A DNA stretch of 64,000 bases, taken from positions 35,677 through 99,676 of the IMG/VR virus record IMGVR_UViG_3300045988_183236. One strand, 5' to 3'. This DNA is from a virus. The notes below the pieces were generated by a model. The model did not search any database, was not told where the DNA came from, and saw nothing but the letters and a program-made list of their open reading frames with translations. This document shows, piece after piece, positions 1-64,000 of the stretch; position 1 is the stretch's first letter, and each line of letters begins with the position of its first letter. The translations under genes were made by a program, and so were the position numbers.

Positions 1-412
1 GGATACCGTGGTACTGATAATGACCGAAAGCCAAAATCATGTTGAACACCGGATTCAGAAGGCAAAGACCAATCGTGAAACCAATACCTTCACCGAACGC
101 AACAGCTTTCTTGTAGTTGGTGATAGCACCGATGATGAGAGCAACGACCAGGAACAGATTGCCGAGCAGCGGGATACCGGACAAAAGGCTCAGCACGACC
201 GGAATCAGAAACAGCCAGCCGTTGCCCCAGTAGAGATTGAACCCAATGTAATTGCTGTAGAACGGGACGATGGATGCCCAGCCAGGCTGCCCGGCTTTCT
301 CGAAAATCTTCCAGTTTGCAACAATTTTGAGTACAAAATACGCCACTACCAAAAGAATCACCGTGTAGAGCATTCCGCCCAATAGATTAAGAGCGCTGTA
401 AGAATTATACAT
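1..412 (-). CDS. DUF5684-like small membrane protein (N-terminus at 412, C-terminus beyond window start)
   Basis: Minus-strand ATG at 412 preceded by GGAGG RBS (RC of 417-425); translation MYNSYSALNLLGGMLYTVILLVVAYFVLKIVANWKIFEKAGQPGWASIVPFYSNYIGF... hydrophobic with KIFEKAG..GW..IVPFYN motif typical of DUF5684; runs off window. Confidence 0.55.
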   Translation of the reverse strand, partial: MYNSYSALNLLGGMLYTVILLVVAYFVLKIVANWKIFEKAGQPGWASIVPFYSNYIGFNLYWGNGWLFLIPVVLSLLSGIPLLGNLFLVVALIIGAITNYKKAVAFGEGIGFTIGLCLLNPVFNMILAFGHYQYHGI

Positions 413-446
413 TTTATATCCTCCTCTTTCGGCATATGAAGCCGGA

Positions 447-788
447 TTATTCCTTCACTAAGTTCTTTGCCTGTCGCTGCCGCTCTGCAAGTTCTTTGCC
501 GCGTCTGACCAGTTCCGCATATTGCTCTTCGGTCAGCTTGCGAGGCGGCTTGATTTTGACCCATTTCTTGGGCATATCTGCCTCCATACACCAGTCCTCA
601 TCCCGCGTGATTTTAACAGCATCAGGGTATTCTTTGGCAAGCTCTTTTAGCTGTTCCATACGAGCTTTGTTGCAGGTGTAGTAGGATGCTTTCTTCTCTG
701 CATCATTGAATGTGATGATGGTTTCGCGTTCCCAGGGTCCATCAGATGCCTGCGTGGCCACTTTTTTATCGGGCATGATTTTTCTCAC
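447..788 (-). CDS. hypothetical protein
   Basis: 113 aa ORF, no recognisable domain. Confidence 0.45.
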   Translation of the reverse strand: MRKIMPDKKVATQASDGPWERETIITFNDAEKKASYYTCNKARMEQLKELAKEYPDAVKITRDEDWCMEADMPKKWVKIKPPRKLTEEQYAELVRRGKELAERQRQAKNLVKE

Positions 789-789
789 C

Positions 790-1005
790 TCAATCGAATA
801 AAATTGCCGACATAGCAGGCCCTTCGCAGATATACCCGCTCGCCTCGGCCCATTTCGGCGTCATGAGCTTGCCATTTGTTTTCACAAGCACCATCTTCCG
901 AGCAGAGGTATTCAGGAATTCCGCCGGAGCCCAGTTATTTCGCACAACGACGATAGCATTGTCGTCCGCGTTCTCAAGCATATGCTTCAGCTCTTTTACC
1001 GTCAC
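790..1005 (-). CDS. hypothetical protein
   Basis: 71 aa ORF tightly following upstream gene. Confidence 0.4.
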   Translation of the reverse strand: MTVKELKHMLENADDNAIVVVRNNWAPAEFLNTSARKMVLVKTNGKLMTPKWAEASGYICEGPAMSAILFD

Positions 1006-1009
1006 CGTG

Positions 1010-1306
1010 TCACCTCCCGTTCAACACATCATCCAGTGCCTGCAAGAAAACTCTGGATTCCTCATTGATTCCGCCGCGACACAGAACTTTCGCAATATCA
1101 TCAAATCCTACCAGGTACATGTTTTCTTCGCCCATGTACCCCTGCGGCCAGGGAACCGCGTAGTAGTTGTGTGGAACAGCACTGGTATCGTAACCCACTA
1201 CAATATATTTCTGGTCTGCAACATTTTTCACCGTCAGGATAGTGCCAAGTGGCAAAGCATCCTTCATAGAATGAGTAGTTGCAGGCATGATTCTCTGAAT
1301 TTTCAA
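1010..1306 (-). CDS. DUF4176-like protein
   Basis: 98 aa; LPLGTILTVKN...YIVVGY pattern resembles DUF4176 family; promoter motif at 1328-1356 just upstream. Confidence 0.5.
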   Translation of the reverse strand: MKIQRIMPATTHSMKDALPLGTILTVKNVADQKYIVVGYDTSAVPHNYYAVPWPQGYMGEENMYLVGFDDIAKVLCRGGINEESRVFLQALDDVLNGR

Positions 1307-1327
1307 AACAGCACCTCCCTAATTTTC

Positions 1328-1356
1328 ATTTTATGAGACTCGCACATTTGTGCAAC
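1328..1356 (-). promoter_or_regulatory. TGTGCGA-class promoter
   Basis: RC TTGCAC-aaa-TGTGCGAGT-ctca-TAAAAT. Confidence 0.5.
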
Positions 1357-1420
1357 AAAACTAAAAAACAAAAAAAGCGGCCGCTCCAAAAGGAACGACC
1401 GCAAAGATACGAGTCAGATA

Positions 1421-1906
1421 TTATTCATGGGAATCAGCTTTCCTGAAATCAGAAAGTTGATTCTCAGTGGAACACTGCACGAAAGGAATTCCCTTGCGCG
1501 GATTCACAAAAACGTCTGTGGTAGCAAACGCATTGCCAAAACTCATGTCACAGAAGACGACGTGAGAACTTTCGTCACCAGATGCACGGGGTGCAAAGCT
1601 GGTACATGCAAACCAATCCAATTCATCCTGCCCCTGTTCATCATAAAGATAAATGACGGGAGCCGGAATGTTGGGCGTCGGCATAGCCAGTGAGCCAACC
1701 TGCATTTCATTGACACAGAGGTCAATGGGCGGGTTCCCGTTCTGATAATCCCATTTGGGGTATGACTGAGCCCTGATGGTGGTGTCGCCATCATCTACCT
1801 CGACGCCAAGAGCAGCGATATCGAATGGAATACCGAGCTTTTCCTTGATTTCTTCCGGGGTGAAAGTTAGGGGCTTACCGTGTTCGCCTTGGATGTAGAG
1901 TCTCAT
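1421..1906 (-). CDS. hypothetical protein
   Basis: 161 aa ORF. Confidence 0.45.
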   Translation of the reverse strand: MRLYIQGEHGKPLTFTPEEIKEKLGIPFDIAALGVEVDDGDTTIRAQSYPKWDYQNGNPPIDLCVNEMQVGSLAMPTPNIPAPVIYLYDEQGQDELDWFACTSFAPRASGDESSHVVFCDMSFGNAFATTDVFVNPRKGIPFVQCSTENQLSDFRKADSHE

Positions 1907-1909
1907 GGC

Positions 1910-2482
1910 TTACTTTTCCTCCTTTTTCTTGTCGGCGTTCAGAATCTTTTCCAGAACGTCGTTATAAAAATCGTCAAGGAACAGACCGGTTTCTTCATCC
2001 GCTTCCGGAGCAGTGAAAACACCGTCTCCTTCAGCTGAATCCTGTACAGCGTCGAAGACACCGATTGTGCCCCAAAGCTCATCGGCCAGATGGTCATAGC
2101 CGAGGTCCTTTACTTTTGCCGAGAGGTCAATCAGCAGCATTTTCTGCCGAAAGAACTTGTTCATATCCAGGCCAATGTAGGGTTTTGCTGCGGTATTGCT
2201 TTTCTGAGACTTTACTTTGAAAATACCCCAGTCAAAATTGCTGTCTGCGCCGTACATATACCCGGATGCGAGGCAGAAGCCTTCAGCAGCACTGTCCTCA
2301 ACGTTGATACCGACTTCATAATCGCTTCCGGAATCTTCATCCAGGTTAATCGCAGAGCCTGTTGCCTTTTCGTACTCTGCCTCAACGTCAGTTTTCATGG
2401 CTGCCAGTAGAGCGTTGAAATCGGTATTCTGGGAAAGCAAGTTCATGCTTTCGCCTTCCTGGTTTTTAATGAGAATGTACAT
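1910..2482 (-). CDS. hypothetical acidic protein
   Basis: 190 aa ORF, D/E-rich. Confidence 0.45.
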   Translation of the reverse strand: MYILIKNQEGESMNLLSQNTDFNALLAAMKTDVEAEYEKATGSAINLDEDSGSDYEVGINVEDSAAEGFCLASGYMYGADSNFDWGIFKVKSQKSNTAAKPYIGLDMNKFFRQKMLLIDLSAKVKDLGYDHLADELWGTIGVFDAVQDSAEGDGVFTAPEADEETGLFLDDFYNDVLEKILNADKKKEEK

Positions 2483-2501
2483 AGTATTTACCTCCTAACA
2501 A

Positions 2502-2783
2502 TCAAATCATGCTATCAGACAATTTGTCGATAGCTGCCGTGATGGCTTCGTTTTCCATCTGAGTAATACGCTCAAACAGATGAGACCAGTCGATGGCATC
2601 ATAGACACGCTTGACAAACGCATCATAGGTGCCACCGGCCTTCATCATTTCAATTTCAGACTCATAGCAGCCGGGCTCCTCAAGTATGAACTTGATATCG
2701 TCGGTTGGGTTGATTTGTATTGCTGCTTCGTACTCATTCATTTTGATTATTTCCTTTCTTTTATACGCAAAAAGGCGAACCAC
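2502..2783 (-). CDS. hypothetical protein
   Basis: 93 aa ORF followed by terminator 2765-2800 region and preceded by promoter 2872-2899. Confidence 0.45.
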   Translation of the reverse strand: MVRLFAYKRKEIIKMNEYEAAIQINPTDDIKFILEEPGCYESEIEMMKAGGTYDAFVKRVYDAIDWSHLFERITQMENEAITAAIDKLSDSMI

Positions 2784-2800
2784 CCAAATGGGAAGTTCGC
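2765..2800 (-). terminator. rho-independent terminator with CCCAUUUGGGUG loop
   Basis: RC GGCGAAC-uucccauuugggug-GUUCGCC + UUUUUGCG. Confidence 0.55.
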
Positions 2801-2871
2801 CTAAAGCGCATTGTTAAGTGTGCGAAGGGCAGGGTGCCTTTTCGATAACTGTTATCTATCGTACATTTTTG

Positions 2872-2899
2872 ATTATAGGCCGTTCGCATAAATCTGCAA
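2872..2899 (-). promoter_or_regulatory. TGCGAAC-class promoter
   Basis: RC TTGCAG-att-TATGCGAAC-ggcc-TATAAT. Confidence 0.5.
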
Positions 2900-2904
2900 C
2901 AAAA

Positions 2905-2937
2905 AACCGCCACCCAAATGGGCAGCGGTAATGAAAA
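2905..2937 (-). terminator. rho-independent terminator with CCCAUUUGGGUG loop
   Basis: RC CCGC-ugcccauuugggug-GCGG + UUUUUUG. Confidence 0.5.
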
Positions 2938-2938
2938 A

Positions 2939-3223
2939 TTAAATTTCAGCGCAGAACATCGCGAGTTTCTGCCACAGCAAATAGGTGCTGTATCTCATGC
3001 GTACCTTTTCAGGAACACCAGTAACCAAACACCATTTGTGAGCAGTGGCTTTGATGCGGGGAATCTGCCTCTGTTCGGCTTCGGTAAACGTCTTGCTGTA
3101 TAGTCTGCGACGGCGTCCGGAATTCCAAAAGGCTCCTTCCATCGTTTCGCAAATCAGAGCGTACGCCAAATAGCTTTGGGCTTCTTCGTGAGTCAATGTA
3201 ACCATCGTTTTCATGGCTGTCAC
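2939..3223 (-). CDS. hypothetical protein
   Basis: 94 aa ORF. Confidence 0.4.
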   Translation of the reverse strand: MTAMKTMVTLTHEEAQSYLAYALICETMEGAFWNSGRRRRLYSKTFTEAEQRQIPRIKATAHKWCLVTGVPEKVRMRYSTYLLWQKLAMFCAEI

Positions 3224-3795
3224 CCTGCCTTTCTCTCATTGCGAGCCATGTGCAGCGCATAATCAAGCGCGTCAGGGTCATCGGCCAAGAATTTCGTTTT
3301 CTGAAGTGTACCAAGCTTGGGATGCTTCAGAATCGTATAGTTGCCATTGTTCTGGACAAGGGAACCTTTATCATAGACAAGCTCGACCTTTTCGGCAGGT
3401 ACTGCGTAACGGCGAATGCGGTCACATTCATCCGCATAGTTGATGGGAGTGATATAGCCAACTGGCTTTTGTCCTTCCATCCCTGTCACAGTGACCAGAA
3501 AAGCCTTAATGGTCCGGGCTTCTTCCTCTTCCTGCTCATCATAGTATTTGAACGTGATGAACATGGGAGTATCTTTCTTGTACGCATCTTCCTCAGGGCA
3601 GAGATACGTTCCACAAGAGCGGCAGAACCAGAGCATCGATACGGGCTTTCCAGTTTCCTGCGCTTCTTTTGCATAGCGCTTAAAAATCTTTATGTCCAGC
3701 TTGAAATCCTCGGTGTAATGCTCAACCGTGCTTTTCACGATGAGTTTCAGAAAATTACAGATGGAAATAGCGGTCATAGTCATATTGGAAGTCAT
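3220..3795 (-). CDS. hypothetical protein with Cys-x2-Cys...Cys cluster
   Basis: 191 aa; CRSCGTYLC motif. Confidence 0.45.
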   Translation of the reverse strand: MTSNMTMTAISICNFLKLIVKSTVEHYTEDFKLDIKIFKRYAKEAQETGKPVSMLWFCRSCGTYLCPEEDAYKKDTPMFITFKYYDEQEEEEARTIKAFLVTVTGMEGQKPVGYITPINYADECDRIRRYAVPAEKVELVYDKGSLVQNNGNYTILKHPKLGTLQKTKFLADDPDALDYALHMARNERKAG

Positions 3796-3810
3796 AATAA
3801 AATCTCCTTT

Positions 3811-4830
3811 TTAGTCAACCATAACTTTAGAAATATTCATGTCATAGCGGTTGAATTTAGAAATATAGTCAAAAATGATATTTACTTGAGCTTTTGTTGC
3901 GGTTTTGGTCTCATCCATATCGAGGAATGTATTGCCCATCGAAGGATTACGAATGGCAATCCAACCGCGTTTATATAGGAAATCGAGACCCTTGCCGCTC
4001 CAGTCATACGCCATATTGAGAACTTCATGGTCAGAAAGACCAAACGTTTCTCGATTGCGCATGATGATGCGGCCAGCCAGGGCAGCGTGCTCGCCAAACT
4101 CGCAGGCATACCAGGTGCCATCGGGAGCAATCAGACCATATTCGGTCAGCTGATGCTGAATGGGTCTATCACTGATATAGCTGTTGTACAGTCGCTGACG
4201 GCGTTCAACGGATGTGCCTTTCATGTTTGCTTCAATCCAAGAGGCAAGCTTGGTCCAAAAATCGGTTTTGTAGAATTCCGGGTTGGATTCCTGCTCAGGA
4301 AGCGGTTCGCCATTGAATTCTGCAACAAGGTCTGGGTGGGTAAAAAGCCATGCACCGTTGTTGAATGCATCAGAATAACCCGTTTTCCCATAGAGGAAGC
4401 ACTTGATACCGTCATAGCTGCAATCGATATAATGATGTTTTGCATTGGTGCAGAGCGTTTCATAGCTATCAGTCATAGCAAAGCGGTCAACATAATTGAG
4501 CGGGTGTGCAATCATATCCTCACGAATTTGATTGACCAGCATCCTGTGTTGAAGCTCCTCAACCTTCTGCCCGAGGGAACGAACATGAGCATTGTCATCG
4601 ACAAGTTCAAACTCATTGACACCAACAAGTTTTTTCCGGCCTTCGATAATGTCCTGGCAAACATGCCTTTTTTCTTCCTCGTTGCCACCCATCATGCAGG
4701 AGAGCAGCAGCTCCTCACACTTTTTATACGGTTTGTCCATATTCCAGAACCAGTCACGTGCAATGGCGGTGAGGAACTCACCATCCATACTGAAATGTAG
4801 TTGTTCACCCATGTTGGGTAACCTCCCCAA
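3811..4830 (-). CDS. hypothetical protein
   Basis: 339 aa ORF, no recognised domain. Confidence 0.5.
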   Translation of the reverse strand: MGRLPNMGEQLHFSMDGEFLTAIARDWFWNMDKPYKKCEELLLSCMMGGNEEEKRHVCQDIIEGRKKLVGVNEFELVDDNAHVRSLGQKVEELQHRMLVNQIREDMIAHPLNYVDRFAMTDSYETLCTNAKHHYIDCSYDGIKCFLYGKTGYSDAFNNGAWLFTHPDLVAEFNGEPLPEQESNPEFYKTDFWTKLASWIEANMKGTSVERRQRLYNSYISDRPIQHQLTEYGLIAPDGTWYACEFGEHAALAGRIIMRNRETFGLSDHEVLNMAYDWSGKGLDFLYKRGWIAIRNPSMGNTFLDMDETKTATKAQVNIIFDYISKFNRYDMNISKVMVD

Positions 4831-4833
4831 TTG

Positions 4834-5361
4834 TTATGTGTTGTTCTCGACAAAGTCTTCGCATTCCTCGCTGGTCAAAACCACGCCGAAATAGGCAACA
4901 CGCTTGACGGTGGTTTCCCACACGCGAACGGTGCGTGCCATTGGCTGAACGACCCAGGAATGACAGCGCCAGAGCCCGTCTTCGGAAAGAGCATAGCCCG
5001 TTGCAATAAAGCACCGGTCTTTGTTTTTATACCAAAGCCGTGCAGAATTGTAATGGCACTGGCAATCCTGGCCTTTCCTCATATAGCTGCTGCCATAAAA
5101 GAACCGGCCGCGTTTGAGGATTTTTGGGGCGTCTTCGTCAAATTCCGTCATGCAGACTTCATCCCCGCCAAATGTGAGGATTTTGTCATGCAGCTTCTTC
5201 ATAGCATCGAGCGTTTGAGTATCGAAACCAGAAGAGGTGTTGTAAATCTGGCTTTTGGTAAGCCGCATTTTCCAATCCTCGTTCATTGGGTTCCAATGAA
5301 TCGGCGCAGGCATCTGGTTTGCGGTGAGAATGGGGTGCTTAGAACTATTCCAGCCTTTCAT
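4834..5361 (-). CDS. hypothetical protein
   Basis: 175 aa ORF. Confidence 0.45.
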   Translation of the reverse strand: MKGWNSSKHPILTANQMPAPIHWNPMNEDWKMRLTKSQIYNTSSGFDTQTLDAMKKLHDKILTFGGDEVCMTEFDEDAPKILKRGRFFYGSSYMRKGQDCQCHYNSARLWYKNKDRCFIATGYALSEDGLWRCHSWVVQPMARTVRVWETTVKRVAYFGVVLTSEECEDFVENNT

Positions 5362-5942
5362 TACAATTTCTCCCTGATAGAACGCAGACAGCTCAGGATT
5401 TTTGCATACAAACGGTAACGATTTTCGCCGCTCGGTACAAAGTCACCAAGCTTTTTGGAAATGAGAAGTTTATCAAATACCTCCATAATATCAAAGACGG
5501 TGAACAGCTTGTATTGTGCATTTATATGATTCACACGGAACTCGACATCTTCGACAAGATGCCAATATTCCATGCCATACAACATCGCGCCGCTTTCGTT
5601 TGCTTTTCGGTCTTGCTCCTCGTCTGCATCGTCACACACAATATAGACACCGTTTTCGTCGAGATAGTTTTCGAAGACGTCGCAGATATCGGAGGCAATA
5701 GAACGGATATCGGAATTTGCCTTCACCTCAGGTTCATGCTGGACGGCTTCAACTTTGTACTCGATACTGTCGTGACGAAGTGACTCTTCGATACCATCAA
5801 AAACGATGTCCGCGTAGTCTTTATCATCCCGACACGCTTCGAAAATGTTTTTGACGGATTCGATTGCCTCTTTGGAATCGGAGCTTCCCTCAACAGAGAA
5901 CTCCAAAGGAACCAAGGCAACAACTTTGTATTTATTTTTCAT
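5361..5942 (-). CDS. hypothetical acidic protein
   Basis: 193 aa ORF. Confidence 0.45.
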   Translation of the reverse strand: MKNKYKVVALVPLEFSVEGSSDSKEAIESVKNIFEACRDDKDYADIVFDGIEESLRHDSIEYKVEAVQHEPEVKANSDIRSIASDICDVFENYLDENGVYIVCDDADEEQDRKANESGAMLYGMEYWHLVEDVEFRVNHINAQYKLFTVFDIMEVFDKLLISKKLGDFVPSGENRYRLYAKILSCLRSIREKL

Positions 5943-5954
5943 GGTTTTTTCTCC

Positions 5955-6125
5955 TTAATTTAACAGGATGCCGCAGCATTTGTTCAAGGCAAGTACGCTT
6001 GCAGCGAGAACAGCAACCTTCTCAAAGGTAATGCTCTCCGCAATTGCACAGACGCTCATAACAATGAGCAGAACAGCTGCCACAGCAGATACTATTACTA
6101 TCTGACTCTTGATGCCGGTTTTCAT
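5955..6125 (-). CDS. small hydrophobic peptide (56 aa), possible membrane protein
   Basis: Not in ORF track (<60 aa); ATG at 6125 with AGAGAAAAAG upstream; MKTGIKSQIVIVSAVAAVLLIVMSVCAIAESITFEKVAVLAASVLALNKCCGILLN. Confidence 0.3.
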   Translation of the reverse strand: MKTGIKSQIVIVSAVAAVLLIVMSVCAIAESITFEKVAVLAASVLALNKCCGILLN

Positions 6126-6152
6126 GAGCTTTTTCTCTTTCTGTTTATGCCC

Positions 6153-6488
6153 TTATCGGAGCATATCAATGATTTTTCCAACCAACTCATCATTGGTCAC
6201 GAACTGATTACGTCCTTTTGCACCGAGCGATACAGAGGAGTAATCTTTCATACTGGCGGCATAGCGAACCAGGTTCTTGTCAGACAAGGGCTGATAGCAA
6301 CTCTTTTCAGTGCTGACGTAAACGCACTTATTGTTGAGAACGTTCTGAATGTGGCCAGAGCAGCCAACACGCTTACCGTTGATGATGATGTTGTGTAGGT
6401 TATGGGTTAGCATAAGGTCTTTGCTTTCGGTTTCTTTTACCTTTAACTGGTTCAAGAGTTTTCGGGGCAGATAAACGGTTGTTTTCAT
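6153..6488 (-). CDS. hypothetical protein
   Basis: 111 aa ORF. Confidence 0.45.
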   Translation of the reverse strand: MKTTVYLPRKLLNQLKVKETESKDLMLTHNLHNIIINGKRVGCSGHIQNVLNNKCVYVSTEKSCYQPLSDKNLVRYAASMKDYSSVSLGAKGRNQFVTNDELVGKIIDMLR

Positions 6489-6505
6489 TGTGATTTTCTC
6501 CTAAT

Positions 6506-7300
6506 TCAAATGAAGTATTTGTAAGCGGCAGTTAAGCGTTTGCGGTACAGGTCTAACGTGGTCAGCCCTCCTGCATAGACTTTGCGGGAAGAGATTATCA
6601 CGTTGGTTCCTGCTTCCATATGGGAGAAGAACATCGAAAGGCAATCTTCCAGGCTGTCGCTTGTAGTGAGAGTTTCGTACACCGGATATGAGTATTTGGC
6701 GGCCTTGCTGTATGTGCTATTGAGCTCATACACGAAGAACATCACCTGTCCCGTAACGGTGTTGGGGTCATAGCCATTGCCATAACACCAGTTGAAAAGG
6801 TCTGTCTTTCGGCTATAAGTCCATTGCAGGAGTCCATAGCCGCCATCCGAAGGGTTTTCGGCCGAGGCTTTAAGGCCGCTTTCCATCGACATGCAGCCCA
6901 TCACTGCGGCAGTACCGGCCTTGGAAAGACCCACATCCCGCAATGCTGTGTAGATGGCGTACTCATTGTCAGAAAGGTTCTGAGGAATCGTGTTCGTCAC
7001 AGGTTCTTCTGCAGGTTCCACCGCAGTCTCTGCCGTCTCTACAGAGGGCTCAGATTCAGGCTCCGTCTCAGTCGTTTCCGGTTCAGGTACAGGCAGTACC
7101 GGCGCGAAAGGCGGCTGAGCGTTGAGCTCCCGAAGATGGACCTCCAACGGCGTGACATACTCGATATCGGAATCGTTAGCTGTCTTTACCGGCGTAGCAT
7201 ACGCAGGCGTCGAGAAAAAGCAGGCTATGCAGCCGATAATGGTGATAACGCTGAGCATGAAAGCGATGGTTCCGGCATAGAATTTCAATTTGTCGTTCAT
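6506..7300 (-). CDS. membrane-anchored peptidoglycan hydrolase-like protein (phage-tail-type lysozyme fold)
   Basis: Likely start MNDKLKF at 7300 (AAGGAG RBS); TM segment, Pro/Glu/Thr-rich linker, then ...DGGYGLLQW... motif characteristic of phage-tail lysozyme / CwlT-like hydrolases. Confidence 0.5.
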   Translation of the reverse strand: MNDKLKFYAGTIAFMLSVITIIGCIACFFSTPAYATPVKTANDSDIEYVTPLEVHLRELNAQPPFAPVLPVPEPETTETEPESEPSVETAETAVEPAEEPVTNTIPQNLSDNEYAIYTALRDVGLSKAGTAAVMGCMSMESGLKASAENPSDGGYGLLQWTYSRKTDLFNWCYGNGYDPNTVTGQVMFFVYELNSTYSKAAKYSYPVYETLTTSDSLEDCLSMFFSHMEAGTNVIISSRKVYAGGLTTLDLYRKRLTAAYKYFI

Positions 7301-7382
7301 TGTGATTACTCCTTTAAATAAAGTTCCCGCCGACAATAACTGTCTGGCGGGATGTGATAGATGTTCGGTTGTTGGAAAAACT

Positions 7383-7580
7383 TCATGCTTCACGAACTAC
7401 GATGGCGGTAAATCCGCTGTTGGCAAGATACCGATACGCTGCATCATAGGCGTCGCTGAGCGTTGGGGCTTTAACATACCCGATAAAATCGAAGCAGATA
7501 ACCATGCCGGAAAAACCTGGGTTACCGGCATAGATGGCGAAGCGGGTGTTTTTTGGAGTAAAATGTTTGGAAATAGACAT
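7383..7580 (-). CDS. hypothetical small protein
   Basis: 65 aa ORF. Confidence 0.35.
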   Translation of the reverse strand: MSISKHFTPKNTRFAIYAGNPGFSGMVICFDFIGYVKAPTLSDAYDAAYRYLANSGFTAIVVREA

Positions 7581-7794
7581 AGCGGACCTCCTTATCAGTC
7601 GCTGTTAAAATGGGTGGATGACGGCTTCCTGAAAACAAAAAAGGCAGGCCCATCATGAAGATGAGTCTGCCTTGAATGAGAACAGAATTATGAATTGTAC
7701 GAGCACGCGGTGTGCAAAGTAGATGTTATCTGTCGTACAACTTTAATACTATGGAATTCGCAAGGATGTGCAAGAGTTTTTGAGGTTCTTCTTT

Positions 7795-8334
7795 TTAGGC
7801 TTCATTGAGCCATTTCTGAGTGATATCCTTGATTTGGTTCTGGAATTTCGGGTCCGGCAATGCTTTTCTTTCTGTCCAAATTGAATTTCGGACGATTGGG
7901 TAATCGTACACGACGCCGTCAACGATATAGGGCCAAAGAACAACTTCACCACCCACAAGCCAAAGTTTCTGGATTTTGACGGGTTTCTCGTATCTTGTGA
8001 GCCAGCATTCACTGGTCACGACAGAATCCGCCACATATTTCTGTGTTTCTTCCTCGGTCAAGAGATTCGGGTCTTCGTCCTTGATGTTGTACATTCGGAC
8101 AATGAACGGTAACGGCATGTCCTTGGAGTATTTTTTGTTCCGACGCAGCTCAGCGAGCAGGAATTTTGAGACAAAATGCGCAATGCCGATGCTGGTCAGG
8201 CAGTCGTCAAGGGTATGCCCAAGACAAATTCTTGGGATTTCCTGGTCCTCCCCTTTCATCCGATTCGTTGGTATCTGCGGAACGACATCGTCCGGCAGGC
8301 ATCCGGTGTCTGCCATGATATGATAAAGAATCAT
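7795..8334 (-). CDS. hypothetical protein
   Basis: 179 aa ORF. Confidence 0.45.
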   Translation of the reverse strand: MILYHIMADTGCLPDDVVPQIPTNRMKGEDQEIPRICLGHTLDDCLTSIGIAHFVSKFLLAELRRNKKYSKDMPLPFIVRMYNIKDEDPNLLTEEETQKYVADSVVTSECWLTRYEKPVKIQKLWLVGGEVVLWPYIVDGVVYDYPIVRNSIWTERKALPDPKFQNQIKDITQKWLNEA

Positions 8335-8468
8335 TGATGTTTCCTCCTGAAATAGAAAAAATAGCAGGCCCTCAAGAATCGAGAGTCTGCTTTGTTTGCA
8401 CGATTTATTCTATCGTGCAGTAGATGTTTTGCTTGGTCCGCACACGCAGACAGCCCAACAGGCATCGT

Positions 8469-8936
8469 TCAGAACGTCTTGTCGTCAGGAACTAGCAGAT
8501 ACATCCAGGACTGTGGTGCTCGCTTAACGCCGAGCTCTCGCAGCGACATATCCATAGATTGGACATCAGAAACGTTCCAGCAATAAAGAGTGCCGGACTT
8601 ATTGCCGTATGCAATCAGCTCATTTGCGGTAAGGCAGCTGTCCTTCACGAATTGAGCGGTCTTTGCGGTCACTTCCGTACCAATAGCATATGCCGGAAGC
8701 TCACGCAGGCAATCGAGTGTATTGATGTCACGGCAAACAAATGCGGCAGTCACTTTTCCAGCACCACCGTTAGCTTTGGTTTCGTAGCAAAATACTACAA
8801 AAGGATAGCTAATTTCCCACGGCATAGTTTTTCGGACCTCAATAGTCTTTTCTCCGCTCAGAATTTTTTCAAGCCATTGCTTCTTGATGCTGAGAAGAAC
8901 GGCTTTATTCGAGTTAATTTCAAGGGCTTTATTCAT
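8469..8936 (-). CDS. ASCH domain protein
   Basis: LSIKKQWLEKILSGEKTIEVRKT matches ASCH/PUA-like N-terminal signature. Confidence 0.6.
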   Translation of the reverse strand: MNKALEINSNKAVLLSIKKQWLEKILSGEKTIEVRKTMPWEISYPFVVFCYETKANGGAGKVTAAFVCRDINTLDCLRELPAYAIGTEVTAKTAQFVKDSCLTANELIAYGNKSGTLYCWNVSDVQSMDMSLRELGVKRAPQSWMYLLVPDDKTF

Positions 8937-9239
8937 ATGTCAACAACCTCCACCTGAAGGAGGGGCTTAAAATCCCGCAGGATTCCAATAATTCTCACTC
9001 AATGGATTTTTACAGCACGGTTCCGTCCGTGCGACCAAGTATCTATGAGCTTTCACCGCTGTTGCGGGCGGCATAGCGGGAGTGAGGAAATTGGATTTAT
9101 GCGGGATATAATCCCAACAATCCAACATTACGTATGTTTATAGCGGCATTGTGGTCGCGGTTATGTGTTGTACCGCAGCCACTGCATGTCCAACTTCTGT
9201 CTGCCAGTGTAAGGTCATCTTTTATAAGACCACCATTTC

Positions 9240-9791
9240 TTAAACTATGTATGCATCACAATGCTGCTTTTTCCAGTACAGGTCATCGATGATATCCGAA
9301 AGGTACTGGTTTTGCTTTAAGACGAAAAACGATACCGGATTATGCTTTACGATGAAACCAAGTCCCGTTCGTTCATCGTAAATATCTTTCATGTGGTTCA
9401 GCCACTTTGAAAAATTTTTGATATGGGAATTATCTCGAAGTATAAACCTGCCGAACCATTGCTGCTTAATGATTTGTCTTTCCTTTGCTCGCTCTTTGGA
9501 TTCTTGTTCATTCCATACGATATTGTCAGGTTCGACAATTACATAGGGAATCTTCTGCCTATCCATTTCGTCTATGACGGATTCCGTTTGGCAAACGAAG
9601 ATAAAATCATATTTTCCTGATTTTGCCTCTTTCATGAAGCTATTTATGTATTCTTTTTCCCATCCGGCAGTTTTTTCATAAGTAGAACTATCACTATCCC
9701 GCATTGAATAGCCATATTTGTTTTGGTGATTCGCGAGCCATGTTTTTCCGCAGCCCGCAAATACGCTTACGACCATTGTTCGTCTCATCAA
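9240..9791 (-). CDS. P-loop NTPase/kinase-like protein
   Basis: Walker A-like VFAGCGKTW near N-terminus; 183 aa. Confidence 0.5.
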
Positions 9792-9885
9792 TCAGGGCAA
9801 TTCCTTTCTTTGAAAATAAAATATATTTTGTATGGCAACAAAGACCATAGCGACTATGAAAGCACCACTACGAATAGAGGCGCTC

Positions 9886-10163
9886 TGGCAGCTAAAAAGA
9901 AGCTGCTCACTCCTCCGAAGAGGGTAAAAATCCTTCCCCAAGGTCATAAACGGTTTAATACAGCCACACCTGTCGGCTTTGCCTCAGCTTTACGTGATGT
10001 GTTGTCTTAGAGCGTGCAGTTAGGATTAACGCCACACGGTAACTATCTATTCGCTTATAACGGAGTGCTCGAAGCACTTATGGTAGTCAACATATCCTTA
10101 CGGACACTTCTAAAGTGCAGACTTGCCGAAGCAAGCCTGCGACTTTAGTCGTGGGTTATTGAC
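9886..10163 (-). ncRNA. IscB-type omega-RNA-like element, second copy without adjacent nuclease gene
   Basis: About 93% identical over 278 nt to the region immediately upstream of iscB (12017-12294); ends with the same CCCACGAC-UAAA-GUCGCGGG-type hairpin; contains a GCAGGCUUGC-UUCG-GCAAGUCUGC hairpin. Confidence 0.5.
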
Positions 10164-10177
10164 TTGTTTTTGGAGCG

Positions 10178-10429
10178 TCACCATTTATGGAACGGGTTCA
10201 GAAGTCCGGGACGGTATTCGTTATCGACATACATCTTGATGTCGTTATCGTCCAGGGCATCCAAAATGTTCATCCAGCATTCCGCTTCGACGTGCATCTC
10301 GCCGTCCATTTTCAAGGCCCTGTCGCACTGAACTAAGTCTGCGCGAAAAGAATTCACATAGAAGCAATCTTTTGCGGCAGCCGCGAACCTGGTAAAACTG
10401 TTCTTGGTATTTGTGGTCATAGTATTCAT
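10178..10429 (-). CDS. hypothetical protein
   Basis: Likely start MNTMTTN at 10429 (GAAAGGATG RBS); own promoter 10574-10601 and terminator 10470-10508 upstream. Confidence 0.4.
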   Translation of the reverse strand: MNTMTTNTKNSFTRFAAAAKDCFYVNSFRADLVQCDRALKMDGEMHVEAECWMNILDALDDNDIKMYVDNEYRPGLLNPFHKW

Positions 10430-10469
10430 CCTTTCTGAAATATTTTTGTTTCTAATCAATACATACAAA

Positions 10470-10508
10470 AAAAGAAGCAGGCCCTCAAAAGAGAGTCTGC
10501 TTACTTGT
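10470..10508 (-). terminator. rho-independent terminator
   Basis: RC: AAGCAGACUCUCUUUUGAGGGCCUGCUU followed by CUUUUUUUG. Confidence 0.55.
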
Positions 10509-10573
10509 GCATGACAGATTGTTAATTTAATGTTCAATTAGGAGGTAAGTGATGGTATCTGTTATGCAATTAT

Positions 10574-10601
10574 TATTTTAGGCGGTTCGCACATTTGTGC
10601 A
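10574..10601 (-). promoter_or_regulatory. TGTGCGAAC-class promoter
   Basis: RC TTGCAC-aaa-TGTGCGAAC-cgcc-TAAAAT. Confidence 0.5.
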
Positions 10602-10712
10602 AGTGGCTTTTTTAGCTTCGTTTGTTTTTTGGCATCGCGTTGGTCCAGCCCTTAGATTTGTGTTTTTCAGGGGCATCATCAATCATGGCAAGGATACCCG
10701 CGACTTCAGTCG
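10597..10712 (-). pseudogene. 3' fragment of gene disrupted by IscB element (paralog of 45355-46242 family)
   Basis: Minus-frame translation ...AGILAMIDDAPEKHKSKGWTNAMPKNKRS* resembles ...FGIVLVGPAKGSHDDFTFLTLPAWAKEN of the 295-aa paralog. Confidence 0.4.
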
Positions 10713-10729
10713 TGGGAGGATTTGCCCAT

Positions 10730-11992
10730 TCACTTCCTTTCGATTAAATAGTTTGTTGCAGGCTCTAATAGTCGCAGTTTTTTAAATGAAATGCTATTCG
10801 TAATGGTTGTACCATCGAATTTTCTTAAAGCGAAATATCCCGATGACCTGCGTCCTGAAATAAAACATTCCTGCTCGTTATAGAGCACCTTGTCCCAGAG
10901 GCGAAATCCTTTAACGATATAGGGCGCTTGATTTGCTTTTCGAATTCCACCTTTCAAGATTTTCGCTTTATGGATTTGCCGATTGTGGTGTCGAATTGCC
11001 TTCGTGCGGTAACAAACACTGCAAGGTTTAGCTAGTGGATGCTTGCTAATACAACGGGCATCGTTAACATGGCTTTTCTTGATGTCGTTTTGTTCACGTA
11101 ACAACTTGGTTATATAGCCATATGTGTTTTGTACTGGAATATTAAGTTCGTTGCGTAGGCGTGTCAGTAGTGTGTTACGCATGATACCCATAAAAGCCGC
11201 ATCGCGAAGCGTTTTACCACGTTTTTTGCCGTCAAGTGTTATCTTCCCTTTATGGAGGTTGTTGTGGCAAGTGGTACACAAAGTGATAAGGTTGCTTGGT
11301 GCATTACCGCCCACCTTACGGCTTTCAAAGTGATGTACATGCAGCTTGACGGTTTTCTTTGCGGTGGTATGAGCACCACAGCATTGGCATGTATAGTTAT
11401 CACGCTTCAAAACATACTGGCGAACATTGTATTCGTCGTACATCTCACCGAGTTGGTAGTCGGTTCCTACCGGCAGAGGCTTTCCGGCAAGCATTGCTTT
11501 TAAGCGTTGCGTGTCAAACTCTGCAGTTTCTACTCTTACAAGAGTGATAGGCAAAATTCGACAGATGCGCTTGATAACAGTAATGTGCTCTTGGATTTTT
11601 ACTTCTACCGAAGGTGCAAGCCAACCCTTATGTTTGCTGTGTACACGGTTATTGAATCTTGGCGCACGGTAACGAGTTTTGCGATTTCGCCTTGAACGGC
11701 GGTTCTGTCTGCGCGTAGATAGCAATTCTACTACATCGTTGCGAGGAGTGAACTCCTCACTGTAGAGTTCGCGCTTCTCTGTAGATGCAGACAAGCCAAC
11801 ATGCTTGCTGCCCGCATCTACACCAAGAGTGATAGGCTGTTTGTATCCCGCACTTCCATGCAGGAGTTTGATGGTGAACGGCGTGCGTTTTACAACGCAA
11901 GCTTTTTGCTGTTTCAACAAGATGCGAGCCTTTCCGGGTGAGCAAGGCATCAAGGGCTCGCCGCGCTTGTTAAGTACATACGCATATTGCAT
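10730..11992 (-). CDS. iscB: IscB RNA-guided endonuclease (PLMP, RuvC-I, HNH, RuvC-III)
   Basis: N-terminal ...RGEPLMPCSPGKARILL (PLMP domain), LGVDAGSKHVG (RuvC-I), CQCCGAHTTAKKTVKLHVHHFESRKVGGNAPSNLITLCTTCHNNLH (HNH), HVNDARCISK (RuvC-III); 420 aa. Confidence 0.8.
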   Translation of the reverse strand: MQYAYVLNKRGEPLMPCSPGKARILLKQQKACVVKRTPFTIKLLHGSAGYKQPITLGVDAGSKHVGLSASTEKRELYSEEFTPRNDVVELLSTRRQNRRSRRNRKTRYRAPRFNNRVHSKHKGWLAPSVEVKIQEHITVIKRICRILPITLVRVETAEFDTQRLKAMLAGKPLPVGTDYQLGEMYDEYNVRQYVLKRDNYTCQCCGAHTTAKKTVKLHVHHFESRKVGGNAPSNLITLCTTCHNNLHKGKITLDGKKRGKTLRDAAFMGIMRNTLLTRLRNELNIPVQNTYGYITKLLREQNDIKKSHVNDARCISKHPLAKPCSVCYRTKAIRHHNRQIHKAKILKGGIRKANQAPYIVKGFRLWDKVLYNEQECFISGRRSSGYFALRKFDGTTITNSISFKKLRLLEPATNYLIERK

Positions 11993-12294
11993 GATGCTAT
12001 GCTCCTTTCGATAAAATTGCAGCTAAAAGGAAGCTGCTCACTCCTCCGAAGAGGGTAAAAATCCTTCCCCAAGGTCATAAGCGGTTTGATACAACCACAC
12101 CTGTCGGCTTTGCCTCAGCTTTACGTGATGTGTTGTCTTAGAGCGTGCAGTTAGGATTAACGCCGCACGGTAACTATCTATTCGCTTATAACGGAGTGCT
12201 CGAAGCACTTAGGGTAGTCAACATATCCTTTCGGACACTTCTAAAGCGTAGACTCGCTGATGCAAGCCCGCGACTTTAGTCGTGGGTTATTGAC
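11993..12294 (-). ncRNA. omega-RNA scaffold of the IscB element
   Basis: Non-coding ~300 nt immediately 5' of iscB start on same strand, the IscB-specific arrangement; conserved copy at 9886-10163; guide would be RC of the flank beyond 12295. Confidence 0.55.
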
Positions 12295-12295
12295 G

Positions 12296-12636
12296 ACAAA
12301 ATCCCTATATGGCAGCCGCATCATAATATCGGAATAAATCGGTGCGTCCTCAGTCTCTGCCAATGTTCTGAGAAATTCCGAAGCGAAATTGTACACGGTT
12401 TTTGCTGCACGCCAATAGTTTGCGACGTATGCCATCGAAAATTGTGCGGCAAGTTCCCCATCTATCGCATCGGCGGCAATCTGACCGTTTTGGATAAGGC
12501 GGTGCCCAAGCGGAATAAATTCTTTCACATAATAGTCATAGCCCTTATCCAGCAGCTTGTTGGCCCCAGAATTCAAAAGAAACTGACTGCTCTGCTCGGC
12601 ATACCAAAGAGCGCTGTTCACAATTATATTGTCCAC
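12296..12636 (-). pseudogene. 5' portion of gene disrupted by IscB element insertion
   Basis: ORF 12241-12636 N-terminal 113 aa homologous to residues ~60-115 of the 45355-46242 protein (AKTVYNF..LPYRDF vs TKTVYDF..LPIRDF); last 18 codons are IS-derived. Confidence 0.55.
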
Positions 12637-12645
12637 AATGATACC

Positions 12646-12873
12646 TCACTGCCAATACAGTTTTATTGTTCCGTCAGCAAAAAGAATCTGGCTGTACTCC
12701 TCGCCGTCAAGGACAATGCAGCGGTCCTCTCCGTGCTTGTGAGCGCCGGTACAATACACAGTTTTATTATCGATAGCCGGAATGGACGGTGCTTTTGCCA
12801 AAACCGACTGACCGTGCATGGCGCAGATGTCTAAGAAAGAAATGATGTGGTCGCCCACCCTGGAAGCCTCCAA
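12646..12873 (-). CDS. hypothetical protein
   Basis: 75 aa ORF. Confidence 0.4.
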   Translation of the reverse strand: MEASRVGDHIISFLDICAMHGQSVLAKAPSIPAIDNKTVYCTGAHKHGEDRCIVLDGEEYSQILFADGTIKLYWQ

Positions 12874-12878
12874 TCTAA

Positions 12879-13550
12879 TTACAGTGCTCTAATTTGGAAA
12901 GAACCTTCAGCACGCGGCAATGGCTCGTCTGTGACTTTCAGAACGGAGCTATCTCGTTTCTCTGTCGCATATCGAATGGTTTTAAGAATCTCGTATGCCA
13001 GCTTGCTGTTGTAGGCAAGTCCTGAATTTGAAATACCAAAGTTCCCATTCCAACCAAGCCTTATCTTTTTGAGCTGTGGAATCAGAAGGTCACGGGCTTC
13101 GAGGACCCCCACCCCATTCCAGCGTGCATCATGGTACGCTTGAAGGTGCTGCTCATCGTTACCAGAAATATCAAGTGCTTCATAGATGACGCCAAATTGA
13201 CCCATCAAAACACGAGAGTATGTATCCAGCGCATCGGCAACGGCTTTCCAGGAAGAGACATCTAAGCTAACACTGTATTTATATGGAGCGTCCTTTCCCG
13301 GCAGTTCCCGTGCATGATGCAGTATATCTTCCAGAATGTCGCTGCACTTGTTAGATAAACTTTTGACAGGTGCCGTTACGTTTACAGCTGTCAGAGCAGC
13401 GCAAGCACTTGCAATGTCTGCTTCGCTTGCTCCATAAGCCTCTCCAACCTCTTTGCAGATAGAGGAAAAATCGTTGCTATAAAACGTTATCATGATGGCA
13501 AGAGCGTGCAGGATGAAAGAGTACTGCTTGCTCGTGAAATCAATGTACAT
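12879..13550 (-). CDS. hypothetical protein
   Basis: 223 aa ORF; promoter motif 13583-13610 upstream. Confidence 0.5.
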   Translation of the reverse strand: MYIDFTSKQYSFILHALAIMITFYSNDFSSICKEVGEAYGASEADIASACAALTAVNVTAPVKSLSNKCSDILEDILHHARELPGKDAPYKYSVSLDVSSWKAVADALDTYSRVLMGQFGVIYEALDISGNDEQHLQAYHDARWNGVGVLEARDLLIPQLKKIRLGWNGNFGISNSGLAYNSKLAYEILKTIRYATEKRDSSVLKVTDEPLPRAEGSFQIRAL

Positions 13551-13582
13551 ACGGCAAAAATCCTTTCATTTTCTACACTTTA

Positions 13583-13610
13583 ATTATACCGCGATTCGCA
13601 ATTTCTCACA
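13583..13610 (-). promoter_or_regulatory. TTGCGAAT-class promoter
   Basis: RC TTGTGA-gaaa-TTGCGAAT-cgcg-GTATAAT. Confidence 0.45.
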
Positions 13611-13839
13611 ACGGAAAGCGTTAAATGGTAACAGTTTATACACATTCTTTTGCAATTGACATTCTCCCCCGCCTAAGCCCAACGGCTATAGACGGGGTAC
13701 TCTGCCTTCAAATTTCATAGATGAATCAGTGGCAAATGAAGGCACTTTTGCTTTCTGGACAATTTTGTTGCTTTGCTGTATGATTAAAGTACAACAATTA
13801 GGGCAATACAAAAATCGATAACGACGAGGTACTGATAAG

Positions 13840-14211
13840 ATGGACGCGACAATGCAGACGGTTCTCCGGCTCCATGAGCAAGGTATACCTAGAAGAACCA
13901 TTGCCAAACGTGCAGGCATCTCATTGCAGAAAGTGCGCAAAATACTGATTACAGCCGGGGCATGGTCAGATGAAACATCAGAAAAAATCGGGAAGCTGCG
14001 TGCGAACGGTATGTCAGTTCCTGAAATCGCAGAAGAATTGGGTGTAAAAACCAATACTGTTTGGAGCTATTTGCCATACAGCAAAGGCATGTATAATCAA
14101 GAATATCCGACCATTAACGCCATTCGAGTCCGAAATTCGAAGCGAAAAGCAAAAGAAAAAGCCCTCACCTGCACGGATACCGCACAGAATGAGGGCAGTG
14201 GCGCTTGCTGA
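13840..14211 (+). CDS. tandem-HTH DNA-binding protein (two resolvase/sigma-r4-like HTH units)
   Basis: IPRRTIAKRAGISLQKVRKIL and MSVPEIAEELGVKTNTVWSYL repeats; same repeat family as 23696-25827 and 47511-48050. Confidence 0.55.
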   Translation: MDATMQTVLRLHEQGIPRRTIAKRAGISLQKVRKILITAGAWSDETSEKIGKLRANGMSVPEIAEELGVKTNTVWSYLPYSKGMYNQEYPTINAIRVRNSKRKAKEKALTCTDTAQNEGSGAC

Positions 14212-14286
14212 AGGATTCGAACCTTCGGACAGTCTCCCATCGTCGGTTTTCTGGACCGATTTCATCAACCACTCGAACAAGCAAGC
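14199..14286 (-). tRNA. tRNA, Ser-type (long variable arm) with non-canonical anticodon loop CCAGAAA (C33; anticodon AGA?)
   Basis: RC gives GCTTGCT acceptor / AGCAAGC-G-CCA, T-arm GAAGG-TTCGAAT-CCTTC, anticodon arm TCGGT-CCAGAAA-ACCGA; 88 nt. Confidence 0.55.
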
Positions 14287-14289
14287 AGA

Positions 14290-14379
14290 TGGCGCAGAGG
14301 GTGAGATTCGAACTCACATGCCGCGATTTCCGCGACGGCAGCTTAGCAAGCTGCTGCCCTACCGTTAGGCGACCTCTGC
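14290..14379 (-). tRNA. tRNA-Ser(GCT)
   Basis: GCAGAGG...GCAGC-TTGCTAA-GCTGC...long variable arm...GTGAG-TTCGAAT-CTCAC-CCTCTGC-G-CCA; 90 nt. Confidence 0.7.
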
Positions 14380-14410
14380 ATAATGCACCTTTTTGACATA
14401 GGTGCTTGTA

Positions 14411-14484
14411 TGACCCCTGGCAGACTCGAACTGCCGACTCCACATTGAGAGTGTGGTGACTTAGGCCAACTTGTCGAAGGGGCC
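14411..14484 (-). tRNA. tRNA-Glu(CTC) (CCA not encoded)
   Basis: Acceptor GGCCCCT/AGGGGTC, anticodon arm CCACA-CTCTCAA-TGTGG, T-arm GGCAG-TTCGAGT-CTGCC. Confidence 0.55.
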
Positions 14485-14487
14485 TTA

Positions 14488-14574
14488 TGGTGTGCCGGGC
14501 TGGATTCGAACCAGCGAACCGAAACGGAGCGGTTTTACAGACCGCCTGCTTTAACCTCTTGCATACCGACACAT
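14488..14574 (-). tRNA. tRNA-Tyr(GTA)
   Basis: GTGTCGG acceptor, GCGGT-CTGTAAA-ACCGC, long variable arm, TTCGAAT T-loop, CCA. Confidence 0.7.
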
Positions 14575-14575
14575 A

Positions 14576-14651
14576 TGGTGCTCCCGGCTGGAATCGAACC
14601 AGCGACACGCGGTTCTTCAGACCGCTGCTCTACCAACTGAGCTACAGAAGC
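14576..14651 (-). tRNA. tRNA-Phe(GAA)
   Basis: TAGCTCAGTTGGTAGAGC D-arm, GCGGT-CTGAAGA-ACCGC, TTCGATT T-loop, CCA. Confidence 0.7.
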
Positions 14652-14652
14652 A

Positions 14653-14732
14653 TGGTGACCCGTGTGGGTTTCGAACCCACAATAACCTCCGCCTTGAAAG
14701 GGCGGCAACTCTACCAATTCGTCCAACGGGCC
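14653..14732 (-). tRNA. tRNA-Glu(TTC) (80 nt, long D/variable region)
   Basis: GGCCCGT acceptor, CCGCC-CTTTCAA-GGCGG, GTGGG-TTCGAAA-CCCAC, CCA. Confidence 0.55.
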
Positions 14733-14761
14733 ATATATAGCCGCAATCCTGCGGCGAGGGT

Positions 14762-14983
14762 TTATGCGATGACAAGGATGTCATCTATCTTGGTATCCAG
14801 CATTGCTGCTAATATCACAAGGTTATCGATGGTGGGAAGCGCTGTTCCGGCTTGCCATTTAGCAACCGCCTGCGGAGACACACCGAGCATGTCTGCCACA
14901 TCCTTCACCTTGATGCCTGCTGCCTTTCGCAGGGCCTTGATATTGGCACCTGTCTGCTGGATATCAATAGTAGGAACGTTCAT
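14762..14983 (-). CDS. XRE-family HTH transcriptional regulator
   Basis: ALRKAAGIKVKDVADMLGVSPQAVAKWQAGTALPTIDNLVILAAML = Cro/C1-type HTH; embedded in tRNA array. Confidence 0.65.
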   Translation of the reverse strand: MNVPTIDIQQTGANIKALRKAAGIKVKDVADMLGVSPQAVAKWQAGTALPTIDNLVILAAMLDTKIDDILVIA

Positions 14984-15240
14984 TTTTCTTGCTGCCTTTC
15001 TGTATTGCAGGCAACAAAAAAGCTGCCTGCCGAAATCTCGACAAGCAGCTATGACATGCAGTTATCGCTTAGAAGACGCACCGCATCTGTACATGGTCTG
15101 TTTTTGCCTGTCGAGGAGTATGAGAAATAAAACTGCGTTCAAAGGACATGAACTCAGAATATTCGTAACTATACTCATACGGCATGACATTAACAGTGTT
15201 GCACAGCATTTTGGGGTATCTCCTTTCGTTTCGTTCTGAT

Positions 15241-15272
15241 ATTATTATACCATGTTTTCGCAAGTTCGCAAT
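15241..15272 (-). promoter_or_regulatory. promoter, TGCGAA-class variant (TTGCGA-N16-TATAAT)
   Basis: RC ...TTGCGAACTTGCGAAAACATGGTATAAT upstream of XRE gene. Confidence 0.35.
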
Positions 15273-15316
15273 CAACTTGTGGTTTAGTTTTTTGGTCTGT
15301 ATACTCTCCAAAACAA

Positions 15317-15350
15317 AAAGCCGCCTCTTATGTGAGGACGGCTTTTCTTA
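15317..15350. terminator. bidirectional rho-independent terminator at end of tRNA block
   Basis: AGCCGCCTC-TTATGT-GAGGACGGCT flanked by A-run and T-run. Confidence 0.55.
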
Positions 15351-15353
15351 TTG

Positions 15354-15429
15354 TGGCAGGGGTAACACGACTCGAACATGCAACAAGCGGTTTTGGAGAC
15401 CGCTGCTCTACCACTTGAGCTACACCCCT
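15354..15429 (-). tRNA. tRNA-Trp(CCA)
   Basis: AGGGGTG-TA-GCTCAAGTGGTAGAGC-A-GCGGT-CTCCAAA-ACCGC...TTCGAGT...G-CCA. Confidence 0.7.
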
Positions 15430-15437
15430 ATATAGAT

Positions 15438-15511
15438 ACTCCAGCTGGGAGTCGAACCCAGAGTAAAACGGGACTTAAAGCCGCCGCGTTTGCCAGTTTC
15501 GCCACTGGAGC
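15438..15511 (-). tRNA. aberrant tRNA-like gene / pseudo-tRNA (good acceptor and T-arm, no canonical anticodon stem; loop region contains UUUAAG)
   Basis: GCTCCAG...CTGGG-TTCGACT-CCCAG-CTGGAGT-A; anticodon region GGCGGCTTTAAGTCCCG cannot form 5-bp stem with 7-nt loop. Confidence 0.4.
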
Positions 15512-15514
15512 ATA

Positions 15515-15590
15515 TGGCGGGTTGTACAGGGTTTGAACCTGCGGCCCACGGATTAACGGTCCGTTGCTCTACCAGCTGAGCTAACAACCC
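15515..15590 (-). tRNA. tRNA-Asn(GTT) with C33 (loop CCGTTAA)
   Basis: GGGTTGT-TA-GCTCAGCTGGTAGAGC-A-ACGGA-CCGTTAA-TCCGT...GCAGG-TTCAAAC-CCTGT...G-CCA. Confidence 0.65.
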
Positions 15591-15619
15591 ATAAATGGCA
15601 GTTGTTGTACTGCCGGACA

Positions 15620-15697
15620 TGGTACTCCCCGAGGGATTCGAACCCTCAAAACGGTGCGGTTTGAGCGCACTGTGTCTGCCAATTTCACCAGAGGAGC
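15620..15697 (-). tRNA. tRNA-Leu(CAA) with Leu-type D-arm but short variable arm (78 nt)
   Basis: GCTCCTC-TG-GTGAAATTGGCAGACAC-A-GTGCG-CTCAAAC-CGCAC-CGTTTT-GAGGG-TTCGAAT-CCCTC-GGGGAGT-A-CCA. Confidence 0.55.
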
Positions 15698-15700
15698 TTA

Positions 15701-15776
15701 TGGCGGGCGTAGCAGGATTTGAACCTGCGACAAACGGATTAACGGTCCGCCGCTCTGCCTACTGAGCTATACACCC
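15701..15776 (-). tRNA. tRNA-Asn(GTT) with C33 (loop CCGTTAA), second copy
   Basis: GGGTGTA-TA-GCTCAGTAGGCAGAGC-G-GCGGA-CCGTTAA-TCCGT...TTCAAAT...G-CCA. Confidence 0.65.
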
Positions 15777-15807
15777 ACAAAAGTGGCAGATAATGCTCTG
15801 CCGGGCA

Positions 15808-15883
15808 TGGTGCGCTCGCGGGAAATCGAATCCCGAACACCCCGATTAAAAGTCGGGTACTCTACCGATTGAGTTACGAGCAC
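15808..15883 (-). tRNA. tRNA-Lys(TTT)
   Basis: GTGCTCG-TA-ACTCAATCGGTAGAGT-A-CCCGA-CTTTTAA-TCGGG...TTCGATT...A-CCA. Confidence 0.7.
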
Positions 15884-15963
15884 TTGTCGCGCATCTTCCG
15901 TGCCTTGCTTATGGGAACACAGCTTCGAAGAATCTCACTTCCGATGCGCATGAAAGTGAGCGT

Positions 15964-16037
15964 TGGCCGAGAATGGTCGAGTCGAACAACCGTTGTCAGG
16001 GTCAAAGCCTGATGCCTTACCGTTTGGCGAATCCTCG
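15964..16037 (-). tRNA. tRNA-Gln(TTG)
   Basis: CGAGGAT acceptor/ATTCTCG-G-CCA, TCAGG-CTTTGAC-CCTGA, GGTTG-TTCGACT-CGACC. Confidence 0.6.
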
Positions 16038-16430
16038 AATATACATTATGTATAATAGCATACACTTTAATAAGCCTGGCTGGAATTCACTCCAGCGGCA
16101 TTAGAGTGACCTGATTCTGATTTTCTGCATCAAAAAAGCACCCATCAGGCGTTGTGCGTCTGACAGGTGCTCATATCGTGCAGAGTATGGAAAACAACCG
16201 ATACTTGGATGATTTTATTCAACCATCACTGCACTATGATTTGCACAAACAGACAACACAAAACAGCCGAAGAGATTCCAATTGCTCCACAGCTTTTGCA
16301 ATTTATTCTGTTTGTTCATCATAGCAGCAAACATCGTGCAATTTTCCTTTCATCAAATTCAGTGTCTATATTATACAATGTGTAAAATACAAAGTCAAGG
16401 CTTTTCATAAAAATAATAGCAGGCCCACGC

Positions 16431-17180
16431 TTATTGTTTGTCTGGCTTCCAAGCCACAATCCGCACTATCACATTCGAGAGCAGTACGTCCTCATACGAG
16501 CACAGTACGCCTAAAGCGTTAGCCATTCTGGACTCGTAGTCAGCCAAAGCCAGGTCGATGGGCGCGTTAATTTCAGCAGAACCATCCGTTGTTCCCAGAA
16601 CGGGAGGCCTCGTGCTTTTCCTTTTGACGCTCCAGTTGTTTGCCAGCAAGTAGTCGTACAGTGCATACGGATTAACTGCGCTTATACCTTCTCTCGATGA
16701 CAGTATCGTATATGCCCGCTTGTATTTTCTGGTTCTTTCCAAGTCTCTTTTAGTTGGAGTGTGAGGGAGCCTGGTTAAGTCCATGTTGCTGCGCAGGTCC
16801 GAGAGCTTCACTTTGACAGCAATCGAATTTTGCTGAATATACCAAAGATATTCAGCATACGATATACCCTTGCTATGGGTCAACGCACTCACAGCGTCAG
16901 CAACCTCTTTTGGAAACCCCGTTCTGATGTCTTCTATTGTGACGGACGTATCTTCGACCGTATCATGCAGAAATGCCACAGCCTCGGCTATTGGGTCACC
17001 TTTTACGCCTTCTGCTACAACCGTAACGTGCGCTTTGAAGTAGTCCTGCCCAGCCTTGTCTTTTTGCCCGGCATGAGCCTTAACAGCCCAAGCTCTGGCT
17101 TTGGCAACCATCTCAATGTCAGACTGCTTCCACTCTAAAGGAATCGTAATGTTCACTTGTACGCTTGATTTTTTTGCCAA
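16431..17180 (-). CDS. RelA/SpoT-type HD-domain hydrolase (small alarmone hydrolase-like, (p)ppGpp pyrophosphohydrolase family)
   Basis: N-terminal AHAGQKDKAGQDYFKAHV and AVAFLHDTVEDT motifs = RelA/SpoT HD hydrolase signature; 249 aa, no synthetase domain. Confidence 0.7.
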   Translation of the reverse strand: MAKKSSVQVNITIPLEWKQSDIEMVAKARAWAVKAHAGQKDKAGQDYFKAHVTVVAEGVKGDPIAEAVAFLHDTVEDTSVTIEDIRTGFPKEVADAVSALTHSKGISYAEYLWYIQQNSIAVKVKLSDLRSNMDLTRLPHTPTKRDLERTRKYKRAYTILSSREGISAVNPYALYDYLLANNWSVKRKSTRPPVLGTTDGSAEINAPIDLALADYESRMANALGVLCSYEDVLLSNVIVRIVAWKPDKQ

Positions 17181-17359
17181 CTATATCACCTCATACATAT
17201 ATTATGTATGTATTCTGTGCCGTCAGTCAAACTGCTCAACGAATATTTTACAAAAAATCAAAAAGAGCCATTCATCCCACAGGCAAGCCTGCAGGTTTTC
17301 TGGCTCTCAATTATAACCCTATTCGATATAGCAATCTGTTGCCTTGTATTGCTCACAAA

Positions 17360-17386
17360 AACAAAAAAGCCGGGAAGTCCCGGCAA
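17360..17386 (-). terminator. rho-independent terminator after tRNA-Ser(TGA)
   Basis: RC GCCGGGACUUCCCGGC + UUUUUUGUUUUUG. Confidence 0.55.
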
Positions 17387-17389
17387 ACA

Positions 17390-17478
17390 TGGCGGCCAGA
17401 GTGGGATTCGAACCCACGGACGTTTGCGGCGTCGCTGGTTTTCAAGACCAGTTCCTTAAACCACTCGGACATCTGACC
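17390..17478 (-). tRNA. tRNA-Ser(TGA)
   Basis: GGTCAGA...CTGGT-CTTGAAA-ACCAG, long variable arm, GTGGG-TTCGAAT-CCCAC, G-CCA; 89 nt. Confidence 0.7.
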
Positions 17479-17561
17479 ACAAAAGGATGGGGCGGGACCG
17501 AAATCCCGCCCCACAGCAAGGAGAAAAAACTATCGATTACCGTTAGTTAGAGGATGGCAAA

Positions 17562-18695
17562 TTAGTGGATGCCCAGGGAAGCGGCATAAGCAGCTTCACG
17601 AGCGGCAACCTGTGCCTGCAGAGCAGCGATGGAAGCGGCATAAGCGGCTTCACGCTTTTCAGCAGCAGCCTGAGCTTCAGAGGTAGAAGCGTACTGGGGT
17701 TCATTGCCGGCCAGAGTGCCAGCATAACCCTTGACGCCATCAGCGCCCTTGACAGTCAGGACTTCGTGACCACAATGGTCACAGACGTAAACGTTACCTT
17801 TGCGGGTCCAGTTGTGATAGCCACAGCTGGTGCAGACGGTGTACTCATTGCCCCAGGTGCCATTGGCAATAGCGGCGGCAATTTCACCGTGCTCAGAGAC
17901 TTCAACGTTCTTGTGAGGAGCGGTCGGAGTAGTGGTGGTAGTACCGTTGCCCTTGTTGGAGCCGGTAGAAGTGTTGTCCTTACCGGTGTTGTCCTTATCG
18001 GGGGCCACTACGTCGCCCTTGTCATCGGGAGTGGTGGTGCCGCTGTCGCCGGTATTGTCGCCCTTGTTGTCGCCCTTATCGTCGGGGTTGGTGACATCGC
18101 CCTTGTCATCGCCCTTGTTGTCATCCTTGCCGTCATCGGGAGTGGATGCAGAAGTGGCTTTCAGGGTCAGGACGTTGTCGTGGATGTCGTCGCCCAGGTA
18201 GTAGAACAGGCGGTCATGGTTCAGGCTCTTGCTGGATGCGGTGTAAGTATCACCGGAATCCGTGGTCCAGGCTTCAACGCTCTGACCATCAACGCTGCCG
18301 GGGAAAGTGGCAGTGTCAGTTTCGGTCAGCACAGTGTTGCCGTCAATCTGATAGTTGATGGTGATGGAACGCGGATTACCTTCGGCCGCATAGCAGGAAG
18401 TGATGCCGTCAGCGGTGAACCACTGGTCAACTGCATCGTACGGCAGAGTGTCGCCGGGATAGTAGTTGTAGGTGTAGCCGCCGTGGCCCTGCAGGGTAAT
18501 CCAGTAACCGTAGTCATACTGGCTTGCCGGGAACGTCATAGAGCCGCCCGGAGCCAGGTCCTGGGAAGAACCGTTGCTGAAAGAGAAATGATAGGTGTCG
18601 CCGGTGGCTGCGAATGCTGCGACAGGCAGACAAGTTGCCATCATACCGGCTGCTGCAATCCCTGCGATTGCTTTGATGATTTTCTGATTACTCAT
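17562..18695 (-). CDS. secreted protein with Asp/Lys-rich (PDDKGD) repeats and C-terminal Cys4 zinc-ribbon-like motif
   Basis: Start MSNQKIIK (AAAGGAG RBS), signal peptide ...LPVAAFAATG; low-complexity DDKGD repeats; CTSCGYHNW...CDHCGH. Confidence 0.55.
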   Translation of the reverse strand: MSNQKIIKAIAGIAAAGMMATCLPVAAFAATGDTYHFSFSNGSSQDLAPGGSMTFPASQYDYGYWITLQGHGGYTYNYYPGDTLPYDAVDQWFTADGITSCYAAEGNPRSITINYQIDGNTVLTETDTATFPGSVDGQSVEAWTTDSGDTYTASSKSLNHDRLFYYLGDDIHDNVLTLKATSASTPDDGKDDNKGDDKGDVTNPDDKGDNKGDNTGDSGTTTPDDKGDVVAPDKDNTGKDNTSTGSNKGNGTTTTTPTAPHKNVEVSEHGEIAAAIANGTWGNEYTVCTSCGYHNWTRKGNVYVCDHCGHEVLTVKGADGVKGYAGTLAGNEPQYASTSEAQAAAEKREAAYAASIAALQAQVAAREAAYAASLGIH

Positions 18696-18795
18696 GCTGT
18701 GTACTCCTTTGCTTTTTTGATTTTTTCGTCTATTTATCTGCATTTATTCAGATACCGGTTTGAAAGAAATCAGCCGCAGCTTTGCTGCGTTGCCC

Positions 18796-18855
18796 ACCAT
18801 CTGCCACGTGGAGGCTTTCTCATGGATGGTTGACGAAGCAGATATGTGCTTCGCC
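18796..18855. other. conserved covarying hairpin motif, instance 1 (core GCCACGTGGAGGC) plus second hairpin
   Basis: ACCATC-tGCCACGTGGAGGCtttctcat-GATGGT then CGAAGCA-gatatg-TGCTTCG; in 5' leader of gene 17562-18695. Confidence 0.4.
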
Positions 18856-19054
18856 AGTGTCGCAACCGTCTTCGCCACTCGACACAATTTCGGTTTGAAT
18901 TTATCCCCGTAAAATCGCATGTCCATGCTGCGCGGAGAGGATAAAATTCTTCGTGGTATGGTTTCGGAGTTCCGCGCCTGATTGGCCGTACTACACGCAA
19001 TGCAGTACAATACCCCAGATACCTTTGGCGAAAGGAAGCGAAAGGGTGTCTGGA

Positions 19055-19130
19055 TGGAGAAGGGAGATGGCCTCGAACCATCGATACCCTGCTTTGCGGC
19101 AGGTGCTTTATCCAGCTAAGCTATCCCTCC
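19055..19130 (-). tRNA. tRNA-Cys(GCA)-like with non-canonical anticodon loop (6-nt CGCAAA or 8-nt CCGCAAAG; no U33)
   Basis: GGAGGGA-TA-GCTT...AAGC-A-CCTGC-CGCAAA-GCAGG-GTATC-GATGG-TTCGAGG-CCATC-TCCCTTC-T-CCA; 76 nt. Confidence 0.5.
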
Positions 19131-19160
19131 ATGATGGCGGGTCAAGCCCGCCAAATAGCG

Positions 19161-19553
19161 TTACGCAAACTGGAAGTCGCCGTACTGAGTCACGGCGCGT
19201 TCCAGGCGCAGAGGAATGGTTTTTGTGCTCTTCTGAGTGATGTCTTCGCGTGCTACCTGAGCTTCACTCACGCCAGCCGCCTGCAGGACTTCATACAGAT
19301 TGGAAGGACCAGTACCAGCATAACCGCAAGTCAAGCCATTAACCTGAAGTGTAAAGCCGTGCAGATGCGGTGCCAAGCCGGGCACGAAATCAAGTTCGAC
19401 AATGACCTCATCGCTCTTATCGTTCACACGATTGACCGAGATGGCGCGGACGTTCTGATTGCCAAGCATCCCAATCAGCTTTTTGGCTGCTGCAGCGGTT
19501 TCAATGGTAGTTGTACCTTCGACATTGATAATTGCCTGTTCCATAAGTTTCAT
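19161..19553 (-). CDS. hypothetical protein
   Basis: 130 aa ORF between tRNA genes. Confidence 0.45.
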   Translation of the reverse strand: MKLMEQAIINVEGTTTIETAAAAKKLIGMLGNQNVRAISVNRVNDKSDEVIVELDFVPGLAPHLHGFTLQVNGLTCGYAGTGPSNLYEVLQAAGVSEAQVAREDITQKSTKTIPLRLERAVTQYGDFQFA

Positions 19554-19582
19554 CTCCTTTCTATTATCGCTTCATTGGGTAA

Positions 19583-19658
19583 TGGGGCTTGATGGCAGGT
19601 TCGAACTGCCGACCTGCGCGTTACGAATGCGCTGCTCTACCAACTGAGCTAATCGAGC
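19583..19658 (-). tRNA. tRNA-Thr(CGT)
   Basis: GCTCGAT-TA-GCTCAGTTGGTAGAGC-A-GCGCA-TTCGTAA-CGCGC...GGCAG-TTCGAAC-CTGCC-ATCAAGC-C-CCA. Confidence 0.65.
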
Positions 19659-19930
19659 ACGATAGGGTGTTTTATGCTGGTCACCCCTTGAGCGAGAAGC
19701 CAACTCGCATCCAGCACCATTCGATAGCTGCATCGATGGATTCTGCTTTATACCCTTTCCGCTGTTTTCCGGTCTTATTCGCGACTAACACCGGGACTTT
19801 CGAATACTTTCAGGCACAGCACCTGTTTGTCTATTATTTTTGAGGCTGTCTCATCGACATTTGGACAGCGGACCACAAGTGGACCATGCTCACCAAGTTT
19901 AACGTCGTGGCGTACGGTGACTGCGACGTG

Positions 19931-20005
19931 TGGAGCAAGTAGCGGGGGTCGAACCCGCGTCTCCGCCTTGGAGGGGCGGAGTATTAGCCGTTATACGATA
20001 CCTGC
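19931..20005 (-). tRNA. tRNA-Gly(TCC) with C33 (loop CCTCCAA)
   Basis: GCAGGTA-TC-GTATAACGGCTAATAC-T-CCGCC-CCTCCAA-GGCGG...GCGGG-TTCGACC-CCCGC-TACTTGC-T-CCA. Confidence 0.6.
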
Positions 20006-20374
20006 ATAAAATTGCGGGTGAACCCTCACTTAGCCCCGCCATGACATCCGTTTAGTAGGTCGTCATCCCCGGATGTCATCTTCACACCACCTGACAATCT
20101 TGCGAACCTCATCGTTGACGATACGCGAGAATCCAAGAAAGCGCTTGGGTGTTGGTCAACTTCAAATTTTGAGCCCTGTCGTTGATTCCCTGTCAAATCG
20201 GGTTAACGGTTGTCGTTGGGCTGTGTGTGAGACTGCGGCGAAACTTACCAGTTGCCGTGCAGCAATCTCGCCTTTACGGCTGTGTCGCGTCTGGATGCGC
20301 CCCGACTTGACGGGGATGCTCGTACGTTTGCATGCTTCTAAGACATTCGTCAGCAGCCGCAAGAGCCGCTGTCC

Positions 20375-20408
20375 GCCACCCGCCACGAGGAGGCCGCCTT
20401 AATGGGTG
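20375..20408. other. conserved hairpin motif, instance 4 (core GCCACGAGGAGGC)
   Basis: CCACCC-GCCACGAGGAGGCcgccttaat-GGGTGG; flanked by direct repeat ctgtccgcca. Confidence 0.35.
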
Positions 20409-20478
20409 GCATGCTGTCCGCCAGATGTTGTGTATAGCATCGTATCATGTGATTTCGATACATCCAACGGATAGCGTC

Positions 20479-20554
20479 TGGAGCTGGAAATCGGACTTGA
20501 ACCGATGACCGACTGATTACAAATCAGTTGCTCTACCAGCTGAGCTAAACCAGC
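20479..20554 (-). tRNA. tRNA-Thr(TGT) (two mismatches at base of acceptor stem)
   Basis: GCTGGTT-TA-GCTCAGCTGGTAGAGC-A-ACTGA-TTTGTAA-TCAGT...ATCGG-TTCAAGT-CCGAT-TTCCAGC-T-CCA. Confidence 0.55.
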
Positions 20555-20600
20555 AAATACAAACATTAGCCAGATGCCCGGAACACGGAAACATCTGTTG

Positions 20601-20660
20601 CCCACCGTCCGCCGCGTGGAGGCTGTTTGCTTGGACGGCTGGCGCGGAGTTACCCGCGCC
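20601..20660. other. conserved hairpin motif, instance 2 (core GCCGCGTGGAGGC) plus GC hairpin
   Basis: CCGTCC-GCCGCGTGGAGGCtgtttgctt-GGACGG then GGCGCGG-agtta-CCCGCGCC. Confidence 0.4.
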
Positions 20661-21104
20661 AAAGAAAGGAAGGATATTACTATGAAACGGATGATTTTCA
20701 CGCTTCACCTGTGTCAGCTCAAATGAAGCCATGCGACCAAGATTGGGGAAAGGAAAACCTTGATGTCTCAGGAGCCGTTCCTCTTCCTGAGAACAATTGT
20801 ATTATACCATATATGTGGTATCCGGTCAATGAAAAGACACAATATATAGTGTCTAAATTGTAAACAAACATTAAGATACCACTATATCTTGTGGTTGGGG
20901 CAAGCGCATCAAAAATGCCTTGTGGTTCCGGCAGATTGCAGGAAAGTCAGCAAATTTTTAGCCGAACCTACCATGGAAACCACAGCGCCACTTTTCGCGT
21001 ATAGGTCGGCAATGGAATCTTCCTGCCCCTATGGTTAGTCCTTCCCAAGAAAACGCACCCACTGTGTACGCTTGATTGGCTTGCTGTCGAAAGCACAGTG
21101 CTCG

Positions 21105-21617
21105 TCATGATAATCCGGCATCAGTTTCCGCTGGAAACACCTCGTACACGCTGACATACAGCATCCCCGGCTTGTAGTCAGCGTACTCAACCGAGCGTTT
21201 TTGGTCGTATACTTTCACGTCTGAGTCATCGTCCGCCGTGAGCCAAAGATACTTGACGTGCTCAGCATAGCGCGGGTCTTCGATACGATAGCTCTGCCCC
21301 TCTTTGATTTTCAAATGACGTGCATTTGCTTGGGCACGCGAAAACTCAACGAATGCGCCGTAGTCGCCAATCACGATTCGGTTATACCCGCTGGCAATGA
21401 CCGTGCCGCTTCTGGTTTCGAGTTTGGTCGTATCGCCGGACATATTGCACCATTCCGGCAAAGTTTCTTCAAATTCTGCCCGCACATCCTTGAAAAAGGT
21501 ACGTGGGATGGGCTTGTACTTGTATTCGTAGGCAAGCTGCTCTTGAAATTTGAGCATTCGAATGCCGGTCTCTGAGATTTCATGCTTCATCATTAACTCA
21601 TCCACCTTTTTTCCCAC
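21105..21617 (-). CDS. hypothetical protein
   Basis: 170 aa ORF. Confidence 0.45.
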   Translation of the reverse strand: MGKKVDELMMKHEISETGIRMLKFQEQLAYEYKYKPIPRTFFKDVRAEFEETLPEWCNMSGDTTKLETRSGTVIASGYNRIVIGDYGAFVEFSRAQANARHLKIKEGQSYRIEDPRYAEHVKYLWLTADDDSDVKVYDQKRSVEYADYKPGMLYVSVYEVFPAETDAGLS

Positions 21618-21728
21618 TGGTCGTACTCAGCGACTTCTCGTTTTACGGTTTTGCCGTCTTTCTTATATACAGTGATACGTTGTGCATAGTTCACCGTGTG
21701 CTTTTGTAGCTGTTGCAGGGCTTCTTTC

Positions 21729-21938
21729 TCAGAGTTCACCTGCTTCATCCAGAACAACTTTCCCCTGCTCACCGTAGTCACCCGTATAGCTGCTTCGGAT
21801 GATTCGTGCGGCACGGTCATTCTCCTGCTCTTCGTAGGCTTTGACAATAAAATCGACATATGCTTTGAACTTCTGCTCGTCACCGTCTCGATGTGCTTCA
21901 ATGAGTTTTCCAATCGTCACAACGTTGATTTGGTTCAT
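21729..21938 (-). CDS. hypothetical small protein
   Basis: 69 aa ORF; overlapping alternative ORF 21593-21913 makes exact gene model uncertain. Confidence 0.35.
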   Translation of the reverse strand: MNQINVVTIGKLIEAHRDGDEQKFKAYVDFIVKAYEEQENDRAARIIRSSYTGDYGEQGKVVLDEAGEL

Positions 21939-22023
21939 GATTTTTTGTCCTCTCTTTCCATACTTTAATTATACTCTTCCGTCAGACTGAAGTGTGATTT
22001 TCTAACGATTGTTAGCGAAAAAT

Positions 22024-22701
22024 TCATAATTTGAAAGGGCAAAAGCTGAACGTTGGAACGTCTGAATCAGGGTTTTCAACCTGGTATTTGATGACTCTTT
22101 TTTGCGCCCCTAAAGCCTTGTATGTCTGCTCAGCATTCACGCATAAGCCGTTGGCAAAGAAGAGAGTGGAACCATTGCGTTCACTGATATTTTCGGCAGA
22201 ATACATTTTTGGCTTTCTGATTCCGGGGTCAAGATGGATTCCACCACGCATCAGCTTTTCAGCATAGAACCAGACATCAACGCGGGAGAAAATGTAAAGC
22301 AGCTGCGTGGTTCTGAAATAATAGAGAATCTGGTCCGCACCACTCCTGTATACCCAGCCCGGGGTGTGCCATAAAGGGTCGATGCCATCCCGATACCGCC
22401 GCGCCACCCGTTGTTCGTTCAGAGCGTCAGGCACCATGGAGAAGTAGTCCACCGAGGTTTCCAGGTAGAAATTTCCGGTATTGTGACTGTCCACTTTCGC
22501 TTCCAGGCCAAAGGTCTTACCATTCTTCTTCCAGACAATGAAATCGGTATCTTTGTCTTGATATGATTTATCCTGAGTCACGTCATCGTAATGGCTAATA
22601 CCATGATTCACTTTGATAATCGGGTCGTTAAGGAATTTAAGGAATTTGCGAGCCAAGTCTTCTCCGAATTTTCCCTCATCGAGTTGCTTTGACATCTTAA
22701 A
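22024..22701 (-). CDS. PD-(D/E)XK nuclease-like protein
   Basis: Start likely MIAWEE/MSKQLD after AAA gene stop; DTDFIVWKKNGKTFGLEAKVD fits D...E-x-K restriction-endonuclease-like motif. Confidence 0.45.
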   Translation of the reverse strand, partial: FKMSKQLDEGKFGEDLARKFLKFLNDPIIKVNHGISHYDDVTQDKSYQDKDTDFIVWKKNGKTFGLEAKVDSHNTGNFYLETSVDYFSMVPDALNEQRVARRYRDGIDPLWHTPGWVYRSGADQILYYFRTTQLLYIFSRVDVWFYAEKLMRGGIHLDPGIRKPKMYSAENISERNGSTLFFANGLCVNAEQTYKALGAQKRVIKYQVENPDSDVPTFSFCPFKL

Positions 22702-22735
22702 CTGACGAGGGCTTTCTTCCCAGGCTATCATACTT

Positions 22736-23650
22736 TTACACGGCATCTGCCGAATTTTCAGGCAGCTGCGATACGATATGTGCAACGATACGTTCTGTAC
22801 AGGCATTGACAACGGCGCTGGCAGTCCGCTGTTCACGCAGCGAATGGCAGAGTTCGTCGAGTTCGGATTCCGTGAAGGGATAGTCTGCCGAAGCAAGGAA
22901 CTTCTTGCACAGTTCTTTCATGTCATCGTCGCCTAAAGGCTTGACGCGGTGTTTGAAAGTGAATCGGCGAATGAGGGCTTCGTCAAGGTTATCGACGCGG
23001 TTTGTGGTGCCGATGAGAATGACATCGTTTGGGAGCCGGTCCAATTCCTGCATCAAAGCAATGGTGACGCGGCTCATTTCAGCGACATCATCGCGGCTGC
23101 CACGGCACATTCCGATAGCATCAATTTCGTCAACGCAGAGAACGCAGGGCGTGCGCTTTGCGTAATCGAACACTCTGCCGATGTTCTGCTGTGTCCGGCC
23201 AAGAGCAGAATTGACAAGGCCAGAAAATTTCAGGAAAACAAACGGTAAATTCGCCTTGTGTGCAATGTAGCGGGCCAATTCAGTCTTACCAACACCAGGA
23301 AGGCCCGTCAAAAGCAAAGAGCAAGTATAGTGGATGCCAAGCTCCTTGATGGCTAAAGCTGCTTTTCTGGTGGCCAAGAGCTTGTTGATGACTGTTTCTT
23401 CCTCCTCGCGGAGCAGGAACCGGCTCTCAGGGAAATTTGTAGCGTCCTCCGCAATCAAGAGACTTTCCAGGTTGGCAGGCAGCTGAATGAGTTCCGGTTT
23501 CAAAAGATTCAGCTTTTTGAGTTCAGCCTCCTTAAACCGGGCATCTTTTTCAGGGACATTCTTTTCAAGCATGATTCGGCACTGAGTCTGTGCGTTTCGA
23601 ATATCGCCATCCACCACAAATCGAATTAAATTACGTACGTCGTCTGTCAT
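22736..23650 (-). CDS. AAA+ ATPase
   Basis: Walker A GLPGVGKTELA, Walker B VLCVDEIDAI, sensor-1 IGTTNR, Arg finger region; 304 aa. Confidence 0.7.
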   Translation of the reverse strand: MTDDVRNLIRFVVDGDIRNAQTQCRIMLEKNVPEKDARFKEAELKKLNLLKPELIQLPANLESLLIAEDATNFPESRFLLREEEETVINKLLATRKAALAIKELGIHYTCSLLLTGLPGVGKTELARYIAHKANLPFVFLKFSGLVNSALGRTQQNIGRVFDYAKRTPCVLCVDEIDAIGMCRGSRDDVAEMSRVTIALMQELDRLPNDVILIGTTNRVDNLDEALIRRFTFKHRVKPLGDDDMKELCKKFLASADYPFTESELDELCHSLREQRTASAVVNACTERIVAHIVSQLPENSADAV

Positions 23651-23669
23651 TTCATTTCCTCCTAAAAAA

Positions 23670-23700
23670 GAAATAGGCCGCCAAATGGCAGCCTGTTAAT
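23670..23700 (-). terminator. hairpin terminator-like element between HTH gene and AAA gene
   Basis: AGGCCGCCAAATGGCAGCCT with A-run upstream (minus: hairpin + UUUCUUUUUU). Confidence 0.4.
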
Positions 23701-24664
23701 ATGAGGTTATATTCTGATTTTTGTTTCTACTGCAAATAGTGTTTACCGTCGAAACAGAGAGATTATATTCAGTGGCAAGCGCCTGCACCTTCTCGCCTTC
23801 CCTGTGGCGTTTAGCAATCAGTGCATTACGTTCCGTGTTTTTTCGCGGACGGCCGCGTTTCTGTAAAATTCCAGCTCTGACATTTTCCTGATGAAACGTT
23901 TCATAAATCGCCGTTTTAGAGATTCCGTATTCCTTGGCAATAGTGCTGACCGAGACCCCTCTTTCGATTTTGCTTCGAATATCGGAATTCCTTTGATTGG
24001 TCTTGTCTTTCAGCGCCTTGTGATAGTATTCCTGACAGGTTTTTCCAATTTGGCGCATGTCCTTGTAAAGAGTGGATTTTGAAATACCGTATTTCTCACA
24101 GATGTCTTTTGAGGACGTTCCTGCCTCATAATCCGCAAGAATCGCCTTGCGCCTTTCATCCAACTTTTTGGAATTTGTATGTAAATGCCCTGCAAGGACG
24201 GTACGGACACTGCTTCGAGACAAAAAGTATTTTTTGGCGATTTCCTTATCAGTCATTCCGGCTTTCGCATCTTCCAACATAGCCGCATTGCGAACTTTCG
24301 TGGCAGCAGACTGCTTTTTCTTGTTCTTCTTAATCGTAGCTTGAGCGTATTCAGAAACAGTATAGTAGCACTGCTGATAAGTCACGCCATGCTTCTTTGC
24401 GATTTCAGCAACCGTCATCCCGGCTTTCGCATCTTGAATCATAGCTTCGTTGAGAGGTGCTCTTTTTGCTTTCTTTGCAAGATTCTTTTCTTTTGCTAGG
24501 TCTCTCACCATGGCATAACAATAAGAGCTTGAAAAATACGTTTCCTTGGCGATTTCCTTGACAGTTTTGCCAGAAAGATACATTTCCCGAACCTTTTCGC
24601 GGTCTTCTTTGACCTGCTGCTTCGCAACATCTTTCTTTGATGCAGCCATGCAATTATTCCTCAC
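23696..24664 (-). CDS. tandem HTH-repeat DNA-binding protein (6 HTH units)
   Basis: Repeats such as TVKEIAKETYFSSSYCYAMV, MTVAEIAKKHGVTYQQCYYTV, SSKDICEKYGISKSTLYKDM, VSTIAKEYGISKTAIYETF (resolvase/sigma-r4-like HTH). Confidence 0.6.
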   Translation of the reverse strand: MRNNCMAASKKDVAKQQVKEDREKVREMYLSGKTVKEIAKETYFSSSYCYAMVRDLAKEKNLAKKAKRAPLNEAMIQDAKAGMTVAEIAKKHGVTYQQCYYTVSEYAQATIKKNKKKQSAATKVRNAAMLEDAKAGMTDKEIAKKYFLSRSSVRTVLAGHLHTNSKKLDERRKAILADYEAGTSSKDICEKYGISKSTLYKDMRQIGKTCQEYYHKALKDKTNQRNSDIRSKIERGVSVSTIAKEYGISKTAIYETFHQENVRAGILQKRGRPRKNTERNALIAKRHREGEKVQALATEYNLSVSTVNTICSRNKNQNITSY

Positions 24665-25172
24665 TTTGACAACTTTTACTTTTCCCTGGGCCTGGACTAT
24701 ACCGCTTCATGGCGCGATATACGCTTCCCTTTTTGAGCCCGTATTCTTCCGCAAGCTCTTTGACAGAAACGCCGTTTTTGTATTTCCTGACCATCTCGGC
24801 GTTTCTTTTCTTGCCAGTCTCGATACGGTTTTGGCTGTGGATTTGTCGGCCATTCTTTCCGTGCGTATGAAGAATCCGATAAAAGAGCGTTCCACTGATG
24901 CCGTATTTTTCCTGGAGCTCCGGAGATTTTGCGCCCATCTCATATTCATGAATCATCTGGGTTTGCCAGGCTTTCTTCTTTGCTTTCCTCTGCCGGGCCT
25001 GTTCTTTGTAAAAGTCCTTCAGACTATATCGGACAGTAGAAACACAAATTTGATACTTTTTGGCCAGCTGTTCCTGGGACATACCGTTCTTGGCATCCTC
25101 CAGCATCTTTTCATTTCGTGCCCTGACTTTGTCATGAGTTAGACACACGTGGGTAATCTTGTTAATCGGCAT
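24654..25172 (-). CDS. tandem HTH-repeat DNA-binding protein
   Basis: MSQEQLAKKYQICVSTVRYSL, VSVKELAEEYGLKKGSVYRAM repeats; overlaps neighbours by a few nt (operon). Confidence 0.6.
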   Translation of the reverse strand: MPINKITHVCLTHDKVRARNEKMLEDAKNGMSQEQLAKKYQICVSTVRYSLKDFYKEQARQRKAKKKAWQTQMIHEYEMGAKSPELQEKYGISGTLFYRILHTHGKNGRQIHSQNRIETGKKRNAEMVRKYKNGVSVKELAEEYGLKKGSVYRAMKRYSPGPGKSKSCQSEE

Positions 25173-25689
25173 TTTCGCTATTCTCCTTAGCTCTGGCTTT
25201 TACGTTATACTGGTAAATCCCATTTTGATGAAGGATAAGGTAACCTAGTGAAGGGCTGATATTTACCTCCCTGCTCAACTCGATAATCGATTTTCGAGGA
25301 TTTTTCTTGTAAGCATCAAGAAAAGTTTGGTTCCGCATCTTTTTCTCTTTTTTGAGAGCCGTTTCAATATGATTGTATTTTTGGCTTTCGTACTCTCCGC
25401 TCGAATGCAAGATTGCATAAATACGCTGCATGGAAATGCCGTACATCTTGCCCAATTCTCTGGCCGTCATACCGCCTTTATACTGTTTAACAATTTGCTC
25501 ATTTCGAGTGGTAAGTCTCTTCCTCTTTTTTTCAAAATAACGAGGCGGCTCCTGCGTATCTTTTAGAATCTTGTAGCACATCGTTTCTGAAAGATTATAT
25601 TCCCTCGCGATTTCTAAAATCGGCTTTCCATTTTTGTAATCTTCGATGATGCTTTTATTGCGGTTCATGCGTTCTTCTTTGTTTGACAT
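25162..25689 (-). CDS. tandem HTH-repeat DNA-binding protein
   Basis: Likely start MSNKEE at 25689 (GGAGGC RBS); PILEIAREYNLSETMCYKIL, MTARELGKMYGISMQRIYAIL, SIIELSREVNISPSLGYLIL repeats. Confidence 0.55.
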   Translation of the reverse strand: MSNKEERMNRNKSIIEDYKNGKPILEIAREYNLSETMCYKILKDTQEPPRYFEKKRKRLTTRNEQIVKQYKGGMTARELGKMYGISMQRIYAILHSSGEYESQKYNHIETALKKEKKMRNQTFLDAYKKNPRKSIIELSREVNISPSLGYLILHQNGIYQYNVKARAKENSENAD

Positions 25690-25801
25690 AAAGCCTCCGA
25701 TAAAAAGAAAGAGCAGGTTCAAAACTGAGCCTGCCCTAGCCTTTCGGTCGGATTTTGCCCGACCAACGATGTTTTTTGATGCCTTTCGTTCTATATTTTG
25801 T

Positions 25802-25830
25802 ATTATATGCAATTCGCACAGATACACAAT
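25802..25830 (-). promoter_or_regulatory. TGTGCGAAT-class promoter
   Basis: RC TTGTGT-atc-TGTGCGAAT-tgca-TATAAT. Confidence 0.5.
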
Positions 25831-26000
25831 GTTTTTCTTTCTGGTAATTTATGGTATGTGATGTGCAAAAAAAATTAGACCACCACCCTTTTTGGGGTAG
25901 TGGTCTTGATTGCTATTGCTTTCGCACAATCAATTTGTATGATTTTGATTCCAACGCTTTCTGCTGAAAGAATCCGAATCAAAGTTTCGTTCTAGGAGTA

Positions 26001-27434
26001 TCAGCTGTTCGATTCACCCGGCAGCCACTGCTGCGGATAAGCACGAAGGCGGTTACTCGGCACGCAGTCATTCAGAGCAGAGTTCTCAGCAAGCGCCATA
26101 TCAATGATGTAGTAATCATTGCCGTTGCGCATTACATCGACGCTCCACTGCCCTGTCAACTCAATGCGAGGAATAACCTTCTTCAGCTCAGCCAGAACAG
26201 TTTGAACGCTTTCGTGGTAACGCTGGTTCAGAATGTCTTCATGCATCTTGTAGACAACATAATCATGGCGTTCCTGTGGGCTGCTGACTTTTTTGAATTC
26301 GTTCTTCATAACATCGCTGCGCCAATAAGGACTTGCGCCAAGGATTTCCTTTGTATCAAAATCCACAAACACGCGATATTCAGTGTGCAGCGGCAAACCG
26401 TTGTAGATGGTGGGGTTATTTTCTTTGTCCTTGATGTATTCTCTGACGACCCACTCGTTCGTGGTGTTCGCGCCGTAGAAGCAGCGATTGTTCAGAGGGG
26501 ATGCCATCGAGCATGTCAGATGATTCAAAAACAAGAAATACTCGCCCATCTCATTGATTTCCTTCGGGTTATGGATATGAGCGTTGCGGAATTCGTATTT
26601 GGAAGAATACGTGCCCGTTTTGATAAAATAGTCTTCGTATCCATCAAGATGGAAGACTTTCTGGCAATAACGGTTCACGATTTCCTTTGTAACGGGATTC
26701 AACGTCTCGAAACCAAGGCGGGTAAGCTGCAGCATGGTGATAGGTACGCGAAGAATTTTTGTGTCCGGAACCTTGAAAAATGCGCTGCCGTACAATCCCT
26801 CTACCAGAGGAGGAAACCAGAAGCCCATAGAGTTGGGGTTCATCTCAAGCATCTGATAAGTGAAGTCATCAAGGTCGAGGATGTCAAGACCTTGACGGAA
26901 CATGTTGTAGTAGAACATCTTTGTGCTGTCGTTCTTTGCATTCTTGTAGCCTGCGTAGTTTTGAAGCAGTTCCTTGTACGACGGCTCAGAAATGTCAATC
27001 TTCATCAACTTTCCGGTGAGCTGCGGACGGAGTTCTTCGGGGTAGCGTTTCAACTCCTCGTTTGTAACCTCTGTCATAAAGTCGCGGTTGGCAGAGTATG
27101 TCACATAATAGCCACTGCGTTCCGCGTTGTAGATGTACAGACGCGTTTCAAGCACCAGTTCTGTGACGATGCGGTCAATGAGCGAATTGAGTTCCGGTGG
27201 GAAGTAGACCTTTTTGTCGAGAATTGCTTTGACTGTAGCTGTATCCCACTGGAGCATATTTTCATGCAGCTCTCCGCTTTCAAGAACCTGTGTCTTATAG
27301 ACCTCATCAAAGGTTTTGAGGGCATCAGGGTCAGTTTTGAGCATTGCTGCAAGCTCCTCATAGGAAAACGGCTTATCTTTCTTATCGGTTAAGATGGCGC
27401 TGATTTGTTCAAACATGTCTTTTGTTTCAGTCAT
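26001..27434 (-). CDS. large hypothetical protein, possibly ATP-grasp-like C-terminal domain
   Basis: 477 aa; C-terminal ...GQWSVDVMRNGNDYYIIDMALAENSAL resembles ATP-grasp fold end; weak. Confidence 0.45.
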   Translation of the reverse strand: MTETKDMFEQISAILTDKKDKPFSYEELAAMLKTDPDALKTFDEVYKTQVLESGELHENMLQWDTATVKAILDKKVYFPPELNSLIDRIVTELVLETRLYIYNAERSGYYVTYSANRDFMTEVTNEELKRYPEELRPQLTGKLMKIDISEPSYKELLQNYAGYKNAKNDSTKMFYYNMFRQGLDILDLDDFTYQMLEMNPNSMGFWFPPLVEGLYGSAFFKVPDTKILRVPITMLQLTRLGFETLNPVTKEIVNRYCQKVFHLDGYEDYFIKTGTYSSKYEFRNAHIHNPKEINEMGEYFLFLNHLTCSMASPLNNRCFYGANTTNEWVVREYIKDKENNPTIYNGLPLHTEYRVFVDFDTKEILGASPYWRSDVMKNEFKKVSSPQERHDYVVYKMHEDILNQRYHESVQTVLAELKKVIPRIELTGQWSVDVMRNGNDYYIIDMALAENSALNDCVPSNRLRAYPQQWLPGESNS

Positions 27435-27504
27435 TTGTGGTCTCCTTTTCTAAAAAAGCCACCGTTTCTGTAGGAAAACAGTGGCAATGTATAAGTGATA
27501 TGGT

Positions 27505-28245
27505 TTAGCTTGCAATGTACAACTCACTGTTGGAAATGTTCTCCAGCCAGTTTTTGTTCATTACATTACCAAAACGATATTTCTTCTGCGACTTGTAGGA
27601 CCAATCGCAGCCGGAAACGACATCACCGATGGCGTTCAAGTACAGCTCGCCGCTGTAAAAGTCGATATCGCCGGTTTTGTTGAATTCGTATTCGAGCTTG
27701 TCTACATGAGGTTCACGCTTCTTATAGATATTCGAATCGAGATTCTTAGCACGCCCTTCGTTTAGTAAATAAGCCAGATGGAAGTCCGTTACCTTATCGT
27801 TACGGTTATATTTCAAGCCACTAAGGATACTTTCACTTTCATATGGGATTGCTTCGTGGAAGTTATCACTGCTGATGCAAAGACCGCACATATAGTCATC
27901 TTTTTCATCGCAGTAGGCCCACCACTCCAGACTCGCCATAGCAAGGTCAGCCATCTTATCGACAGCTTTTCCGTTAGTGACCATGTAAAAGCTTCCAACG
28001 GCGATACCGCGCTCTTTGACAGCTTTCAAGGTGTATCGAATTGCCGGTATATTCAGAGAGATTTCCCCACCGGTAAAGGTAAGAGAGCTGATATAAGCTC
28101 CCTTCTCAAAGTTGTCGAGAAAAGCATCGATGTACTTCTCCTGAATATCGATGCTTTCGGCATCTCCGCGCAGGCAGTGCGCACAGCACATATTGCATCG
28201 GCGCGTAACTTCTATGAATACGTTGTTTGCGCTATAAATACGCAT
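27505..28245 (-). CDS. radical SAM protein (CxxxCxxC; QueE/NrdG-activase-like size)
   Basis: TRRCNMCCAHCL = C-x3-C-x2-C radical SAM cluster motif 17 aa from N-terminus; 246 aa. Confidence 0.6.
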   Translation of the reverse strand: MRIYSANNVFIEVTRRCNMCCAHCLRGDAESIDIQEKYIDAFLDNFEKGAYISSLTFTGGEISLNIPAIRYTLKAVKERGIAVGSFYMVTNGKAVDKMADLAMASLEWWAYCDEKDDYMCGLCISSDNFHEAIPYESESILSGLKYNRNDKVTDFHLAYLLNEGRAKNLDSNIYKKREPHVDKLEYEFNKTGDIDFYSGELYLNAIGDVVSGCDWSYKSQKKYRFGNVMNKNWLENISNSELYIAS

Positions 28246-28263
28246 TTTTTCATGCCCTTTCTG

Positions 28264-28593
28264 TTATTCTTCCTCGCAATCCTCGTAGTCGTCCATGAAG
28301 TTCTCGTTGCGGTCGATGACAACATTCACATCCGGCGGAGCGATTTTAGTCAGACCATAGTTCAAGAAGAACGAGCCGGGAATGTCATCGACATCGCCCC
28401 AGTTCCAGCAACCACAGTTGATTTCCAGCTGTCGTTTGCCTTCATCCGTCTTGAGATAGTCCATGACAGCACTGCGCAGGACCGTTTCGGGGTCATGGAT
28501 TTGCTCCGGATTGTAGCTGAATTGCATCAGTGTGCATTCCGTTGCGGATAAGCCAATGACCTCATTGGCGACGATAGTGAAAGTCTTTAGCAT
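28264..28593 (-). CDS. hypothetical protein
   Basis: 109 aa. Confidence 0.4.
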   Translation of the reverse strand: MLKTFTIVANEVIGLSATECTLMQFSYNPEQIHDPETVLRSAVMDYLKTDEGKRQLEINCGCWNWGDVDDIPGSFFLNYGLTKIAPPDVNVVIDRNENFMDDYEDCEEE

Positions 28594-28608
28594 TGGTATT
28601 CCTCCTTC

Positions 28609-28935
28609 CTAAACGTTGACGATGCCGCCGTGCTTGGCCAGAACCGCGTCTACGGTTTCTACGGGCACATACCCGTAGACCGTAGCCAGCGGTGCCTCGT
28701 CGTCTTCAGCAAACGGCAAAAACTCTTCGACCTCCTCAGACAAGTAGCTGAGTTCGACCTTAGAGTAATTGCCGTCCGACAGGTCTTCGTTCGGTATGCA
28801 GTAGTGCATGCCGCTTGCCTGAATCGACAGGGTGAAGCCGTCTGCACAAACTGCTTCCGGACGAAGTGCAGCAGTACCAAAGATGGTCTTGCTGAAGGTT
28901 TTGCGGAGAAATTCGTTGGTATTGAAAATAGCCAT
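28609..28935 (-). CDS. hypothetical protein
   Basis: 108 aa. Confidence 0.4.
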   Translation of the reverse strand: MAIFNTNEFLRKTFSKTIFGTAALRPEAVCADGFTLSIQASGMHYCIPNEDLSDGNYSKVELSYLSEEVEEFLPFAEDDEAPLATVYGYVPVETVDAVLAKHGGIVNV

Positions 28936-28970
28936 AGTAATATGCTCCCTTTCTGTGTGTGAGATGTTTC

Positions 28971-29711
28971 TTAGATGTACTTTTCCCAGAAGCGCTCGAA
29001 CTCTTCGTCCGGCATCTGGGCTTCGGTTTCATCCATCACGCGGTCGTAAGTATCGCTGGAAATGTCGGTCCCGACAAAATCAGCAACAGCCTCATGTCCG
29101 CGCTTCTGGATGGCATCCTTCAGGATAGCCCAACGACATTCGTGAATGGCATCATCCAGCGTTTTGTTGCCATCAGGCTGCCAATACTCGCCTGTCTGCT
29201 GAATTCTATAAAACTCATCCAGCGCATCATCAACATTGTTTTCGAGAAGAATATCGTCAATAAAATTGATAGGATAATCCTTGCCGTTGATTTTCACTTC
29301 TGCATAACTGAACGAGTCATCATCATCGGGGCTTGCGCAGCATTCGACAGCAAAAACTTCATGGGTTTTGCGGTTGGCTTTGCATGGCAGATTGAACATT
29401 GCACCGGAATCAAAGCAGGACTCAATGCAGGCATTGACCACATCGCTTACGGGAGACTCTGCAGCCTCCTGATATTCCGGCATGTGCCAGATGTCGATGC
29501 TTGCCTTGTTGGTATCCTCAATGTTGCGGACCTTCAAGACACGGACACCCTTCTTCTCCATGTGAATGACGGCACGGCACAGGTCCACACGGATTTCGTG
29601 TGAATCCATAATGGTGCCGCGGTCATCCTTAGGTAGGAAGATTTCGATAACTTTGTTGATATCGGGGGTTTCGGCGACGAAATAGACTTTGTCATCGTGA
29701 ATTTTGAACAT
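28971..29711 (-). CDS. hypothetical acidic protein
   Basis: Start probably MFKIHDD (AAGGAG RBS 9 nt upstream); promoter 29849-29876. Confidence 0.45.
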   Translation of the reverse strand: MFKIHDDKVYFVAETPDINKVIEIFLPKDDRGTIMDSHEIRVDLCRAVIHMEKKGVRVLKVRNIEDTNKASIDIWHMPEYQEAAESPVSDVVNACIESCFDSGAMFNLPCKANRKTHEVFAVECCASPDDDDSFSYAEVKINGKDYPINFIDDILLENNVDDALDEFYRIQQTGEYWQPDGNKTLDDAIHECRWAILKDAIQKRGHEAVADFVGTDISSDTYDRVMDETEAQMPDEEFERFWEKYI

Positions 29712-29848
29712 TGCATTACGCTCCTTCTTGTTCATACAAAAAGGGCGGGCTCCCTAAAAACAGGAAGTCCGCCCTTTAAGCGAAATTGTGAATGTACGAA
29801 AGGCATAAAACCCTTTCGATATGGAATGTTATCTATCGTACAATTTTT

Positions 29849-29876
29849 ATTGTAGTCGGTTCGCACAGCTTGTCGA
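29849..29876 (-). promoter_or_regulatory. TGTGCGAAC-class promoter
   Basis: RC TCGACA-agc-TGTGCGAAC-cgac-TACAAT. Confidence 0.5.
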
Positions 29877-29894
29877 GTAAATCAGGTGCAATTT

Positions 29895-31055
29895 TTATGG
29901 TTTGCAAATCCCACACGCCGAATACCCTTCCTGGATGAGCTCATCGCGGGGCCCCATATAGTCGATTCGATTCTTTTGACTCATCGATTCGACTGCAGAG
30001 CAATCGGGTTTGTGAAACTTCATAGTGCTCGTGTTCAGAACGTATGTCTCGTCTATGACAAGTGAAGCTTTGTCCTGTTCATCCTTGGAATCTGCAGCAC
30101 TACCGGCTTCAATCCGATTTTCATCATGATATTCACCGGAAGTGAAACTTACCTCTTTGCCATCCGAGGTGCAGTAAATATCACCCAGCAGGTCTGTGCG
30201 ATAAACCTCGACACCTTTGTTTTGCAACTTGTCGAGTGTTTCCTGATGTGGATGACCGTAACTGTTCCCTGTGCCACAAGAAATCACAGCATATGTTGGA
30301 TTTACCGCATCCAGAAAAGCCTCTGAGGTAGATGTACTTGAGCCATGATGCCCTACTTTCAGAACTGTTGACTGAATGTCTTGTCCCGATGCAAGTATCA
30401 CGTTTTCCGCTTCCTGTTCCGCATCTCCGGTAAAGAGGAACGAGGTGTCTCCATAGACAATACGCAAAACAATCGAAGTATTGTTCGTGTCATCGGGAAC
30501 AGAATTAACACCAACTATCGTGAATTCCGCTTCCCCCAGAGTGTAGGTTTCACCCACATCCGGTATCGTGATGCCTCCGCCTTTTTGCTCCGCGTAGCTT
30601 GCAAAGTCCCGAAATGCTTTGCTGTCGTATTCTGTCACAGGGCATAGAGTCATGTTCGCAGTGACGGCCTCAAAAGCACCGGACAAGCCGCCGATGTGGT
30701 CTTCGTGCGCGTGAGTCCCAACGACATAATCCAGGTGCCCATCGGTTTCACGCTGCATAACAGAATATAAGAGGTTAGAATCATCGACATTGCCGCCATC
30801 AATGAGCATTGAGTGGCCGTCGCAGGTAACAAGAGCGGAATCCGCCTGCCCTACGTCTATAAAATGAATGGTAAAGCTGCCGTCCACCGAACCGCCAGCC
30901 GTCTGGTCACTGCTCACAGTGCTTTCTGAGACGACCCCGATACTGGATGGACTTTCCGATATTATCGGATTCTGACCGCAGCCGGTGAAGCTGAGTGCAA
31001 AGAGCGCAGCGATGATTGCCGCTGTACTCCGTAAAAGCTTGTTTTTGATTTTCAT
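29895..31055 (-). CDS. lipoprotein, MBL-fold metallo-hydrolase (ComEC C-terminal domain-like), possible secreted nuclease
   Basis: Signal/lipobox ...LFALSFTGCG; HFIDVGQADS...THAHEDHIGG (HxHxDH); Cys-rich tail CSAVES...CGIC. Confidence 0.6.
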   Translation of the reverse strand: MKIKNKLLRSTAAIIAALFALSFTGCGQNPIISESPSSIGVVSESTVSSDQTAGGSVDGSFTIHFIDVGQADSALVTCDGHSMLIDGGNVDDSNLLYSVMQRETDGHLDYVVGTHAHEDHIGGLSGAFEAVTANMTLCPVTEYDSKAFRDFASYAEQKGGGITIPDVGETYTLGEAEFTIVGVNSVPDDTNNTSIVLRIVYGDTSFLFTGDAEQEAENVILASGQDIQSTVLKVGHHGSSTSTSEAFLDAVNPTYAVISCGTGNSYGHPHQETLDKLQNKGVEVYRTDLLGDIYCTSDGKEVSFTSGEYHDENRIEAGSAADSKDEQDKASLVIDETYVLNTSTMKFHKPDCSAVESMSQKNRIDYMGPRDELIQEGYSACGICKP

Positions 31056-31166
31056 GAATTCTTCTCCTTTCAACAAAAAAAGCGGACCTACCCCGTGATG
31101 GGATAAGTCCGCTTAAAATACAGATTGTGAATCCTACTGATTGCTTAGTATCTGTTCACACTTTAC

Positions 31167-31194
31167 ATTGTACGGCGTTCGTATATTTTGGCAA
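31167..31194 (-). promoter_or_regulatory. TACGAAC-class promoter variant
   Basis: RC TTGCCA-aaa-TATACGAAC-gccg-TACAAT. Confidence 0.45.
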
Positions 31195-31197
31195 GCG

Positions 31198-31410
31198 CTA
31201 TTTTTCCCCAAACTTGATGTCGATATATACAATCTCAAAGCACAACGCAGCGCTCAAGACAAATCCAAGAACAACATATGACGGATGAGTCAAGGACCAG
31301 CCAGGATTCGCTAGATACCCATGCCAATATCTAATGTTAAGTACAAAAATAAACACCGGCAGAATTAGATACCAGATGCTTTCCAGCACAATTTTGATAT
31401 TTTTTCGCAT
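31198..31410 (-). CDS. small membrane protein
   Basis: 70 aa, two hydrophobic helices; start overlaps stop of upstream peptide (TGAGATG). Confidence 0.4.
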   Translation of the reverse strand: MRKNIKIVLESIWYLILPVFIFVLNIRYWHGYLANPGWSLTHPSYVVLGFVLSAALCFEIVYIDIKFGEK

Positions 31411-31411
31411 C

Positions 31412-31528
31412 TCACTCGCCTCGAAATTCGAGCGGAATCATGGTCCGGCGCTTTTGGCTTTCTGAATACCAGATAACGCCAAATCCGACCAGGATAGCGA
31501 AAATGATGATTTTCAAAAGCTTCTTCAT
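31412..31528 (-). CDS. small membrane peptide (38 aa)
   Basis: AAGGAGAAATAAATG; MKKLLKIIIFAILVGFGVIWYSESQKRRTMIPLEFRGE; translationally coupled to next gene. Confidence 0.3.
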   Translation of the reverse strand: MKKLLKIIIFAILVGFGVIWYSESQKRRTMIPLEFRGE

Positions 31529-31705
31529 TTATTTCTCCTTTTATGCTGCGGATGCAAAGATGTCACCGCAAGGGCAGTTATAAAACATTTTATACCGACT
31601 TGTCACGGCCAATATATCCCAATTCTTAATATCTCTCTCCTTTTTTAGAAAATTTTTATCGCTGCGAATATCTTTATGGCATCGTGATATTCGCAGAATA
31701 ATTGT

Positions 31706-32368
31706 TTATGCTTTGCTCATTTTTGTCAGTCGCTTAGCAACTGACATGATGAGCCATTTCTGGGTTTTCTCCGAGAGTTGGCGGGGCTTGCATTCGATTT
31801 TCTTGCGAATCCCGCAGGTACTTTCGCCGTTGTAATATAGCAGAACTCCTATACCATCAGGAATCTCATCTTTGACTTTCTTGTATAGTGCTAACGGCAT
31901 CGCATAGTAGTTACAGTGCCCCACAAAGTTGTGGCCATGGTCAGAGTGAAAGTCACTCACGGAAACCTTAATTTCCACGCAGGTGATGACGGTGTCGATG
32001 GTGTATGTATGTTTCGTCTTATATAGCCTGCAGAACCGTTCCGTACACGGTTCATTACGAAAACTCCAGTTGGCGATATCTTTAGGGCATGATACTTCCT
32101 GCGTCCACTGCCGGACGGACGGCATAACTAAGTCTCTGTCCTCATCCCTGTACATTGAGAGTTTGCAGGTCCCACATTTTGTTTCTGATGTGAAGCACTC
32201 TTGGACCCGAACGAAGTCAACAAGACCGGATTTTATCGAGCCACACTCGACAGGTACTTCCAGAGCTTCGAAGCCTTGACGGAACGAATCAACCCGGTAT
32301 CCACCATAGCTGGTAGGATGCCAAACCTTTAGCGCTGATTTGATTTTTTGAGTCAGAAGAGTTTTTGC
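31706..32368 (-). CDS. PD-(D/E)XK nuclease family-like protein with Cys cluster
   Basis: Start MAKTLL (GGATTGGAG RBS); ...DTVITCVEIKVSVSD (D..E-x-K) and CGTC/C..C motifs. Confidence 0.45.
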   Translation of the reverse strand, partial: AKTLLTQKIKSALKVWHPTSYGGYRVDSFRQGFEALEVPVECGSIKSGLVDFVRVQECFTSETKCGTCKLSMYRDEDRDLVMPSVRQWTQEVSCPKDIANWSFRNEPCTERFCRLYKTKHTYTIDTVITCVEIKVSVSDFHSDHGHNFVGHCNYYAMPLALYKKVKDEIPDGIGVLLYYNGESTCGIRKKIECKPRQLSEKTQKWLIMSVAKRLTKMSKA

Positions 32369-32385
32369 CATGGCTACTCCAATCC

Positions 32386-32679
32386 TCATCGAATGATTTC
32401 GTGCGCAATAACGTCGGATTCCGTACAAAAGATATCGCTGTAATCGGCCTCATCATTGCCCGCACAGACCTCATGCTGATATGGTGCCGTGCCCTTGCGT
32501 TCAATTTCAATGCGCCAGATACCGTTCGTATAGCGCACTACCAAAATCGTGTCATCATCCAAGAACAGCCGGACTCCCTTGACATCGAAGCAACCAATTT
32601 CATCGACCCCATAGTTGGAATTATCCAGGCAGACAAGGTCGTCACTGGACCCATAAATTTTGACCACGTTGCACCTCAC
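32386..32679 (-). CDS. hypothetical protein
   Basis: 97 aa. Confidence 0.4.
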   Translation of the reverse strand: MRCNVVKIYGSSDDLVCLDNSNYGVDEIGCFDVKGVRLFLDDDTILVVRYTNGIWRIEIERKGTAPYQHEVCAGNDEADYSDIFCTESDVIAHEIIR

Positions 32680-32951
32680 ACCGTTTTCTGTTCGCTGGTG
32701 ACAATGCGCGGGATGAATAGAAATTCAGTTTTTCTTGTTTCAGCGTTGGTTCTCCGAATGGCCGTGCCATCCCGAACGATTTTCACGCCATCCTTATTGA
32801 TGACAGGCTTTTCTTTGCCGACGAAGTTCATCAGTTCCAGCTCTTCAACAGTGTAGTTATCCCGGTGCAGCCATTCCGTGAGCTCACCGTCATCGTCGAA
32901 AACCGGGACAGCCTCGCTCCCCAGCGTGCTCCTTGCTTCAAACTTATTCAT
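32676..32951 (-). CDS. hypothetical protein
   Basis: 91 aa. Confidence 0.4.
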   Translation of the reverse strand: MNKFEARSTLGSEAVPVFDDDGELTEWLHRDNYTVEELELMNFVGKEKPVINKDGVKIVRDGTAIRRTNAETRKTEFLFIPRIVTSEQKTV

Positions 32952-33058
32952 AGTTTTTGTCTCCTTGCAACAATTTTTTATGCGATTTATCGGAATTTTT
33001 GGGGCTATATCTTAGTTTTGCAACATCCATACAGCTGCAAAGACTCAAGTTGATGGCA

Positions 33059-33913
33059 TTACCCAGCTTTCTTGGTTTTCTTGGTTTCGGGCTTTACGAT
33101 ACCGCCGTTGGCATCGTAGACATTGTATGGGAAGTCACCGTTATTGACGCGCTGCCCGGTGGCAGTCTTATAATACTGGTTCAGTCGGTTTGCAGTACGG
33201 AAAAAGGCAAACCTTGCATACTGTGTGCCGCGCTTGACACGATTTTCGCGCAGCAGTTCGTCCCGCAGCGTGATAGCATAATGTTCGGCTTCATTGTTGG
33301 TGAACCCCGAATAGAACACGTCCATGAACTTCTCGATATAAATAGCGGGAACATCGTTCATGGCAGCCACAATGATGGCCGCTGTCGTGCCTGCGGAATT
33401 GAGCCCCGGCAGTGTAGCCTTCTTGATGCATTTGGTGGCGGATTCGATTTGCGTGCGGTATTTCATCAGCCATTCGCTCAAAGCTTCCTCGTGACTGAGG
33501 TTCGAGCCTGCGAACACGCGGCCGATGAGGTTTGCTGCGGAGAGAATCGTATTGTTCGTCCAGCTCATATCGTACTCGGACATCTGCACACGGTTCGCCA
33601 TGGAGCGGATGTTTCCGGAATCGATGTGCTGAGACTTGGCGGCATTAAAGGTCACGTTCATACGCACGGTCACACCGGACTCGACGATAGCGAGCAGCCG
33701 ATGCTGTCCGTCAACCAGCGTGCCATCGGAGGCGATGGCAATACCCTGATGCGTAGTATCCCCATGTCCTTCTCTCATGTCCTTTGCCATCTTTTTGACT
33801 TTGGCGACGTTCACGTTCCGATTGTTATCGTTCCTCTCAAGCCATTTTGCCGCCTGTTCGGGCGAGATTTCGTAGCCGTCCCGAGTCCTTTGATTAAAAT
33901 TATAGCGTCCCAT
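33059..33913 (-). CDS. ParB/Srx-like nuclease domain protein
   Basis: Start MGRYNF; GIAIASDGTLVDGQHRLLAI = ParB N-terminal domain signature. Confidence 0.6.
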   Translation of the reverse strand: MGRYNFNQRTRDGYEISPEQAAKWLERNDNNRNVNVAKVKKMAKDMREGHGDTTHQGIAIASDGTLVDGQHRLLAIVESGVTVRMNVTFNAAKSQHIDSGNIRSMANRVQMSEYDMSWTNNTILSAANLIGRVFAGSNLSHEEALSEWLMKYRTQIESATKCIKKATLPGLNSAGTTAAIIVAAMNDVPAIYIEKFMDVFYSGFTNNEAEHYAITLRDELLRENRVKRGTQYARFAFFRTANRLNQYYKTATGQRVNNGDFPYNVYDANGGIVKPETKKTKKAG

Positions 33914-34131
33914 CTGTAATCCCTTTCTGCCTATGTGGGCATATGTCTGATATTTGTTATTGATATTCAGAAAAATTCCCTGATTTGTGATTATATTCGT
34001 GTTGGTCGAGTTGGCGTGGCTGCATCGAAACAATGCGCAACGTTCTGAGCCCGTGCATAACACCTTCTCTCACCAGCGGCGATAAGGTATCCCTGCCGCT
34101 GAGGTTATGAGTCCTAGCTCTGTCGTCTGAA

Positions 34132-36852
34132 TCAGCCGAAGCTAAGCTGTTCCGAATCAGTCGAGAAGAAAGTTGCCTTTTTCTTAGCCCGCTCTTTTGC
34201 GCTCTTGCTCATAGGCTTCTTTGCCCCATCCAGATGATGCTTGCTCTTGTACGAATAGCCTTTCCAGGCAGCCTGATAGGAAAGGTAGCCATATCCGTTA
34301 GCATTGTCCAGGACCTTATCAGTAGCCGTCTCGACCACAACATAGCGCGGCTGATTGGGCTTTGAAAGTTCAGGACTCTTCACGACACGGTAACTCTTCT
34401 TTTCATCTGCACCGTACTTGGAAAACGGCAATGTGGATTCCTTTTGGGGTTTGGCTTTTGCCTTGGTATTTTCGGTATTTCCCTCGACGGAATCCACCAG
34501 TTCAGAGTCAAAGAACGCCTCATCAAGAGGTACGTTGGGGCTGTTCTGCTTCTTTGCTTCTTCGATTTTCTGATACATGGCATCTTCGGCGCGGCGCATC
34601 TTCCAAACCTTGATGAGGGCTTTTTCCGGGAACGTGATGGTCAGTCCCTTTTCCGCCAGCATCTTTCGGACAGCAGGCGTAGCGAAAGACTTGTATTTTG
34701 CATACGGTCCTTCTTTGTGCTGCTCGATTTCATGGCTTACCTGAGTCATGTATTCCTCAAACGCCTTGTTCTGGTCGAGCCAGAACTCGACTTCGGAATA
34801 AGGAGAATCATGGTCCACGGTTTTTTGAAGTTCGCAACTCTTCGCATAAGCAAGACAAGCGTCTTTCACATCGGCAAAACCAAGCCCAAAATTATCGTTC
34901 AGAGTGTTTCGGCGTGCTCCATCCATCACGAAATAACGGCTTCCTTGCTTGATGATGGCGATACCATCTCCGGAAGTGATGGCGGTGGGTTCTTCCGCAT
35001 ATCCGTCGTCAGTCCAGCGGTCGATAATCGATGCCGTATCCTGTACAAAGCCTTTTCGGCAAGTGTAATAATCTGCGCCGTTGTAAGCTCGTTTCGTGAT
35101 GCACTTGAGGATTGCGTCAATCAGAGCGTCCTTATCCTTGATTTTTACGCTGTACATCAGGTTACTTTTCACGTTCCAGACAACGCCATATGGCAGCCCC
35201 AATGCCATCATGGAACACGCACACTGCAGAAAATGCTTGTGTGCCAGACTGCTGATGAACTTGATGCAGTAGACGGTGCTGTTCTTTACGACATCCGCAA
35301 GGCCCGAGGCATAAATCACTTTATGGTCATTAGTATGGATGTCGATATCTCCGCGTGCCTGAACATACTCATCGGGAGTGAACACGGTGCCAAGCCGCAT
35401 ACTGAGCGACATTTTGGCTTTTGCGCTCACAAAAGGAGGCTTGACCTGTTTTACATACCGGCACTGATTCGTTTCGAGTGCTGTGAGCAGTAGAACCTTA
35501 TCCTCGACCGTTGCGCCTTTCTTGATTTTCAAATACTGCATGTCCTTGTGTAGGTCCATGTAATAAGCGAGTGCGTCATCGATATCATAGGAATTAAAGA
35601 AGCCTGCCTGCATGTAGATACTGATACAGGGGGATAAATCAATCATTGCATCTGCCGTCTGGATATCAATGGTCGTGGTATCATTACGTTCAATCGGTGT
35701 GACTTCCAACAGCTTATAGCAGGCATCTACATCCTCGATGAATTTATGGTCAAACATTTCAGAGAATGCGAACGGATGCGGAAATCCGCGAAGAGTTTCA
35801 GTTGGGGTCATCAGAGATTTATCGCTCAACGGATGGTCTGAGTTTACGAAAATGATTCGCTGCTTTCCTCGGCTTGCTGCGACACAAAACAGATTCCGAA
35901 GAATCTCATATCGTGCCATCGGTTTGTTTGTGCGAGACGACCAGTATTCTTCCGTGAAATCAAACACAACGCAGATAGGCCGCTCCATACCTTTGCTGCC
36001 GTCAAAAGTCGTGAAGATACCAACATCCGAGGAGGGTGCTACTGCTTTATTCCCGTCATTGTCTGCGATACTTGCATAGACATGATGCTTGTCATAGAGG
36101 TTCCCCGGTCGATTCTCCAAGTCGTTGAGCACCTTCGTCATGGCTCCAATTCGAGCACCCAGGCAAAGGACATTTTTGGGGTTCTGCTTATTCAGGAACT
36201 CTGTTACTTCATCGACCGACATCTGTTCCACGATACAGGAGCTATTTACGCCATTGATGGTCTTGCCCCAGATGTTGCCGAGTCGTTCTGCCAAGTCATG
36301 AGAAATACGGAAGCATTTCGTGAAAACCACCTGTTCATGGCGGCCGAGAAAAACCTGCATGAACTCCCAGACATCCAGCGCTGTATCATCGTAGATTTTC
36401 TGCTTCATATCGCCCACTGCGACGATTTGAAGGCCCGGATTCTTAGAGTGGATATATTTGAGCAGTTCTGCAATCTCGTCATTGATATCCTGATACTCGT
36501 CAATGATAAGAGTATCAATCGGCGGAATCGGAATTTTCTTTTCCAATACCATGGCAAGCTGTTCGCCCTGTCCGCAATTCCGGATTCCCTTTTTGTTCAG
36601 CAGCAGGCTTGCAAATCCATGATAGTTCTGAACCAGCACATTGCCATTCTTGATTTTGTCTTTGGCATCAAGTTTGAGTAATCGGTTGTAGGTCAAGTAC
36701 AAAATACGCCGTTCTGGTGGATATGCATCGCAGAGTACGTTGATAGTCGATGTTTTTCCGCTGCCGATGCAGGCGTCACACAATACGTTTTTGCCCGACA
36801 ATGCCAAATGTACGAATTCCTGCTGTTCGCTTGACAAGTCGTTCAGTGTCAT
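34132..36852 (-). CDS. UvrD/Rep-like superfamily 1 DNA helicase with long C-terminal extension
   Basis: Start MTLNDL (AAGGAG RBS); Walker A ACIGSGKTST, motif II LIIDEYQDIN; basic Lys-rich C-terminus. Confidence 0.65.
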   Translation of the reverse strand: MTLNDLSSEQQEFVHLALSGKNVLCDACIGSGKTSTINVLCDAYPPERRILYLTYNRLLKLDAKDKIKNGNVLVQNYHGFASLLLNKKGIRNCGQGEQLAMVLEKKIPIPPIDTLIIDEYQDINDEIAELLKYIHSKNPGLQIVAVGDMKQKIYDDTALDVWEFMQVFLGRHEQVVFTKCFRISHDLAERLGNIWGKTINGVNSSCIVEQMSVDEVTEFLNKQNPKNVLCLGARIGAMTKVLNDLENRPGNLYDKHHVYASIADNDGNKAVAPSSDVGIFTTFDGSKGMERPICVVFDFTEEYWSSRTNKPMARYEILRNLFCVAASRGKQRIIFVNSDHPLSDKSLMTPTETLRGFPHPFAFSEMFDHKFIEDVDACYKLLEVTPIERNDTTTIDIQTADAMIDLSPCISIYMQAGFFNSYDIDDALAYYMDLHKDMQYLKIKKGATVEDKVLLLTALETNQCRYVKQVKPPFVSAKAKMSLSMRLGTVFTPDEYVQARGDIDIHTNDHKVIYASGLADVVKNSTVYCIKFISSLAHKHFLQCACSMMALGLPYGVVWNVKSNLMYSVKIKDKDALIDAILKCITKRAYNGADYYTCRKGFVQDTASIIDRWTDDGYAEEPTAITSGDGIAIIKQGSRYFVMDGARRNTLNDNFGLGFADVKDACLAYAKSCELQKTVDHDSPYSEVEFWLDQNKAFEEYMTQVSHEIEQHKEGPYAKYKSFATPAVRKMLAEKGLTITFPEKALIKVWKMRRAEDAMYQKIEEAKKQNSPNVPLDEAFFDSELVDSVEGNTENTKAKAKPQKESTLPFSKYGADEKKSYRVVKSPELSKPNQPRYVVVETATDKVLDNANGYGYLSYQAAWKGYSYKSKHHLDGAKKPMSKSAKERAKKKATFFSTDSEQLSFG

Positions 36853-36874
36853 AGCCAAATTCTCCTTAACAAAC

Positions 36875-36910
36875 AAAAATGCCCCGGCAGCATCCAATTC
36901 AGATGCCGTC
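36875..36910 (-). terminator. rho-independent terminator
   Basis: RC TGCCCUGACGGCAUCUGAAUUGGAUGCUGCCGGGGCA + UUUUUG. Confidence 0.5.
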
Positions 36911-36938
36911 AGGGCACAATTTTTATCTTATTAGGGTT

Positions 36939-36966
36939 ATTATATCTGATTCGCACAGATGTGCAA
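36939..36966 (-). promoter_or_regulatory. TGTGCGAAT-class promoter (best example)
   Basis: RC TTGCAC-atc-TGTGCGAAT-caga-TATAAT (16-nt spacer). Confidence 0.6.
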
Positions 36967-37023
36967 GCTTTATTTTACAGTCCCCGCGCCGGGAAAGCCC
37001 ACTCCGTAAGGGGTAGGAGTGCG

Positions 37024-38043
37024 TCAAATAACGCGTCGCAGATACGACTTATTGATTTCTACCAACAGTTCTTCAATCTTCCCACAGTCTGGCTTTGCAG
37101 GAAGCGCAGTCTTCTTCACATCATACTGAAATCTCTTTTCGAGTGCATCAACAAGCTCAAAGAATTCGGGTGCGTACGACCCGTCTTCACGCAGGTACTT
37201 GCCGTTGCGAATCGCCAACAGTTCCTCGCGTTCCTTGTCTCGGTGAGTGATAATCTCGCCTTTTTCCAGAATATCGAACGCCGTGTAGTACAACCGCACA
37301 ATGTGCATCGCGTGTTTGTTGATGTGGGCAGCATCTTTTTGTGCTTTCGGATGCTGCGGCTGCTCATACTGGTCGATGGTCGTAGTCAGACTCTTTAGCA
37401 GCGACTTTAGAGAGGTGACTGGATAATCGTTCAAGCTGCCAGAAATCAGGAGCGGATGTTTGCCTTCTTCATCCGCATCTTCACTGATGGTGATTTCAAA
37501 GATATTATCCTTTCCCCATCCAGCAATCGCCCGTTCCAGACTCCTCTTCTCGAATTTGTTTTTGAGCGCCTCCGGCGAGACTCTGTTGCGAAGCAAACCC
37601 ATCTGCAAACGTCTGAGCTGGTCGTTTGCAAAGCCGCCATAGCTGTAGGCAATGCGCCGAGTCAAGAACAGTTCCCTATTGTCAAGCAGCATTTGGCCTT
37701 CCGGCGTCATGTTCACATATAGCTCCGGGTCATTGCCAAGAAGTTCGATAATGCTGGGATTACCCTGCGCAAGCAAGCCGACAAACTTGTTCACAGCGTA
37801 GATGACTGTATCTGTCCGGTTGTCAATGGCCTGCTCGAAGCGGTTAAACCCTAAGATTTCGGGTGAGCCTGCCACGCCACGTATATCGATATCGGAGCCT
37901 TCGACGTTGGTTCCGTAGGCATGACTGCCGCTAAGCGTTAGGAATAAAATGTTGCTCCCCAAGTGTTTGTTGGTGTGCAGGAAATCGTATTCCTCGCGCT
38001 GGACGATTGCTTTTAGTTCTGCGTTTGTCATAGGCTTTTTCAC
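37024..38043 (-). CDS. Pol-beta superfamily nucleotidyltransferase (GS-x9-SDIDI motif; MNT/CD-NTase-like)
   Basis: LTLSGSHAYGTNVEGSDIDIRGV matches hG[GS]x9-13[DE]h[DE]h; 339 aa. Confidence 0.55.
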   Translation of the reverse strand: MKKPMTNAELKAIVQREEYDFLHTNKHLGSNILFLTLSGSHAYGTNVEGSDIDIRGVAGSPEILGFNRFEQAIDNRTDTVIYAVNKFVGLLAQGNPSIIELLGNDPELYVNMTPEGQMLLDNRELFLTRRIAYSYGGFANDQLRRLQMGLLRNRVSPEALKNKFEKRSLERAIAGWGKDNIFEITISEDADEEGKHPLLISGSLNDYPVTSLKSLLKSLTTTIDQYEQPQHPKAQKDAAHINKHAMHIVRLYYTAFDILEKGEIITHRDKEREELLAIRNGKYLREDGSYAPEFFELVDALEKRFQYDVKKTALPAKPDCGKIEELLVEINKSYLRRVI

Positions 38044-38079
38044 TTACTTTACTGATGATGTTGTTGTTTCTTTACTAAT

Positions 38080-38109
38080 ATTATCCCACTATCGTGCTTT
38101 TTCTGCAAC
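38080..38109 (-). promoter_or_regulatory. promoter variant (TTGCAG-N16-GATAAT, core AGCACGATA)
   Basis: RC TTGCAGaaaaagcacgatagtgGGATAAT. Confidence 0.4.
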
Positions 38110-38154
38110 GGCAGGTGCCATTTGTTTGCAATCTGTACATATTTGCATCCCTAC

Positions 38155-38200
38155 AAAAAAGAAAGACCCTTACCGAATTTCGGTAAAGGTCTTATTGCTA
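38155..38200 (-). terminator. rho-independent terminator
   Basis: RC AAGACCUUUACCGAAAUUCGGUAAGGGUCUU + UCUUUUUUG. Confidence 0.55.
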
Positions 38201-38746
38201 TTATTTCTGGAGTTCCCAAATCTCAACATTCAGATTCCAGGCTTTTGCTGCATCGCTGATGATGTCCAGAACCGTATTCCAGTCACCTCCGGCAAGTCCG
38301 CAGCCTAAACCATATGGCAACCGGATAGTTACGTCCTGATACTTTTGAGCGCAGTCTCTAAAAAACGAGAACAGCGCAGCCGCCAGTGCAGCATAATTCG
38401 TCTGCCTTTCACCTCGGCTATAACCATTCTGCCCGAACAGATTCACGACATACAGCTTCGGTTCTACCAGAACCTCCTGGTAAGTACCGAGCTTGTTGCC
38501 GTCGTTTCCATAGCAAAACTCCAGATAGCGCTGATATACCACCGGCCATTGGATGCAAATTTGCATGGCAAGTCCAGCTCCCATTACACCTTTACAATTC
38601 ACTTGTTGGCAGATATATGTCGTCTTGTTCGTTGACAGTCGTGAAAAAATATTGCCATCGACAAAATTTACGCTCATCTCACTTACCACCTTTTCCAAAT
38701 TTCGAAGCATTCCCTGGATAGATGGTGTAGTCCGTGCCATAATCAA
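38201..38746 (-). CDS. macro domain protein (ADP-ribose binding/processing)
   Basis: YICQQVNCKGVMGAGLAMQI = macro-domain N-x-G-x-G-G-G-like nucleotide-binding loop; 181 aa. Confidence 0.65.
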   Translation of the reverse strand: MIMARTTPSIQGMLRNLEKVVSEMSVNFVDGNIFSRLSTNKTTYICQQVNCKGVMGAGLAMQICIQWPVVYQRYLEFCYGNDGNKLGTYQEVLVEPKLYVVNLFGQNGYSRGERQTNYAALAAALFSFFRDCAQKYQDVTIRLPYGLGCGLAGGDWNTVLDIISDAAKAWNLNVEIWELQK

Positions 38747-39086
38747 CGTTATTGTCTCGGTATACGAGCTCTACATTCGACATGCTGGTATAAAAAACCT
38801 TGTCTCGATAACGACTATCGTTGATTTCAAATTTGATGTTTTGCCCGTCGTCCACGATTTCGTAGCTTACGAGAGCGGATACGGTCCAAATATTGTCGTA
38901 GCGAAAATGAATGTAATTGTATTCCGGTTTCATCTCAGCACTTTCCGGTGTGGCCAATATCTGGTTCGGGATATCTTCGAGTTCAGACATTGTGTTACAA
39001 GTCACGGTGCTGATGGCTTCTTTGCAGCCAGCTAAAGGCAAGGCCAAGCTGCACAACACTAAAACAATTCCAATAATTTTTTTCAT
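38679..39086 (-). CDS. lipoprotein
   Basis: Start MKKIIGIV (GGAGG RBS); lipobox LALPLAGC. Confidence 0.55.
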   Translation of the reverse strand: MKKIIGIVLVLCSLALPLAGCKEAISTVTCNTMSELEDIPNQILATPESAEMKPEYNYIHFRYDNIWTVSALVSYEIVDDGQNIKFEINDSRYRDKVFYTSMSNVELVYRDNNVDYGTDYTIYPGNASKFGKGGK

Positions 39087-39100
39087 GGTTGTTTCCTCCG

Positions 39101-39128
39101 CTTGATTTTTATTGTACGCAACTCGCAC
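39101..39128 (-). promoter_or_regulatory. TGTGCGA-class promoter
   Basis: RC ...GTGCGAGT-tgcg-TACAAT. Confidence 0.4.
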
Positions 39129-39216
39129 AAAAGAAAAAGCAGCCCAACAGCCATAAGGCCACTGAGCAGCTCAATATAAACCCTATTTTGTGTTTGATAT
39201 CTGTCGTACAAATCTG

Positions 39217-39244
39217 ATTGTACGAGCCTCGCACATCAGGTCAA
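39217..39244 (-). promoter_or_regulatory. TGTGCGA-class promoter
   Basis: RC TTGACC-tga-TGTGCGAGG-ctcg-TACAAT. Confidence 0.5.
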
Positions 39245-39369
39245 GCCATGTCGGCAGCTACGCATCCTGGCACCTACGGTTTCTGCGGACAAAAGGATGC
39301 AGCTACGCAAACAAAAAAGTCCTACCCGCATTTTACTGCAGGCTTGGTTTGCTTTTTGCTCTGTGGTGT

Positions 39370-39690
39370 TTAGCCCTCAATAACAAAGGTGTAGCTGTCT
39401 TCTTTCATCGCGACAAGGCCCTTGAACGTCTGGTACTCAGCTTCGTCCAGGAATGCCTTGATGGTCAGGCTAGTATCCTCATTATCCAGCCATTCGGGAC
39501 GCATTCGGACAACGAGGTCGTGTAGCTCTCCGACAACATAGGCCATCAGGTCATGGTCGCCCAGAGCCTCGCCAATTACTTCATCATCGCATTCAACGGG
39601 AAAGCTGATGGATGCGGCAAGGCCGTCAAGTTCATCATCGTCTTTGGGACGGATTACAGTGGCTTCGAGTTTCAAAATACTGGTGTTCAT
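39370..39690 (-). CDS. hypothetical protein
   Basis: Start MNTSILKLEA. Confidence 0.45.
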   Translation of the reverse strand: MNTSILKLEATVIRPKDDDELDGLAASISFPVECDDEVIGEALGDHDLMAYVVGELHDLVVRMRPEWLDNEDTSLTIKAFLDEAEYQTFKGLVAMKEDSYTFVIEG

Positions 39691-39739
39691 AGTGAAATTT
39701 CCTTTTTTTGTGTGTTGTGCTTTATCTTTCGACATCTTT

Positions 39740-39767
39740 AATTGTATTTAATTCGCACGGATGCACA
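39740..39767 (-). promoter_or_regulatory. TGTGCGAAT-class promoter (in divergent intergenic region)
   Basis: RC TTGTGC-atc-CGTGCGAAT-taaa-TACAAT. Confidence 0.5.
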
Positions 39768-39982
39768 AGGCAAAACTGTGGTAAAGACAAGGCGCATAGA
39801 GCTTGTTCCGTCACCAAGCCGGAAAGCTCAAGAATCAATTGCTTTGCTCAAATATGTCATCTTGTGTGTTTTATTGTCATTTATTGTAAATTCATGTTTG
39901 CTTTTTGGTGCGAGATGTGCTATTATAATTACAGAAGATGACATTATTATACAGCAAATGACACATCTGAAAGGAGTACACC

Positions 39983-41869
39983 ATGATTTCTGTTAACCTC
40001 GCCACGCCCGTGATTTTCTATAAGCAGCTGCCCGGCATCGCTAAGAAGCTGGATGTGGATGCTGATTTTTTGAAAGGCTTTCTCACCAACGCCAGGTGTT
40101 ATGTCGAGGATGCCGGAAAAGGTGAAGTGCTTGAGCTGGACAACTCGGCCGACACGATAACGAAAGTTGTCGCAACCCATGCGAAGCGTTTTTATGGCGC
40201 GGAAGCCATTGTGGAATTCGCCAAGAGCAAAGGCGTGGATATTCCTGCACTGAACCATTTTGAACTTGGTGCAGATATCTCTGCCCATGCAACGGAAGAC
40301 CAAGTTGCCAACATCACTGCATTGACCGCACGAGTCGAGCGCCTCAATAATCGGTACAAGAGTCTTGCCCGGCTTGAAGCCCCGGACGTCATCCTGATGA
40401 ACGAAGCAAGGATGGTGCGTGACGCAGTAGAGCAACTGGAAGATAACAGCGGTACATACTCCCCGGCTCTTGACCAGAACGGGGTTGCCTATCAATCCCT
40501 GAAGGATATTGGGTATTCTCTTGTCACTGGTTGGGACAAGTCGGTACTTGAAAAGAACAGCAATAAGGATACGGAGGCCACCTTTCCCAAAGAGCCCGAC
40601 TTTCAAAGGCTGGCATCGCTGGTCAAAAAAGCCATCGGAACCCGCACACAGGGTAAGTTTGCGCTTCAAGCGGGGCTGACTCGTGGATATATCAGTAACC
40701 TTGCGAACGGCAACGCGAAAGCTCAGCCGACCGAGAATACCATCAAGAAAATTGCAAGCGCAACGGATGCTGTCACGGAGAACGAGCTTCGTATCGCCTG
40801 TGGGTATGAGCCCTTGTCTGACGACGGGAAAGACAAGCTCTCTATGCAGCGTGCAAGCATGTCTGATGACGCATGGCAGAAAGACAACGTGGATGCATTC
40901 CTCTCTTTTCTGAATGAAACGATTCCAATGTCCACTCCTCTTTCGTCCACTGAAATTCTTCAAGCTCTTTTCAAGGAAAAATACGGTGACAAGAACGACC
41001 AGATTCTGCTGGAAAAGGTCTCTGCCCCCGGCACCTATCGTGCGGAAGGTACGGCTGCTAATGTCATTCTACCCATTCGTCTTTGTTGGTTCAGCTTCAA
41101 GCGGATGCTGATGCAGACCCTCTATGTGGGACTTATCGGGCATTACAGCAAAAACGATGAGCTGTACATTACCGGATACATTTCTTCTGTGAAAGAGCTG
41201 CATGACGCGGTTCCGGCGCTGCGAGGCGGCATTGATGCGGCCTATGACGCGAGTCTGTCGGAGGGAATCGACATCATGAAGTTCCCGGTATTTTACACGG
41301 CTTCCAATGTTCAGGAAGCATACAAGCGGGTCCAGCAGAAAATCGTCTCCAAAATTGACGATTACTTTGCCAGCGAAGTGAAGGTTCGCGTTTCCGGCAT
41401 CGGCTTTTATACCGATACCCTCTCGGATGAAAAGTTTGTGGAATTCATGCGCCTTCATAAAGCAGCGCTGACCGCTCCTTCTGCTCCTATCGAACTCCGG
41501 GACATCTATGAAAACGTTGTTGAACGTCACGGCCGCCCTGAGGATTTCCTTGTGGAAGACAGCGACTTTGACTGTAAGGCTTCCGTTATCGCCTATGCGA
41601 TGAACAATGAGACGATTCTCTGTGCAGGGCTGGACATCTTTGACGGGATGCTGGGCAGCAAAGAAACCGATGCAGAAAATTGCTCTTGCGTTTCTGTCTC
41701 TGACAAAGAGTTTGCCCGTCTGCATTCCAAGTTTGGCCTCAAGAAAGAGGACGTTCTGGAAGCTATCAAGGCATACGCGCAGGAGCTCGGTCTTGAGTAC
41801 GGCCCCGTCAACTACTTCATGATGTGTGACCCGAAATATGCAAACGACCTTGGCGAGATTGTGCAGTGA
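39983..41869 (+). CDS. large protein with central XRE-type HTH domain
   Basis: 628 aa; GKFALQAGLTRGYISNLANGNAKAQPTENTIKKIASATDAV = Cro/C1-type HTH in middle; plus-strand. Confidence 0.6.
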   Translation: MISVNLATPVIFYKQLPGIAKKLDVDADFLKGFLTNARCYVEDAGKGEVLELDNSADTITKVVATHAKRFYGAEAIVEFAKSKGVDIPALNHFELGADISAHATEDQVANITALTARVERLNNRYKSLARLEAPDVILMNEARMVRDAVEQLEDNSGTYSPALDQNGVAYQSLKDIGYSLVTGWDKSVLEKNSNKDTEATFPKEPDFQRLASLVKKAIGTRTQGKFALQAGLTRGYISNLANGNAKAQPTENTIKKIASATDAVTENELRIACGYEPLSDDGKDKLSMQRASMSDDAWQKDNVDAFLSFLNETIPMSTPLSSTEILQALFKEKYGDKNDQILLEKVSAPGTYRAEGTAANVILPIRLCWFSFKRMLMQTLYVGLIGHYSKNDELYITGYISSVKELHDAVPALRGGIDAAYDASLSEGIDIMKFPVFYTASNVQEAYKRVQQKIVSKIDDYFASEVKVRVSGIGFYTDTLSDEKFVEFMRLHKAALTAPSAPIELRDIYENVVERHGRPEDFLVEDSDFDCKASVIAYAMNNETILCAGLDIFDGMLGSKETDAENCSCVSVSDKEFARLHSKFGLKKEDVLEAIKAYAQELGLEYGPVNYFMMCDPKYANDLGEIVQ

Positions 41870-41924
41870 ATCTTTCTGAACGCGGTAAGGTGATTTGCTG
41901 CCATATTGGCTGACACAATCAAAA

Positions 41925-41965
41925 AAAGAAGGCTGCTACCCGTGATGGGCGGCAGCCTTTTGTCT
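41925..41965 (+). terminator. rho-independent terminator
   Basis: AGGCUGCUACCCGUGAUGGGCGGCAGCCU + UUUGUCUU. Confidence 0.6.
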
Positions 41966-42068
41966 TAAAAAAGAAAACGAGAACGCCGTCGGCAACGGAG
42001 TCTTCGCAAAAGATGGTTCTTTTTGATTGCGGTTTTAATTATATGGAACCCGCAATGCATTGCAAGTA

Positions 42069-42521
42069 TTATTTGCCAGCTTGCTTTTTCAATTTATCCC
42101 TCGTTTCCATCAGAATAGTTCCAAGCCGGTTTTGACCTGGGATGTTCTGGCATTTCGGGCAGTGGCAGTTGCCCCAGTAATTGTCATGCCAGCTGGTCGT
42201 GTCTTCCTCAATAGGCTGCGTACCCGTTTCGAGGAGACGCTGCTTGAGGTCTTCATTCTGTTCGAATTTAGCCATCACCACGCGGCGCATCACGTCGTCC
42301 CGAGCCTCATCCCAGTTTGCGGGGATAGCTACATTGCGGCCAAAGCGCTTGGCAGAAGCCGGTGGCATGTCCGCAAACTGTCTGCGCTCTTCCAGTGGGA
42401 CCTTGTGACTCTGGAATGCTGCCTCGGCGTTCTTGTAACGAATTCCATTCATCACAAATTCGCAAGGATAATAGTTGCTCATGAACCAACTACGGTGGTT
42501 CTCTTTCTTAACTCGAATCAT
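42069..42521 (-). CDS. NADAR (YbiA/DUF1768) domain protein
   Basis: Start MIRVKK (AGGAGA RBS); SNYYPCEFVMNGIRYKNAEAAFQSHK...W matches NADAR family N-terminal signature. Confidence 0.65.
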   Translation of the reverse strand: MIRVKKENHRSWFMSNYYPCEFVMNGIRYKNAEAAFQSHKVPLEERRQFADMPPASAKRFGRNVAIPANWDEARDDVMRRVVMAKFEQNEDLKQRLLETGTQPIEEDTTSWHDNYWGNCHCPKCQNIPGQNRLGTILMETRDKLKKQAGK

Positions 42522-42543
42522 GCAAATTCTCCTAATTTCTAAC

Positions 42544-43098
42544 TCAGGCGGCACTTTTATCGCTGCCGTTCTTTTTCTCTGCCGCTGCACTCAACAGGCT
42601 ATCAAACAACTCAACTGCCGTAGACACAAACATCTGGCTCTGCATCGAGATTTTTCTCCGCTCCGGAGTCTGCCCTTTCATGTGTGCAGCGGCACTATAA
42701 ATTGCTGCCAAAACCTTGTGCTTCATCAAAGCAGATTCTTTGATATCCGCGTTATCAGCAGCAAGGTAGTTGGCAAGGTTATAGGCCCGTCCAAGCATCA
42801 GCTCATCGTACAGCGGAGCATTGTGCTGGACCATGGTAGTGTAAACAGCAGGTTGTTCTCCGAAAGTGCTGAATCGGATGCCTCGGAATCCAGAATTCAG
42901 CTCATACAAAAGCGCGAGGCGTTCGGTCAGAAATACTGCAGTTTCGGAGAGTTTTTTTGCCATTTCGTCAGGCAATGAAGCAGTATTGTCCTGCCGTACC
43001 GCGTGCAGAATTTTTTTGGCTAAAAGCCGTTTCGCATATTCCTGCACATCGTGGTCAAGCTCGTAGCAAATGTGGCTTGCTGTTTTGTCTGTACGCAT
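42544..43098 (-). CDS. hypothetical protein
   Basis: 184 aa. Confidence 0.45.
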   Translation of the reverse strand: MRTDKTASHICYELDHDVQEYAKRLLAKKILHAVRQDNTASLPDEMAKKLSETAVFLTERLALLYELNSGFRGIRFSTFGEQPAVYTTMVQHNAPLYDELMLGRAYNLANYLAADNADIKESALMKHKVLAAIYSAAAHMKGQTPERRKISMQSQMFVSTAVELFDSLLSAAAEKKNGSDKSAA

Positions 43099-43445
43099 AT
43101 GATTACCTCCTGGTTCTTGCCGCCTTCTGTTGTTCGACCCACGCTTCGGCTTCCTCTACTGTGGCATACACTGCCGTCTCACCGCGCCGGGTAATCTGCT
43201 TTCGGGCATTCTGAGCTGCCTGCTCACTCTTGTAAGTTTCATAATTATGGAGCAGGACACCCCATCTATAGCCGTAAGGCTTAGGTGGGGTGGAATGCGC
43301 TTCTTAGAAAAGACTAAGATACAGCATTTCCTGCTTACTCAAATGCATAACGGAGTTCGCAGCAACCGAAGTTACTGTTCACCGAGGCTAATCAACCGGG
43401 CTTACGGGTTGCCCCGCAAGCCCCGCCTATAACCGGCGAACCGGT

Positions 43446-43649
43446 TTAGGCGGGGTTGTTGACTGCCCGCTGCATCACAAATATGATGCCGGTTGCCAAA
43501 ACCATAACGCCAATGTCTCTGACAACGGTTCCGACCCGTTTATCATTGGTAATGTCCTGATTCCATTCAAATCCCCAACCAATCATAGCGACACCAACCA
43601 CAATCAAAATAACACCAACAATCGTTAAGCTTTCTTCTGATAAACCGTA
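43446..43649 (-). CDS. small membrane protein
   Basis: Start MYGLSEES; two TM helices. Confidence 0.4.
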   Translation of the reverse strand, partial: YGLSEESLTIVGVILIVVGVAMIGWGFEWNQDITNDKRVGTVVRDIGVMVLATGIIFVMQRAVNNPA

Positions 43650-43737
43650 CATAGTGCATTTCCTTTCTGCAAACAAAAAGTCCCGCACAAACAACTCATG
43701 CGGGACAACGATAAGATATATTTTTGGTTTATATTTT

Positions 43738-43765
43738 TCATTGTACGCAATTCGCACAGATTGAC
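43738..43765 (-). promoter_or_regulatory. TGTGCGAAT-class promoter
   Basis: RC TTGTCA-atc-TGTGCGAAT-tgcg-TACAAT. Confidence 0.55.
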
Positions 43766-43824
43766 AATAGAAAATTACAAAAAAATTCCCGCATGAGCGT
43801 CGCTGCTCACACGGGAAAAATTTC

Positions 43825-44433
43825 TTAATATTCAGTGCAGAGAACCGTCAAAAGGCTGGAGAAGTAGTACATTGCGATGGTCGTGATTTTCACAGCATCG
43901 CTTCCCTGCCCGTTTGCAAGGCGCGTAAAGGTGCCGCCATTCTTGAGTCGGGTCATGGTCAGGTACATGAGCATATAGGCGTTCACATAGACGTCTGTAT
44001 ATCGCTGACCGTCATCCTCATAGCGCTGCGGGATACATTCCTGACTCAACATTTCAATGAGCTGATACCAGGATTTCAGATACAGAGGGCTCTTCGGTTC
44101 ATTCAGAGCATTCTGAGCCTGCTTCTGGTATTCTTTCAGAGTTTCATCAGTCAGGGGCATGAACTCGACGTTTGCAAATTTGTCACGGTTGTAGTAGAGC
44201 CACAGCGTGGCATTGGACAGGTCCATGCAGATACCGGCAAGCTTCTCTGCCTTATCGTCTTCCAGCTGAGTTACCGGAACACTAGGGTCATTGATTTCGG
44301 CATCTTCAGAAGTCATGTCCACAATCCTGTAGCTGTTCTCTTCTGCCCGAATTTCAGAACTGACGAAGCGCTTGAAATCTTCAACGAGCTTCCGATAAGC
44401 TTCGAGCTGAGCATTTTCTTTCTGTTCACTCAT
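43825..44433 (-). CDS. hypothetical protein
   Basis: Start MSEQKEN. Confidence 0.45.
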   Translation of the reverse strand: MSEQKENAQLEAYRKLVEDFKRFVSSEIRAEENSYRIVDMTSEDAEINDPSVPVTQLEDDKAEKLAGICMDLSNATLWLYYNRDKFANVEFMPLTDETLKEYQKQAQNALNEPKSPLYLKSWYQLIEMLSQECIPQRYEDDGQRYTDVYVNAYMLMYLTMTRLKNGGTFTRLANGQGSDAVKITTIAMYYFSSLLTVLCTEY

Positions 44434-44628
44434 AATGTGTATCTCCCTTTTGGATTTCTTATTATATGGATATTGCACTTTTTTGCAAGGGCTTTTAACC
44501 CAAGCACCTTTTTTGGCTGTTTGTCAATACCCGCAGAATATCAAAGTGTTGTTAAAGTTCAGGTGAAAAAACGTTCTGGAACCAACAAACCCGGGACTCC
44601 CGCCTCTTGCATTTGTTTACCGCCTTTT

Positions 44629-45336
44629 TCAGCCTGCGTTCTGGCTGTTCTTCTTGACATCGGCTGCAACCTTCAAGCGGCGTATGTACTCTTCCAGTTC
44701 CTCCAGTGTATAGGTCTCTTCCGTCTCAATCGGCTCTTTGGCATCTTTGGGCAGATAGCTTTTCGTACAGACAAACTCAGGGTTCGTTACAGGGCAGTCC
44801 AGGACAGTTTCATCGTACAACTCTTTCTCGATGTTGTGGTAGAGAAAGAACGGGATATGCCGCCCGCAATCGTCATCCGATTCTGTCCAATCCGGGAGTT
44901 CCTGGATTTCGCGGCCGTATGTTTCATACAATACCGTGTTTGCCCGAGCATTGCCAAGCAGGGTATTGTACAGCTTGAAGTTTTCCCTCACTTCACGGCG
45001 AAAGAACTTCGGGAGCGAGAACTCCTCGTATTCCAGCTTCGTATCAGAACGTAGATAGTAGCGGTACTGCGCCTCGACCGGCATGAATTCAGTCGTGTTG
45101 TTCAGCTCTTTCAAAGCGTTGAGTCGTTCACTCGTTTTTTTGACATTATGTCTTGCAAAGCCCAGATACGCTGAAACCAGAATCATCAGAAGAAGAGCTG
45201 CAAGGATAATGACAATGAGCCATTCCTCGCCTTCCATATGCGGCAGGTGTTTCAGAATACTATCCTGGATAGCATAAGGAAGGTCATCGAACCATTCATA
45301 GAACCCAATCGGGTCCTGATAAGTATGGGGAGCCAT
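44629..45336 (-). CDS. hypothetical membrane-anchored protein
   Basis: 235 aa, one TM segment (WLIVIILAALLLMILVSAYLGF). Confidence 0.45.
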   Translation of the reverse strand: MAPHTYQDPIGFYEWFDDLPYAIQDSILKHLPHMEGEEWLIVIILAALLLMILVSAYLGFARHNVKKTSERLNALKELNNTTEFMPVEAQYRYYLRSDTKLEYEEFSLPKFFRREVRENFKLYNTLLGNARANTVLYETYGREIQELPDWTESDDDCGRHIPFFLYHNIEKELYDETVLDCPVTNPEFVCTKSYLPKDAKEPIETEETYTLEELEEYIRRLKVAADVKKNSQNAG

Positions 45337-45354
45337 GATTCACCCTCACCGCCA

Positions 45355-46242
45355 TCAGTAAATAAACTTGCATTCCCGGCGTTCCCGGCCATTGCCGCAC
45401 CAGTAATGCCGCCAGCGGGGAGTTTTGCCTTCCCCATTCTTTTTGTATTCTTTGGCCGCATTCTCACCAACGGTATACGGTTTAATGTTGATGCGTTGTG
45501 CTTTTCCCTGGAATACAAAAACCGGGCGGTCACGCTTCTTGGAAGTTTCCAAGCGGACATCAGGGTTCTTACTGGCAAGATAGTAGGCACACAGGATTGC
45601 CAGGCGAACATAAGGTGTGCCGCCGTCAAAGACCGAAGGAACTGCTTCCATCACAGCCGGTACGCTGATACCATTTACCTGCCGCTGCCCGGCTGCCTTT
45701 TCCAGGTATTCTTTCGTGCTCCGAGTTGCTTCCGTCAAACTCTGGTTTTCTTTGGCCCAGGCAGGCAGAGTCAGGAACGTGAAATCATCATGGCTGCCTT
45801 TGGCCGGGCCGACAAGAACGATGCCGAAAGCAGTGGTCTTCTCTTTCTCTTCGAATTCCACATGCACGAACATACCGTTGTAGTCGTAGCTGTCATACAC
45901 CGGGATAAAGAAATCACGAATCGGAAGCCGCTGCAGGATATCCTGATGAATCGCCATGTCATCCGTATCCATAAGAATTTTCTGGAACTCGTAGTCAAAA
46001 TCATAGACCGTCTTCGTCTGGTTCCAGCAGCCGATGGTGAAGCAGGGGAAAATCTGTGCAGCAAGGACACGCTCGAAACCCGGCGTGTTCATTTTCTGCG
46101 CTGCCGTCACACAGCAAAGCGTTGAAGATTTGTTGTACTCTTGCAGAGTCTTCCCACACGGGTCACTGAACCCAAAATGGTTACGGGTCTGTTTGGTAAC
46201 GGCATTCGCCGTCAATGCGATTCTCAGCTGTTCCTTGGTCAT
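45355..46242 (-). CDS. hypothetical protein (intact paralog of IS-disrupted gene at 10597-12636)
   Basis: 295 aa; homology to 12296-12636 fragment. Confidence 0.5.
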   Translation of the reverse strand: MTKEQLRIALTANAVTKQTRNHFGFSDPCGKTLQEYNKSSTLCCVTAAQKMNTPGFERVLAAQIFPCFTIGCWNQTKTVYDFDYEFQKILMDTDDMAIHQDILQRLPIRDFFIPVYDSYDYNGMFVHVEFEEKEKTTAFGIVLVGPAKGSHDDFTFLTLPAWAKENQSLTEATRSTKEYLEKAAGQRQVNGISVPAVMEAVPSVFDGGTPYVRLAILCAYYLASKNPDVRLETSKKRDRPVFVFQGKAQRINIKPYTVGENAAKEYKKNGEGKTPRWRHYWCGNGRERRECKFIY

Positions 46243-46835
46243 TTGCTATCCTCCAAAAGTTTATTTTTTGTCATATGCAAACAGCGCTGAACCATGCCGA
46301 TGGTGAATTTTCGAGTCGTTAGCACTGTCATGAGCTTTCCTTCATTGCCCTTGATGGTTCGTTCCAGAATGTTCCAGGATTCGCTTTCGGGCTTGACATT
46401 GGTATATAAGTCCAGCGGAACATACAACCACGCGATTTCACTGTCCCGCATCACGGCATAGGATTGCAGGATTTTATCAATTGCCTCTACGCCGACCTTC
46501 CAGCTGGTGATTATGGTCCGGCTGATATCGTATACAATCAGGTGCGGTGCTTCATTTGCTTCCGTATCAACTTCAATGACATGAGCAATATACGGTTTCC
46601 CGTCCACCAGCTTATACCGATAAATAATGGACGGAATTTTCTCTCGAATCAATCTGTCATGTTCAAGCGCCAAGTCCGCGTACTCGCCCGTTGCATCAAT
46701 GATGATGACTCGTCCCTGACAGGTCCTCAGTGTCGCTCTAATTTGCTTGCGGCACCAGGCGAAGCAGCTCTCTTTGTATTCTGTTGAGACAAGAAAAAAG
46801 TTATTACCAGGTGTTATGATAGGTTCGTAGCTCAT
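46239..46835 (-). CDS. hypothetical protein
   Basis: 198 aa; start overlaps stop of upstream gene; promoter 46872-46899. Confidence 0.45.
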   Translation of the reverse strand: MSYEPIITPGNNFFLVSTEYKESCFAWCRKQIRATLRTCQGRVIIIDATGEYADLALEHDRLIREKIPSIIYRYKLVDGKPYIAHVIEVDTEANEAPHLIVYDISRTIITSWKVGVEAIDKILQSYAVMRDSEIAWLYVPLDLYTNVKPESESWNILERTIKGNEGKLMTVLTTRKFTIGMVQRCLHMTKNKLLEDSK

Positions 46836-46871
46836 TGTGTAACCTCAGCTTTTGTACTTCATCTGTTCTTA

Positions 46872-46899
46872 ATTGTCTGCGATTCGCACAGTTTCGCAA
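46872..46899 (-). promoter_or_regulatory. TGTGCGAAT-class promoter
   Basis: RC TTGCGA-aac-TGTGCGAAT-cgca-GACAAT. Confidence 0.5.
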
Positions 46900-46932
46900 C
46901 ATGATATTGTCTGTGAATGCCAGGCGTTGGAA

Positions 46933-47571
46933 TTACAACCCCTTGATGAAGTTCGGGTCATAGTGAGACAGGACATCCTCATTCAGGCAGTACTCGCACT
47001 TAATAGTTGTCGCGTCATTCGTATACACGCCGCGGTTTGCGTAGTATATCCCATCGATATAAATGGCGAACACGACGGACGGCATCAGTGCCTTTTCATT
47101 CACTGCGTAAATCAGGTATTCATCCAGATTATCCTTGACCACCGCGCTCTTATTGATTTGGGCGATTTGCTGTCCGCAAAGGAATACAGGGCAGCATACT
47201 CCTTCTTTTCCAAAACCAATTTTGTAGCTCTGGTATTCCTCGCCATACAGCTGCATGGTGATAGAATTGTATCCTTGGAGGAATCCGGTTTTTGTATGGA
47301 TGACGGAAATCTCGCCTACCGTGCGGTTGTTCTCACAGATAGCAAAAGGGTGTCTCAGAATATCTTTCGTGTTGATGCCGCGCATGTACGCCCTTGCGTC
47401 ACCAGCTGGCATGTATTGCAGCAGGAACTTGGAATCATTCAGCCGGATGCCATAACCTTGCCGCAGCACTTTCGGAATATAGTGTGCCTGCCCGATAACG
47501 GCCTTGCCTTTCACGATATCGAAGGTGAACTCATATCCTTTCGATTTGGTTTGCTTAACAATCCATTGCAA
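46933..47571 (-). CDS. hypothetical protein
   Basis: 212 aa. Confidence 0.45.
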   Translation of the reverse strand: MQWIVKQTKSKGYEFTFDIVKGKAVIGQAHYIPKVLRQGYGIRLNDSKFLLQYMPAGDARAYMRGINTKDILRHPFAICENNRTVGEISVIHTKTGFLQGYNSITMQLYGEEYQSYKIGFGKEGVCCPVFLCGQQIAQINKSAVVKDNLDEYLIYAVNEKALMPSVVFAIYIDGIYYANRGVYTNDATTIKCEYCLNEDVLSHYDPNFIKGL

Positions 47572-47999
47572 AACTCCATCGCCTCCTTTTGCCTTCTCAC
47601 TCGCTGGATAACCTTGTAAATACCAGGAACCGAGAGCTGATACTTTTCGGATAGTTTCTGCACCGGCACGCCACTCTCGTATTCTCGAAAGATATTCTCG
47701 TTGCGCGGTCTTTGTCTAATTTTGATGCGCTCGTTTCTGCGGTTTTCAGTCAGGCCCGCATCGTTGGCAACCATGCCGCAATATCCTTCTGTCACGTTGA
47801 ATTTCGCAATCATTTCCTTGAGAGGGACACTGTTCTTGTATGCCGCAAGGATTTCAGCTTTTCTGGCATCCTCAACCTGTGCCAGCTGAATTCTGGCCTC
47901 CTGTTTCGCGTCGTCTAACGCTCGATAGCATGTACGGACGCTCAACCTGTATTTTGCGGCAAGCTCCTCAATGGAATAGCCGTTGCCGTAGTCTTTCAT
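47511..47999 (-). CDS. tandem HTH-repeat DNA-binding protein (3 HTH units); N-terminus uncertain
   Basis: YSIEELAAKYRLSVRTCYRAL, VPLKEMIAKFNVTEGYCGMV, VPVQKLSEKYQLSVPGIYKVI; annotated ATG at 48110 lies inside promoter 48083-48110, so start is further downstream (ATG 47999 or non-ATG near 48050). Confidence 0.5.
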   Translation of the reverse strand: MKDYGNGYSIEELAAKYRLSVRTCYRALDDAKQEARIQLAQVEDARKAEILAAYKNSVPLKEMIAKFNVTEGYCGMVANDAGLTENRRNERIKIRQRPRNENIFREYESGVPVQKLSEKYQLSVPGIYKVIQRVRRQKEAMEFCNGLLSKPNRKDMSSPSIS

Positions 48000-48082
48000 G
48001 ATATTGCAATTTCGCTCAATCAACTTTTTGCTTGCAAATTTTGAGATGGTACTCAGCTCCTTTGCTTTACGCTTTATTTCTG

Positions 48083-48110
48083 ATTGTCTGCAATTCGCAC
48101 AAATGGGCAA
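48083..48110 (-). promoter_or_regulatory. TGTGCGAAT-class promoter
   Basis: RC TTGCCC-att-TGTGCGAAT-tgca-GACAAT. Confidence 0.5.
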
Positions 48111-48161
48111 CTATTTTTGCGAAATAAGAAGGCAGGCTCCGAAAAGAACCTGCCATGCATA

Positions 48162-49103
48162 TTAGAGGTTAAAGATGCCCAGCCAGCGCCGAAACTTGAT
48201 GCCGAACAATTTCTGTGCCTGCTCGTAGTTCATGATAAGCTGGTTGCCGCCAGAAATCTCTGCTTCGAGGGAGTTCGGCAGCTCATCTGCAATGTATTTC
48301 AGTTCGTACCACGGTCCATCCGGCGGATAGGAGTAAATGAGCCTGTTCTGCTTCTTATCGACCCGGAACTTGCTCGGGTCAGCCTGCCATGCCAGTTCGA
48401 TTTTTTCAATTGCAGCACGACCAATGCTCTCATCACCCATATAGTCGTTATAGTACAGGATACGCACATAGTCCGGCAAATCGATTCCGCATGCCTCGAA
48501 GATATCTGCAATGACACTAGACGAAGCGTGGAAGATATCCGGGAAGTATTCCTTGCCATTCGCATTTTCACGCATTTCCGTCGTCATCTCATCGATGCAA
48601 ACAAGCATTCGGCGGACATATTCGCCATAGAACGCGGTTGTCAGCTCCGACATACTCTCATTCACACGCTTCGAGTTCTTGGCACCGCGCTCGTTGTCGA
48701 TTTTAGCACCAATTCGACAGATGATAGCACGTTTCGAGAGGTCTTTTGTCAGCGAGGTAATTTTATTCGATGTGATAGATACAGCAGGATAGTTCACGAG
48801 CCTGTCCGAGATACCCCATTCATCGTTCTTGATTACCCGTTCTGAATGGTTCTGAAACTGGGTCTTGGCGAGGTCGTCGATGTTCAGCGGCAGTCCCTCA
48901 CAAACTCGTTTGAGGCCGTCGATTCTTGTGGCTGTGAAATCCTCCGTCGTGTTCATCTTAACGGTCTCACCGCACATGAGTTTGACAAGAAATTTTATAA
49001 AGGTCGTCTTGCCGCCGTTTGAGTCGCCGTATATAACGCCGTACATCGGGAACAGCTTCGTATCGTAGTTGTTCCTCGATGCGAAATACCGCAGATACGC
49101 CAT
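48162..49103 (-). CDS. D5/P4-primase C-terminal-like (SF3-type) P-loop NTPase
   Basis: YGVIYGDSNGGKTTFIKFLVKLMCGE matches lyGpGgnGKStf of P4/D5 family; overlaps upstream ORF by ~137 nt in another frame. Confidence 0.55.
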   Translation of the reverse strand: MAYLRYFASRNNYDTKLFPMYGVIYGDSNGGKTTFIKFLVKLMCGETVKMNTTEDFTATRIDGLKRVCEGLPLNIDDLAKTQFQNHSERVIKNDEWGISDRLVNYPAVSITSNKITSLTKDLSKRAIICRIGAKIDNERGAKNSKRVNESMSELTTAFYGEYVRRMLVCIDEMTTEMRENANGKEYFPDIFHASSSVIADIFEACGIDLPDYVRILYYNDYMGDESIGRAAIEKIELAWQADPSKFRVDKKQNRLIYSYPPDGPWYELKYIADELPNSLEAEISGGNQLIMNYEQAQKLFGIKFRRWLGIFNL

Positions 49104-50328
49104 GAACGGAGTAGCCAGATACCAAGGTCATGTACTTGAAGTAGTCCTTCTTGGCCTGTTCGACATCGCCGTAAAAGTAGTCCATGCCTGAGAAGAACTT
49201 CTGGATGCTCTTGATGTTCTTTGCCACCTCGCTGAGATTCGGATTGAGGTCGATATTCTCGTCGTTGAAGGTCATGGTCCCGGCATCATAGTCGATATGT
49301 AATTTCGGGAGCTGCTTAACTGCCTCAGCTGCCACACGCCGCACCTCGGTATATCGTTTCCCGAAAACGCGCATCGGTTCCGCTGCCACTACAATACGAT
49401 TCGCCTGTACCGGCATCTTAGGCATGATTGGCTTGACGAGTTCCTGCATTTTCTTGACATCGGCAACTATCTCGTATTCGACCTCATCCTCAGGCTGTGC
49501 CTGTTCCAGAAAGACAAGCTTCTGCTTTTCAATAGACTGAAAGACGGGCACTTCTTTGATGTTCTCTTTCAGATAATCTTCCTGGTTCATGGTGTTCACG
49601 ACTGCCTTATAGGAGACATTGTCGGAGCAGGTTTCCTTGAAGGTCTCGAACAGAACCTTGTAATGCGAAAATGCCGCCTCGTCATCGAAGCAGACGATAT
49701 TCTCTCGCTGAATGCCGCAAAACGCCGATGCCGACATATTCGCACTGCCGGTGATGACTCGGACACGCTTATGGTCAGTGCTCTCCAAGATATAGATTTT
49801 CTCGTGCGATTTCGTGTCCCGCGATACATACAGCTGCAAGGACCCGTCATCGAGGCGGTTCGCAAGGTTCCCTGCCGACTTAGACTTAGCGAGCCGCTGC
49901 ACGCTGTCGATTTGCACCGACATGATGGCAGCAATGTCGTTGGCGATGATTTTCTCGCATCCGAACACGACTTCCGCATACGAGAACTTGTTGATGACCT
50001 TATTCACGAACTCGATACCGGACGAAAAAGTGATAGCATAGAGTCTGTCGAACCCGTCAAACAACTCTTCCCAATTCGTTTCGACCGTATCAGCATATAC
50101 CGCCTTCACAACATTCAGCGCCTGCGTGGAGATGCTCACCTTTGCCTTCGTGGTCTTGTTCGCCACGAGTTTGAAGGGCTTATCCGTCTGCCCTTCACTG
50201 TCCCCCATGTCCTCGCCGGGGTCCAAGAGTTCTTCCGGGCCTTCTTCGGTATATTCGGGGCTTTCCGATGCCATCATGTCCATGAGCGACATCTGATTTT
50301 CCAAGTCGTTTGTTTTCCTTCTTGCCAT
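48967..50328 (-). CDS. hypothetical protein, possible primase-like or HKD/PLD-like domain; C-terminus overlaps NTPase gene
   Basis: 453 aa; HEKIYILESTDHKRVRVITGSANMS loosely resembles HxK(x)4D...GSxN; acidic N-terminus. Confidence 0.45.
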   Translation of the reverse strand: MARRKTNDLENQMSLMDMMASESPEYTEEGPEELLDPGEDMGDSEGQTDKPFKLVANKTTKAKVSISTQALNVVKAVYADTVETNWEELFDGFDRLYAITFSSGIEFVNKVINKFSYAEVVFGCEKIIANDIAAIMSVQIDSVQRLAKSKSAGNLANRLDDGSLQLYVSRDTKSHEKIYILESTDHKRVRVITGSANMSASAFCGIQRENIVCFDDEAAFSHYKVLFETFKETCSDNVSYKAVVNTMNQEDYLKENIKEVPVFQSIEKQKLVFLEQAQPEDEVEYEIVADVKKMQELVKPIMPKMPVQANRIVVAAEPMRVFGKRYTEVRRVAAEAVKQLPKLHIDYDAGTMTFNDENIDLNPNLSEVAKNIKSIQKFFSGMDYFYGDVEQAKKDYFKYMTLVSGYSVHGVSAVFRIEEQLRYEAVPDVRRYIRRLKRRQDDLYKISCQTHVR

Positions 50329-50670
50329 TTTGTATCTATCCTTCCTAAACAGATTTGGGTCATTTGTTGGTTTGGGTATAAAAGCGAGCGGTTACTTTTT
50401 AGCAACCAATTATTCATTCATGGTTTTTGTTTTTTCGGTTAAATCTGATTTTAGGTATTCCTAGTTTCATTTTACCACTTTAGCTGTCCCATTGTCCGGA
50501 CTTTAAACTACTCGGCACAAGTATTATCCGCCTCAGCCGGATTTCATTCATCTTTTCTTGTATTCTCTTCGCGTTTCGTTTAATTTCGTGTTGTTTCGCG
50601 AATACCAAAAACAGCCGCTATATTTATTACAAATACATCCTTGCATCGCTTTTTTTGTTCTCCAATTCCC

Positions 50671-50698
50671 ATTGTATGCAATTTGCACGGCTGTGCAA
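50671..50698 (-). promoter_or_regulatory. TGTGCAAAT-class promoter
   Basis: RC TTGCAC-agc-CGTGCAAAT-tgca-TACAAT. Confidence 0.5.
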
Positions 50699-50767
50699 CT
50701 GCCCACAGAGTATCAAACTGCTGGTAAAATCGGCTCGCTTCGCCACTGAATCGCTGGATTCACAAAA

Positions 50768-50812
50768 CAAAAAGCCGTCCACCCAAAAAGATGAACGGCA
50801 TATATTTTTGCA
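50768..50812 (-). terminator. rho-independent terminator
   Basis: RC GCCGU-ucaucuuuuugggugg-ACGGC + UUUUUGUUUUG. Confidence 0.55.
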
Positions 50813-50936
50813 GGATGGTTATGCTTGCGCTGCTTCTGTTTTTTCTGCCATTGTACAAGGCGGCGACCATATCGACCGCCTCATCCATCGAGTGGCACTG
50901 GTAGCTGACGGCCGTGCCGCTTCCGACCAGCATGTT

Positions 50937-51000
50937 CCCGCTGCTCGCCGCGTGGAGGCTGTCTTTTGGAGCAGCTGCGCGGACAAAACCGCGCTTTTGA
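50937..51000. other. conserved hairpin motif, instance 3 (core GCCGCGTGGAGGC) plus GC hairpin/T-run
   Basis: GCTGCTC-GCCGCGTGGAGGCtgtcttttg-GAGCAGC then GCGCGG-acaaaa-CCGCGC-TTTTGAG; lies just 3' of vWA gene on opposite strand. Confidence 0.4.
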
Positions 51001-51001
51001 G

Positions 51002-52696
51002 TTACATCTCTGCGTTAAACAGGTTGCGGAGCTTGTAGGTGATATCCTCGCTGTTGCCGACGATAGCTGCCGCTTCGTTGATGGAAGCGAGCTCCGAAAG
51101 ACTATCCGCTGCGTAGTTGTAGCTGATGGTGTAAATGGGGATATCCATACCGGCAATGATGTTTTTCGTATCGGAGAAGCCATATCCGGTATTGTTGTCA
51201 CCATCCGTGAGCACAAAGATGATGGGCGTGCAATTCCCACCCAGTTCCTGAGATTTCTGGTAGATGCGGTCCATAGCAACGCAAAGACCGTTGTACATTG
51301 CGGTGCTGCCGTTCGCATCGAGGGAGTTCACGGCACCCTTATACAGAGTTTTCTGGGTCAGAGAGAACTGGTCAATGGGCAGGTATTCCCTGACATCTGA
51401 ATCAAAGCCAATGATGCCGATATAGTTGTCGTCATTGATATACTGGATGGTGTTTATCATCGCGGTTTTCAGGGCATTCAGGGGTTCGCCGCGCATCGAG
51501 CCGGAAGTATCGACAACGAACTCTGCCACAATAGGAATGCCGGAATCCTTCTCTTCTTTCCAGACACTCTGAGCCTGTGCGATGGTGTTGCCGTCGTATG
51601 CCTTGCCTGTATAAGCATAGTCATCGAGACCATTGAACCCGTCCTTCGTCGCCTCTGCCTGGTTCTGAGCGCAGAAGGAAACGAAGGCAGCAATAACTTC
51701 CTTCTTCTCCGCAGAGACATTCCCGATGGAATACAGAGGATTATCGTGCCGTACACCGAACGGGATGAATTCGTAGTTGCGCTGCAAGGTTGGGTCATTC
51801 TGATAAGACTGGTACTCCATCACGACACCGTCCACGATACCCTTGTCAGCCGACTGGACCATCTGCTGGGTCGTGAAGGATACGAGAGGGACGTTCGCTT
51901 GAAATTTCTGGAAATTCTCAACAGCAGCCGTATCGACAATCGTATCGCTGCCGCTGCTTGCCAATGCAGCAAGCAGGAAGTTAAGACCAGTTGCGCTGGT
52001 ATATGGGTTGGAATACCCCATCATGAGTTTGCCATCGATGGTTGCGTTCAGAACGGAAGAAACAGACGCTTCACCGTATTCAGAGCGAAGCATATCCCCT
52101 GTCTTCTTTGATACGAGAATACCCGCCACATTGCCGACCAGACGGTCAGCCTCAACGGTCAATTCTACGCCCTCGTTCTTCACCAGCTCGCCAAAGAGCG
52201 TATTTGAGGGGGTATAGCACTCGGGCTGATACTTTCCCGTCGAGATGTACTCAGCCGCCGTACCGGACGGAATGGAGCGCAGGGAGACACTCATAGTCTT
52301 GTCTCCGGAAGTCTTGTTGTGCTGGGCGTTGAACTTTTTTGCCATGCTTGTCAGGAAAGAATCGGAGCCGGATTCTGCTGCTTTCTCGCCAGAGGAAAAG
52401 ATTTCGATGTTCACATCTCCGTTTCCTACGACCACGAATGGGTAGGAGGATTCAATGTCGGGCAGTTCATCCTTTGCATCAAGGAATTCAGAGACATCCA
52501 GCTGCTGAGGATTGACCTTGACCTCCTGCACGCCGATGCGCTTCATCTTGCTGCTCAAGTTGGCATATGCCTGCTCGGACGTCATTGTACTAATGCTGAC
52601 GTTTGAGTCCCTCATCACCGTCATCGAAAATACTCCGAGAACAACGCCTACCACAGCAATGGTTGCAACTACAGGGAAAATGTTCTTTTTTGTCAC
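51002..52696 (-). CDS. membrane-anchored von Willebrand factor A (vWA) domain protein with N-terminal extracytoplasmic domain
   Basis: N-terminal TM; C-terminal VVDTSGSMRGEPL...STAM...IIFVLTDGDNN (MIDAS DxSxS...T...D). Confidence 0.65.
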   Translation of the reverse strand: MTKKNIFPVVATIAVVGVVLGVFSMTVMRDSNVSISTMTSEQAYANLSSKMKRIGVQEVKVNPQQLDVSEFLDAKDELPDIESSYPFVVVGNGDVNIEIFSSGEKAAESGSDSFLTSMAKKFNAQHNKTSGDKTMSVSLRSIPSGTAAEYISTGKYQPECYTPSNTLFGELVKNEGVELTVEADRLVGNVAGILVSKKTGDMLRSEYGEASVSSVLNATIDGKLMMGYSNPYTSATGLNFLLAALASSGSDTIVDTAAVENFQKFQANVPLVSFTTQQMVQSADKGIVDGVVMEYQSYQNDPTLQRNYEFIPFGVRHDNPLYSIGNVSAEKKEVIAAFVSFCAQNQAEATKDGFNGLDDYAYTGKAYDGNTIAQAQSVWKEEKDSGIPIVAEFVVDTSGSMRGEPLNALKTAMINTIQYINDDNYIGIIGFDSDVREYLPIDQFSLTQKTLYKGAVNSLDANGSTAMYNGLCVAMDRIYQKSQELGGNCTPIIFVLTDGDNNTGYGFSDTKNIIAGMDIPIYTISYNYAADSLSELASINEAAAIVGNSEDITYKLRNLFNAEM

Positions 52697-52697
52697 G

Positions 52698-53543
52698 TTA
52701 AATTTCTCCTTTCAAGTTGTTATATCGTTTCATAGCCTCACGACTGATATCTTCATCCTGTTCAATATCCTGCGTCGTCTTGTTAATGACAGCATCGAGC
52801 TTTGACATTGCGAGGACAACCTCTGTATCCCACGGATTCTGGGCAGAACGTTGGTTCAGAGCGTATGCTAAAGAATCTAATCGGAGGATTAAGCGTTCAT
52901 TGTCATGAACTACTTTATCCACGGTACTTACGATACCATTGTAGATTTCTTTCTTTTTCTGCGCTTCTTCTTTGTTTCCAAACGAGATAGAGCCTTGACA
53001 GAAAGCCTTGTATTCCGTTTCATCAAACATTGAAGCCGAGCGAATCGCGTCATCCAGTCGGTCATAGAAGATACGTTCTGCGGATTCCAATAACGTTAGG
53101 CACTTGGCTTGTTCCCCGGATGTCTTGCTATCCTGGGTCATGCTGTAGGCAACGGCCATTTTTTGCCCGAAGCGCCGTACCTGATACAGCATTTGGTCAG
53201 CCTGCTCTGAGAAGACGCTTTTTGTCTTTACTGCCGTTTGAATTTTGTTGGTATACAGCTCTTCTTTGCTTGTAGGCCGTTCAGATGCAGCAGAAGCCGC
53301 AGCTTTCTGCTTTTTGAGGAATTTGCGATATGCAATGTAGGCGCAGAGCAGCAGGAACAGGACTGGCGTGCCATATTTCGCAAGGAGGATAAGGAACAGC
53401 GATGTTCCGTGCATGTATTCGATAGTGTAATAGGTGCTGATATAGGTTTCGACCATGTAGACTATAGCCGCTGCTATGATAATCAAACTCACGCCGAGCA
53501 TTAACTTCACCTCTTCGGTTTCAATCGATTTGATACAAAGCAT
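52698..53543 (-). CDS. membrane protein with C-terminal coiled-coil region
   Basis: Two N-terminal TM helices; 1-nt gap to vWA gene. Confidence 0.5.
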   Translation of the reverse strand: MLCIKSIETEEVKLMLGVSLIIIAAAIVYMVETYISTYYTIEYMHGTSLFLILLAKYGTPVLFLLLCAYIAYRKFLKKQKAAASAASERPTSKEELYTNKIQTAVKTKSVFSEQADQMLYQVRRFGQKMAVAYSMTQDSKTSGEQAKCLTLLESAERIFYDRLDDAIRSASMFDETEYKAFCQGSISFGNKEEAQKKKEIYNGIVSTVDKVVHDNERLILRLDSLAYALNQRSAQNPWDTEVVLAMSKLDAVINKTTQDIEQDEDISREAMKRYNNLKGEI

Positions 53544-53564
53544 CTTTTGTTTTTAATTATCTTC

Positions 53565-53592
53565 AATTCGCACAATTCAGCAACAAAGCCTT
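53565..53592 (-). promoter_or_regulatory. TGTGCGAAT-class promoter
   Basis: RC TTGCTG-aat-TGTGCGAAT-tgaa-GATAAT. Confidence 0.5.
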
Positions 53593-53704
53593 AACATGCA
53601 AAAAAGACAGTCACCCAAATTGGATGGCTACCATGAACTTTTCGTTTGCGTCACAACAGAAAAAAAGGATGGCTCTTTCGAGTCACCCTCTTTTCATGTT
53701 GTCT

Positions 53705-55348
53705 TTAATCTTTGGCCTTTTTGTCTTTCATGATAGCCTTCTCTTCTTCGGTCACATCCGGTCGAAAATGAGTGACTTCCTCACCGTTGAGATTCTTCTC
53801 ATGAATCAGATAGCCGCCTTCTACGCGTTCCATTGCCTTGGCACCTCCTTTCTCTTTGTTATTCTCAGGCTGTTCACATTGAGTCATAATGTTGATGTTG
53901 CGGTCTGTCTTTGCCTGGATGCTGTTGGCACGGACAATTTCGCCCATGTCAATGCCGGTCGCTTCTTTCACCGTCTGCATGGTTTGAGCCATCAGGATAG
54001 GAACGTTCCCGGAAACGCCGGATACGCCGGAGGCATCACCGCCAATGATAGAAACCTTATCAATGCTGGACAAAGGCTGAGCCACGCTCTTGGCAATGTC
54101 AGGAAGAACCTTGATGAGCATTTCAGCCACAGCCGCATCGTTATACTGCTTATATGCCTCTGCTTTCTGTTTCATGGCTTCCGCTTCAGCCAAGCCTTTC
54201 TGACGAATCGCTTCAGCTTCTGCCTTACCGACAAGCTCAATGCCTTCTGCTTCCTGCTGCTTAGAGAACTTCTGTGCCTCAGCTGCACGTTCCGCCTCAT
54301 ATTTCTTGGCTTCTGCCTCTTTCTGGCGGCGGTACAGGTCAGCATCTGCCTGTTTGCGGACTTCCGCATCCAGTTTGCGTTGCTGGACCTCGGCTTCCTG
54401 TGCGGCAAGGTCTACCATTTTCTTCTGCTTGGCGATTTCAGCATCCGCTTCCGCTTCTTTGATTTCTTTGGCGCGGAGATTCATCTGAATCTGACCGGCA
54501 GCATCTGCGTCAGCCGCAGCTTTATCAGCTTCAGCTTTCAGCTTTGCCTTGGCGAGCTGCAATTCATTGTTGCGTTTTGCAATCGCAGTCTGCGCTTCAA
54601 CTTCCTTGGCATTTGCAGCCATCTCAGCATCGGCCTTCGCGCAGGCTACATCACGGGCAGCCTGAGCACGGGCAATTTCAGCCTGTTTCTTTACGAGCTC
54701 TTCCTGTTCGATGCCGATAGCTTCGATAACGCCGTGATTGTGGCCCTGAACATCCACTGCATCCCTGATGTCCTGGACATTAAAAGTCACGACCTCAAGT
54801 CCCATCTTAGCAAGGTCGGGGCGAGCATTCTCGATAACGCTCACAGCCATCTGCTTGCGGTTCGTCAGAATTTGGTCAACGGTCATATCGGAGACAATCT
54901 CTCGCAAATTGCCCTGCAGAACGTCATTGACTTTGTCATTGATGCCCTGCTCGTTCATGCCGAGAAAGTTCGAGATGGCTGCCTGCTGGCGGGACATGAT
55001 GTACGCCTTGGCGTCTTTCAGACCGGATGCCTTCACTTCTTCATCCAGAACGGTAGAGTTTTCGCTGTAGACTTGAATCGTGACAACAGAGTCAATCCAG
55101 AGACTTACGCCGTTCTTCGTCTTAACACCTGTTTCAGGAGTCTTGACATCGATTTTCAAAAGGCGCATATTTAGTCGGTCAGCCCGTTGAAGAACGGGCA
55201 GAACAAATGTACCCTTTCCGCAAACCACTTTAGGCTTAGACAGGCCAAAGCCAGTTACAACGATAGCCTCCGTGGGCGGAGCTTTCTTGTAGCAGAGAAA
55301 TCCAAAGAGAATAATCAGGGCTGCTACAATTCCAATCACGTATACCAT
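53705..55348 (-). CDS. flotillin-like SPFH/Band-7 domain protein
   Basis: N-terminal TM + SPFH fold motifs (VVTGFGLSKPKVV...GTFVLPVLQR...) followed by long Ala/Glu/Gln-rich coiled coil typical of FloA/YqiK. Confidence 0.7.
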   Translation of the reverse strand: MVYVIGIVAALIILFGFLCYKKAPPTEAIVVTGFGLSKPKVVCGKGTFVLPVLQRADRLNMRLLKIDVKTPETGVKTKNGVSLWIDSVVTIQVYSENSTVLDEEVKASGLKDAKAYIMSRQQAAISNFLGMNEQGINDKVNDVLQGNLREIVSDMTVDQILTNRKQMAVSVIENARPDLAKMGLEVVTFNVQDIRDAVDVQGHNHGVIEAIGIEQEELVKKQAEIARAQAARDVACAKADAEMAANAKEVEAQTAIAKRNNELQLAKAKLKAEADKAAADADAAGQIQMNLRAKEIKEAEADAEIAKQKKMVDLAAQEAEVQQRKLDAEVRKQADADLYRRQKEAEAKKYEAERAAEAQKFSKQQEAEGIELVGKAEAEAIRQKGLAEAEAMKQKAEAYKQYNDAAVAEMLIKVLPDIAKSVAQPLSSIDKVSIIGGDASGVSGVSGNVPILMAQTMQTVKEATGIDMGEIVRANSIQAKTDRNINIMTQCEQPENNKEKGGAKAMERVEGGYLIHEKNLNGEEVTHFRPDVTEEEKAIMKDKKAKD

Positions 55349-55442
55349 AATTTTTATTTCTCCACATTCAATTTTTTAGCTGCTAAGATTCTCATCCCTA
55401 CTGCATCGGTATCGCCCCATCTCACAATCGCTCTGTCTTTAA

Positions 55443-55470
55443 TTGTCTGCAATTCGCACGATTCCGCAAT
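55443..55470 (-). promoter_or_regulatory. TGTGCGAAT-class promoter
   Basis: RC TTGCGG-aat-CGTGCGAAT-tgca-GACAAT. Confidence 0.5.
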
Positions 55471-55608
55471 AAACAAAACCCACAGGTGAGAGAATGACCT
55501 GTGGGCTTCGAAAAGAGGTAATTATGCGCAAGCAGACACGGCATCGATTCGTGGCGACCAACTACAATCGCGATGAACGTCACTTGCCGTTTCTCTTGTA
55601 CAATTTCT

Positions 55609-55636
55609 ATTTTATGAGGTTCGCACAGCGGCGCAA
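55609..55636 (-). promoter_or_regulatory. TGTGCGAAC-class promoter (no obvious downstream gene)
   Basis: RC TTGCGC-cgc-TGTGCGAAC-ctca-TAAAAT. Confidence 0.35.
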
Positions 55637-55770
55637 GGGTAAACTTGCCAAGACTAAGATATTTTTGAGTTTGACTTCTGGTGTTTGTTTTTTTGTACTC
55701 ATTTTCGAAAACTACCATACAATACCCCTGGCACAAAATGAGATACACCTCCAGCTACAACTCAAGAGCC

Positions 55771-55805
55771 CCATCCAAGATGACGGGGCTCTAGTTTTAT
55801 ATATT
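55771..55805 (+). terminator. rho-independent terminator (insulating plus-strand operon)
   Basis: AGAGCCCC-auccaagaugac-GGGGCUCU + AGUUUUAU. Confidence 0.45.
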
Positions 55806-55927
55806 AGGGCAACAATAAATCTCGTGCATAAAGGTTAAGTATTCATGAACAAAGTTGCGATTTTGGCCCGTCCATCTGTAAAATATGATATAATTATGTT
55901 AGAAAGAATTGTGGGAGGAGAAAAACA

Positions 55928-57325
55928 ATGACGGTCGGGGATATTCTTGTAAGCATCAACCAAGCAAGTCTTGATACGATGCTTCCCCTTACTGCAGTGC
56001 AGACGAGCGCGGATATTGAACGGTACTACAAAGAAGGCTACAGCATCGGTATAACGGCCACTGAATTCGCTAAGAAGTATCCGAGACTGCCCATCACCAG
56101 GATTTATGCCGCTCGCAATATGTTGGCCCCACTCTATTACTGCGAACTCGATAATCCGGCCATTCCCATCGTTCTTTCTCTAAACATTTATGGCGACAAG
56201 CGTCTGGCTGTGAACGGCGAATCGGACGAGAAATTCCAGCAGAGAGTTCTGGATATGGCCGAGAAAATCTCATCGGGAAACGCCCCCTTTATTCGCAGCT
56301 ACCTCTTTTCCCTGGAAGACAGCCTGCGTGTATCGGTTCTTTCTAAATACATTGAGTTGTCCAGTCCGGGTGAGAATCTATACGCACTTTTTTTGGACTT
56401 CTATCGTACCAGTGATTTTGGGTTCTCGGCTCTCAAAGAGGATAACCTTCAGAAAGTCTTTTCTGGAAAGTCTCAGAAACAAAAGCAGAACACTGAAAAG
56501 AAGCTATCCAGCCTGCCAGATATTGTGACCATCTATCGTGGGGAAGGAAGCAAATCAACTCCATACGAGAAATCTTTCTCCTGGACCACAAGCTACAAGG
56601 TAGCCTGTTTCTTTGCCTGCCGCATCCCGAGTCTCGAGAACAGCAGAATCATCACTGCCCATGTCAGCAAATGTGACATCATCGAGTATTTTCCGAATGA
56701 TGAAGAAAAAGAGGTTCTTGTCCCACCGGCTGCCGTAAAAGATAGAAAGGTCGATACACTATACGGCATTAACGCTCTGACAGATGAAATTCAGGCGTTC
56801 TTCCCTCTCTACCAGCGCTACCGGAGCCGCATTTCCACTCTGTATGATGCTTATGGCCGGGCTAATGATGAGGAGCACGACGCCGAGCATACGCTGCGAG
56901 TTCTCTTTGATGCGCTGCTTTTGGTTCAGGTTCAGGGCATTGCCTTAACAAAAAAAGAATCCCACCAGCTATGTGATGCGATTCTTTATCATGATATTGG
57001 GCGGACAAACGATGATGTCGATGACAGCCACGGAGCAAAGTCCAATGACATTTATTATGATGCTGTTCCCGAATGCAATTCGGCAACTGCTTTCCTCATC
57101 GAGTACCATTGCTTGGATGACCGCAAGGCTCTTGCAGACCTCAAAGCATCCAATATTCGAAACAAAGAACGGGTGTGGCTGCTATATACGATTCTCAAGG
57201 ATGCAGATGCCCTGGACCGTGTGCGGTTCGGAATGCGGGCCGTGGACCCCAAGTATTTTCGAAACGAGATGGCCCACAAGCTACTGCCCACCGCGCAGAG
57301 TTGTGTGGGGCAGCTGAAACTATGA
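55928..57325 (+). CDS. two-domain protein: N-terminal domain with possible ADP-ribosyltransferase-like R/S-T-S/E motifs, C-terminal HD phosphohydrolase domain
   Basis: GGGAGGAG RBS; TIYRGEGS...SWTTS...NDEEKEV; HD motif EHDAEHTL...ILYHDIGRTNDD. Confidence 0.55.
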   Translation: MTVGDILVSINQASLDTMLPLTAVQTSADIERYYKEGYSIGITATEFAKKYPRLPITRIYAARNMLAPLYYCELDNPAIPIVLSLNIYGDKRLAVNGESDEKFQQRVLDMAEKISSGNAPFIRSYLFSLEDSLRVSVLSKYIELSSPGENLYALFLDFYRTSDFGFSALKEDNLQKVFSGKSQKQKQNTEKKLSSLPDIVTIYRGEGSKSTPYEKSFSWTTSYKVACFFACRIPSLENSRIITAHVSKCDIIEYFPNDEEKEVLVPPAAVKDRKVDTLYGINALTDEIQAFFPLYQRYRSRISTLYDAYGRANDEEHDAEHTLRVLFDALLLVQVQGIALTKKESHQLCDAILYHDIGRTNDDVDDSHGAKSNDIYYDAVPECNSATAFLIEYHCLDDRKALADLKASNIRNKERVWLLYTILKDADALDRVRFGMRAVDPKYFRNEMAHKLLPTAQSCVGQLKL

Positions 57326-57335
57326 GGAGGATACC

Positions 57336-58880
57336 GTGCAGAACGAAAATGGTGTTTTGGCAGAGCAGGAAGAAATTCACAATGCGTTAGTCGATAAATA
57401 CGTTCCCATATGGGATAAGAAATACCGGAGCAAGGGCGAGTCTATCTGGGTATTTCAGAGAAGAACCCTGTCCAGCGCTTGCCAGGTTGCGACGACATTG
57501 CATGACATGGATTTTGGGAAAGCATCTACTTTCCTCTTTCACCTGGTCCGTGAAGCTGAGGAGTGCAAACCCATCATTGAGGCCGTCAGCTCTCAGGTAG
57601 AGCTTGCCATGGCAAACCCCGACAAGTTCATTAAAGGCTATCATCAGTTTTTGCAGGGGCTCACAAAGCCCATCAAGAAGAATAAGGACTATGCTCTGTA
57701 TTTCAAGGCTATTGCTTATGCGCAGGAATGTGTTCATTCAGGATTATCCATTGACGGAAATGTGGAACGTAATGATTCTGTCCTGTACGCGGTAATCGAT
57801 ATGCTGATGCAGGGGAGCGAATACCTCAAGCCTCAGGAATTCGATATTGTGAACAACATTGTCGGTATCTCAACTGAGAACGAGCCAATCATCATCCGGG
57901 ACCCCTATCCCCTCGCCGATGTTCCTGTCTATTATAGTGATGCTCTTTTCAATAATCGGCCATACGATAAATGCGATTTTCAGATTTCTGAAGATAGACG
58001 CCTGGATATGGTCTTTTCGTACTACAAGCGTTATGGCTATGAGAATGTAGCAGATTTCGATAGCATCAACGACCTCGCTTTGCTCTCGCATTTGTATACA
58101 AACACGGTTCTTTCGATGGCCACCTATGTGAACGAGTATACCGTGGATATGCTGCCGGACAAGCCGCTGATTGAGAATACTCCGAACATGTGGTCCTGGT
58201 GGCCAAAGCCCATCTCACCCAAATATACGACAGAGTTTCTGAAAGATACGCTGCACCATCGCCGCAGAACTCTTCCCGCCAACGGTGCATTGTTTCAGTT
58301 TGATGTCTGCCAGCTGATACAGGAAATTAAGCTGAAAGAGACTTGCCGCGACAACGAGATTGTGTGTCTGTATAAAATCGTAACCAAGTTCGGTGACCTG
58401 GCCGGATACTATAACACAAGCACCGAGTGGTTTTATATTTTGACTGACCGAGCTCAATTTCCAGAGCTGGTTGACAGCGTCACGAATCTGATTCTCTGGC
58501 TGTACACTTCTCTCGCCTGTGATTTGCCGGATGTCCTGCCCACTGATGCGTCGTTCCGGTCTTCGTTTGTGACACACGCGGATGCTCCATTCGGGATTCG
58601 TTGTCTGATGATTGGCGGAAAGCCCCGCGATTATCGCAAGAAAGGCAATGGTGACGACGAGCCGCTGCGGGTGTTCGACAAGTCCAAATATGATGCTTCG
58701 TCCAAAAACATCAATGGTTTCATTCGCCACCTGCCTGCCGGACAGAAAGCAAGCGAACGTGCCATCCTGATAGCTGAAAGCTATGGCTATGAGCTGAAGA
58801 GTGATGAAACTTATGTCACGCCGTTTGTGAGAAGACAATGGCTGAAAAAGAAAACTGAAGAGTCAATAATCCACGACTAA
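57336..58880 (+). CDS. hypothetical large protein (co-operonic with HD protein)
   Basis: 514 aa; ATG 8 nt after upstream stop. Confidence 0.5.
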   Translation: MQNENGVLAEQEEIHNALVDKYVPIWDKKYRSKGESIWVFQRRTLSSACQVATTLHDMDFGKASTFLFHLVREAEECKPIIEAVSSQVELAMANPDKFIKGYHQFLQGLTKPIKKNKDYALYFKAIAYAQECVHSGLSIDGNVERNDSVLYAVIDMLMQGSEYLKPQEFDIVNNIVGISTENEPIIIRDPYPLADVPVYYSDALFNNRPYDKCDFQISEDRRLDMVFSYYKRYGYENVADFDSINDLALLSHLYTNTVLSMATYVNEYTVDMLPDKPLIENTPNMWSWWPKPISPKYTTEFLKDTLHHRRRTLPANGALFQFDVCQLIQEIKLKETCRDNEIVCLYKIVTKFGDLAGYYNTSTEWFYILTDRAQFPELVDSVTNLILWLYTSLACDLPDVLPTDASFRSSFVTHADAPFGIRCLMIGGKPRDYRKKGNGDDEPLRVFDKSKYDASSKNINGFIRHLPAGQKASERAILIAESYGYELKSDETYVTPFVRRQWLKKKTEESIIHD

Positions 58881-58911
58881 AGTCGCGGGTCTCCTTGCCC
58901 TGATTTATGAA

Positions 58912-58950
58912 TAAAAGCGCCCACCGAAAAATGGTGAGCGCTTTTATTTT
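58912..58950 (+). terminator. rho-independent terminator
   Basis: AGCGCCCACCGAAAAAUGGUGAGCGCU + UUUAUUUUUU. Confidence 0.65.
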
Positions 58951-58984
58951 TTCATTCCAAAAAGCCGGAGAGTTTTCCCATTCC

Positions 58985-59062
58985 AGAAAACTTTTTCCAA
59001 AAATGCCAAAAGTTTTCTGAACTCAGAAAAGTTTTGCTGCTATTCCAGAAGTTTTTTGGTTT
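58985..59062. repeat. cluster of CAGAAAAGTTTT repeats in direct and inverted orientation
   Basis: ttCCAGAAAACTTTTtccaaaaatgccAAAAGTTTTCTGaactCAGAAAAGTTTTgctgctattCCAGAAGTTTTTTgg. Confidence 0.5.
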
Positions 59063-59080
59063 CGGAAAATCATGCGACTA

Positions 59081-60106
59081 TCATTGGGGGTTCACTATCG
59101 GCGTTGCAGTTCTTGCCTGCGGGTCAATAGAATAAGTGGCATCAATGTATACCGTATTGTTCCCTGTGTCTTTTCTCACAAAAACTGGCATTACAATTTC
59201 TGTGATGGATGTTGGGTCGTTGCCATTCTCTGCATAAGTTTCAGCATATTCTTGCCAACGAATGTCAACATAGGCGTTGGAATGTGGTTCCAGTAGTGCC
59301 GCTCCTTCCGGGGTACATTCAAAGCCGTTGATAGAGCCTTTGTCCAAAATGATATCGATACGGTCATCCGTCTTGTTCTGACAGTAGGCTTTCGCCGTAT
59401 AGCCCATGAAACTATCAGAATAAAATCCGCAAACGACCATGCTGCAGGCATTATTGTCGAACAGCACAATATCCGTGGGCTGAATCTCGTGTTTTGGTTT
59501 TGTCGCTTTCTCTTCACCTTTCGGATAAATCACAAAGTCATCATCGATAGGGTCATCACGATTCGACACATCCCATTCTGCTTCATCATAGACATCGATG
59601 TGAAGTTTGACGGTATCGATGTCTTGCGGTTTCACTCCATAGATTTCCAGTCCTGCTTTATCCCACGAAACGACCTCGGTGGTTTTCACTCCTGGTCCAA
59701 TTTCCGGGAACCAACTGGTATCTGCCGGGATTCCATTCAAGGACGAGCTGCTTGTGATAGCGCAAAGAGTTTTGTCATCCGTTTTATTTTGGAAATCAAC
59801 GGTCCAGTAGTATCCGTAGTCATCATCATAGCCAACGCTCTGCAAGATGATGGTACAGGTATCGTTGTCGGCAATCGTCTGTGGCTGGAAACTCTCATCG
59901 AACTGGATGTCAGGTTCAGCCGTTGTACTATCGGCAGCACTACTTGCAGTACTCGTTGAAGAGTCGCTGGTGCTTTCCTCGGAGGATGCAGCATCAGATG
60001 TAGCTGCACTGCTGGCAGCAGTACTGGTAGTGTTAGAGCTGCTACAGGCGGCCAGGGAAAGTACAAGCAAAGCCGAAAGTGCTAATGATACAACCTTTTT
60101 CATGAT
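59081..60106 (-). CDS. lipoprotein with Ser/Thr-rich linker and two internal ~110-aa repeats
   Basis: Start MKKVVSLALSALLVLSLAAC (lipobox); paralog of 60248-61345. Confidence 0.6.
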   Translation of the reverse strand: MMKKVVSLALSALLVLSLAACSSSNTTSTAASSAATSDAASSEESTSDSSTSTASSAADSTTAEPDIQFDESFQPQTIADNDTCTIILQSVGYDDDYGYYWTVDFQNKTDDKTLCAITSSSSLNGIPADTSWFPEIGPGVKTTEVVSWDKAGLEIYGVKPQDIDTVKLHIDVYDEAEWDVSNRDDPIDDDFVIYPKGEEKATKPKHEIQPTDIVLFDNNACSMVVCGFYSDSFMGYTAKAYCQNKTDDRIDIILDKGSINGFECTPEGAALLEPHSNAYVDIRWQEYAETYAENGNDPTSITEIVMPVFVRKDTGNNTVYIDATYSIDPQARTATPIVNPQ

Positions 60107-60247
60107 TTTCTCCTTTTTTCTTTGTATAAGGCTATTATACATCAAAAGCGCTTCGGCATTTTACTTTTCCAGAACGAAACCTTTACTTACAAAGTTGCAA
60201 ACGAAGCCCGGGAAAGTTAATAATTTTAATCGCAGGAGGGCGTCAAA

Positions 60248-61345
60248 TTATTTCGATGTTGTCACGGAATTTGTCTGAGGGTTAATAGTGAAAGTCTCAT
60301 CTACATAGATGTCCCGAGTATTGAAATTGTTTATAACGATTGGCATCACCATTTCGGTGATAGAGGTGGGGTCTTTACCGTTGGCCTCATAAGTATCCAA
60401 ATAATCGCGATAGTAGATGTCTACATAGGCATTAGTGTGCGCATCAATTCCCATTGTATCTGTTTCAGGGAAGCACTCAAAGCCATTTATGGAACCTCCA
60501 CTTCTAAAGGCAAGCATGATTTCTTTATCTGTTTTGTTTTCGATGTAAGCTTTAGCCGTGTAACCGTCCAGGCCATCGGGGTCAAATCCACAAATCATCA
60601 GAGTGCAAGCGTCATTGTCGGCCAGTACGAGGTCTGTGGGTTGGGTTTCATGCTTTGGCTCGGTTGCGTTTTCTTCCCCTTTTGGATAGACCACGAAATC
60701 GTCATCAACAAAGTCATGCCGTGGGATAACATCATAATCTAATTCGTTATAGACATCGAGATAAAAACTTACCGTATTGATATCCTGCGGATTGATGTTA
60801 TAAATTTTAAGCCCGGAACTTTCCCAATGATGAATCTCCGTTTCCTCTTGACCAGGTTCAACACTCGTAAGCCAAAGGCTCGCACCCACGCCATTCAATG
60901 TGCAGTCGCCAAACGAGTAACCGAGTTTTTTATCTGATGTCTTATTCTTGAAGTAAAGCTTCCAATAATAGCCGTAATCATCATCGTAGCCTACGCTCTG
61001 CAAGATAATGATGCATTCTTCATTATCAACAAGTGTTTGTGCCTGGAAATCATTATCGTATGTAATTTTGGGTTCGGGGGACGGCGTAGGTAAACCGCTG
61101 CCTGTGCCGTTCCACACCCTTTCATATGTTTTGCCGTCTTCTGTAGTATATGTCTCTCCTACTTTAATCCCGTCAGGGCTGTAATCTTGCGTGCTATTGG
61201 AAGTGCTATTTGACGAAGCACTTGACGACGAAGCACTTGACTTGGATTCACTTGAGGCTGCAGCAGAACTGTCTGCCTTGCCACAGGCAGCCAACGAGAG
61301 GACGAGCAAAGTCGAAAGTGCTAATGATACAACCTTTTTCATAGT
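60248..61345 (-). CDS. lipoprotein paralog with internal repeats
   Basis: Start MKKVVSLALSTLLVLSLAAC; shared ...ILQSVGYDDDYGYYW... and ...PTSITEIVMP... blocks with 59081-60106. Confidence 0.6.
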   Translation of the reverse strand, partial: TMKKVVSLALSTLLVLSLAACGKADSSAAASSESKSSASSSSASSNSTSNSTQDYSPDGIKVGETYTTEDGKTYERVWNGTGSGLPTPSPEPKITYDNDFQAQTLVDNEECIIILQSVGYDDDYGYYWKLYFKNKTSDKKLGYSFGDCTLNGVGASLWLTSVEPGQEETEIHHWESSGLKIYNINPQDINTVSFYLDVYNELDYDVIPRHDFVDDDFVVYPKGEENATEPKHETQPTDLVLADNDACTLMICGFDPDGLDGYTAKAYIENKTDKEIMLAFRSGGSINGFECFPETDTMGIDAHTNAYVDIYYRDYLDTYEANGKDPTSITEMVMPIVINNFNTRDIYVDETFTINPQTNSVTTSK

Positions 61346-61853
61346 GTTCTCCTTTTTTCTGTTTGTCAGAGCCATTATACACCAAAAGCACTTTGACTTA
61401 TTTATTTTGGGAATATTTATCGCCAATTTGAGCGGATTGCACAAATAGCAAGAAGAAAATCAGTGCATATATGCTTCGACATTTTCCTTTCCCCTCTGCA
61501 TTTTCCAGAACGAAACTTTTAATGCAGGCTTTCCCAAACGAAACTTTTGGGAGTTGTGATTTGAACTTGACAGCATTTGCGGCAGCTGAGATTTTGCTAT
61601 TCGCCTGTTCCGATTGTCTCACCACAGATACGAAGCAGCGCATTTCGCTTTTGTGAGATACATCTCATATTCGGAAAGGCTGCGACAAAATTCTGAGGTT
61701 TCAGCGGCTCGCTTGCGACATTTTTCCAACTTTTTGGGCAGCAAAAAAGCCTTACCAGAATGGTAGAGTCTTTGCATGTTTTCTTTCGGTCATACGAGTA
61801 GGAAGCGTCATTTATCCGATATTCTTTCGCGCAAAAAAATGAACTTGCTTCGA

Positions 61854-61930
61854 GGTGAAGCGTAGCAAGTGCTTAGCAAGTTTTTAGCAAGTTCGTAGCA
61901 AGTATGCAACAAGCTCATGACAAGTACAAT
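61854..61930. repeat. six 11-bp-phased (A/G)CAAG iterons (minus-strand ACTTGCTA x4) ending at a TACAAT -10-like hexamer
   Basis: GCAAG at 61865, 61876, 61887, 61898, ACAAG at 61908 and 61919; inverted CTTGC at 61854. Confidence 0.5.
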
Positions 61931-61962
61931 GTCTACTTTTCCGTAGCAAAAAGAAAAGCCAC

Positions 61963-62000
61963 CAAACGATTTCACTCGCTTGGCGGCTTAGCTATATTCC
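61963..62000 (-). terminator. rho-independent terminator
   Basis: RC AGCCGCCAAGCGAGUGAAAUCGUUUGGUGGCU + UUUCUUUUUGC. Confidence 0.5.
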
Positions 62001-62038
62001 TATACTGTTTTATCAAAACAACTCATCCAACTTCTCGC

Positions 62039-62362
62039 TCAGCGTCCCATCCCTTGCATAGGGTAGCGCATTACAGATACGGAAGTTATACTGCTTTCCG
62101 TTATGCTCCTCAGAGAAACCCAGAATATAGTTGGCTGCAATGCGATAGATGATTTCGGACGGGGCCAGAGGTCCAGAACGACAATTTCACAAGTCTCGGC
62201 ATCAACGCCTGTGCTCATCAGACGGCTTGTAACAGCGATAACAGGGTACTTCTGAGAAGGGTCGATAAAGTTATCGAGCTGAGCCACGCCAAATAATGCT
62301 GAATCGGAATTCAGTGAAATTGAATTCAACGTTTTTGAGAATACAAGAAGAGCCCCCGCCAA
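62039..62362 (-). pseudogene. fragment of SF2 helicase / restriction-enzyme R-subunit-like gene
   Basis: ...[24 protein letters not shown] resembles helicase motif VI region (LxTGxDxP) followed by out-of-frame sequence; no N-terminal domains present. Confidence 0.35.
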
Positions 62363-62436
62363 AGAGCGGAGGCTTGTTTTTGTGCAGCAAAGCTCAAAGT
62401 CCTAGGGGTATTTCTCCAAACGCCAGGAAATCTCCC

Positions 62437-62991
62437 TCATATTTTGTGCGAAGACACTACCTGTTCGTTCTTCCCAAGCGGCTGAGCCTGAAGCAAGGCG
62501 CTCACATCGAAACTGGAAGCGTTATACACCGTTACGCCATGTTCCAGAGCGTATTTTACCGTATATGCTGTGCCTCCAGTATTTCTAGTACAATAGGAGA
62601 TGCAATAGGCAGAACAATCCACTAAATGCCGGTCTCTTAAAAGATATACTCCCCTGCTTGGCTCTTTCGCCGCATAGACAATCTTATCCACCTGTTTGTC
62701 TATCTTCTCTGCGTGCCGCTGCTGTTCCAAGCTCCATTTAGAACGGTATCCCTCAAATGGCAAAACCTCAATAATCCGAATCCGTGGATGCGCAGCTTTC
62801 AGGGAAACCAGCATATCTGCCATGAGGGTATCGAAGCCTAAGGAACCGCCGATGCCAAAATAGGTGACCCCCTGCTGAATGAGTGGAATGAGCCGATGCT
62901 CTACCCTGACTAATATTTTAAGCTGTTCTCCTGGCGGAATATCTTTGTGCCCGACAAAGCAGCAAGTTTGCTCTCGGTATTTATTATTCAC
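62437..62991 (-). CDS. SLOG-superfamily protein (DUF1273/YpsA-like)
   Basis: N-terminal TCCFVGHKD...GVTYFGIGGSLGFD consistent with SLOG family. Confidence 0.45.
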   Translation of the reverse strand: MNNKYREQTCCFVGHKDIPPGEQLKILVRVEHRLIPLIQQGVTYFGIGGSLGFDTLMADMLVSLKAAHPRIRIIEVLPFEGYRSKWSLEQQRHAEKIDKQVDKIVYAAKEPSRGVYLLRDRHLVDCSAYCISYCTRNTGGTAYTVKYALEHGVTVYNASSFDVSALLQAQPLGKNEQVVSSHKI

Positions 62992-63244
62992 ATTGTCCCT
63001 CCTTTGCTTCGACGAACCATTTATCTACTTCGTAGTATAGGTATGTCTTTGCTCTTCCTATCTGGCAGCTATAGCGTACCCCAACACCACCAGTCTTTGA
63101 GTATTTGCGTGGCAGAACCTCCGAGATACAGGTGATGTCAAATTTCTGGCCCGTGTCCCAGATGACCGCCTGAGGGGTCAGAATACCTTCAGGGGAGAAG
63201 TCGGCAATGACTTCCACATATTTTTTAATTCTTTGTTCTGGCAT
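62984..63244 (-). CDS. hypothetical protein
   Basis: 86 aa; 8-nt overlap with downstream gene. Confidence 0.4.
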   Translation of the reverse strand: MPEQRIKKYVEVIADFSPEGILTPQAVIWDTGQKFDITCISEVLPRKYSKTGGVGVRYSCQIGRAKTYLYYEVDKWFVEAKEGQCE

Positions 63245-63247
63245 GGA

Positions 63248-64000
63248 TTAGATACTCTCCTGCAAATACCCATGTGGGTGAATCATATGGTCTCCCTTTG
63301 CATCACAATGAGAGAGAAAGCGGTCCTTGTACATGACAGCCCTTTGTACAGAATAGTATCCGAATCGATTGCGAACGCTGTCGATAGCCGATTCGAGCTT
63401 CTCTATCTCTTCCTGCTTTTCAGCGCTATACTCAAATGATATCTGGTTTGGTTCCGTATCTGGCCGAAGGTCGATGGCTCTTACGCCGACCGAGCGGAGA
63501 TGCTCACTCCATCGGTAGTTCTTCTTATATAGCTGGTATGCTGCCTCCGCAATATCCTTTTCCTGCATCGTTGGCTGAGATAACTTAACTTGCCGTTCAA
63601 AGCTGAAAAGGCTGGAATCTCGGAGGCTCACTTCTACCCCTCGACATCGGAAATGATTCTCTCTGAGCCTTGCTGCCACGCTTTCTGAAAGCAGGTAGAG
63701 AACTATCCAGACATCTTCATCCGTGAACAAGTCTCTTGGTGTAGTCCAACTGTTGCCAATGCTTTTGATAGGTGCCTGAGCTTCTCTGCCTTCATATTTC
63801 GCTACTGCTCCCGTATCATGGCCATTTGCGAATCCCCATAGCATGGAGCCAACTTTTCCAAGCTTTTCTTTCAGAAAATTCGGATTGGCAGTCGCCAAGT
63901 CGCCGATTGTATGGACACAGTAGTTTGCCAGCTTTTTCCCCGTTCTGGACCCGACATACAAAAGGTCCGTGGCAGGCAGCGGGAACACGATATCTTTCCA
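63248..64000 (-). CDS. Y-family DNA polymerase (DinB/UmuC-like), C-terminal portion; N-terminus beyond window end
   Basis: ...YVGSRTGKKLANYCVHTIGDLA (HhH) and little-finger-like C-terminus; ORF open to window edge. Confidence 0.55.
   Translation of the reverse strand, partial: WKDIVFPLPATDLLYVGSRTGKKLANYCVHTIGDLATANPNFLKEKLGKVGSMLWGFANGHDTGAVAKYEGREAQAPIKSIGNSWTTPRDLFTDEDVWIVLYLLSESVAARLRENHFRCRGVEVSLRDSSLFSFERQVKLSQPTMQEKDIAEAAYQLYKKNYRWSEHLRSVGVRAIDLRPDTEPNQISFEYSAEKQEEIEKLESAIDSVRNRFGYYSVQRAVMYKDRFLSHCDAKGDHMIHPHGYLQESI

Follow-up and report, generated by a model that had tools for sequence, protein, structure and literature searches.

We find that a tRNA array carried by a human-gut jumbo phage contains a systematic and evolutionarily stable set of tRNAs that depart from U33, a residue that bacterial tRNAs are described as conserving (PMC13276492). 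The loss of U33 is probably tolerated or selected, and it possibly hides these tRNAs from host enzymes. The array occupies positions 14199-20554 on the minus strand of the window, by which we mean the whole 64,000-nucleotide stretch of viral DNA that was analyzed. ARAGORN identifies exactly 18 minus-strand tRNAs in this interval and draws all 18 as cloverleaves, and the Rfam tRNA covariance model (RF00005) recovers 18/18 with scores of 46-69 bits against a 29-bit cutoff, in full agreement with the gene count and coordinates of the original prediction, which had been made by folding the sequence by hand. The phage has a GC content of 47%, contigs related to the window extend to 226-280 kb, and the host is probably a high-GC member of the Bacillota that resembles the Oscillospiraceae; a scan of the host-like contigs returned no tRNAs.

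Thirteen of the array tRNAs combine a 7-nt anticodon loop with U33 and five do not. All five of the latter lie on the minus strand and encode CCA. Two are tRNA-Asn(GTT) genes with the loop CCGTTAA and G73: copy 1 (15701..15776; ARAGORN, Rfam 68.5 bits) has its C33 at 15744 and copy 2 (15515..15590; ARAGORN, Rfam 67.1 bits) at 15558, and the differences between their acceptor stems are compensated. The gene for tRNA-Gly(TCC) (19931..20005; ARAGORN, Rfam 56 bits) has the loop CCTCCAA, with C32-C33 and the C33 at 19973, and U73. That for tRNA-Ser(AGA) (14199..14286; ARAGORN, Rfam 47.6 bits) has a long variable arm, G73, and the loop CCAGAAA, in which C33 at 14253 precedes A34. In these four genes, ARAGORN and Infernal with the Rfam model both place C, never U, at position 33 of a 7-nt loop. 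The fifth gene, a Cys-like tRNA (GCA, U73) at 19055..19130, departs differently: its 5-bp anticodon stem, CCTGC/GCAGG, closes a 6-nt loop, CGCAAA, at 19098-19093, and Infernal (46.4 bits) reports a deletion at model position 33. ARAGORN labels this gene 'tRNA-?(Cys|Leu)'. Of the at least five C33 tRNAs originally proposed, four genes indeed carry C33, whereas the fifth, for which CGCAAA had been one of two loop readings offered, lacks U33 through the shortened loop.

The 13 remaining tRNAs, located by ARAGORN and Rfam at 14290..20554 on the minus strand, are Ser(GCT), Glu(CTC), Tyr, Phe, Glu(TTC), Trp, Leu(TAA), Leu(CAA), Lys(TTT), Gln(TTG), Ser(TGA), Thr(CGT), and Thr(TGT). The neighbors had been described as having canonical U33/A37 loops; U33 holds for all 13, but Phe (CTGAAGA) has G37. 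The Leu(TAA) loop, TTTAAGT, likewise has G37 rather than A37, and this gene has a C31-C39 mismatch and no encoded CCA. The array has a single Gly tRNA, none for UCC codons, and no stop anticodons (0/18). It includes all four tRNAs targeted by AriB in E. coli, and the classic nuclease targets Lys, Thr, and Tyr retain U33.

To judge by their sequences, the five tRNAs without U33 look like fully functional, working elongator tRNAs. The Asn scores of 67-68 bits are among the best of the array. Identity elements, following the rules reported for tRNA identity, fit the anticodons throughout: G73 in Asn and Ser, the long variable arm in Ser, U73 with G1:C72 and C2:G71 in Gly, and U73 with GCA in the Cys-like tRNA. 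The Cys-like gene is probably a remolded Ala(TGC) tRNA, since the same syntenic slot in a distant lineage holds a normal Ala(TGC). This Ala tRNA has the D-arm and anticodon stem of the Cys-like tRNA but carries G3:U70 and A73, and an indel in the loop of the Cys-like tRNA appears to have turned the anticodon UGC into GCA by shifting the frame.

To follow position 33 in relatives of the phage, we scanned IMG/VR contigs with patterns that left this position unspecified, and only C was found there in 71-82 related contigs. C33 is present in 71/71 contigs with the Gly(TCC) backbone and in 82/82 with Ser(AGA), and the 6-nt loop of the Cys-like tRNA is identical in 72, although these contigs form a single lineage, 96-98% identical to the window. 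Assembly error as the source of the loops is excluded by their recurrence in 71-82 independent contigs. The independent depth of C33 conservation is one sister and one distant lineage. The latter, a syntenic group (L385-L389) whose alignable DNA is ≈77% identical, has retained C33 in its Asn, Gly, and Ser(AGA) tRNAs amid many compensatory stem changes. Its Asn anticodon stem has changed from GCGGA/UCCGU to GCGGG/CCCGU with C33 kept; its Gly(TCC) ortholog is 76% identical, with the loop unchanged and the stems compensated; and its Ser(AGA) ortholog retains the loop, with compensatory changes in 7/25 pairs. Among 23 distinct C33 Asn sequences, 99% of stem cells are paired and 11/21 pairs show compensatory changes; for Gly, 10/20 pairs do. 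Comparison of the lineages dates C33 in Asn, Gly, and Ser(AGA) to before the split from the ≈77%-identity group. New gains are also seen: Glu(TTC) has CTTTCAC in the window and CCTTCAC in the distant lineage, on backbones identical at 74/77 positions, and in another locus (L039) Thr(TGT) has gone from TT to CC. We found no reversion to U33 in any lineage for Asn copy 1, Gly, or Ser(AGA). Some relatives (L043, L068, L075, and L385-L389) carry, next to their C33 copies, one more Asn tRNA that has U33. The proposal of a systematic C33 set on a mobile or accessory element is thus borne out, with a jumbo phage as carrier and a set that is stable in a distant lineage.

Elsewhere, loss of U33 is rare. 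Among 420 distinct tRNAs from 75 unrelated IMG/VR phage loci, 11 (2.6%) lack U33 in a 7-nt loop. The 5/18 in the window is ≈10 times this background (P for at least 5/18, 8e-5; about 1e-3 by our own estimate when the Asn copies are counted once). Unrelated phages with C33-type loops have them in Met, Thr, and Pro tRNAs (L253/L285), in Gly, again as CCTCCAA (L270), in Asn and Lys (L140), and in Asn and Gln (L085). C32 accompanies C33 in most cases, yet it is also found in 71% of U33 tRNAs. The array supplies tRNAs for codons used far more by the 47%-GC phage than by its host; relative to host-like contigs, those read by the C33 tRNAs are 2.3-3.4 times more common in the phage, and AAU is enriched in the phage.

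The reading that we favor, tentatively and with a probability of roughly 0.37, is that C33 acts as an anti-determinant that spares the phage tRNAs from host proteins that read the anticodon loop on its U33 side, a mechanism that we infer. C33 would make the phage tRNAs poor substrates for anticodon-loop nucleases directly or, alternatively, would let them evade modification enzymes (the t6A37 synthase and the queuosine-inserting transglycosylase) whose products serve the nucleases as handles. A pyrimidine at position 33 is said to harm ribosome binding less than any other replacement, which would account for the invariable choice of C.

For the direct route, the original prediction took U33 to be an identity element for several anticodon nucleases, a premise that proves weaker than it was put. 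It accords with PrrC, which cleaves 3' of U33 (PMC2610378), but colicin E5 (PMC1635277) and the Kluyveromyces lactis gamma-toxin (PMC2275089), the two such nucleases on which U33C has been tried, cut a C33 substrate as well as a U33 one, and AriB, which serves as the nuclease in PARIS defence, recognizes positions 36-41 and not 33 (PMC12409363). Escape from nucleases through loop changes, as proposed, suits a mobile element with counter-defence-type genes, here the tRNA-repair nucleotidyltransferase RlaP (PMC12776372), a macrodomain protein, and NADAR, all encoded within the window, and phage tRNAs can rescue infection from tRNA-cleaving defences (PMC10264068, PMC12409363). Against escape we count the colicin E5 and gamma-toxin results, in which U33C was unprotective, the 36-41 recognition by AriB, the U33 of Lys, Thr, and Tyr in the array, and phage T5, the experimentally tested case of escape by tRNAs, which has U33 in all 22 tRNAs that ARAGORN folds canonically. 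Nuclease escape via C33 is plausible and unproven. A different route to this outcome has support in the literature: C33 would block the t6A37 and queuosine enzymes. C33 is an anti-determinant for t6A37 synthesis in E. coli, where TsaBCDE cannot modify a U33C tRNA (PMC8887486), and C33 destroys the UGU motif that tRNA-guanine transglycosylase (TGT) requires (Nakanishi 1994, as cited in PMC1635277). The title of a cited reference names t6A as a positive determinant for PrrC. Neither the t6A nor the queuosine pathway acts on Gly(UCC), Ser(AGA), or Cys(GCA), so the modification route accounts only for Asn.

Two alternatives dispense with host attack altogether. Selection at position 33 may simply have been relaxed, with host tRNAs as backup and U-to-C changes fixed by chance and inherited without adaptive value. 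The 2.6% background in unrelated phages indicates that such a change is tolerated elsewhere, the extra U33 Asn in some relatives suggests redundancy, and the apparent conservation comes mostly from one lineage; at about 25% divergence it would not be uncommon for three sites to stay unchanged, which alone is not significant. We rate drift somewhat below the anti-determinant reading. Against it, the rest of each C33 tRNA is under visible purifying selection, with scores among the best of the array, the replacement in this clade is invariably C and never a purine, C33 has been gained anew without reversion in Asn copy 1, Gly, or Ser(AGA), and the frequency is well above background. Alternatively, C33 could tune decoding, with no link to defence, by keeping the wobble base and A37 unmodified and so altering codon reading: Asn would have G34 in place of queuosine and no t6A, Gly(UCC) an unmodified U34, and Ser(AGA) an unmodified A34, allowing, for example, all four codons of the GGN and UCN boxes to be read, much as by those Mycoplasma tRNAs that combine C32 with an unmodified U34 or A34. 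The block of E. coli t6A synthesis and the loss of the UGU motif fit this idea, as does the fact that position 34 would normally be a modification site in all three ancestral C33 tRNAs. C32 reportedly lets a UCC anticodon read every GGN codon, and Gly(UCC) carries C32; with one Gly tRNA and none for UCC codons, broader reading would be useful. We regard decoding as an unlikely explanation all the same. MnmEG and TadA are not known to depend on U33, Tyr(GTA), likewise a queuosine tRNA, retains it, an unmodified G34 would favor AAC whereas the phage is enriched in AAU, and the 6-nt loop of the Cys-like tRNA is left unexplained.

C33 might also mark self from non-self, if a U33-dependent nuclease of the phage itself depleted host tRNAs to which the C33 copies were immune; decoding of Asn, Gly, Ser, and Cys codons would then pass to phage control. 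Host tRNA loss has been described for lytic infection by other phages (as cited in PMC10879173), and the window encodes several nuclease-fold or uncharacterized enzymes, namely an HD_4 protein, a PLD-type nuclease, an MBL-fold protein, and an HNH protein. The HD_4 gene (16431..17180, minus strand; Pfam PF13328, E 4.8e-9) sits inside the tRNA array, a synteny common to all relatives, and its homologs (49-93% identity) are every one in a phage tRNA array. We recognized no tRNA nuclease family within the window, however, HD_4 is a RelA/SpoT-type, (p)ppGpp-hydrolase-like fold, and the 13 phage tRNAs with U33 would go unprotected, which makes such a mark quite improbable. Still less probable is mimicry of host core tRNAs that themselves have C33 with these anticodons. 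The conservation of U33 in bacterial tRNAs speaks against it; with one genome per species, the 120 matches listed for the Asn C33 15-mer include a single tRNA, itself in a phage-like array; and the Asn and Gly backbones vary between phage lineages while C33 is constant, so they do not look like recent copies from one genome. Least credible of all is that these genes are non-translational, either pseudogenes or decoys that absorb a host enzyme. The abnormal loop of the Cys-like gene and the mismatched, CCA-less Leu(TAA) would suit such a role, but against it these genes score highly under the covariance model, keep their identity elements and CCA intact, evolve with compensatory changes, and match codons enriched in the phage.

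The closest known systems each share part of this arrangement. The tRNA sets of T5-type phages rescue infection from PARIS AriB, retron-associated nucleases, and PrrC (PMC10264068, PMC12409363, PMC11555353), and the array here similarly belongs to a large lytic-type phage, probably duplicates host isoacceptors, and carries anticodon stem-loop substitutions. In T5, however, the escape changes hitherto mapped are at positions 39 and 41 (PMC12409363) rather than at the near-invariant U33, whose loss here affects Asn, Gly, Ser, and Cys-like tRNAs without a known cognate nuclease. In multicellular eukaryotes, the cytoplasmic initiator tRNA-Met is functional with a natural C33, a base that works in this tRNA as an anti-determinant against the t6A enzymes of bacteria and yeast (PMC8887486). 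Unlike that tRNA, which enters the P site, the phage C33 tRNAs are bacterial-type elongators that need the A site. As in the codon-compensating arrays of large phages, the tRNAs match A/U-ending codons over-used by the lower-GC phage, although such compensation gives no reason to expect that U33 is lost. The 6-nt loop of the Cys-like tRNA recalls other tRNAs without 7-nt loops, such as frameshift suppressors and yeast mitochondrial tRNA-Thr1, the best known of which have 8-nt loops instead.

The array is also accompanied by a predicted HDV-like self-cleaving ribozyme at 20559..20639 on the minus strand (Rfam RF02682; 50 bits, above the gathering score of 44), which ends 4 nt 5' of tRNA-Thr(TGT). 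Upstream of it, a promoter scan finds a promoter-like site, TTGACC-17-TATAAT with TG, at 20829-20801 on the same strand. Two further matches, at 18763-18830 (40.7 bits) and 20339-20410 (34.1 bits), fall below the gathering score and begin 68 and 224 nt past a tRNA 3' end. The ribozyme-then-tRNA order recurs in two other loci (L382 and L387), and in relatives the ribozyme lies 4-7 nt upstream of tRNAs. Theta ribozymes (PMC10879173) are likewise HDV-like ribozymes within gut-phage tRNA arrays, but they lie in the tRNA 3' trailer and form the 3' end, whereas the best copies here are 4-7 nt upstream, and their frequent, not obligatory, link to suppressor tRNAs and stop-codon recoding is absent.

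If C33 does act as an anti-determinant toward host proteins, the phage copies of these tRNAs would remain usable while the host attacks or depletes its own.

Few nucleotides in biology are conserved as strongly as U33, the base just 5′ of the anticodon, and the reason is the U-turn that it forms to present the anticodon. Natural C33 is known from eukaryotic initiator tRNAs, and to our knowledge it has not been recognized in bacterial-type elongator tRNAs. In the window, ARAGORN identifies 18 tRNA genes on the minus strand only at 14199–20554, which matches the count and coordinates of the original prediction exactly, and the Rfam tRNA covariance model recovers all 18 at 46–69 bits (threshold 29 bits). 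The anticodon-loop assignments of the two methods are concordant. Both place C33 where it had been predicted from hand-folding, that is, in two copies of tRNA-Asn(GTT) (15701–15776 and 15515–15590, minus strand; loop CCGTTAA, C33 at window bases 15744 and 15558), in tRNA-Gly(TCC) (19931–20005, minus; CCTCCAA, C33 at base 19973), and in tRNA-Ser(AGA) (14199–14286, minus; CCAGAAA, C33 at base 14253). A Cys-like tRNA (19055–19130, minus) also lacks U33, as proposed; its 6-nt loop, CGCAAA, sits on a 5-bp anticodon stem (CCTGC/GCAGG), and the Infernal alignment has a deletion at model position 33. U33 is present in the other 13 tRNAs. The Phe loop, which had been read as carrying A37, has G37 instead, and so does that of Leu(TAA). 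In the ARAGORN sequences, all five tRNAs without U33 have an encoded CCA and discriminator bases that fit their anticodons under general tRNA identity rules.

Bacterial tRNA-Leu normally has a long variable arm; the variable regions of Leu(CAA) and Leu(TAA) in the array (15620–15697 and 15435–15512, both minus) are short. Leu(TAA) also has no encoded CCA and contains a C31–C39 mismatch. Its slot is occupied by Ile(TAT) in eight related contigs, with loop TTTATGT versus TTTAAGT, an anticodon switch.

To gauge how unusual these loops are, we took as a background 75 unrelated IMG/VR phage loci retrieved through a U33 Asn pattern; of their 420 distinct tRNAs, 409 combine U33 with a 7-nt loop, and 11 (2.6%) depart from this. 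At this rate, the probability of at least five tRNAs without U33 among 18 is P = 8e-5, or about 1e-3 by our estimate if the Asn duplicate is counted once. We considered and rejected a C32–C33 rule: nearly every C33 tRNA also has C32, but so do 71% of U33 tRNAs, and the association is not significant. In IMG/VR and one MAG contig, C33 tRNAs occur in the arrays of unrelated phages, so the phenomenon is not limited to the clade of the window. The phage loci L253/L285 carry Met (CCCATAA), Thr (CCTGTAA), and Pro (CCTGGGA) tRNAs of this type, and L270 has a Gly tRNA with the loop CCTCCAA on a backbone that differs from that of the window. An Asn tRNA with C33 is accompanied by Lys CCCTTAC in L140 and by Gln CCCTGGA in L085, and C33 Asn is found in two more phage families. 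In bacteria, the 15-mer CGGACCGTTAATCCG was scanned against 596 Gb of genome contigs, one genome per species; 119 of the 120 matches listed lie outside tRNAs and are attributable to chance (we estimate that ≈1,000 chance matches are expected in 596 Gb), and the scan bears only weakly on the rarity of C33 Asn in bacteria. In the literature searched, no earlier account of U33C or of sets of C33 tRNAs in phages was found.

Scans of IMG/VR with the tRNA backbones and position 33 left free retrieved the Gly backbone in 71 contigs and Ser(AGA) in 82, both with C33 throughout, and the Cys-like backbone in 72, with a 6-nt loop in every copy. An Asn scan agnostic at position 33 returned C in all family members caught. 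Sampled contigs of this lineage are 96–98% identical to the window, and the 71–82 contigs therefore count as one lineage. For this reason, we dropped conservation in at least 70 contigs as a sign of selection and compared distant lineages instead, which were retrieved as homologs of the HD_4 gene of the window and give an evolutionary depth of three lineages plus scattered unrelated phages. In the sister lineage L382/L383, which is 87% identical in protein and 93% in DNA, the Gly, Ser(AGA), and Cys-like loops are the same as in the window; no Asn gene lies in the stretch compared. A more distant lineage, L385–L389, is syntenic and shares 55–57% protein identity, and approximately one-third of its DNA is alignable, at 77%. 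Its Gly(UCC) ortholog is 76% identical and keeps CCTCCAA, its Ser(AGA) is 75% identical and keeps CCAGAAA, and its Asn keeps CCGTTAA while the anticodon stem has changed from GCGGA/UCCGU to GCGGG/CCCGU. Compensatory changes affect 7 of 25 stem pairs in Ser(AGA), 10 of 20 in Gly, and 11 of 21 in Asn with C33 (23 distinct sequences on at least five backbones), in which 99% of stem cells are paired. Because the stems have changed with compensation, these genes appear to have evolved as working tRNAs while C33 was in place. C33 is also gained anew. Between L382 and the distant lineage, the Glu(TTC) loop differs as CTTTCAC versus CCTTCAC, with 74 of 77 backbone positions identical, and the Thr(TGT) loop has changed from TTTGTAA to CCTGTAA in one family member.

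In the distant lineage, the slot of the Cys-like tRNA, flanked by Thr(CGT) and Ser(TGA), holds an ordinary Ala(TGC) with the loop TTTGCAA or TTTGCGA, G3:U70, and A73 (9215–9290 in L385/L387). The anticodon stems of the two tRNAs are identical and the D-arms very similar, whereas the Cys-like tRNA has a re-paired acceptor stem, U73, and GCA in the anticodon frame of CGCAAA. The simplest reading of these sequences is that an indel in the 5′ part of the loop moved the anticodon by one base, from UGC to GCA, and that the acceptor end then shifted toward Cys identity. The missing base is either 32 or 33, and in both cases no U precedes the anticodon.

The window encodes several phage-type proteins (a tail lysozyme, a UvrD-like helicase, an RRXRR/HNH endonuclease, an AAA ATPase, and many helix-turn-helix proteins), and homologs of its proteins lie on contigs of 226–280 kb, which identifies it as part of a jumbo phage. 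The clade is common in human-gut assemblies; in the GenBank phage collection, neither the array nor the 26–50 kb region has a relative, and only short tRNA matches were obtained. Sites resembling promoters (TTGACx-17-TATAAT) and strong ribosome-binding sites (AGGAG) both point to a host of the Bacillota type. A flotillin/SPFH gene (53705–55348, minus), the sole clue found to the host lineage, is 83–85% identical to bacterial genes that lie in ordinary chromosomal contexts on contigs of 58–63% GC, suggesting a recent transfer and a high-GC Oscillospiraceae-like host. No tRNA genes are present on these bacterial contigs.

With the host guessed indirectly in this way, we set the codon usage of 46 phage ORFs against that of 26 genes of host-like contigs. 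The codons of the C33 tRNAs are enriched in the phage (GGA 2.95-fold, UCU 3.43, AAU 2.28, and UGU 2.69), and those of U33 tRNAs are enriched similarly (AAA 3.5-fold, GAA 2.8, CAA 3.2, and UCA 4.5). The enrichment fits a translational role and counts against decoys, and genes serving some non-translational purpose are the least probable explanation for C33 that we considered. The array works like the codon-compensating tRNA sets of other phages and belongs to the class of ordinary phage tRNA arrays.

HDV-like ribozymes (RF02682) are interspersed with the tRNAs. The best copy (20559–20639, minus; 50 bits, above the gathering score) stops 4 nt short of tRNA-Thr(TGT), and a strong promoter-like site (20829–20801) and a GC hairpin lie upstream of it; the same search returned ribozyme-like elements at 18763–18830 and 20339–20410 (both minus). 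Relatives carry HDV-like ribozymes as well (L382 4807–4887; L387 9782–9855 and 6398–6473), there 4–7 nt ahead of the Thr(TGT), Ser(TGA), and Met(CAT) genes. The published theta ribozymes lie on the other side of their tRNAs. Cleavage at such an upstream position would release the tRNA precursor from the RNA preceding it, with the ribozyme still attached as a leader that RNase P would remove. Directly downstream of the 18763–18830 element, a gene in the middle of the array (17562–18743, minus) encodes a predicted secreted protein of 393 aa with D/K/G-rich repeats and Cys-x-x-Cys pairs, for which no family match was found. An RRXRR + HNH (IscB-like) endonuclease gene lies at 10730–11992 (minus). 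In the sister phage L382 (7971–8229 and 8284–9684), the tRNA array is interrupted by a similar gene with a HEARO RNA (RF02033, 90.6 bits) in front of it, and also by an IS605 OrfB/TnpB gene.

Other genes in the window are of types associated with conflict. The HD_4 (RelA/SpoT-hydrolase-type) gene lies inside the array (16431–17180, minus), is syntenic in all relatives at 49–93% identity, and may encode a small alarmone hydrolase; such enzymes reportedly undo the pyrophosphorylation of tRNA 3′ ends by toxic RelA/SpoT homologs. An RlaP-family nucleotidyltransferase gene (37024–38043, minus; PF10127, E 1.8e-20) belongs to a family that mends damaged tRNA 3′ ends (PMC12776372). It adjoins a DarG-like macrodomain gene (38201–38746, minus), with a NADAR domain protein gene nearby (42069–42590, minus), and the three look like a cluster for repair and reversal of ADP-ribosylation. 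No RNA ligase was found beside RlaP in the window.

Phage tRNAs are currently viewed as a means of escape from anticodon nucleases (PMC10264068, PMC12409363), and the original prediction attributed the C33 set to such escape. The idea fits this view, the gene context, and the presence in the array of all four E. coli targets of AriB, the nuclease of the PARIS defence system, but the specific premise, that U33 is an identity element for several such nucleases, is weaker. U33C substrates are not protected from colicin E5 (PMC1635277) or gamma-toxin (PMC2275089), the AriB determinants are positions 36–41 (PMC12409363), and every canonically folded tRNA of T5 has U33; the array resembles T5-type defence-evading sets in concept but differs in the position changed. 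PrrC does cut 3′ of U33 (PMC2610378), but a dependence on this base is not documented in the literature examined; t6A is cited as a positive determinant for this nuclease. E. coli TsaBCDE cannot place t6A37 on U33C tRNA (PMC8887486), and TGT, according to a secondary citation, needs U33-G34-U35 (Nakanishi 1994, cited in PMC1635277). From these requirements, we predict that the tRNA-Asn of the phage carries neither t6A nor queuosine.

The reading we favour, at roughly 0.37, is that C33 insulates these tRNAs from proteins of the host that recognise this side of the loop. Tolerated drift is only slightly less probable, to be set beside both the retention of C33 in the distant lineage and its fresh appearance in Glu(TTC) and Thr(TGT). 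The predicted modification losses would also accommodate a tuning of decoding through lost wobble or position-37 modification, which we regard as unlikely. A self/non-self mark for a phage-encoded nuclease is improbable, and mimicry of host tRNAs more so. Extending the insulation reading, we tentatively propose that C32–C33 loops may be a recurrent, selected phage-tRNA device, hidden from host loop-reading proteins yet ribosome-competent, with position 33 as a self/non-self mark in tRNA conflict, in a clade that also seems to show an Ala-to-Cys-like switch via a loop indel that moves the anticodon frame. The host proteins evaded by such a device would be anticodon nucleases themselves or the enzymes on which they depend, which introduce t6A, queuosine, and wobble modifications.

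Overall, several elongator tRNAs of an abundant gut phage clade, canonical in other respects and matched to codon usage, have kept C33 across long evolutionary distances, which, as judged from the genes, shows that C33 is tolerated by bacterial translation in nature. Natural U33C/U33 pairs that are defined and testable include Glu(TTC), compared between two sister phages, and the C33 and U33 copies of Asn within one genome. If C33 blocks host modification or cleavage, it would represent a new, easily recognised class of counter-defence change in phage tRNAs and, if true, a design rule for tRNAs orthogonal to anticodon-loop enzymes.

Follow-up and report, generated by a model that had tools for sequence, protein, structure and literature searches.

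HDV-like ribozymes, very probably self-cleaving, on the minus strand of a large gut-phage genome: three complete copies and one remnant

Among known RNAs, the elements described here come closest to the theta ribozymes and minimal HDV-like ribozymes that gut Caudoviricetes carry beside their tRNAs and that are active in vitro (Kienbeck 2024, Nat Commun 15:1559, PMC10879173). The window, a stretch of 64,000 nt of an IMG/VR viral record (IMGVR_UViG_3300045988_183236, positions 35,677 to 99,676), contains four copies with the same double-pseudoknot fold and the same setting, namely a gut phage with a tRNA cluster and ribozymes on the tRNA strand. The published theta/minimal core, consisting of P1, J, P2, ACC or GCC, U, CC, NCGY, GGU or GGC, P1', GG, ..., CUAA and P2' (PMC10879173), is near-identical to that of the window copies. 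The RNA class is already known from gut phages, and the finding is real and largely ordinary; one window copy, Rz3, is already present in the supplementary table of that paper, its first 53 nt occurring verbatim 44 times in Supplementary Data File 4 (e.g., uvig_594648 and MGV-GENOME-0377605). The 3' half of Rz3 has a different, shorter parse there (GCAA, CAGA, UGUUUCC); the natural variant L014/L079, with a G-to-A change in P2, favours the longer predicted fold with P4 and UGUUUGU. As to tRNAs, the main text of the paper considers ribozymes adjoining tRNA 3' ends and none placed just 5' of a tRNA, and upstream hairpins are unmentioned in it, with 0 matches for 'hairpin', 'stem-loop' and 'upstream' (PMC10879173).

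Of the curated families, RF02682, of Faecalibacterium prausnitzii drz-Fpra-1, matches all four copies best; it shares with them the P1/P3/P4 layout, GGCAAC after P1, GGCUAA before P2 and a gut Bacillota source; L3 is UCCACGY in the window and UCUACGU in the family consensus. The setting of the type member is presumably bacterial, ahead of a glmM gene, rather than a cluster of phage tRNAs. Copies confirmed by the covariance model were found in Ruminococcus, Lachnospiraceae and Eubacteriales MAGs, and the host of the phage is probably a member of the Bacillota. The HDV genomic ribozyme (RF00094) has the same fold, with GGGCAAC after P1, GGC-NAA before P2 and the L3 sequence UCCUCGC, compared with UCCUCGU in Rz2, but RF00094 scores were 31.4 and 20.7 bits, far under the family threshold of 50, and P4 is far shorter in the window copies. 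In Rfam, no family other than HDV-like fits the four copies.

Anatomy of the four copies

The sequence-only reading had described four hairpins with a common core and complementary outer stems. All four are present at the positions given there, and the core GCCRCGWGGAGGC has 4 matches in the window (at most one mismatch), versus 0.13 expected from shuffles, with 0 of 100 shuffles reaching 4. On the minus strand this core reads GCCUCCWCGYGGC and corresponds to helix P3 with loop L3 of an HDV-like ribozyme, while the outer stems (ACCAUC/GAUGGU, GCCACCC/GGGUGGC, GCCGUCC/GGACGGU and GCUGCUC/GAGCAGC), complementary base by base, are helix P1. The hairpin represents P1 around the 5' strand of P2, followed by P3 and L3; 3' of it are the P1.1 GG, the P4 stem-loop, J4/2 with the catalytic C, and the 3' strand of P2, closing the second pseudoknot of the HDV-like fold. 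Overlooked in the sequence-only reading were the extension of the elements by 30-45 nt toward lower coordinates, the minus strand as the relevant one, and the truncation of one copy. The four motifs are very probably delta-type self-cleaving ribozymes, which would cut their own 5' ends during transcription, except for Rz4, a dead remnant. Rz1, Rz2 and Rz3 are complete, and Rz4 is halved by a deletion.

Positions 20559 to 20639, minus strand: Rz3, complete HDV-like ribozyme; RF02682 50.0 bits, R1 76.8 bits; base-by-base pairings
Positions 20340 to 20410, minus strand: Rz2, complete HDV-like ribozyme; RF02682 34.1 bits, R1 85.2 bits; pairings checked
Positions 18763 to 18830, minus strand: Rz1, complete HDV-like ribozyme; RF02682 40.7 bits, R1 44.9 bits; pairings checked
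Positions 50937 to 50975, minus strand: Rz4 remnant, 5' 39 nt of the ribozyme; RF02682 32.6 bits, R1 40.9 bits

All four RF02682 (HDV-F-prausnitzii) matches are on the minus strand; the curated threshold of 44 bits was passed by Rz3 only, with E-values of 1.5e-5 for Rz1 and 5e-4 for Rz2. R1, our own covariance model, from which P2 was left out, gave exactly four matches in the window with filters off, the next best scoring 8.5 bits, and 143 matches, 86 of them distinct, in related IMG/VR viral contigs. Nested-fold thermodynamic z-scores were unremarkable (-0.3 to -1.0).

Cleavage of Rz3 is predicted between 20640 (A-1) and 20639 (G1). Its helices are P1 (20633-20639/20604-20610, with a G1.U wobble), P2 (20624-20630/20559-20565), P3 (20621-20623/20611-20613, L3 UCCACGC), P1.1 (20618-20619/20602-20603) and P4 (20592-20597/20571-20576); J4/2 (GCUAA) places the catalytic C at 20569. 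In Rz2, with predicted cleavage between 20411 (U-1) and 20410 (G1), P1 comprises 7 bp and opens with G1-C, L3 is UCCUCGU, P2 is AAGGCG/UGUCUU, P4 is CAGCGGC/GCUGCUG in a register set from the L014 variant sequence and paired by eye, and J4/2 is ACGAA, its catalytic C being nucleotide 20349. Rz1, with predicted cleavage between 18831 (A-1) and 18830 (A1), has a P1 of 6 bp plus a C.A mismatch, A1-U at position 1, where G1.U is canonical, L3 UCCACGU, P2 GAGAAA/UUUCUU, P4 CGCAGC/GCUGCG and J4/2 GCUGA, with the catalytic C at 18773. Three of the sites are preceded by A-1, a context described as slow for the HDV genomic ribozyme (PMC1874588).

Transcription unit and upstream helices

Ribozymes, genes and all 18 tRNAs run the same way, on the minus strand, and a single unit, bounded by a predicted promoter and predicted terminators, holds Rz3, Rz2 and Rz1 together with tRNAs and the gene of a secreted protein.

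Positions 20801 to 20829, minus strand: sigma-70-like promoter (TTGACC, spacer of 17 nt, TATAAT; extended -10 motif TG), matching at 11 of the 12 hexamer positions
Positions 20641 to 20660, minus strand: Rz3 upstream hairpin, GGCGCGGG-UAAC-UCCGCGCC, stopping 1 nt short of the cleavage site of Rz3
Positions 20479 to 20554, minus strand: tRNA-Thr(UGU), CCA encoded, lying between Rz3 (5') and Rz2 (3')
Positions 20411 to 20478, minus strand: Rz2 upstream element, the 68-nt tRNA-Thr trailer, one long stem-loop (-22.2 kcal/mol), ending 2 nt before the Rz2 cleavage site
Positions 18832 to 18855, minus strand: Rz1 upstream hairpin, 9 bp, GGCGAAGCA-CAUAUC-UGCUUCGUC, stopping 1 nt short of the cleavage site of Rz1
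Positions 17562 to 18695, minus strand: 377-aa gene downstream of Rz1, with an N-terminal signal-peptide-like segment
Positions 17369 to 17514, minus strand: two terminator-like sites (17487-17514 and 17369-17384) on either side of tRNA-Ser(UGA)
Positions 50977 to 50994, minus strand: Rz4 upstream hairpin, GCGCGG-UUUUGU-CCGCGC, stopping 1 nt short of the position of the Rz4 cleavage site

The promoter, which ties for first place among the 17 promoter-like sites of 14000-21700, is predicted to start the unit about 150 nt upstream of Rz3, and the terminator-like sites are predicted to end it. As had been noted, two instances flank a tRNA gene, tRNA-Thr(UGU), and one lies in the 5' leader of the 377-aa gene, the likely start of which is the ATG at 18695, with AAAGGAG ahead; its product matched no family in Pfam or PHROG. 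Neither stop-codon recoding nor a suppressor tRNA was in evidence in this phage. The 3' end of Rz3 lies 4 nt ahead of tRNA-Thr, where RNase P would cut in any case, so that a ribozyme in this place has no evident purpose, a point against the self-cleavage reading.

During transcription from the promoter (20829) to the terminator (17369), Rz3, Rz2 and Rz1 would fold and cut at their own 5' ends, chopping the tRNA-plus-mRNA precursor into segments. The Rz3 cut would shed a leader of about 150 nt, with Rz3 staying as the 5' leader of tRNA-Thr until trimmed by RNase P; the Rz2 cut would fall 68 nt past tRNA-Thr, and the Rz1 cut would part the tRNA block from the secreted-protein mRNA. Each cut would fall 1-2 nt after a stable helix, leaving the 5'-OH of the downstream fragment buried in a compact ribozyme.

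The second GC-rich hairpin of the sequence-only reading does adjoin three instances (18832-18855, 20641-20660 and 50977-50994), but on the transcribed strand it precedes the cleavage sites, by 1-2 nt, rather than following the motif, a pattern common to many unrelated lineages. A helix ending 0-2 nt before the site was found in all four window copies and in 20 of 32 unrelated upstream-sequence clusters, versus 346 of 3000 random positions. The Rz1 hairpin has a G.U pair that forms on the minus strand alone; that of Rz3 has one G.U pair on the minus strand, and GGCGUGGG of its relatives gives a further G.U, which would be an A.C mismatch on the plus strand. We infer two roles, unranked, as most likely: the helix may shield the ribozyme from mispairing with upstream RNA, like the HDV genomic P(-1) hairpin, and it may also cap the 2',3'-cyclic-phosphate end of the upstream fragment with a hairpin that makes it resistant to 3' exonucleases. 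In HDV, an upstream hairpin restores cotranscriptional cleavage by sequestering flanking sequence (PMC6097654); the P(-1) helix spans -54 to -17, whereas the window helix ends 1-2 nt from the cleavage site.

Covariation, strand and alternative explanations

Sequence and structure membership, covariation in every helix, the strand, the exact anatomy and the genomic arrangement were established in this analysis. In the 86 distinct sequences, P1, P3, P4 and the P2 pseudoknot covary, and 94.3% of pair cells are paired, versus 77.4% in shuffles and 32-55% in slid controls. Both sides changed in 18 of 22 pairs, including all seven of P1, so that the compensatory change proposed earlier is far stronger than four copies can show; for P2, outside the model, this was true of 6/6 pairs, with 83.6% pairing in a 5-pair helix. 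The first P3 pair is GC in 69 sequences and AU in 17. The cleavage-site pair is G.U in 30/86, a mismatch on the other strand, and the minus strand is therefore the relevant one; all 630 tRNAs located up to 3 kb from a ribozyme share its strand.

That all copies, not just Rz4, are ribozyme-derived but non-cleaving structural modules (stabilisers, insulators or recombination sites) is unlikely. Three of the four copies fall under the Rfam threshold, Rz1 combines A1-U with a P1 mismatch, Rz2 has G1-C, Rz4 is demonstrably truncated, and relatives such as L063 hold hybrid copies with unmatched P2 strands. However, the catalytic C column is C in 85/86 sequences, the L3 U is found in 85/86, the L3 G in 84/86 and the second G of P1.1 in 86/86, and such near-invariance together with freely covarying helices is a signature of selection on an active fold. 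Moreover, A1-U occurs in 14 distinct sequences of at least three sequence-unrelated P1 lineages, and G1-C, the commonest position-1 state (39/86), is also present in published theta sequences, tested members of that class cleaving in vitro.

Less probable still is that these are strict, minimal theta ribozymes making the exact 3' end of the adjacent tRNA. The core NCC-U-CC-NCGY-GGN ... GG ... C-UAA is common to published theta ribozymes, the window copies lie within a phage tRNA cluster, and a tRNA 3' end is within 5 nt of the cleavage site in 9/86 related sequences; but no window cleavage site is that close, the nearest upstream tRNA 3' end being at 68 nt for Rz2 and 224 nt for Rz1, with none for Rz3 and Rz4, CCA is already encoded in tRNA-Thr, and all complete window copies have a true P4 stem-loop of 6-7 bp instead of theta's 6-7 nt L4.

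Plain hairpins acting on the plus strand or at the DNA level (leader or attenuator, protein-binding site, bidirectional terminator, single-strand origin) are highly improbable: P1 and P3 do fold on the plus strand too, where the TTTTG noted earlier follows the 50977-50994 hairpin, and GGAGG is Shine-Dalgarno-like, but it is the complement of L3 CCUCC, two Cs of which pair with GG as P1.1, conservation and covariation run 30-45 nt past the hairpin through P4, J4/2 and P2, sensible on the minus strand only, which has many G.U pairs, most flanking genes and all tRNAs, and Rfam offers no other family. A selected nucleic-acid structure, as first suggested, stands, with P1/P3 only a part of a double-pseudoknotted ribozyme rather than a simple hairpin.

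The Rz4 remnant

One instance had been placed by the 3' end of a vWA-domain gene, and Rz4 with its hairpin indeed lies just past the stop codon, the hairpin beginning 7 nt beyond it.

Positions 51002 to 52696, minus strand: vWA-domain protein gene, 564 aa (PF00092, E=2.8e-15), immediately upstream of the Rz4 module

Rz4 keeps the 5' strands of P1 and P2, P3, L3, the 3' strand of P1 and GGG, but has lost P4 and the P2 3' strand along with the catalytic C; its R1 score compares with 57-64 bits for intact orthologues. A microhomology deletion of 1.28 kb, mapped by comparison with L071, L052 and L098 and also present in L091, has left it as a dead remnant; its former place was between the vWA gene and the gene that follows. 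Intact orthologues have the order stop codon, hairpin, ribozyme, GGAGG, ATG. RNase III sites between the early genes of phage T7 and synthetic ribozyme insulators such as RiboJ offer an analogy to this layout, in which a polycistronic phage transcript would be cut between cistrons, the upstream RNA ending in a putative protective hairpin and the downstream RNA receiving a defined, context-independent 5' end before the RBS. Unlike in T7, the cut would be made by RNA, not by a host enzyme, and would leave a 2',3'-cyclic phosphate and a 5'-OH.

HDV-like ribozymes on the minus strand

A four-copy hairpin motif noticed in a sequence-only reading of the window, with a conserved core and covarying outer stems, was found by sequence check at 18796-18855, 20375-20408, 20601-20660 and 50937-51000. 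Its core GCCRCGWGGAGGC, with no more than one mismatch allowed, has four matches in the 64 kb on both strands; in dinucleotide-preserving shuffles the mean was 0.13, and none of 100 shuffles gave four. Inspection of the pairings showed the outer stems to be complementary as described, and a second GC-rich hairpin adjoins three of the four instances. The feature was correctly spotted, but its explanation as an RNA leader, protein-binding site or single-stranded DNA hairpin was wrong: according to Rfam and covariation, it belongs to an HDV-like ribozyme of the minus strand. On this strand the core reads GCCUCCWCGYGGC and represents helix P3 (GCC/GGC) closing loop L3 (UCCWCGY); helix P1 corresponds to the covarying outer stems, and the P2 5' strand to the material assigned to the loop. 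Beyond the hairpin, toward lower coordinates, are located the GG that forms P1.1 with the two cytosines of L3, the P4 stem-loop, the junction with the catalytic C and the 3' strand of P2.

The ribozyme family RF02682 (HDV-F-prausnitzii) was found over all four instances, on the minus strand; the three complete ribozymes are designated Rz1-Rz3 and the remnant Rz4.

Matches to RF02682 in the window (curated gathering threshold, 44 bits)
20559-20639, minus strand: Rz3, 50.0 bits in the default Rfam scan, overlapping the third motif instance
18763-18830, minus strand: Rz1, 40.7 bits, E=1.5e-5, sensitive local scan
20339-20410, minus strand: Rz2, 34.1 bits, E=5e-4, sensitive local scan
50904-50975, minus strand: Rz4, 32.6 bits, E=2.6e-4, sensitive local scan

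Only Rz3 scores above the gathering threshold, Rz1, Rz2 and Rz4 being below it, and the 50-bit threshold of RF00094 (HDV_ribozyme) was not reached by Rz3 (31.4 bits) or Rz4 (20.7 bits). The default Rfam scan of the window gave 17 tRNAs and a single ribozyme match, one of four copies, so ribozymes of this kind can be missed in routine annotation.

The covariance model R1 was built from six sequences of equal register (alignment A3), its structure being limited to P1, P3 and four pairs of P4; in MAFFT seeds of mixed J1/2 length or including the Rz4 orthologue (A1, A2), gaps were wrongly placed, and these seeds were not used. Applied without filters to the entire window, R1 picked out the four copies alone, at 85.2, 76.8, 44.9 and 40.9 bits; the next-best match had 8.5 bits (E=1.8). 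It also detected further copies in metagenomic viral contigs. A pattern scan of IMG/VR for the core and the P1.1 GG gave at least 118 viral contigs with 76 distinct variants, many of the contigs keeping the 229-nt and ~1580-nt spacings of the window, and R1 identified 143 copies, 86 of them distinct, over 65 sources.

In the 86 distinct sequences, 94.3% of the cells of the full pseudoknotted structure are standard pairs, compared with 77.4% for column shuffles and 32-55% when the 3' partners were slid by 1-3 columns; P2 and P1.1, neither of which is contained in R1, were added to this pair count. Changes on both sides were found in 18 of 22 pairs, P2 included, and covariation is present in 7 of 7 pairs of P1, 6 of 6 of P2 and 3 of 4 of P4. 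At the first pair of P3, 69 sequences have G-C and 17 have A-U. The nested double pseudoknot P1-P2-P3-P3'-P1'-P1.1-P4-P4'-P2' is present base by base in Rz1-Rz3 and by covariation in the relatives.

The catalytic column at the start of junction J4/2 is C in 85 of 86 sequences and is followed by A-rich positions; in the complete window copies J4/2 is GC-UAA, AC-GAA and GC-UGA. Loop L3 is UCCWCGY in all four window copies, and over the 86 sequences its U and first C are conserved in 85 each, its second C in 81 and its G in 84, while the P1.1 partner Gs are found in 81 and 86. The pair at the cleavage site is GC in 39 relatives, GU in 30 and AU in 14 (in the window, G.U in Rz3, G-C in Rz2 and A-U in Rz1); accordingly, the G1.U wobble appears not to be required in this group of ribozymes. 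Free variation of the helices together with fixed catalytic residues is as expected of an active HDV-like ribozyme family. The strand is fixed as minus because G.U pairs are abundant there, for instance in those 30 of 86 sequences at the cleavage-site pair, and because all 630 tRNAs within 3 kb of a ribozyme share its strand, none being opposite. Thermodynamic z-scores (-0.3 to -1.7 on either strand) were uninformative, as expected, since the RNA is pseudoknotted.

Rz3 is canonical, with a G1.U wobble, P1 and P2 of 7 bp each and P4 of 6 bp. It holds two candidate 3' halves (20587-20603 and 20559-20570, minus strand), the short one being GCAA-CAGA-UGUUUCC and the full one, with P4, GGCUAA-UGUUUGU. 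The full-length fold is favored by a single substitution, a natural variant in the related IMG/VR loci L014 and L079, by which a G.U pair of the long P2 becomes A-U and a G-C pair of the short P2 is lost. Rz2 (20340-20410) contains G1-C, P1 of 7 bp, P2 of 6 bp with two G.U pairs and P4 of 7 bp, the register of P4 resting on by-eye pairing of a natural variant in L014 (G-C to A-U, C-G to U.G). In Rz1, with A1-U, a C.A mismatch is present at the inner end of P1; relatives show C-G or U-A there, so that the window has the intermediate state.

Transcription unit and the helix before the cleavage site

Rz3, Rz2 and Rz1 are located in one apparent transcription unit.

Elements of the apparent unit, in order of transcription (all minus strand)
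20829-20801: near-consensus promoter
Structured leader of ~150 nt with a hairpin at its end
Rz3, 4 nt, tRNA-Thr(UGU) with encoded CCA
68-nt trailer, then Rz2
tRNA-Gly, tRNA-Thr(CGU) and an odd tRNA
Hairpin, then Rz1
Start at 18695: gene for a 377-aa protein with a predicted signal peptide, AAAGGAG ahead
tRNA-Ser and predicted terminators, the latter at 17514-17369

In the segment of Rz3, tRNA-Thr, trailer and Rz2 (window 20340-20640), the two ribozyme cores are exactly 229 nt apart in most of the listed related contigs (L001, L005, L013, L016 and others) and 349 nt apart in one. The odd tRNA (19055-19130, minus strand) contains a 6-nt anticodon loop, CGCAAA; it was called by ARAGORN as tRNA-??? 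with a 2-base anticodon and scored 46.4 bits with the Rfam tRNA model. At least seven related contigs have the same tRNA at a distance of 224 nt on the upstream side of the Rz1 orthologue; it is thus conserved rather than a sequencing error. A gene for an HD-domain phosphohydrolase (PF13328, HD_4; phrog_990) is located at 16431-17180 (minus strand), between two tRNA blocks.

Each of the three complete copies would cut itself cotranscriptionally at its 5' end, so that the upstream RNA would end in a 2',3'-cyclic phosphate and the ribozyme would begin with a 5'-OH, as in HDV-like ribozymes. The precursor would be split into leader RNA, a unit of Rz3, tRNA-Thr and trailer, the tRNA block and mRNA; if both Rz3 and Rz2 cut, the unit would be released as one RNA of ~230 nt.

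The second hairpin of the motif had been placed after it; its existence holds and its position does not, the hairpins coming 5' of the ribozymes on the transcribed strand. A terminator reading of these hairpins fails, as on the minus strand the ribozyme begins after 1 nt and a U-run is absent; a TTTTG run is present beside one hairpin only, on the plus strand, where no gene ends. At Rz1, at Rz3 and at the position of the Rz4 site the order is hairpin, A, cleavage, the hairpin ending 1 nt before the predicted site, and the whole 68-nt trailer before Rz2 is one predicted stem-loop ending 2 nt short of it.

When the upstream 30 nt of all hits were clustered, 20 of 32 unrelated clusters showed a stable hairpin whose end lies 0-2 nt from the site, against 346 of 3000 random positions in the same contigs (11.5%), and most of the remaining clusters contain a tRNA acceptor stem at that place instead. 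Across the family, the P4-bearing relatives are nearly always preceded by a helix flush with the predicted cleavage site. A weaker version of the same pattern was given by a scan for the minimal theta-type core: 46 of 95 unique copies abut a called tRNA 3' end, and among the other 38 upstream clusters a strictly abutting hairpin is present in 9, against 4% of controls; several more have either an uncalled tRNA-like T-arm or a hairpin at a distance of 3-4 nt. Remnants of tRNA minihelices were also considered as the source of the upstream hairpins and rejected by eye: stems are 6-9 bp, loops 4-6 nt, and the T-loop sequence is absent.

For the helix abutting the site, two roles are most plausible, the first being to prevent invasion of the ribozyme by upstream sequence. 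In the HDV genomic ribozyme, the P(-1) hairpin is established in that protective role (PMC6097654). Most plausibly, the helix would also cap the end of the upstream product as a hairpin. RNase III sites between the early genes of phage T7 serve as the working analogy for such a hairpin-capped end. Tentatively, and with somewhat less than even confidence, the conserved unit of stable helix, 1-2 nt, cleavage site and ribozyme may be regarded as a host-independent device by which phage RNAs would obtain defined, hairpin-capped 3' ends while transcription is not stopped, and which would insulate what follows, be it a tRNA 3-15 nt on or a ribosome-binding site. If so, the tRNA-adjacent theta arrangement of published work would be a special case with the tRNA acceptor stem as the helix, and ribozymes directly 5' of tRNAs would be a second, undescribed use. 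Should the helix-ribozyme module be a general phage route to stable RNA ends, a function would be provided for HDV-like ribozymes away from tRNAs, a question left open by published work.

Deletion and hybrids at ribozyme cores

Rz4, judged by the parts that remain, is no longer a ribozyme. Its orthologues are complete in L038, L052, L071, L076, L083 and L098, the intact form being GCUGCUC-CAAAAGACA-GCCUCCACGCGGC-GAGCAGC-GGGCAAC-GGGAGACAGUCCC-GGCAAAU-UGUCUUU, then GGAGG and ATG, in the layout stop codon, 7 nt, hairpin, ribozyme, ribosome-binding site, ATG. A stretch of 1.28 kb of L071 (2810-4091), present also in L052 and L098, is absent from the window (at 50937-50944) and from L091. The breakpoints are located in the microhomology GCAGCGG(G)CAAC, once at P1'/J1/4 of the ribozyme and once inside a 69-codon gene, the bounding sequences being GCAGCGGGCAAC and GCAGCGGCAAC. 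Rz4 lost P4, the catalytic C and the 3' strand of P2 through the deletion, and four small genes were lost as well; three of these code for paralogous proteins of about 70-140 aa. An in-frame C-terminal fragment, starting at the ATG at 50933, was left behind. In a by-eye search for a canonical 3' half of Rz4, the P2 candidates were limited to one of 3 bp and one 150 nt off; by comparison with L071, L052 and L098, this half is deleted.

Two hybrids were found among the related loci. One, in L063 (2576-2646), consists of the 5' half of Rz3 and the Rz1 3' half; the intervening 1.8 kb tRNA block is absent, and the two P2 strands no longer match. The other, in L087 (5068-5141), combines the 5' half of another ribozyme with the 3' half of Rz2. 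The Rz4 remnant and these hybrids are evidence that the conserved ribozyme cores serve as recombination and deletion points; judging by the hybrids, tRNA blocks seem to be added or removed there.

Relation to theta ribozymes and phage setting

HDV-like ribozymes beside the tRNAs of gut phages were already described by Kienbeck et al. 2024 (PMC10879173). These theta ribozymes, those tested cleaving in vitro, are minimal, with a 6-7 nt L4 replacing P4, e.g., GG|GUAACG|CUAA, and a copy counts as tRNA-associated when its cleavage site is no more than 5 nt to either side of a tRNA 3' end (PMC10879173). The core is common to the window copies almost letter for letter, whereas these contain P4 of 6-7 bp with loops of 3-15 nt in place of the minimal architecture. 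Unlike the tRNA-associated theta copies, Rz2 and Rz1 have the upstream tRNA 68 and 224 nt off, respectively, and Rz3 and Rz4 have none; among the 86 related sequences, a tRNA 3' end is present within 5 nt of the cleavage site in 9. Stop-codon recoding with suppressor tRNAs is a frequent, not defining, feature of theta ribozymes (PMC10879173), whereas no suppressor tRNA was found among the 18 tRNAs of the window, and its coding density of 0.841 with code 11, against 0.874 with code 15 and 0.885 with code 4, shows a difference below the 5-10% gain used as the criterion in that paper; the genetic code appears to be standard.

The first 53 nt of Rz3 occur in at least 44 entries of Supplementary Data File 4 of Kienbeck et al., which contains hits to their first, looser motif, and stand there under gut-phage catalogue identifiers. 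These entries parse Rz3 with the short alternative 3' half, and only in that way does it fit the looser motif. The words 'hairpin', 'stem-loop' and 'upstream' are absent from the main text of the paper, which discusses only adjacency to tRNA 3' ends, not ribozymes before tRNAs (PMC10879173).

In 21 of the 86 distinct sequences, Rz3 among them, a tRNA 5' end is located no more than 15 nt downstream of the ribozyme; examples, at 3-13 nt, are L024 7087-7163, L011 5017-5090, L011 1302-1375, L021 1775-1849 and L086 2542-2605. In such cases the predicted ribozyme is the 5' leader of the tRNA. RNase P cuts just upstream of tRNAs anyway.

The finding is real and well supported; both the kind of RNA and the kind of genome are known, one copy is in a published list, and the fold, the family and the phage and tRNA setting are already known. 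The new points are modest: the P4-bearing form, the helix before the cleavage site, the ribozymes directly before tRNAs, and the cores as putative recombination or deletion points. An unexplained repeat is replaced by an annotation of three probable self-cleaving ribozymes and one remnant in a phage tRNA/mRNA operon, with cleavage sites predicted at single-nucleotide resolution, which is useful for the annotation of gut-phage genomes. For the 2024 theta work, context is provided by P4-bearing relatives that have the same core and are often located away from tRNA 3' ends, often just 5' of a tRNA or ribosome-binding site.

A core-pattern scan of bacterial and archaeal genomes gave 120 stretches, on 80 of which (L119-L198) R1 was run. 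Five copies were confirmed, on four contigs of gut Bacillota MAGs (L125, L128, L153 and L184) assigned to Ruminococcus (two contigs, three copies), Eubacteriales and Lachnospiraceae, and one weak match of 23 bits was found in an Opitutaceae MAG; the remaining pattern matches among the 80, mostly in environmental and high-GC genomes and without confirmation by R1, are due to chance. The scan is useful only as a hint of the host.

In a megablast search of GenBank phages with 20 kb of the window, only short, tRNA-sized matches and no close phage were found. The window appears to belong to a large phage genome, given its viral relatives in IMG/VR (several of 140-390 kb), a tail-protein PHROG and other phage families, and 18 tRNAs on one strand. 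It also contains, at 10730-11992 (minus strand), a gene whose 420-aa product has an RRXRR domain (E=4e-59) and, after it, an HNH endonuclease domain.
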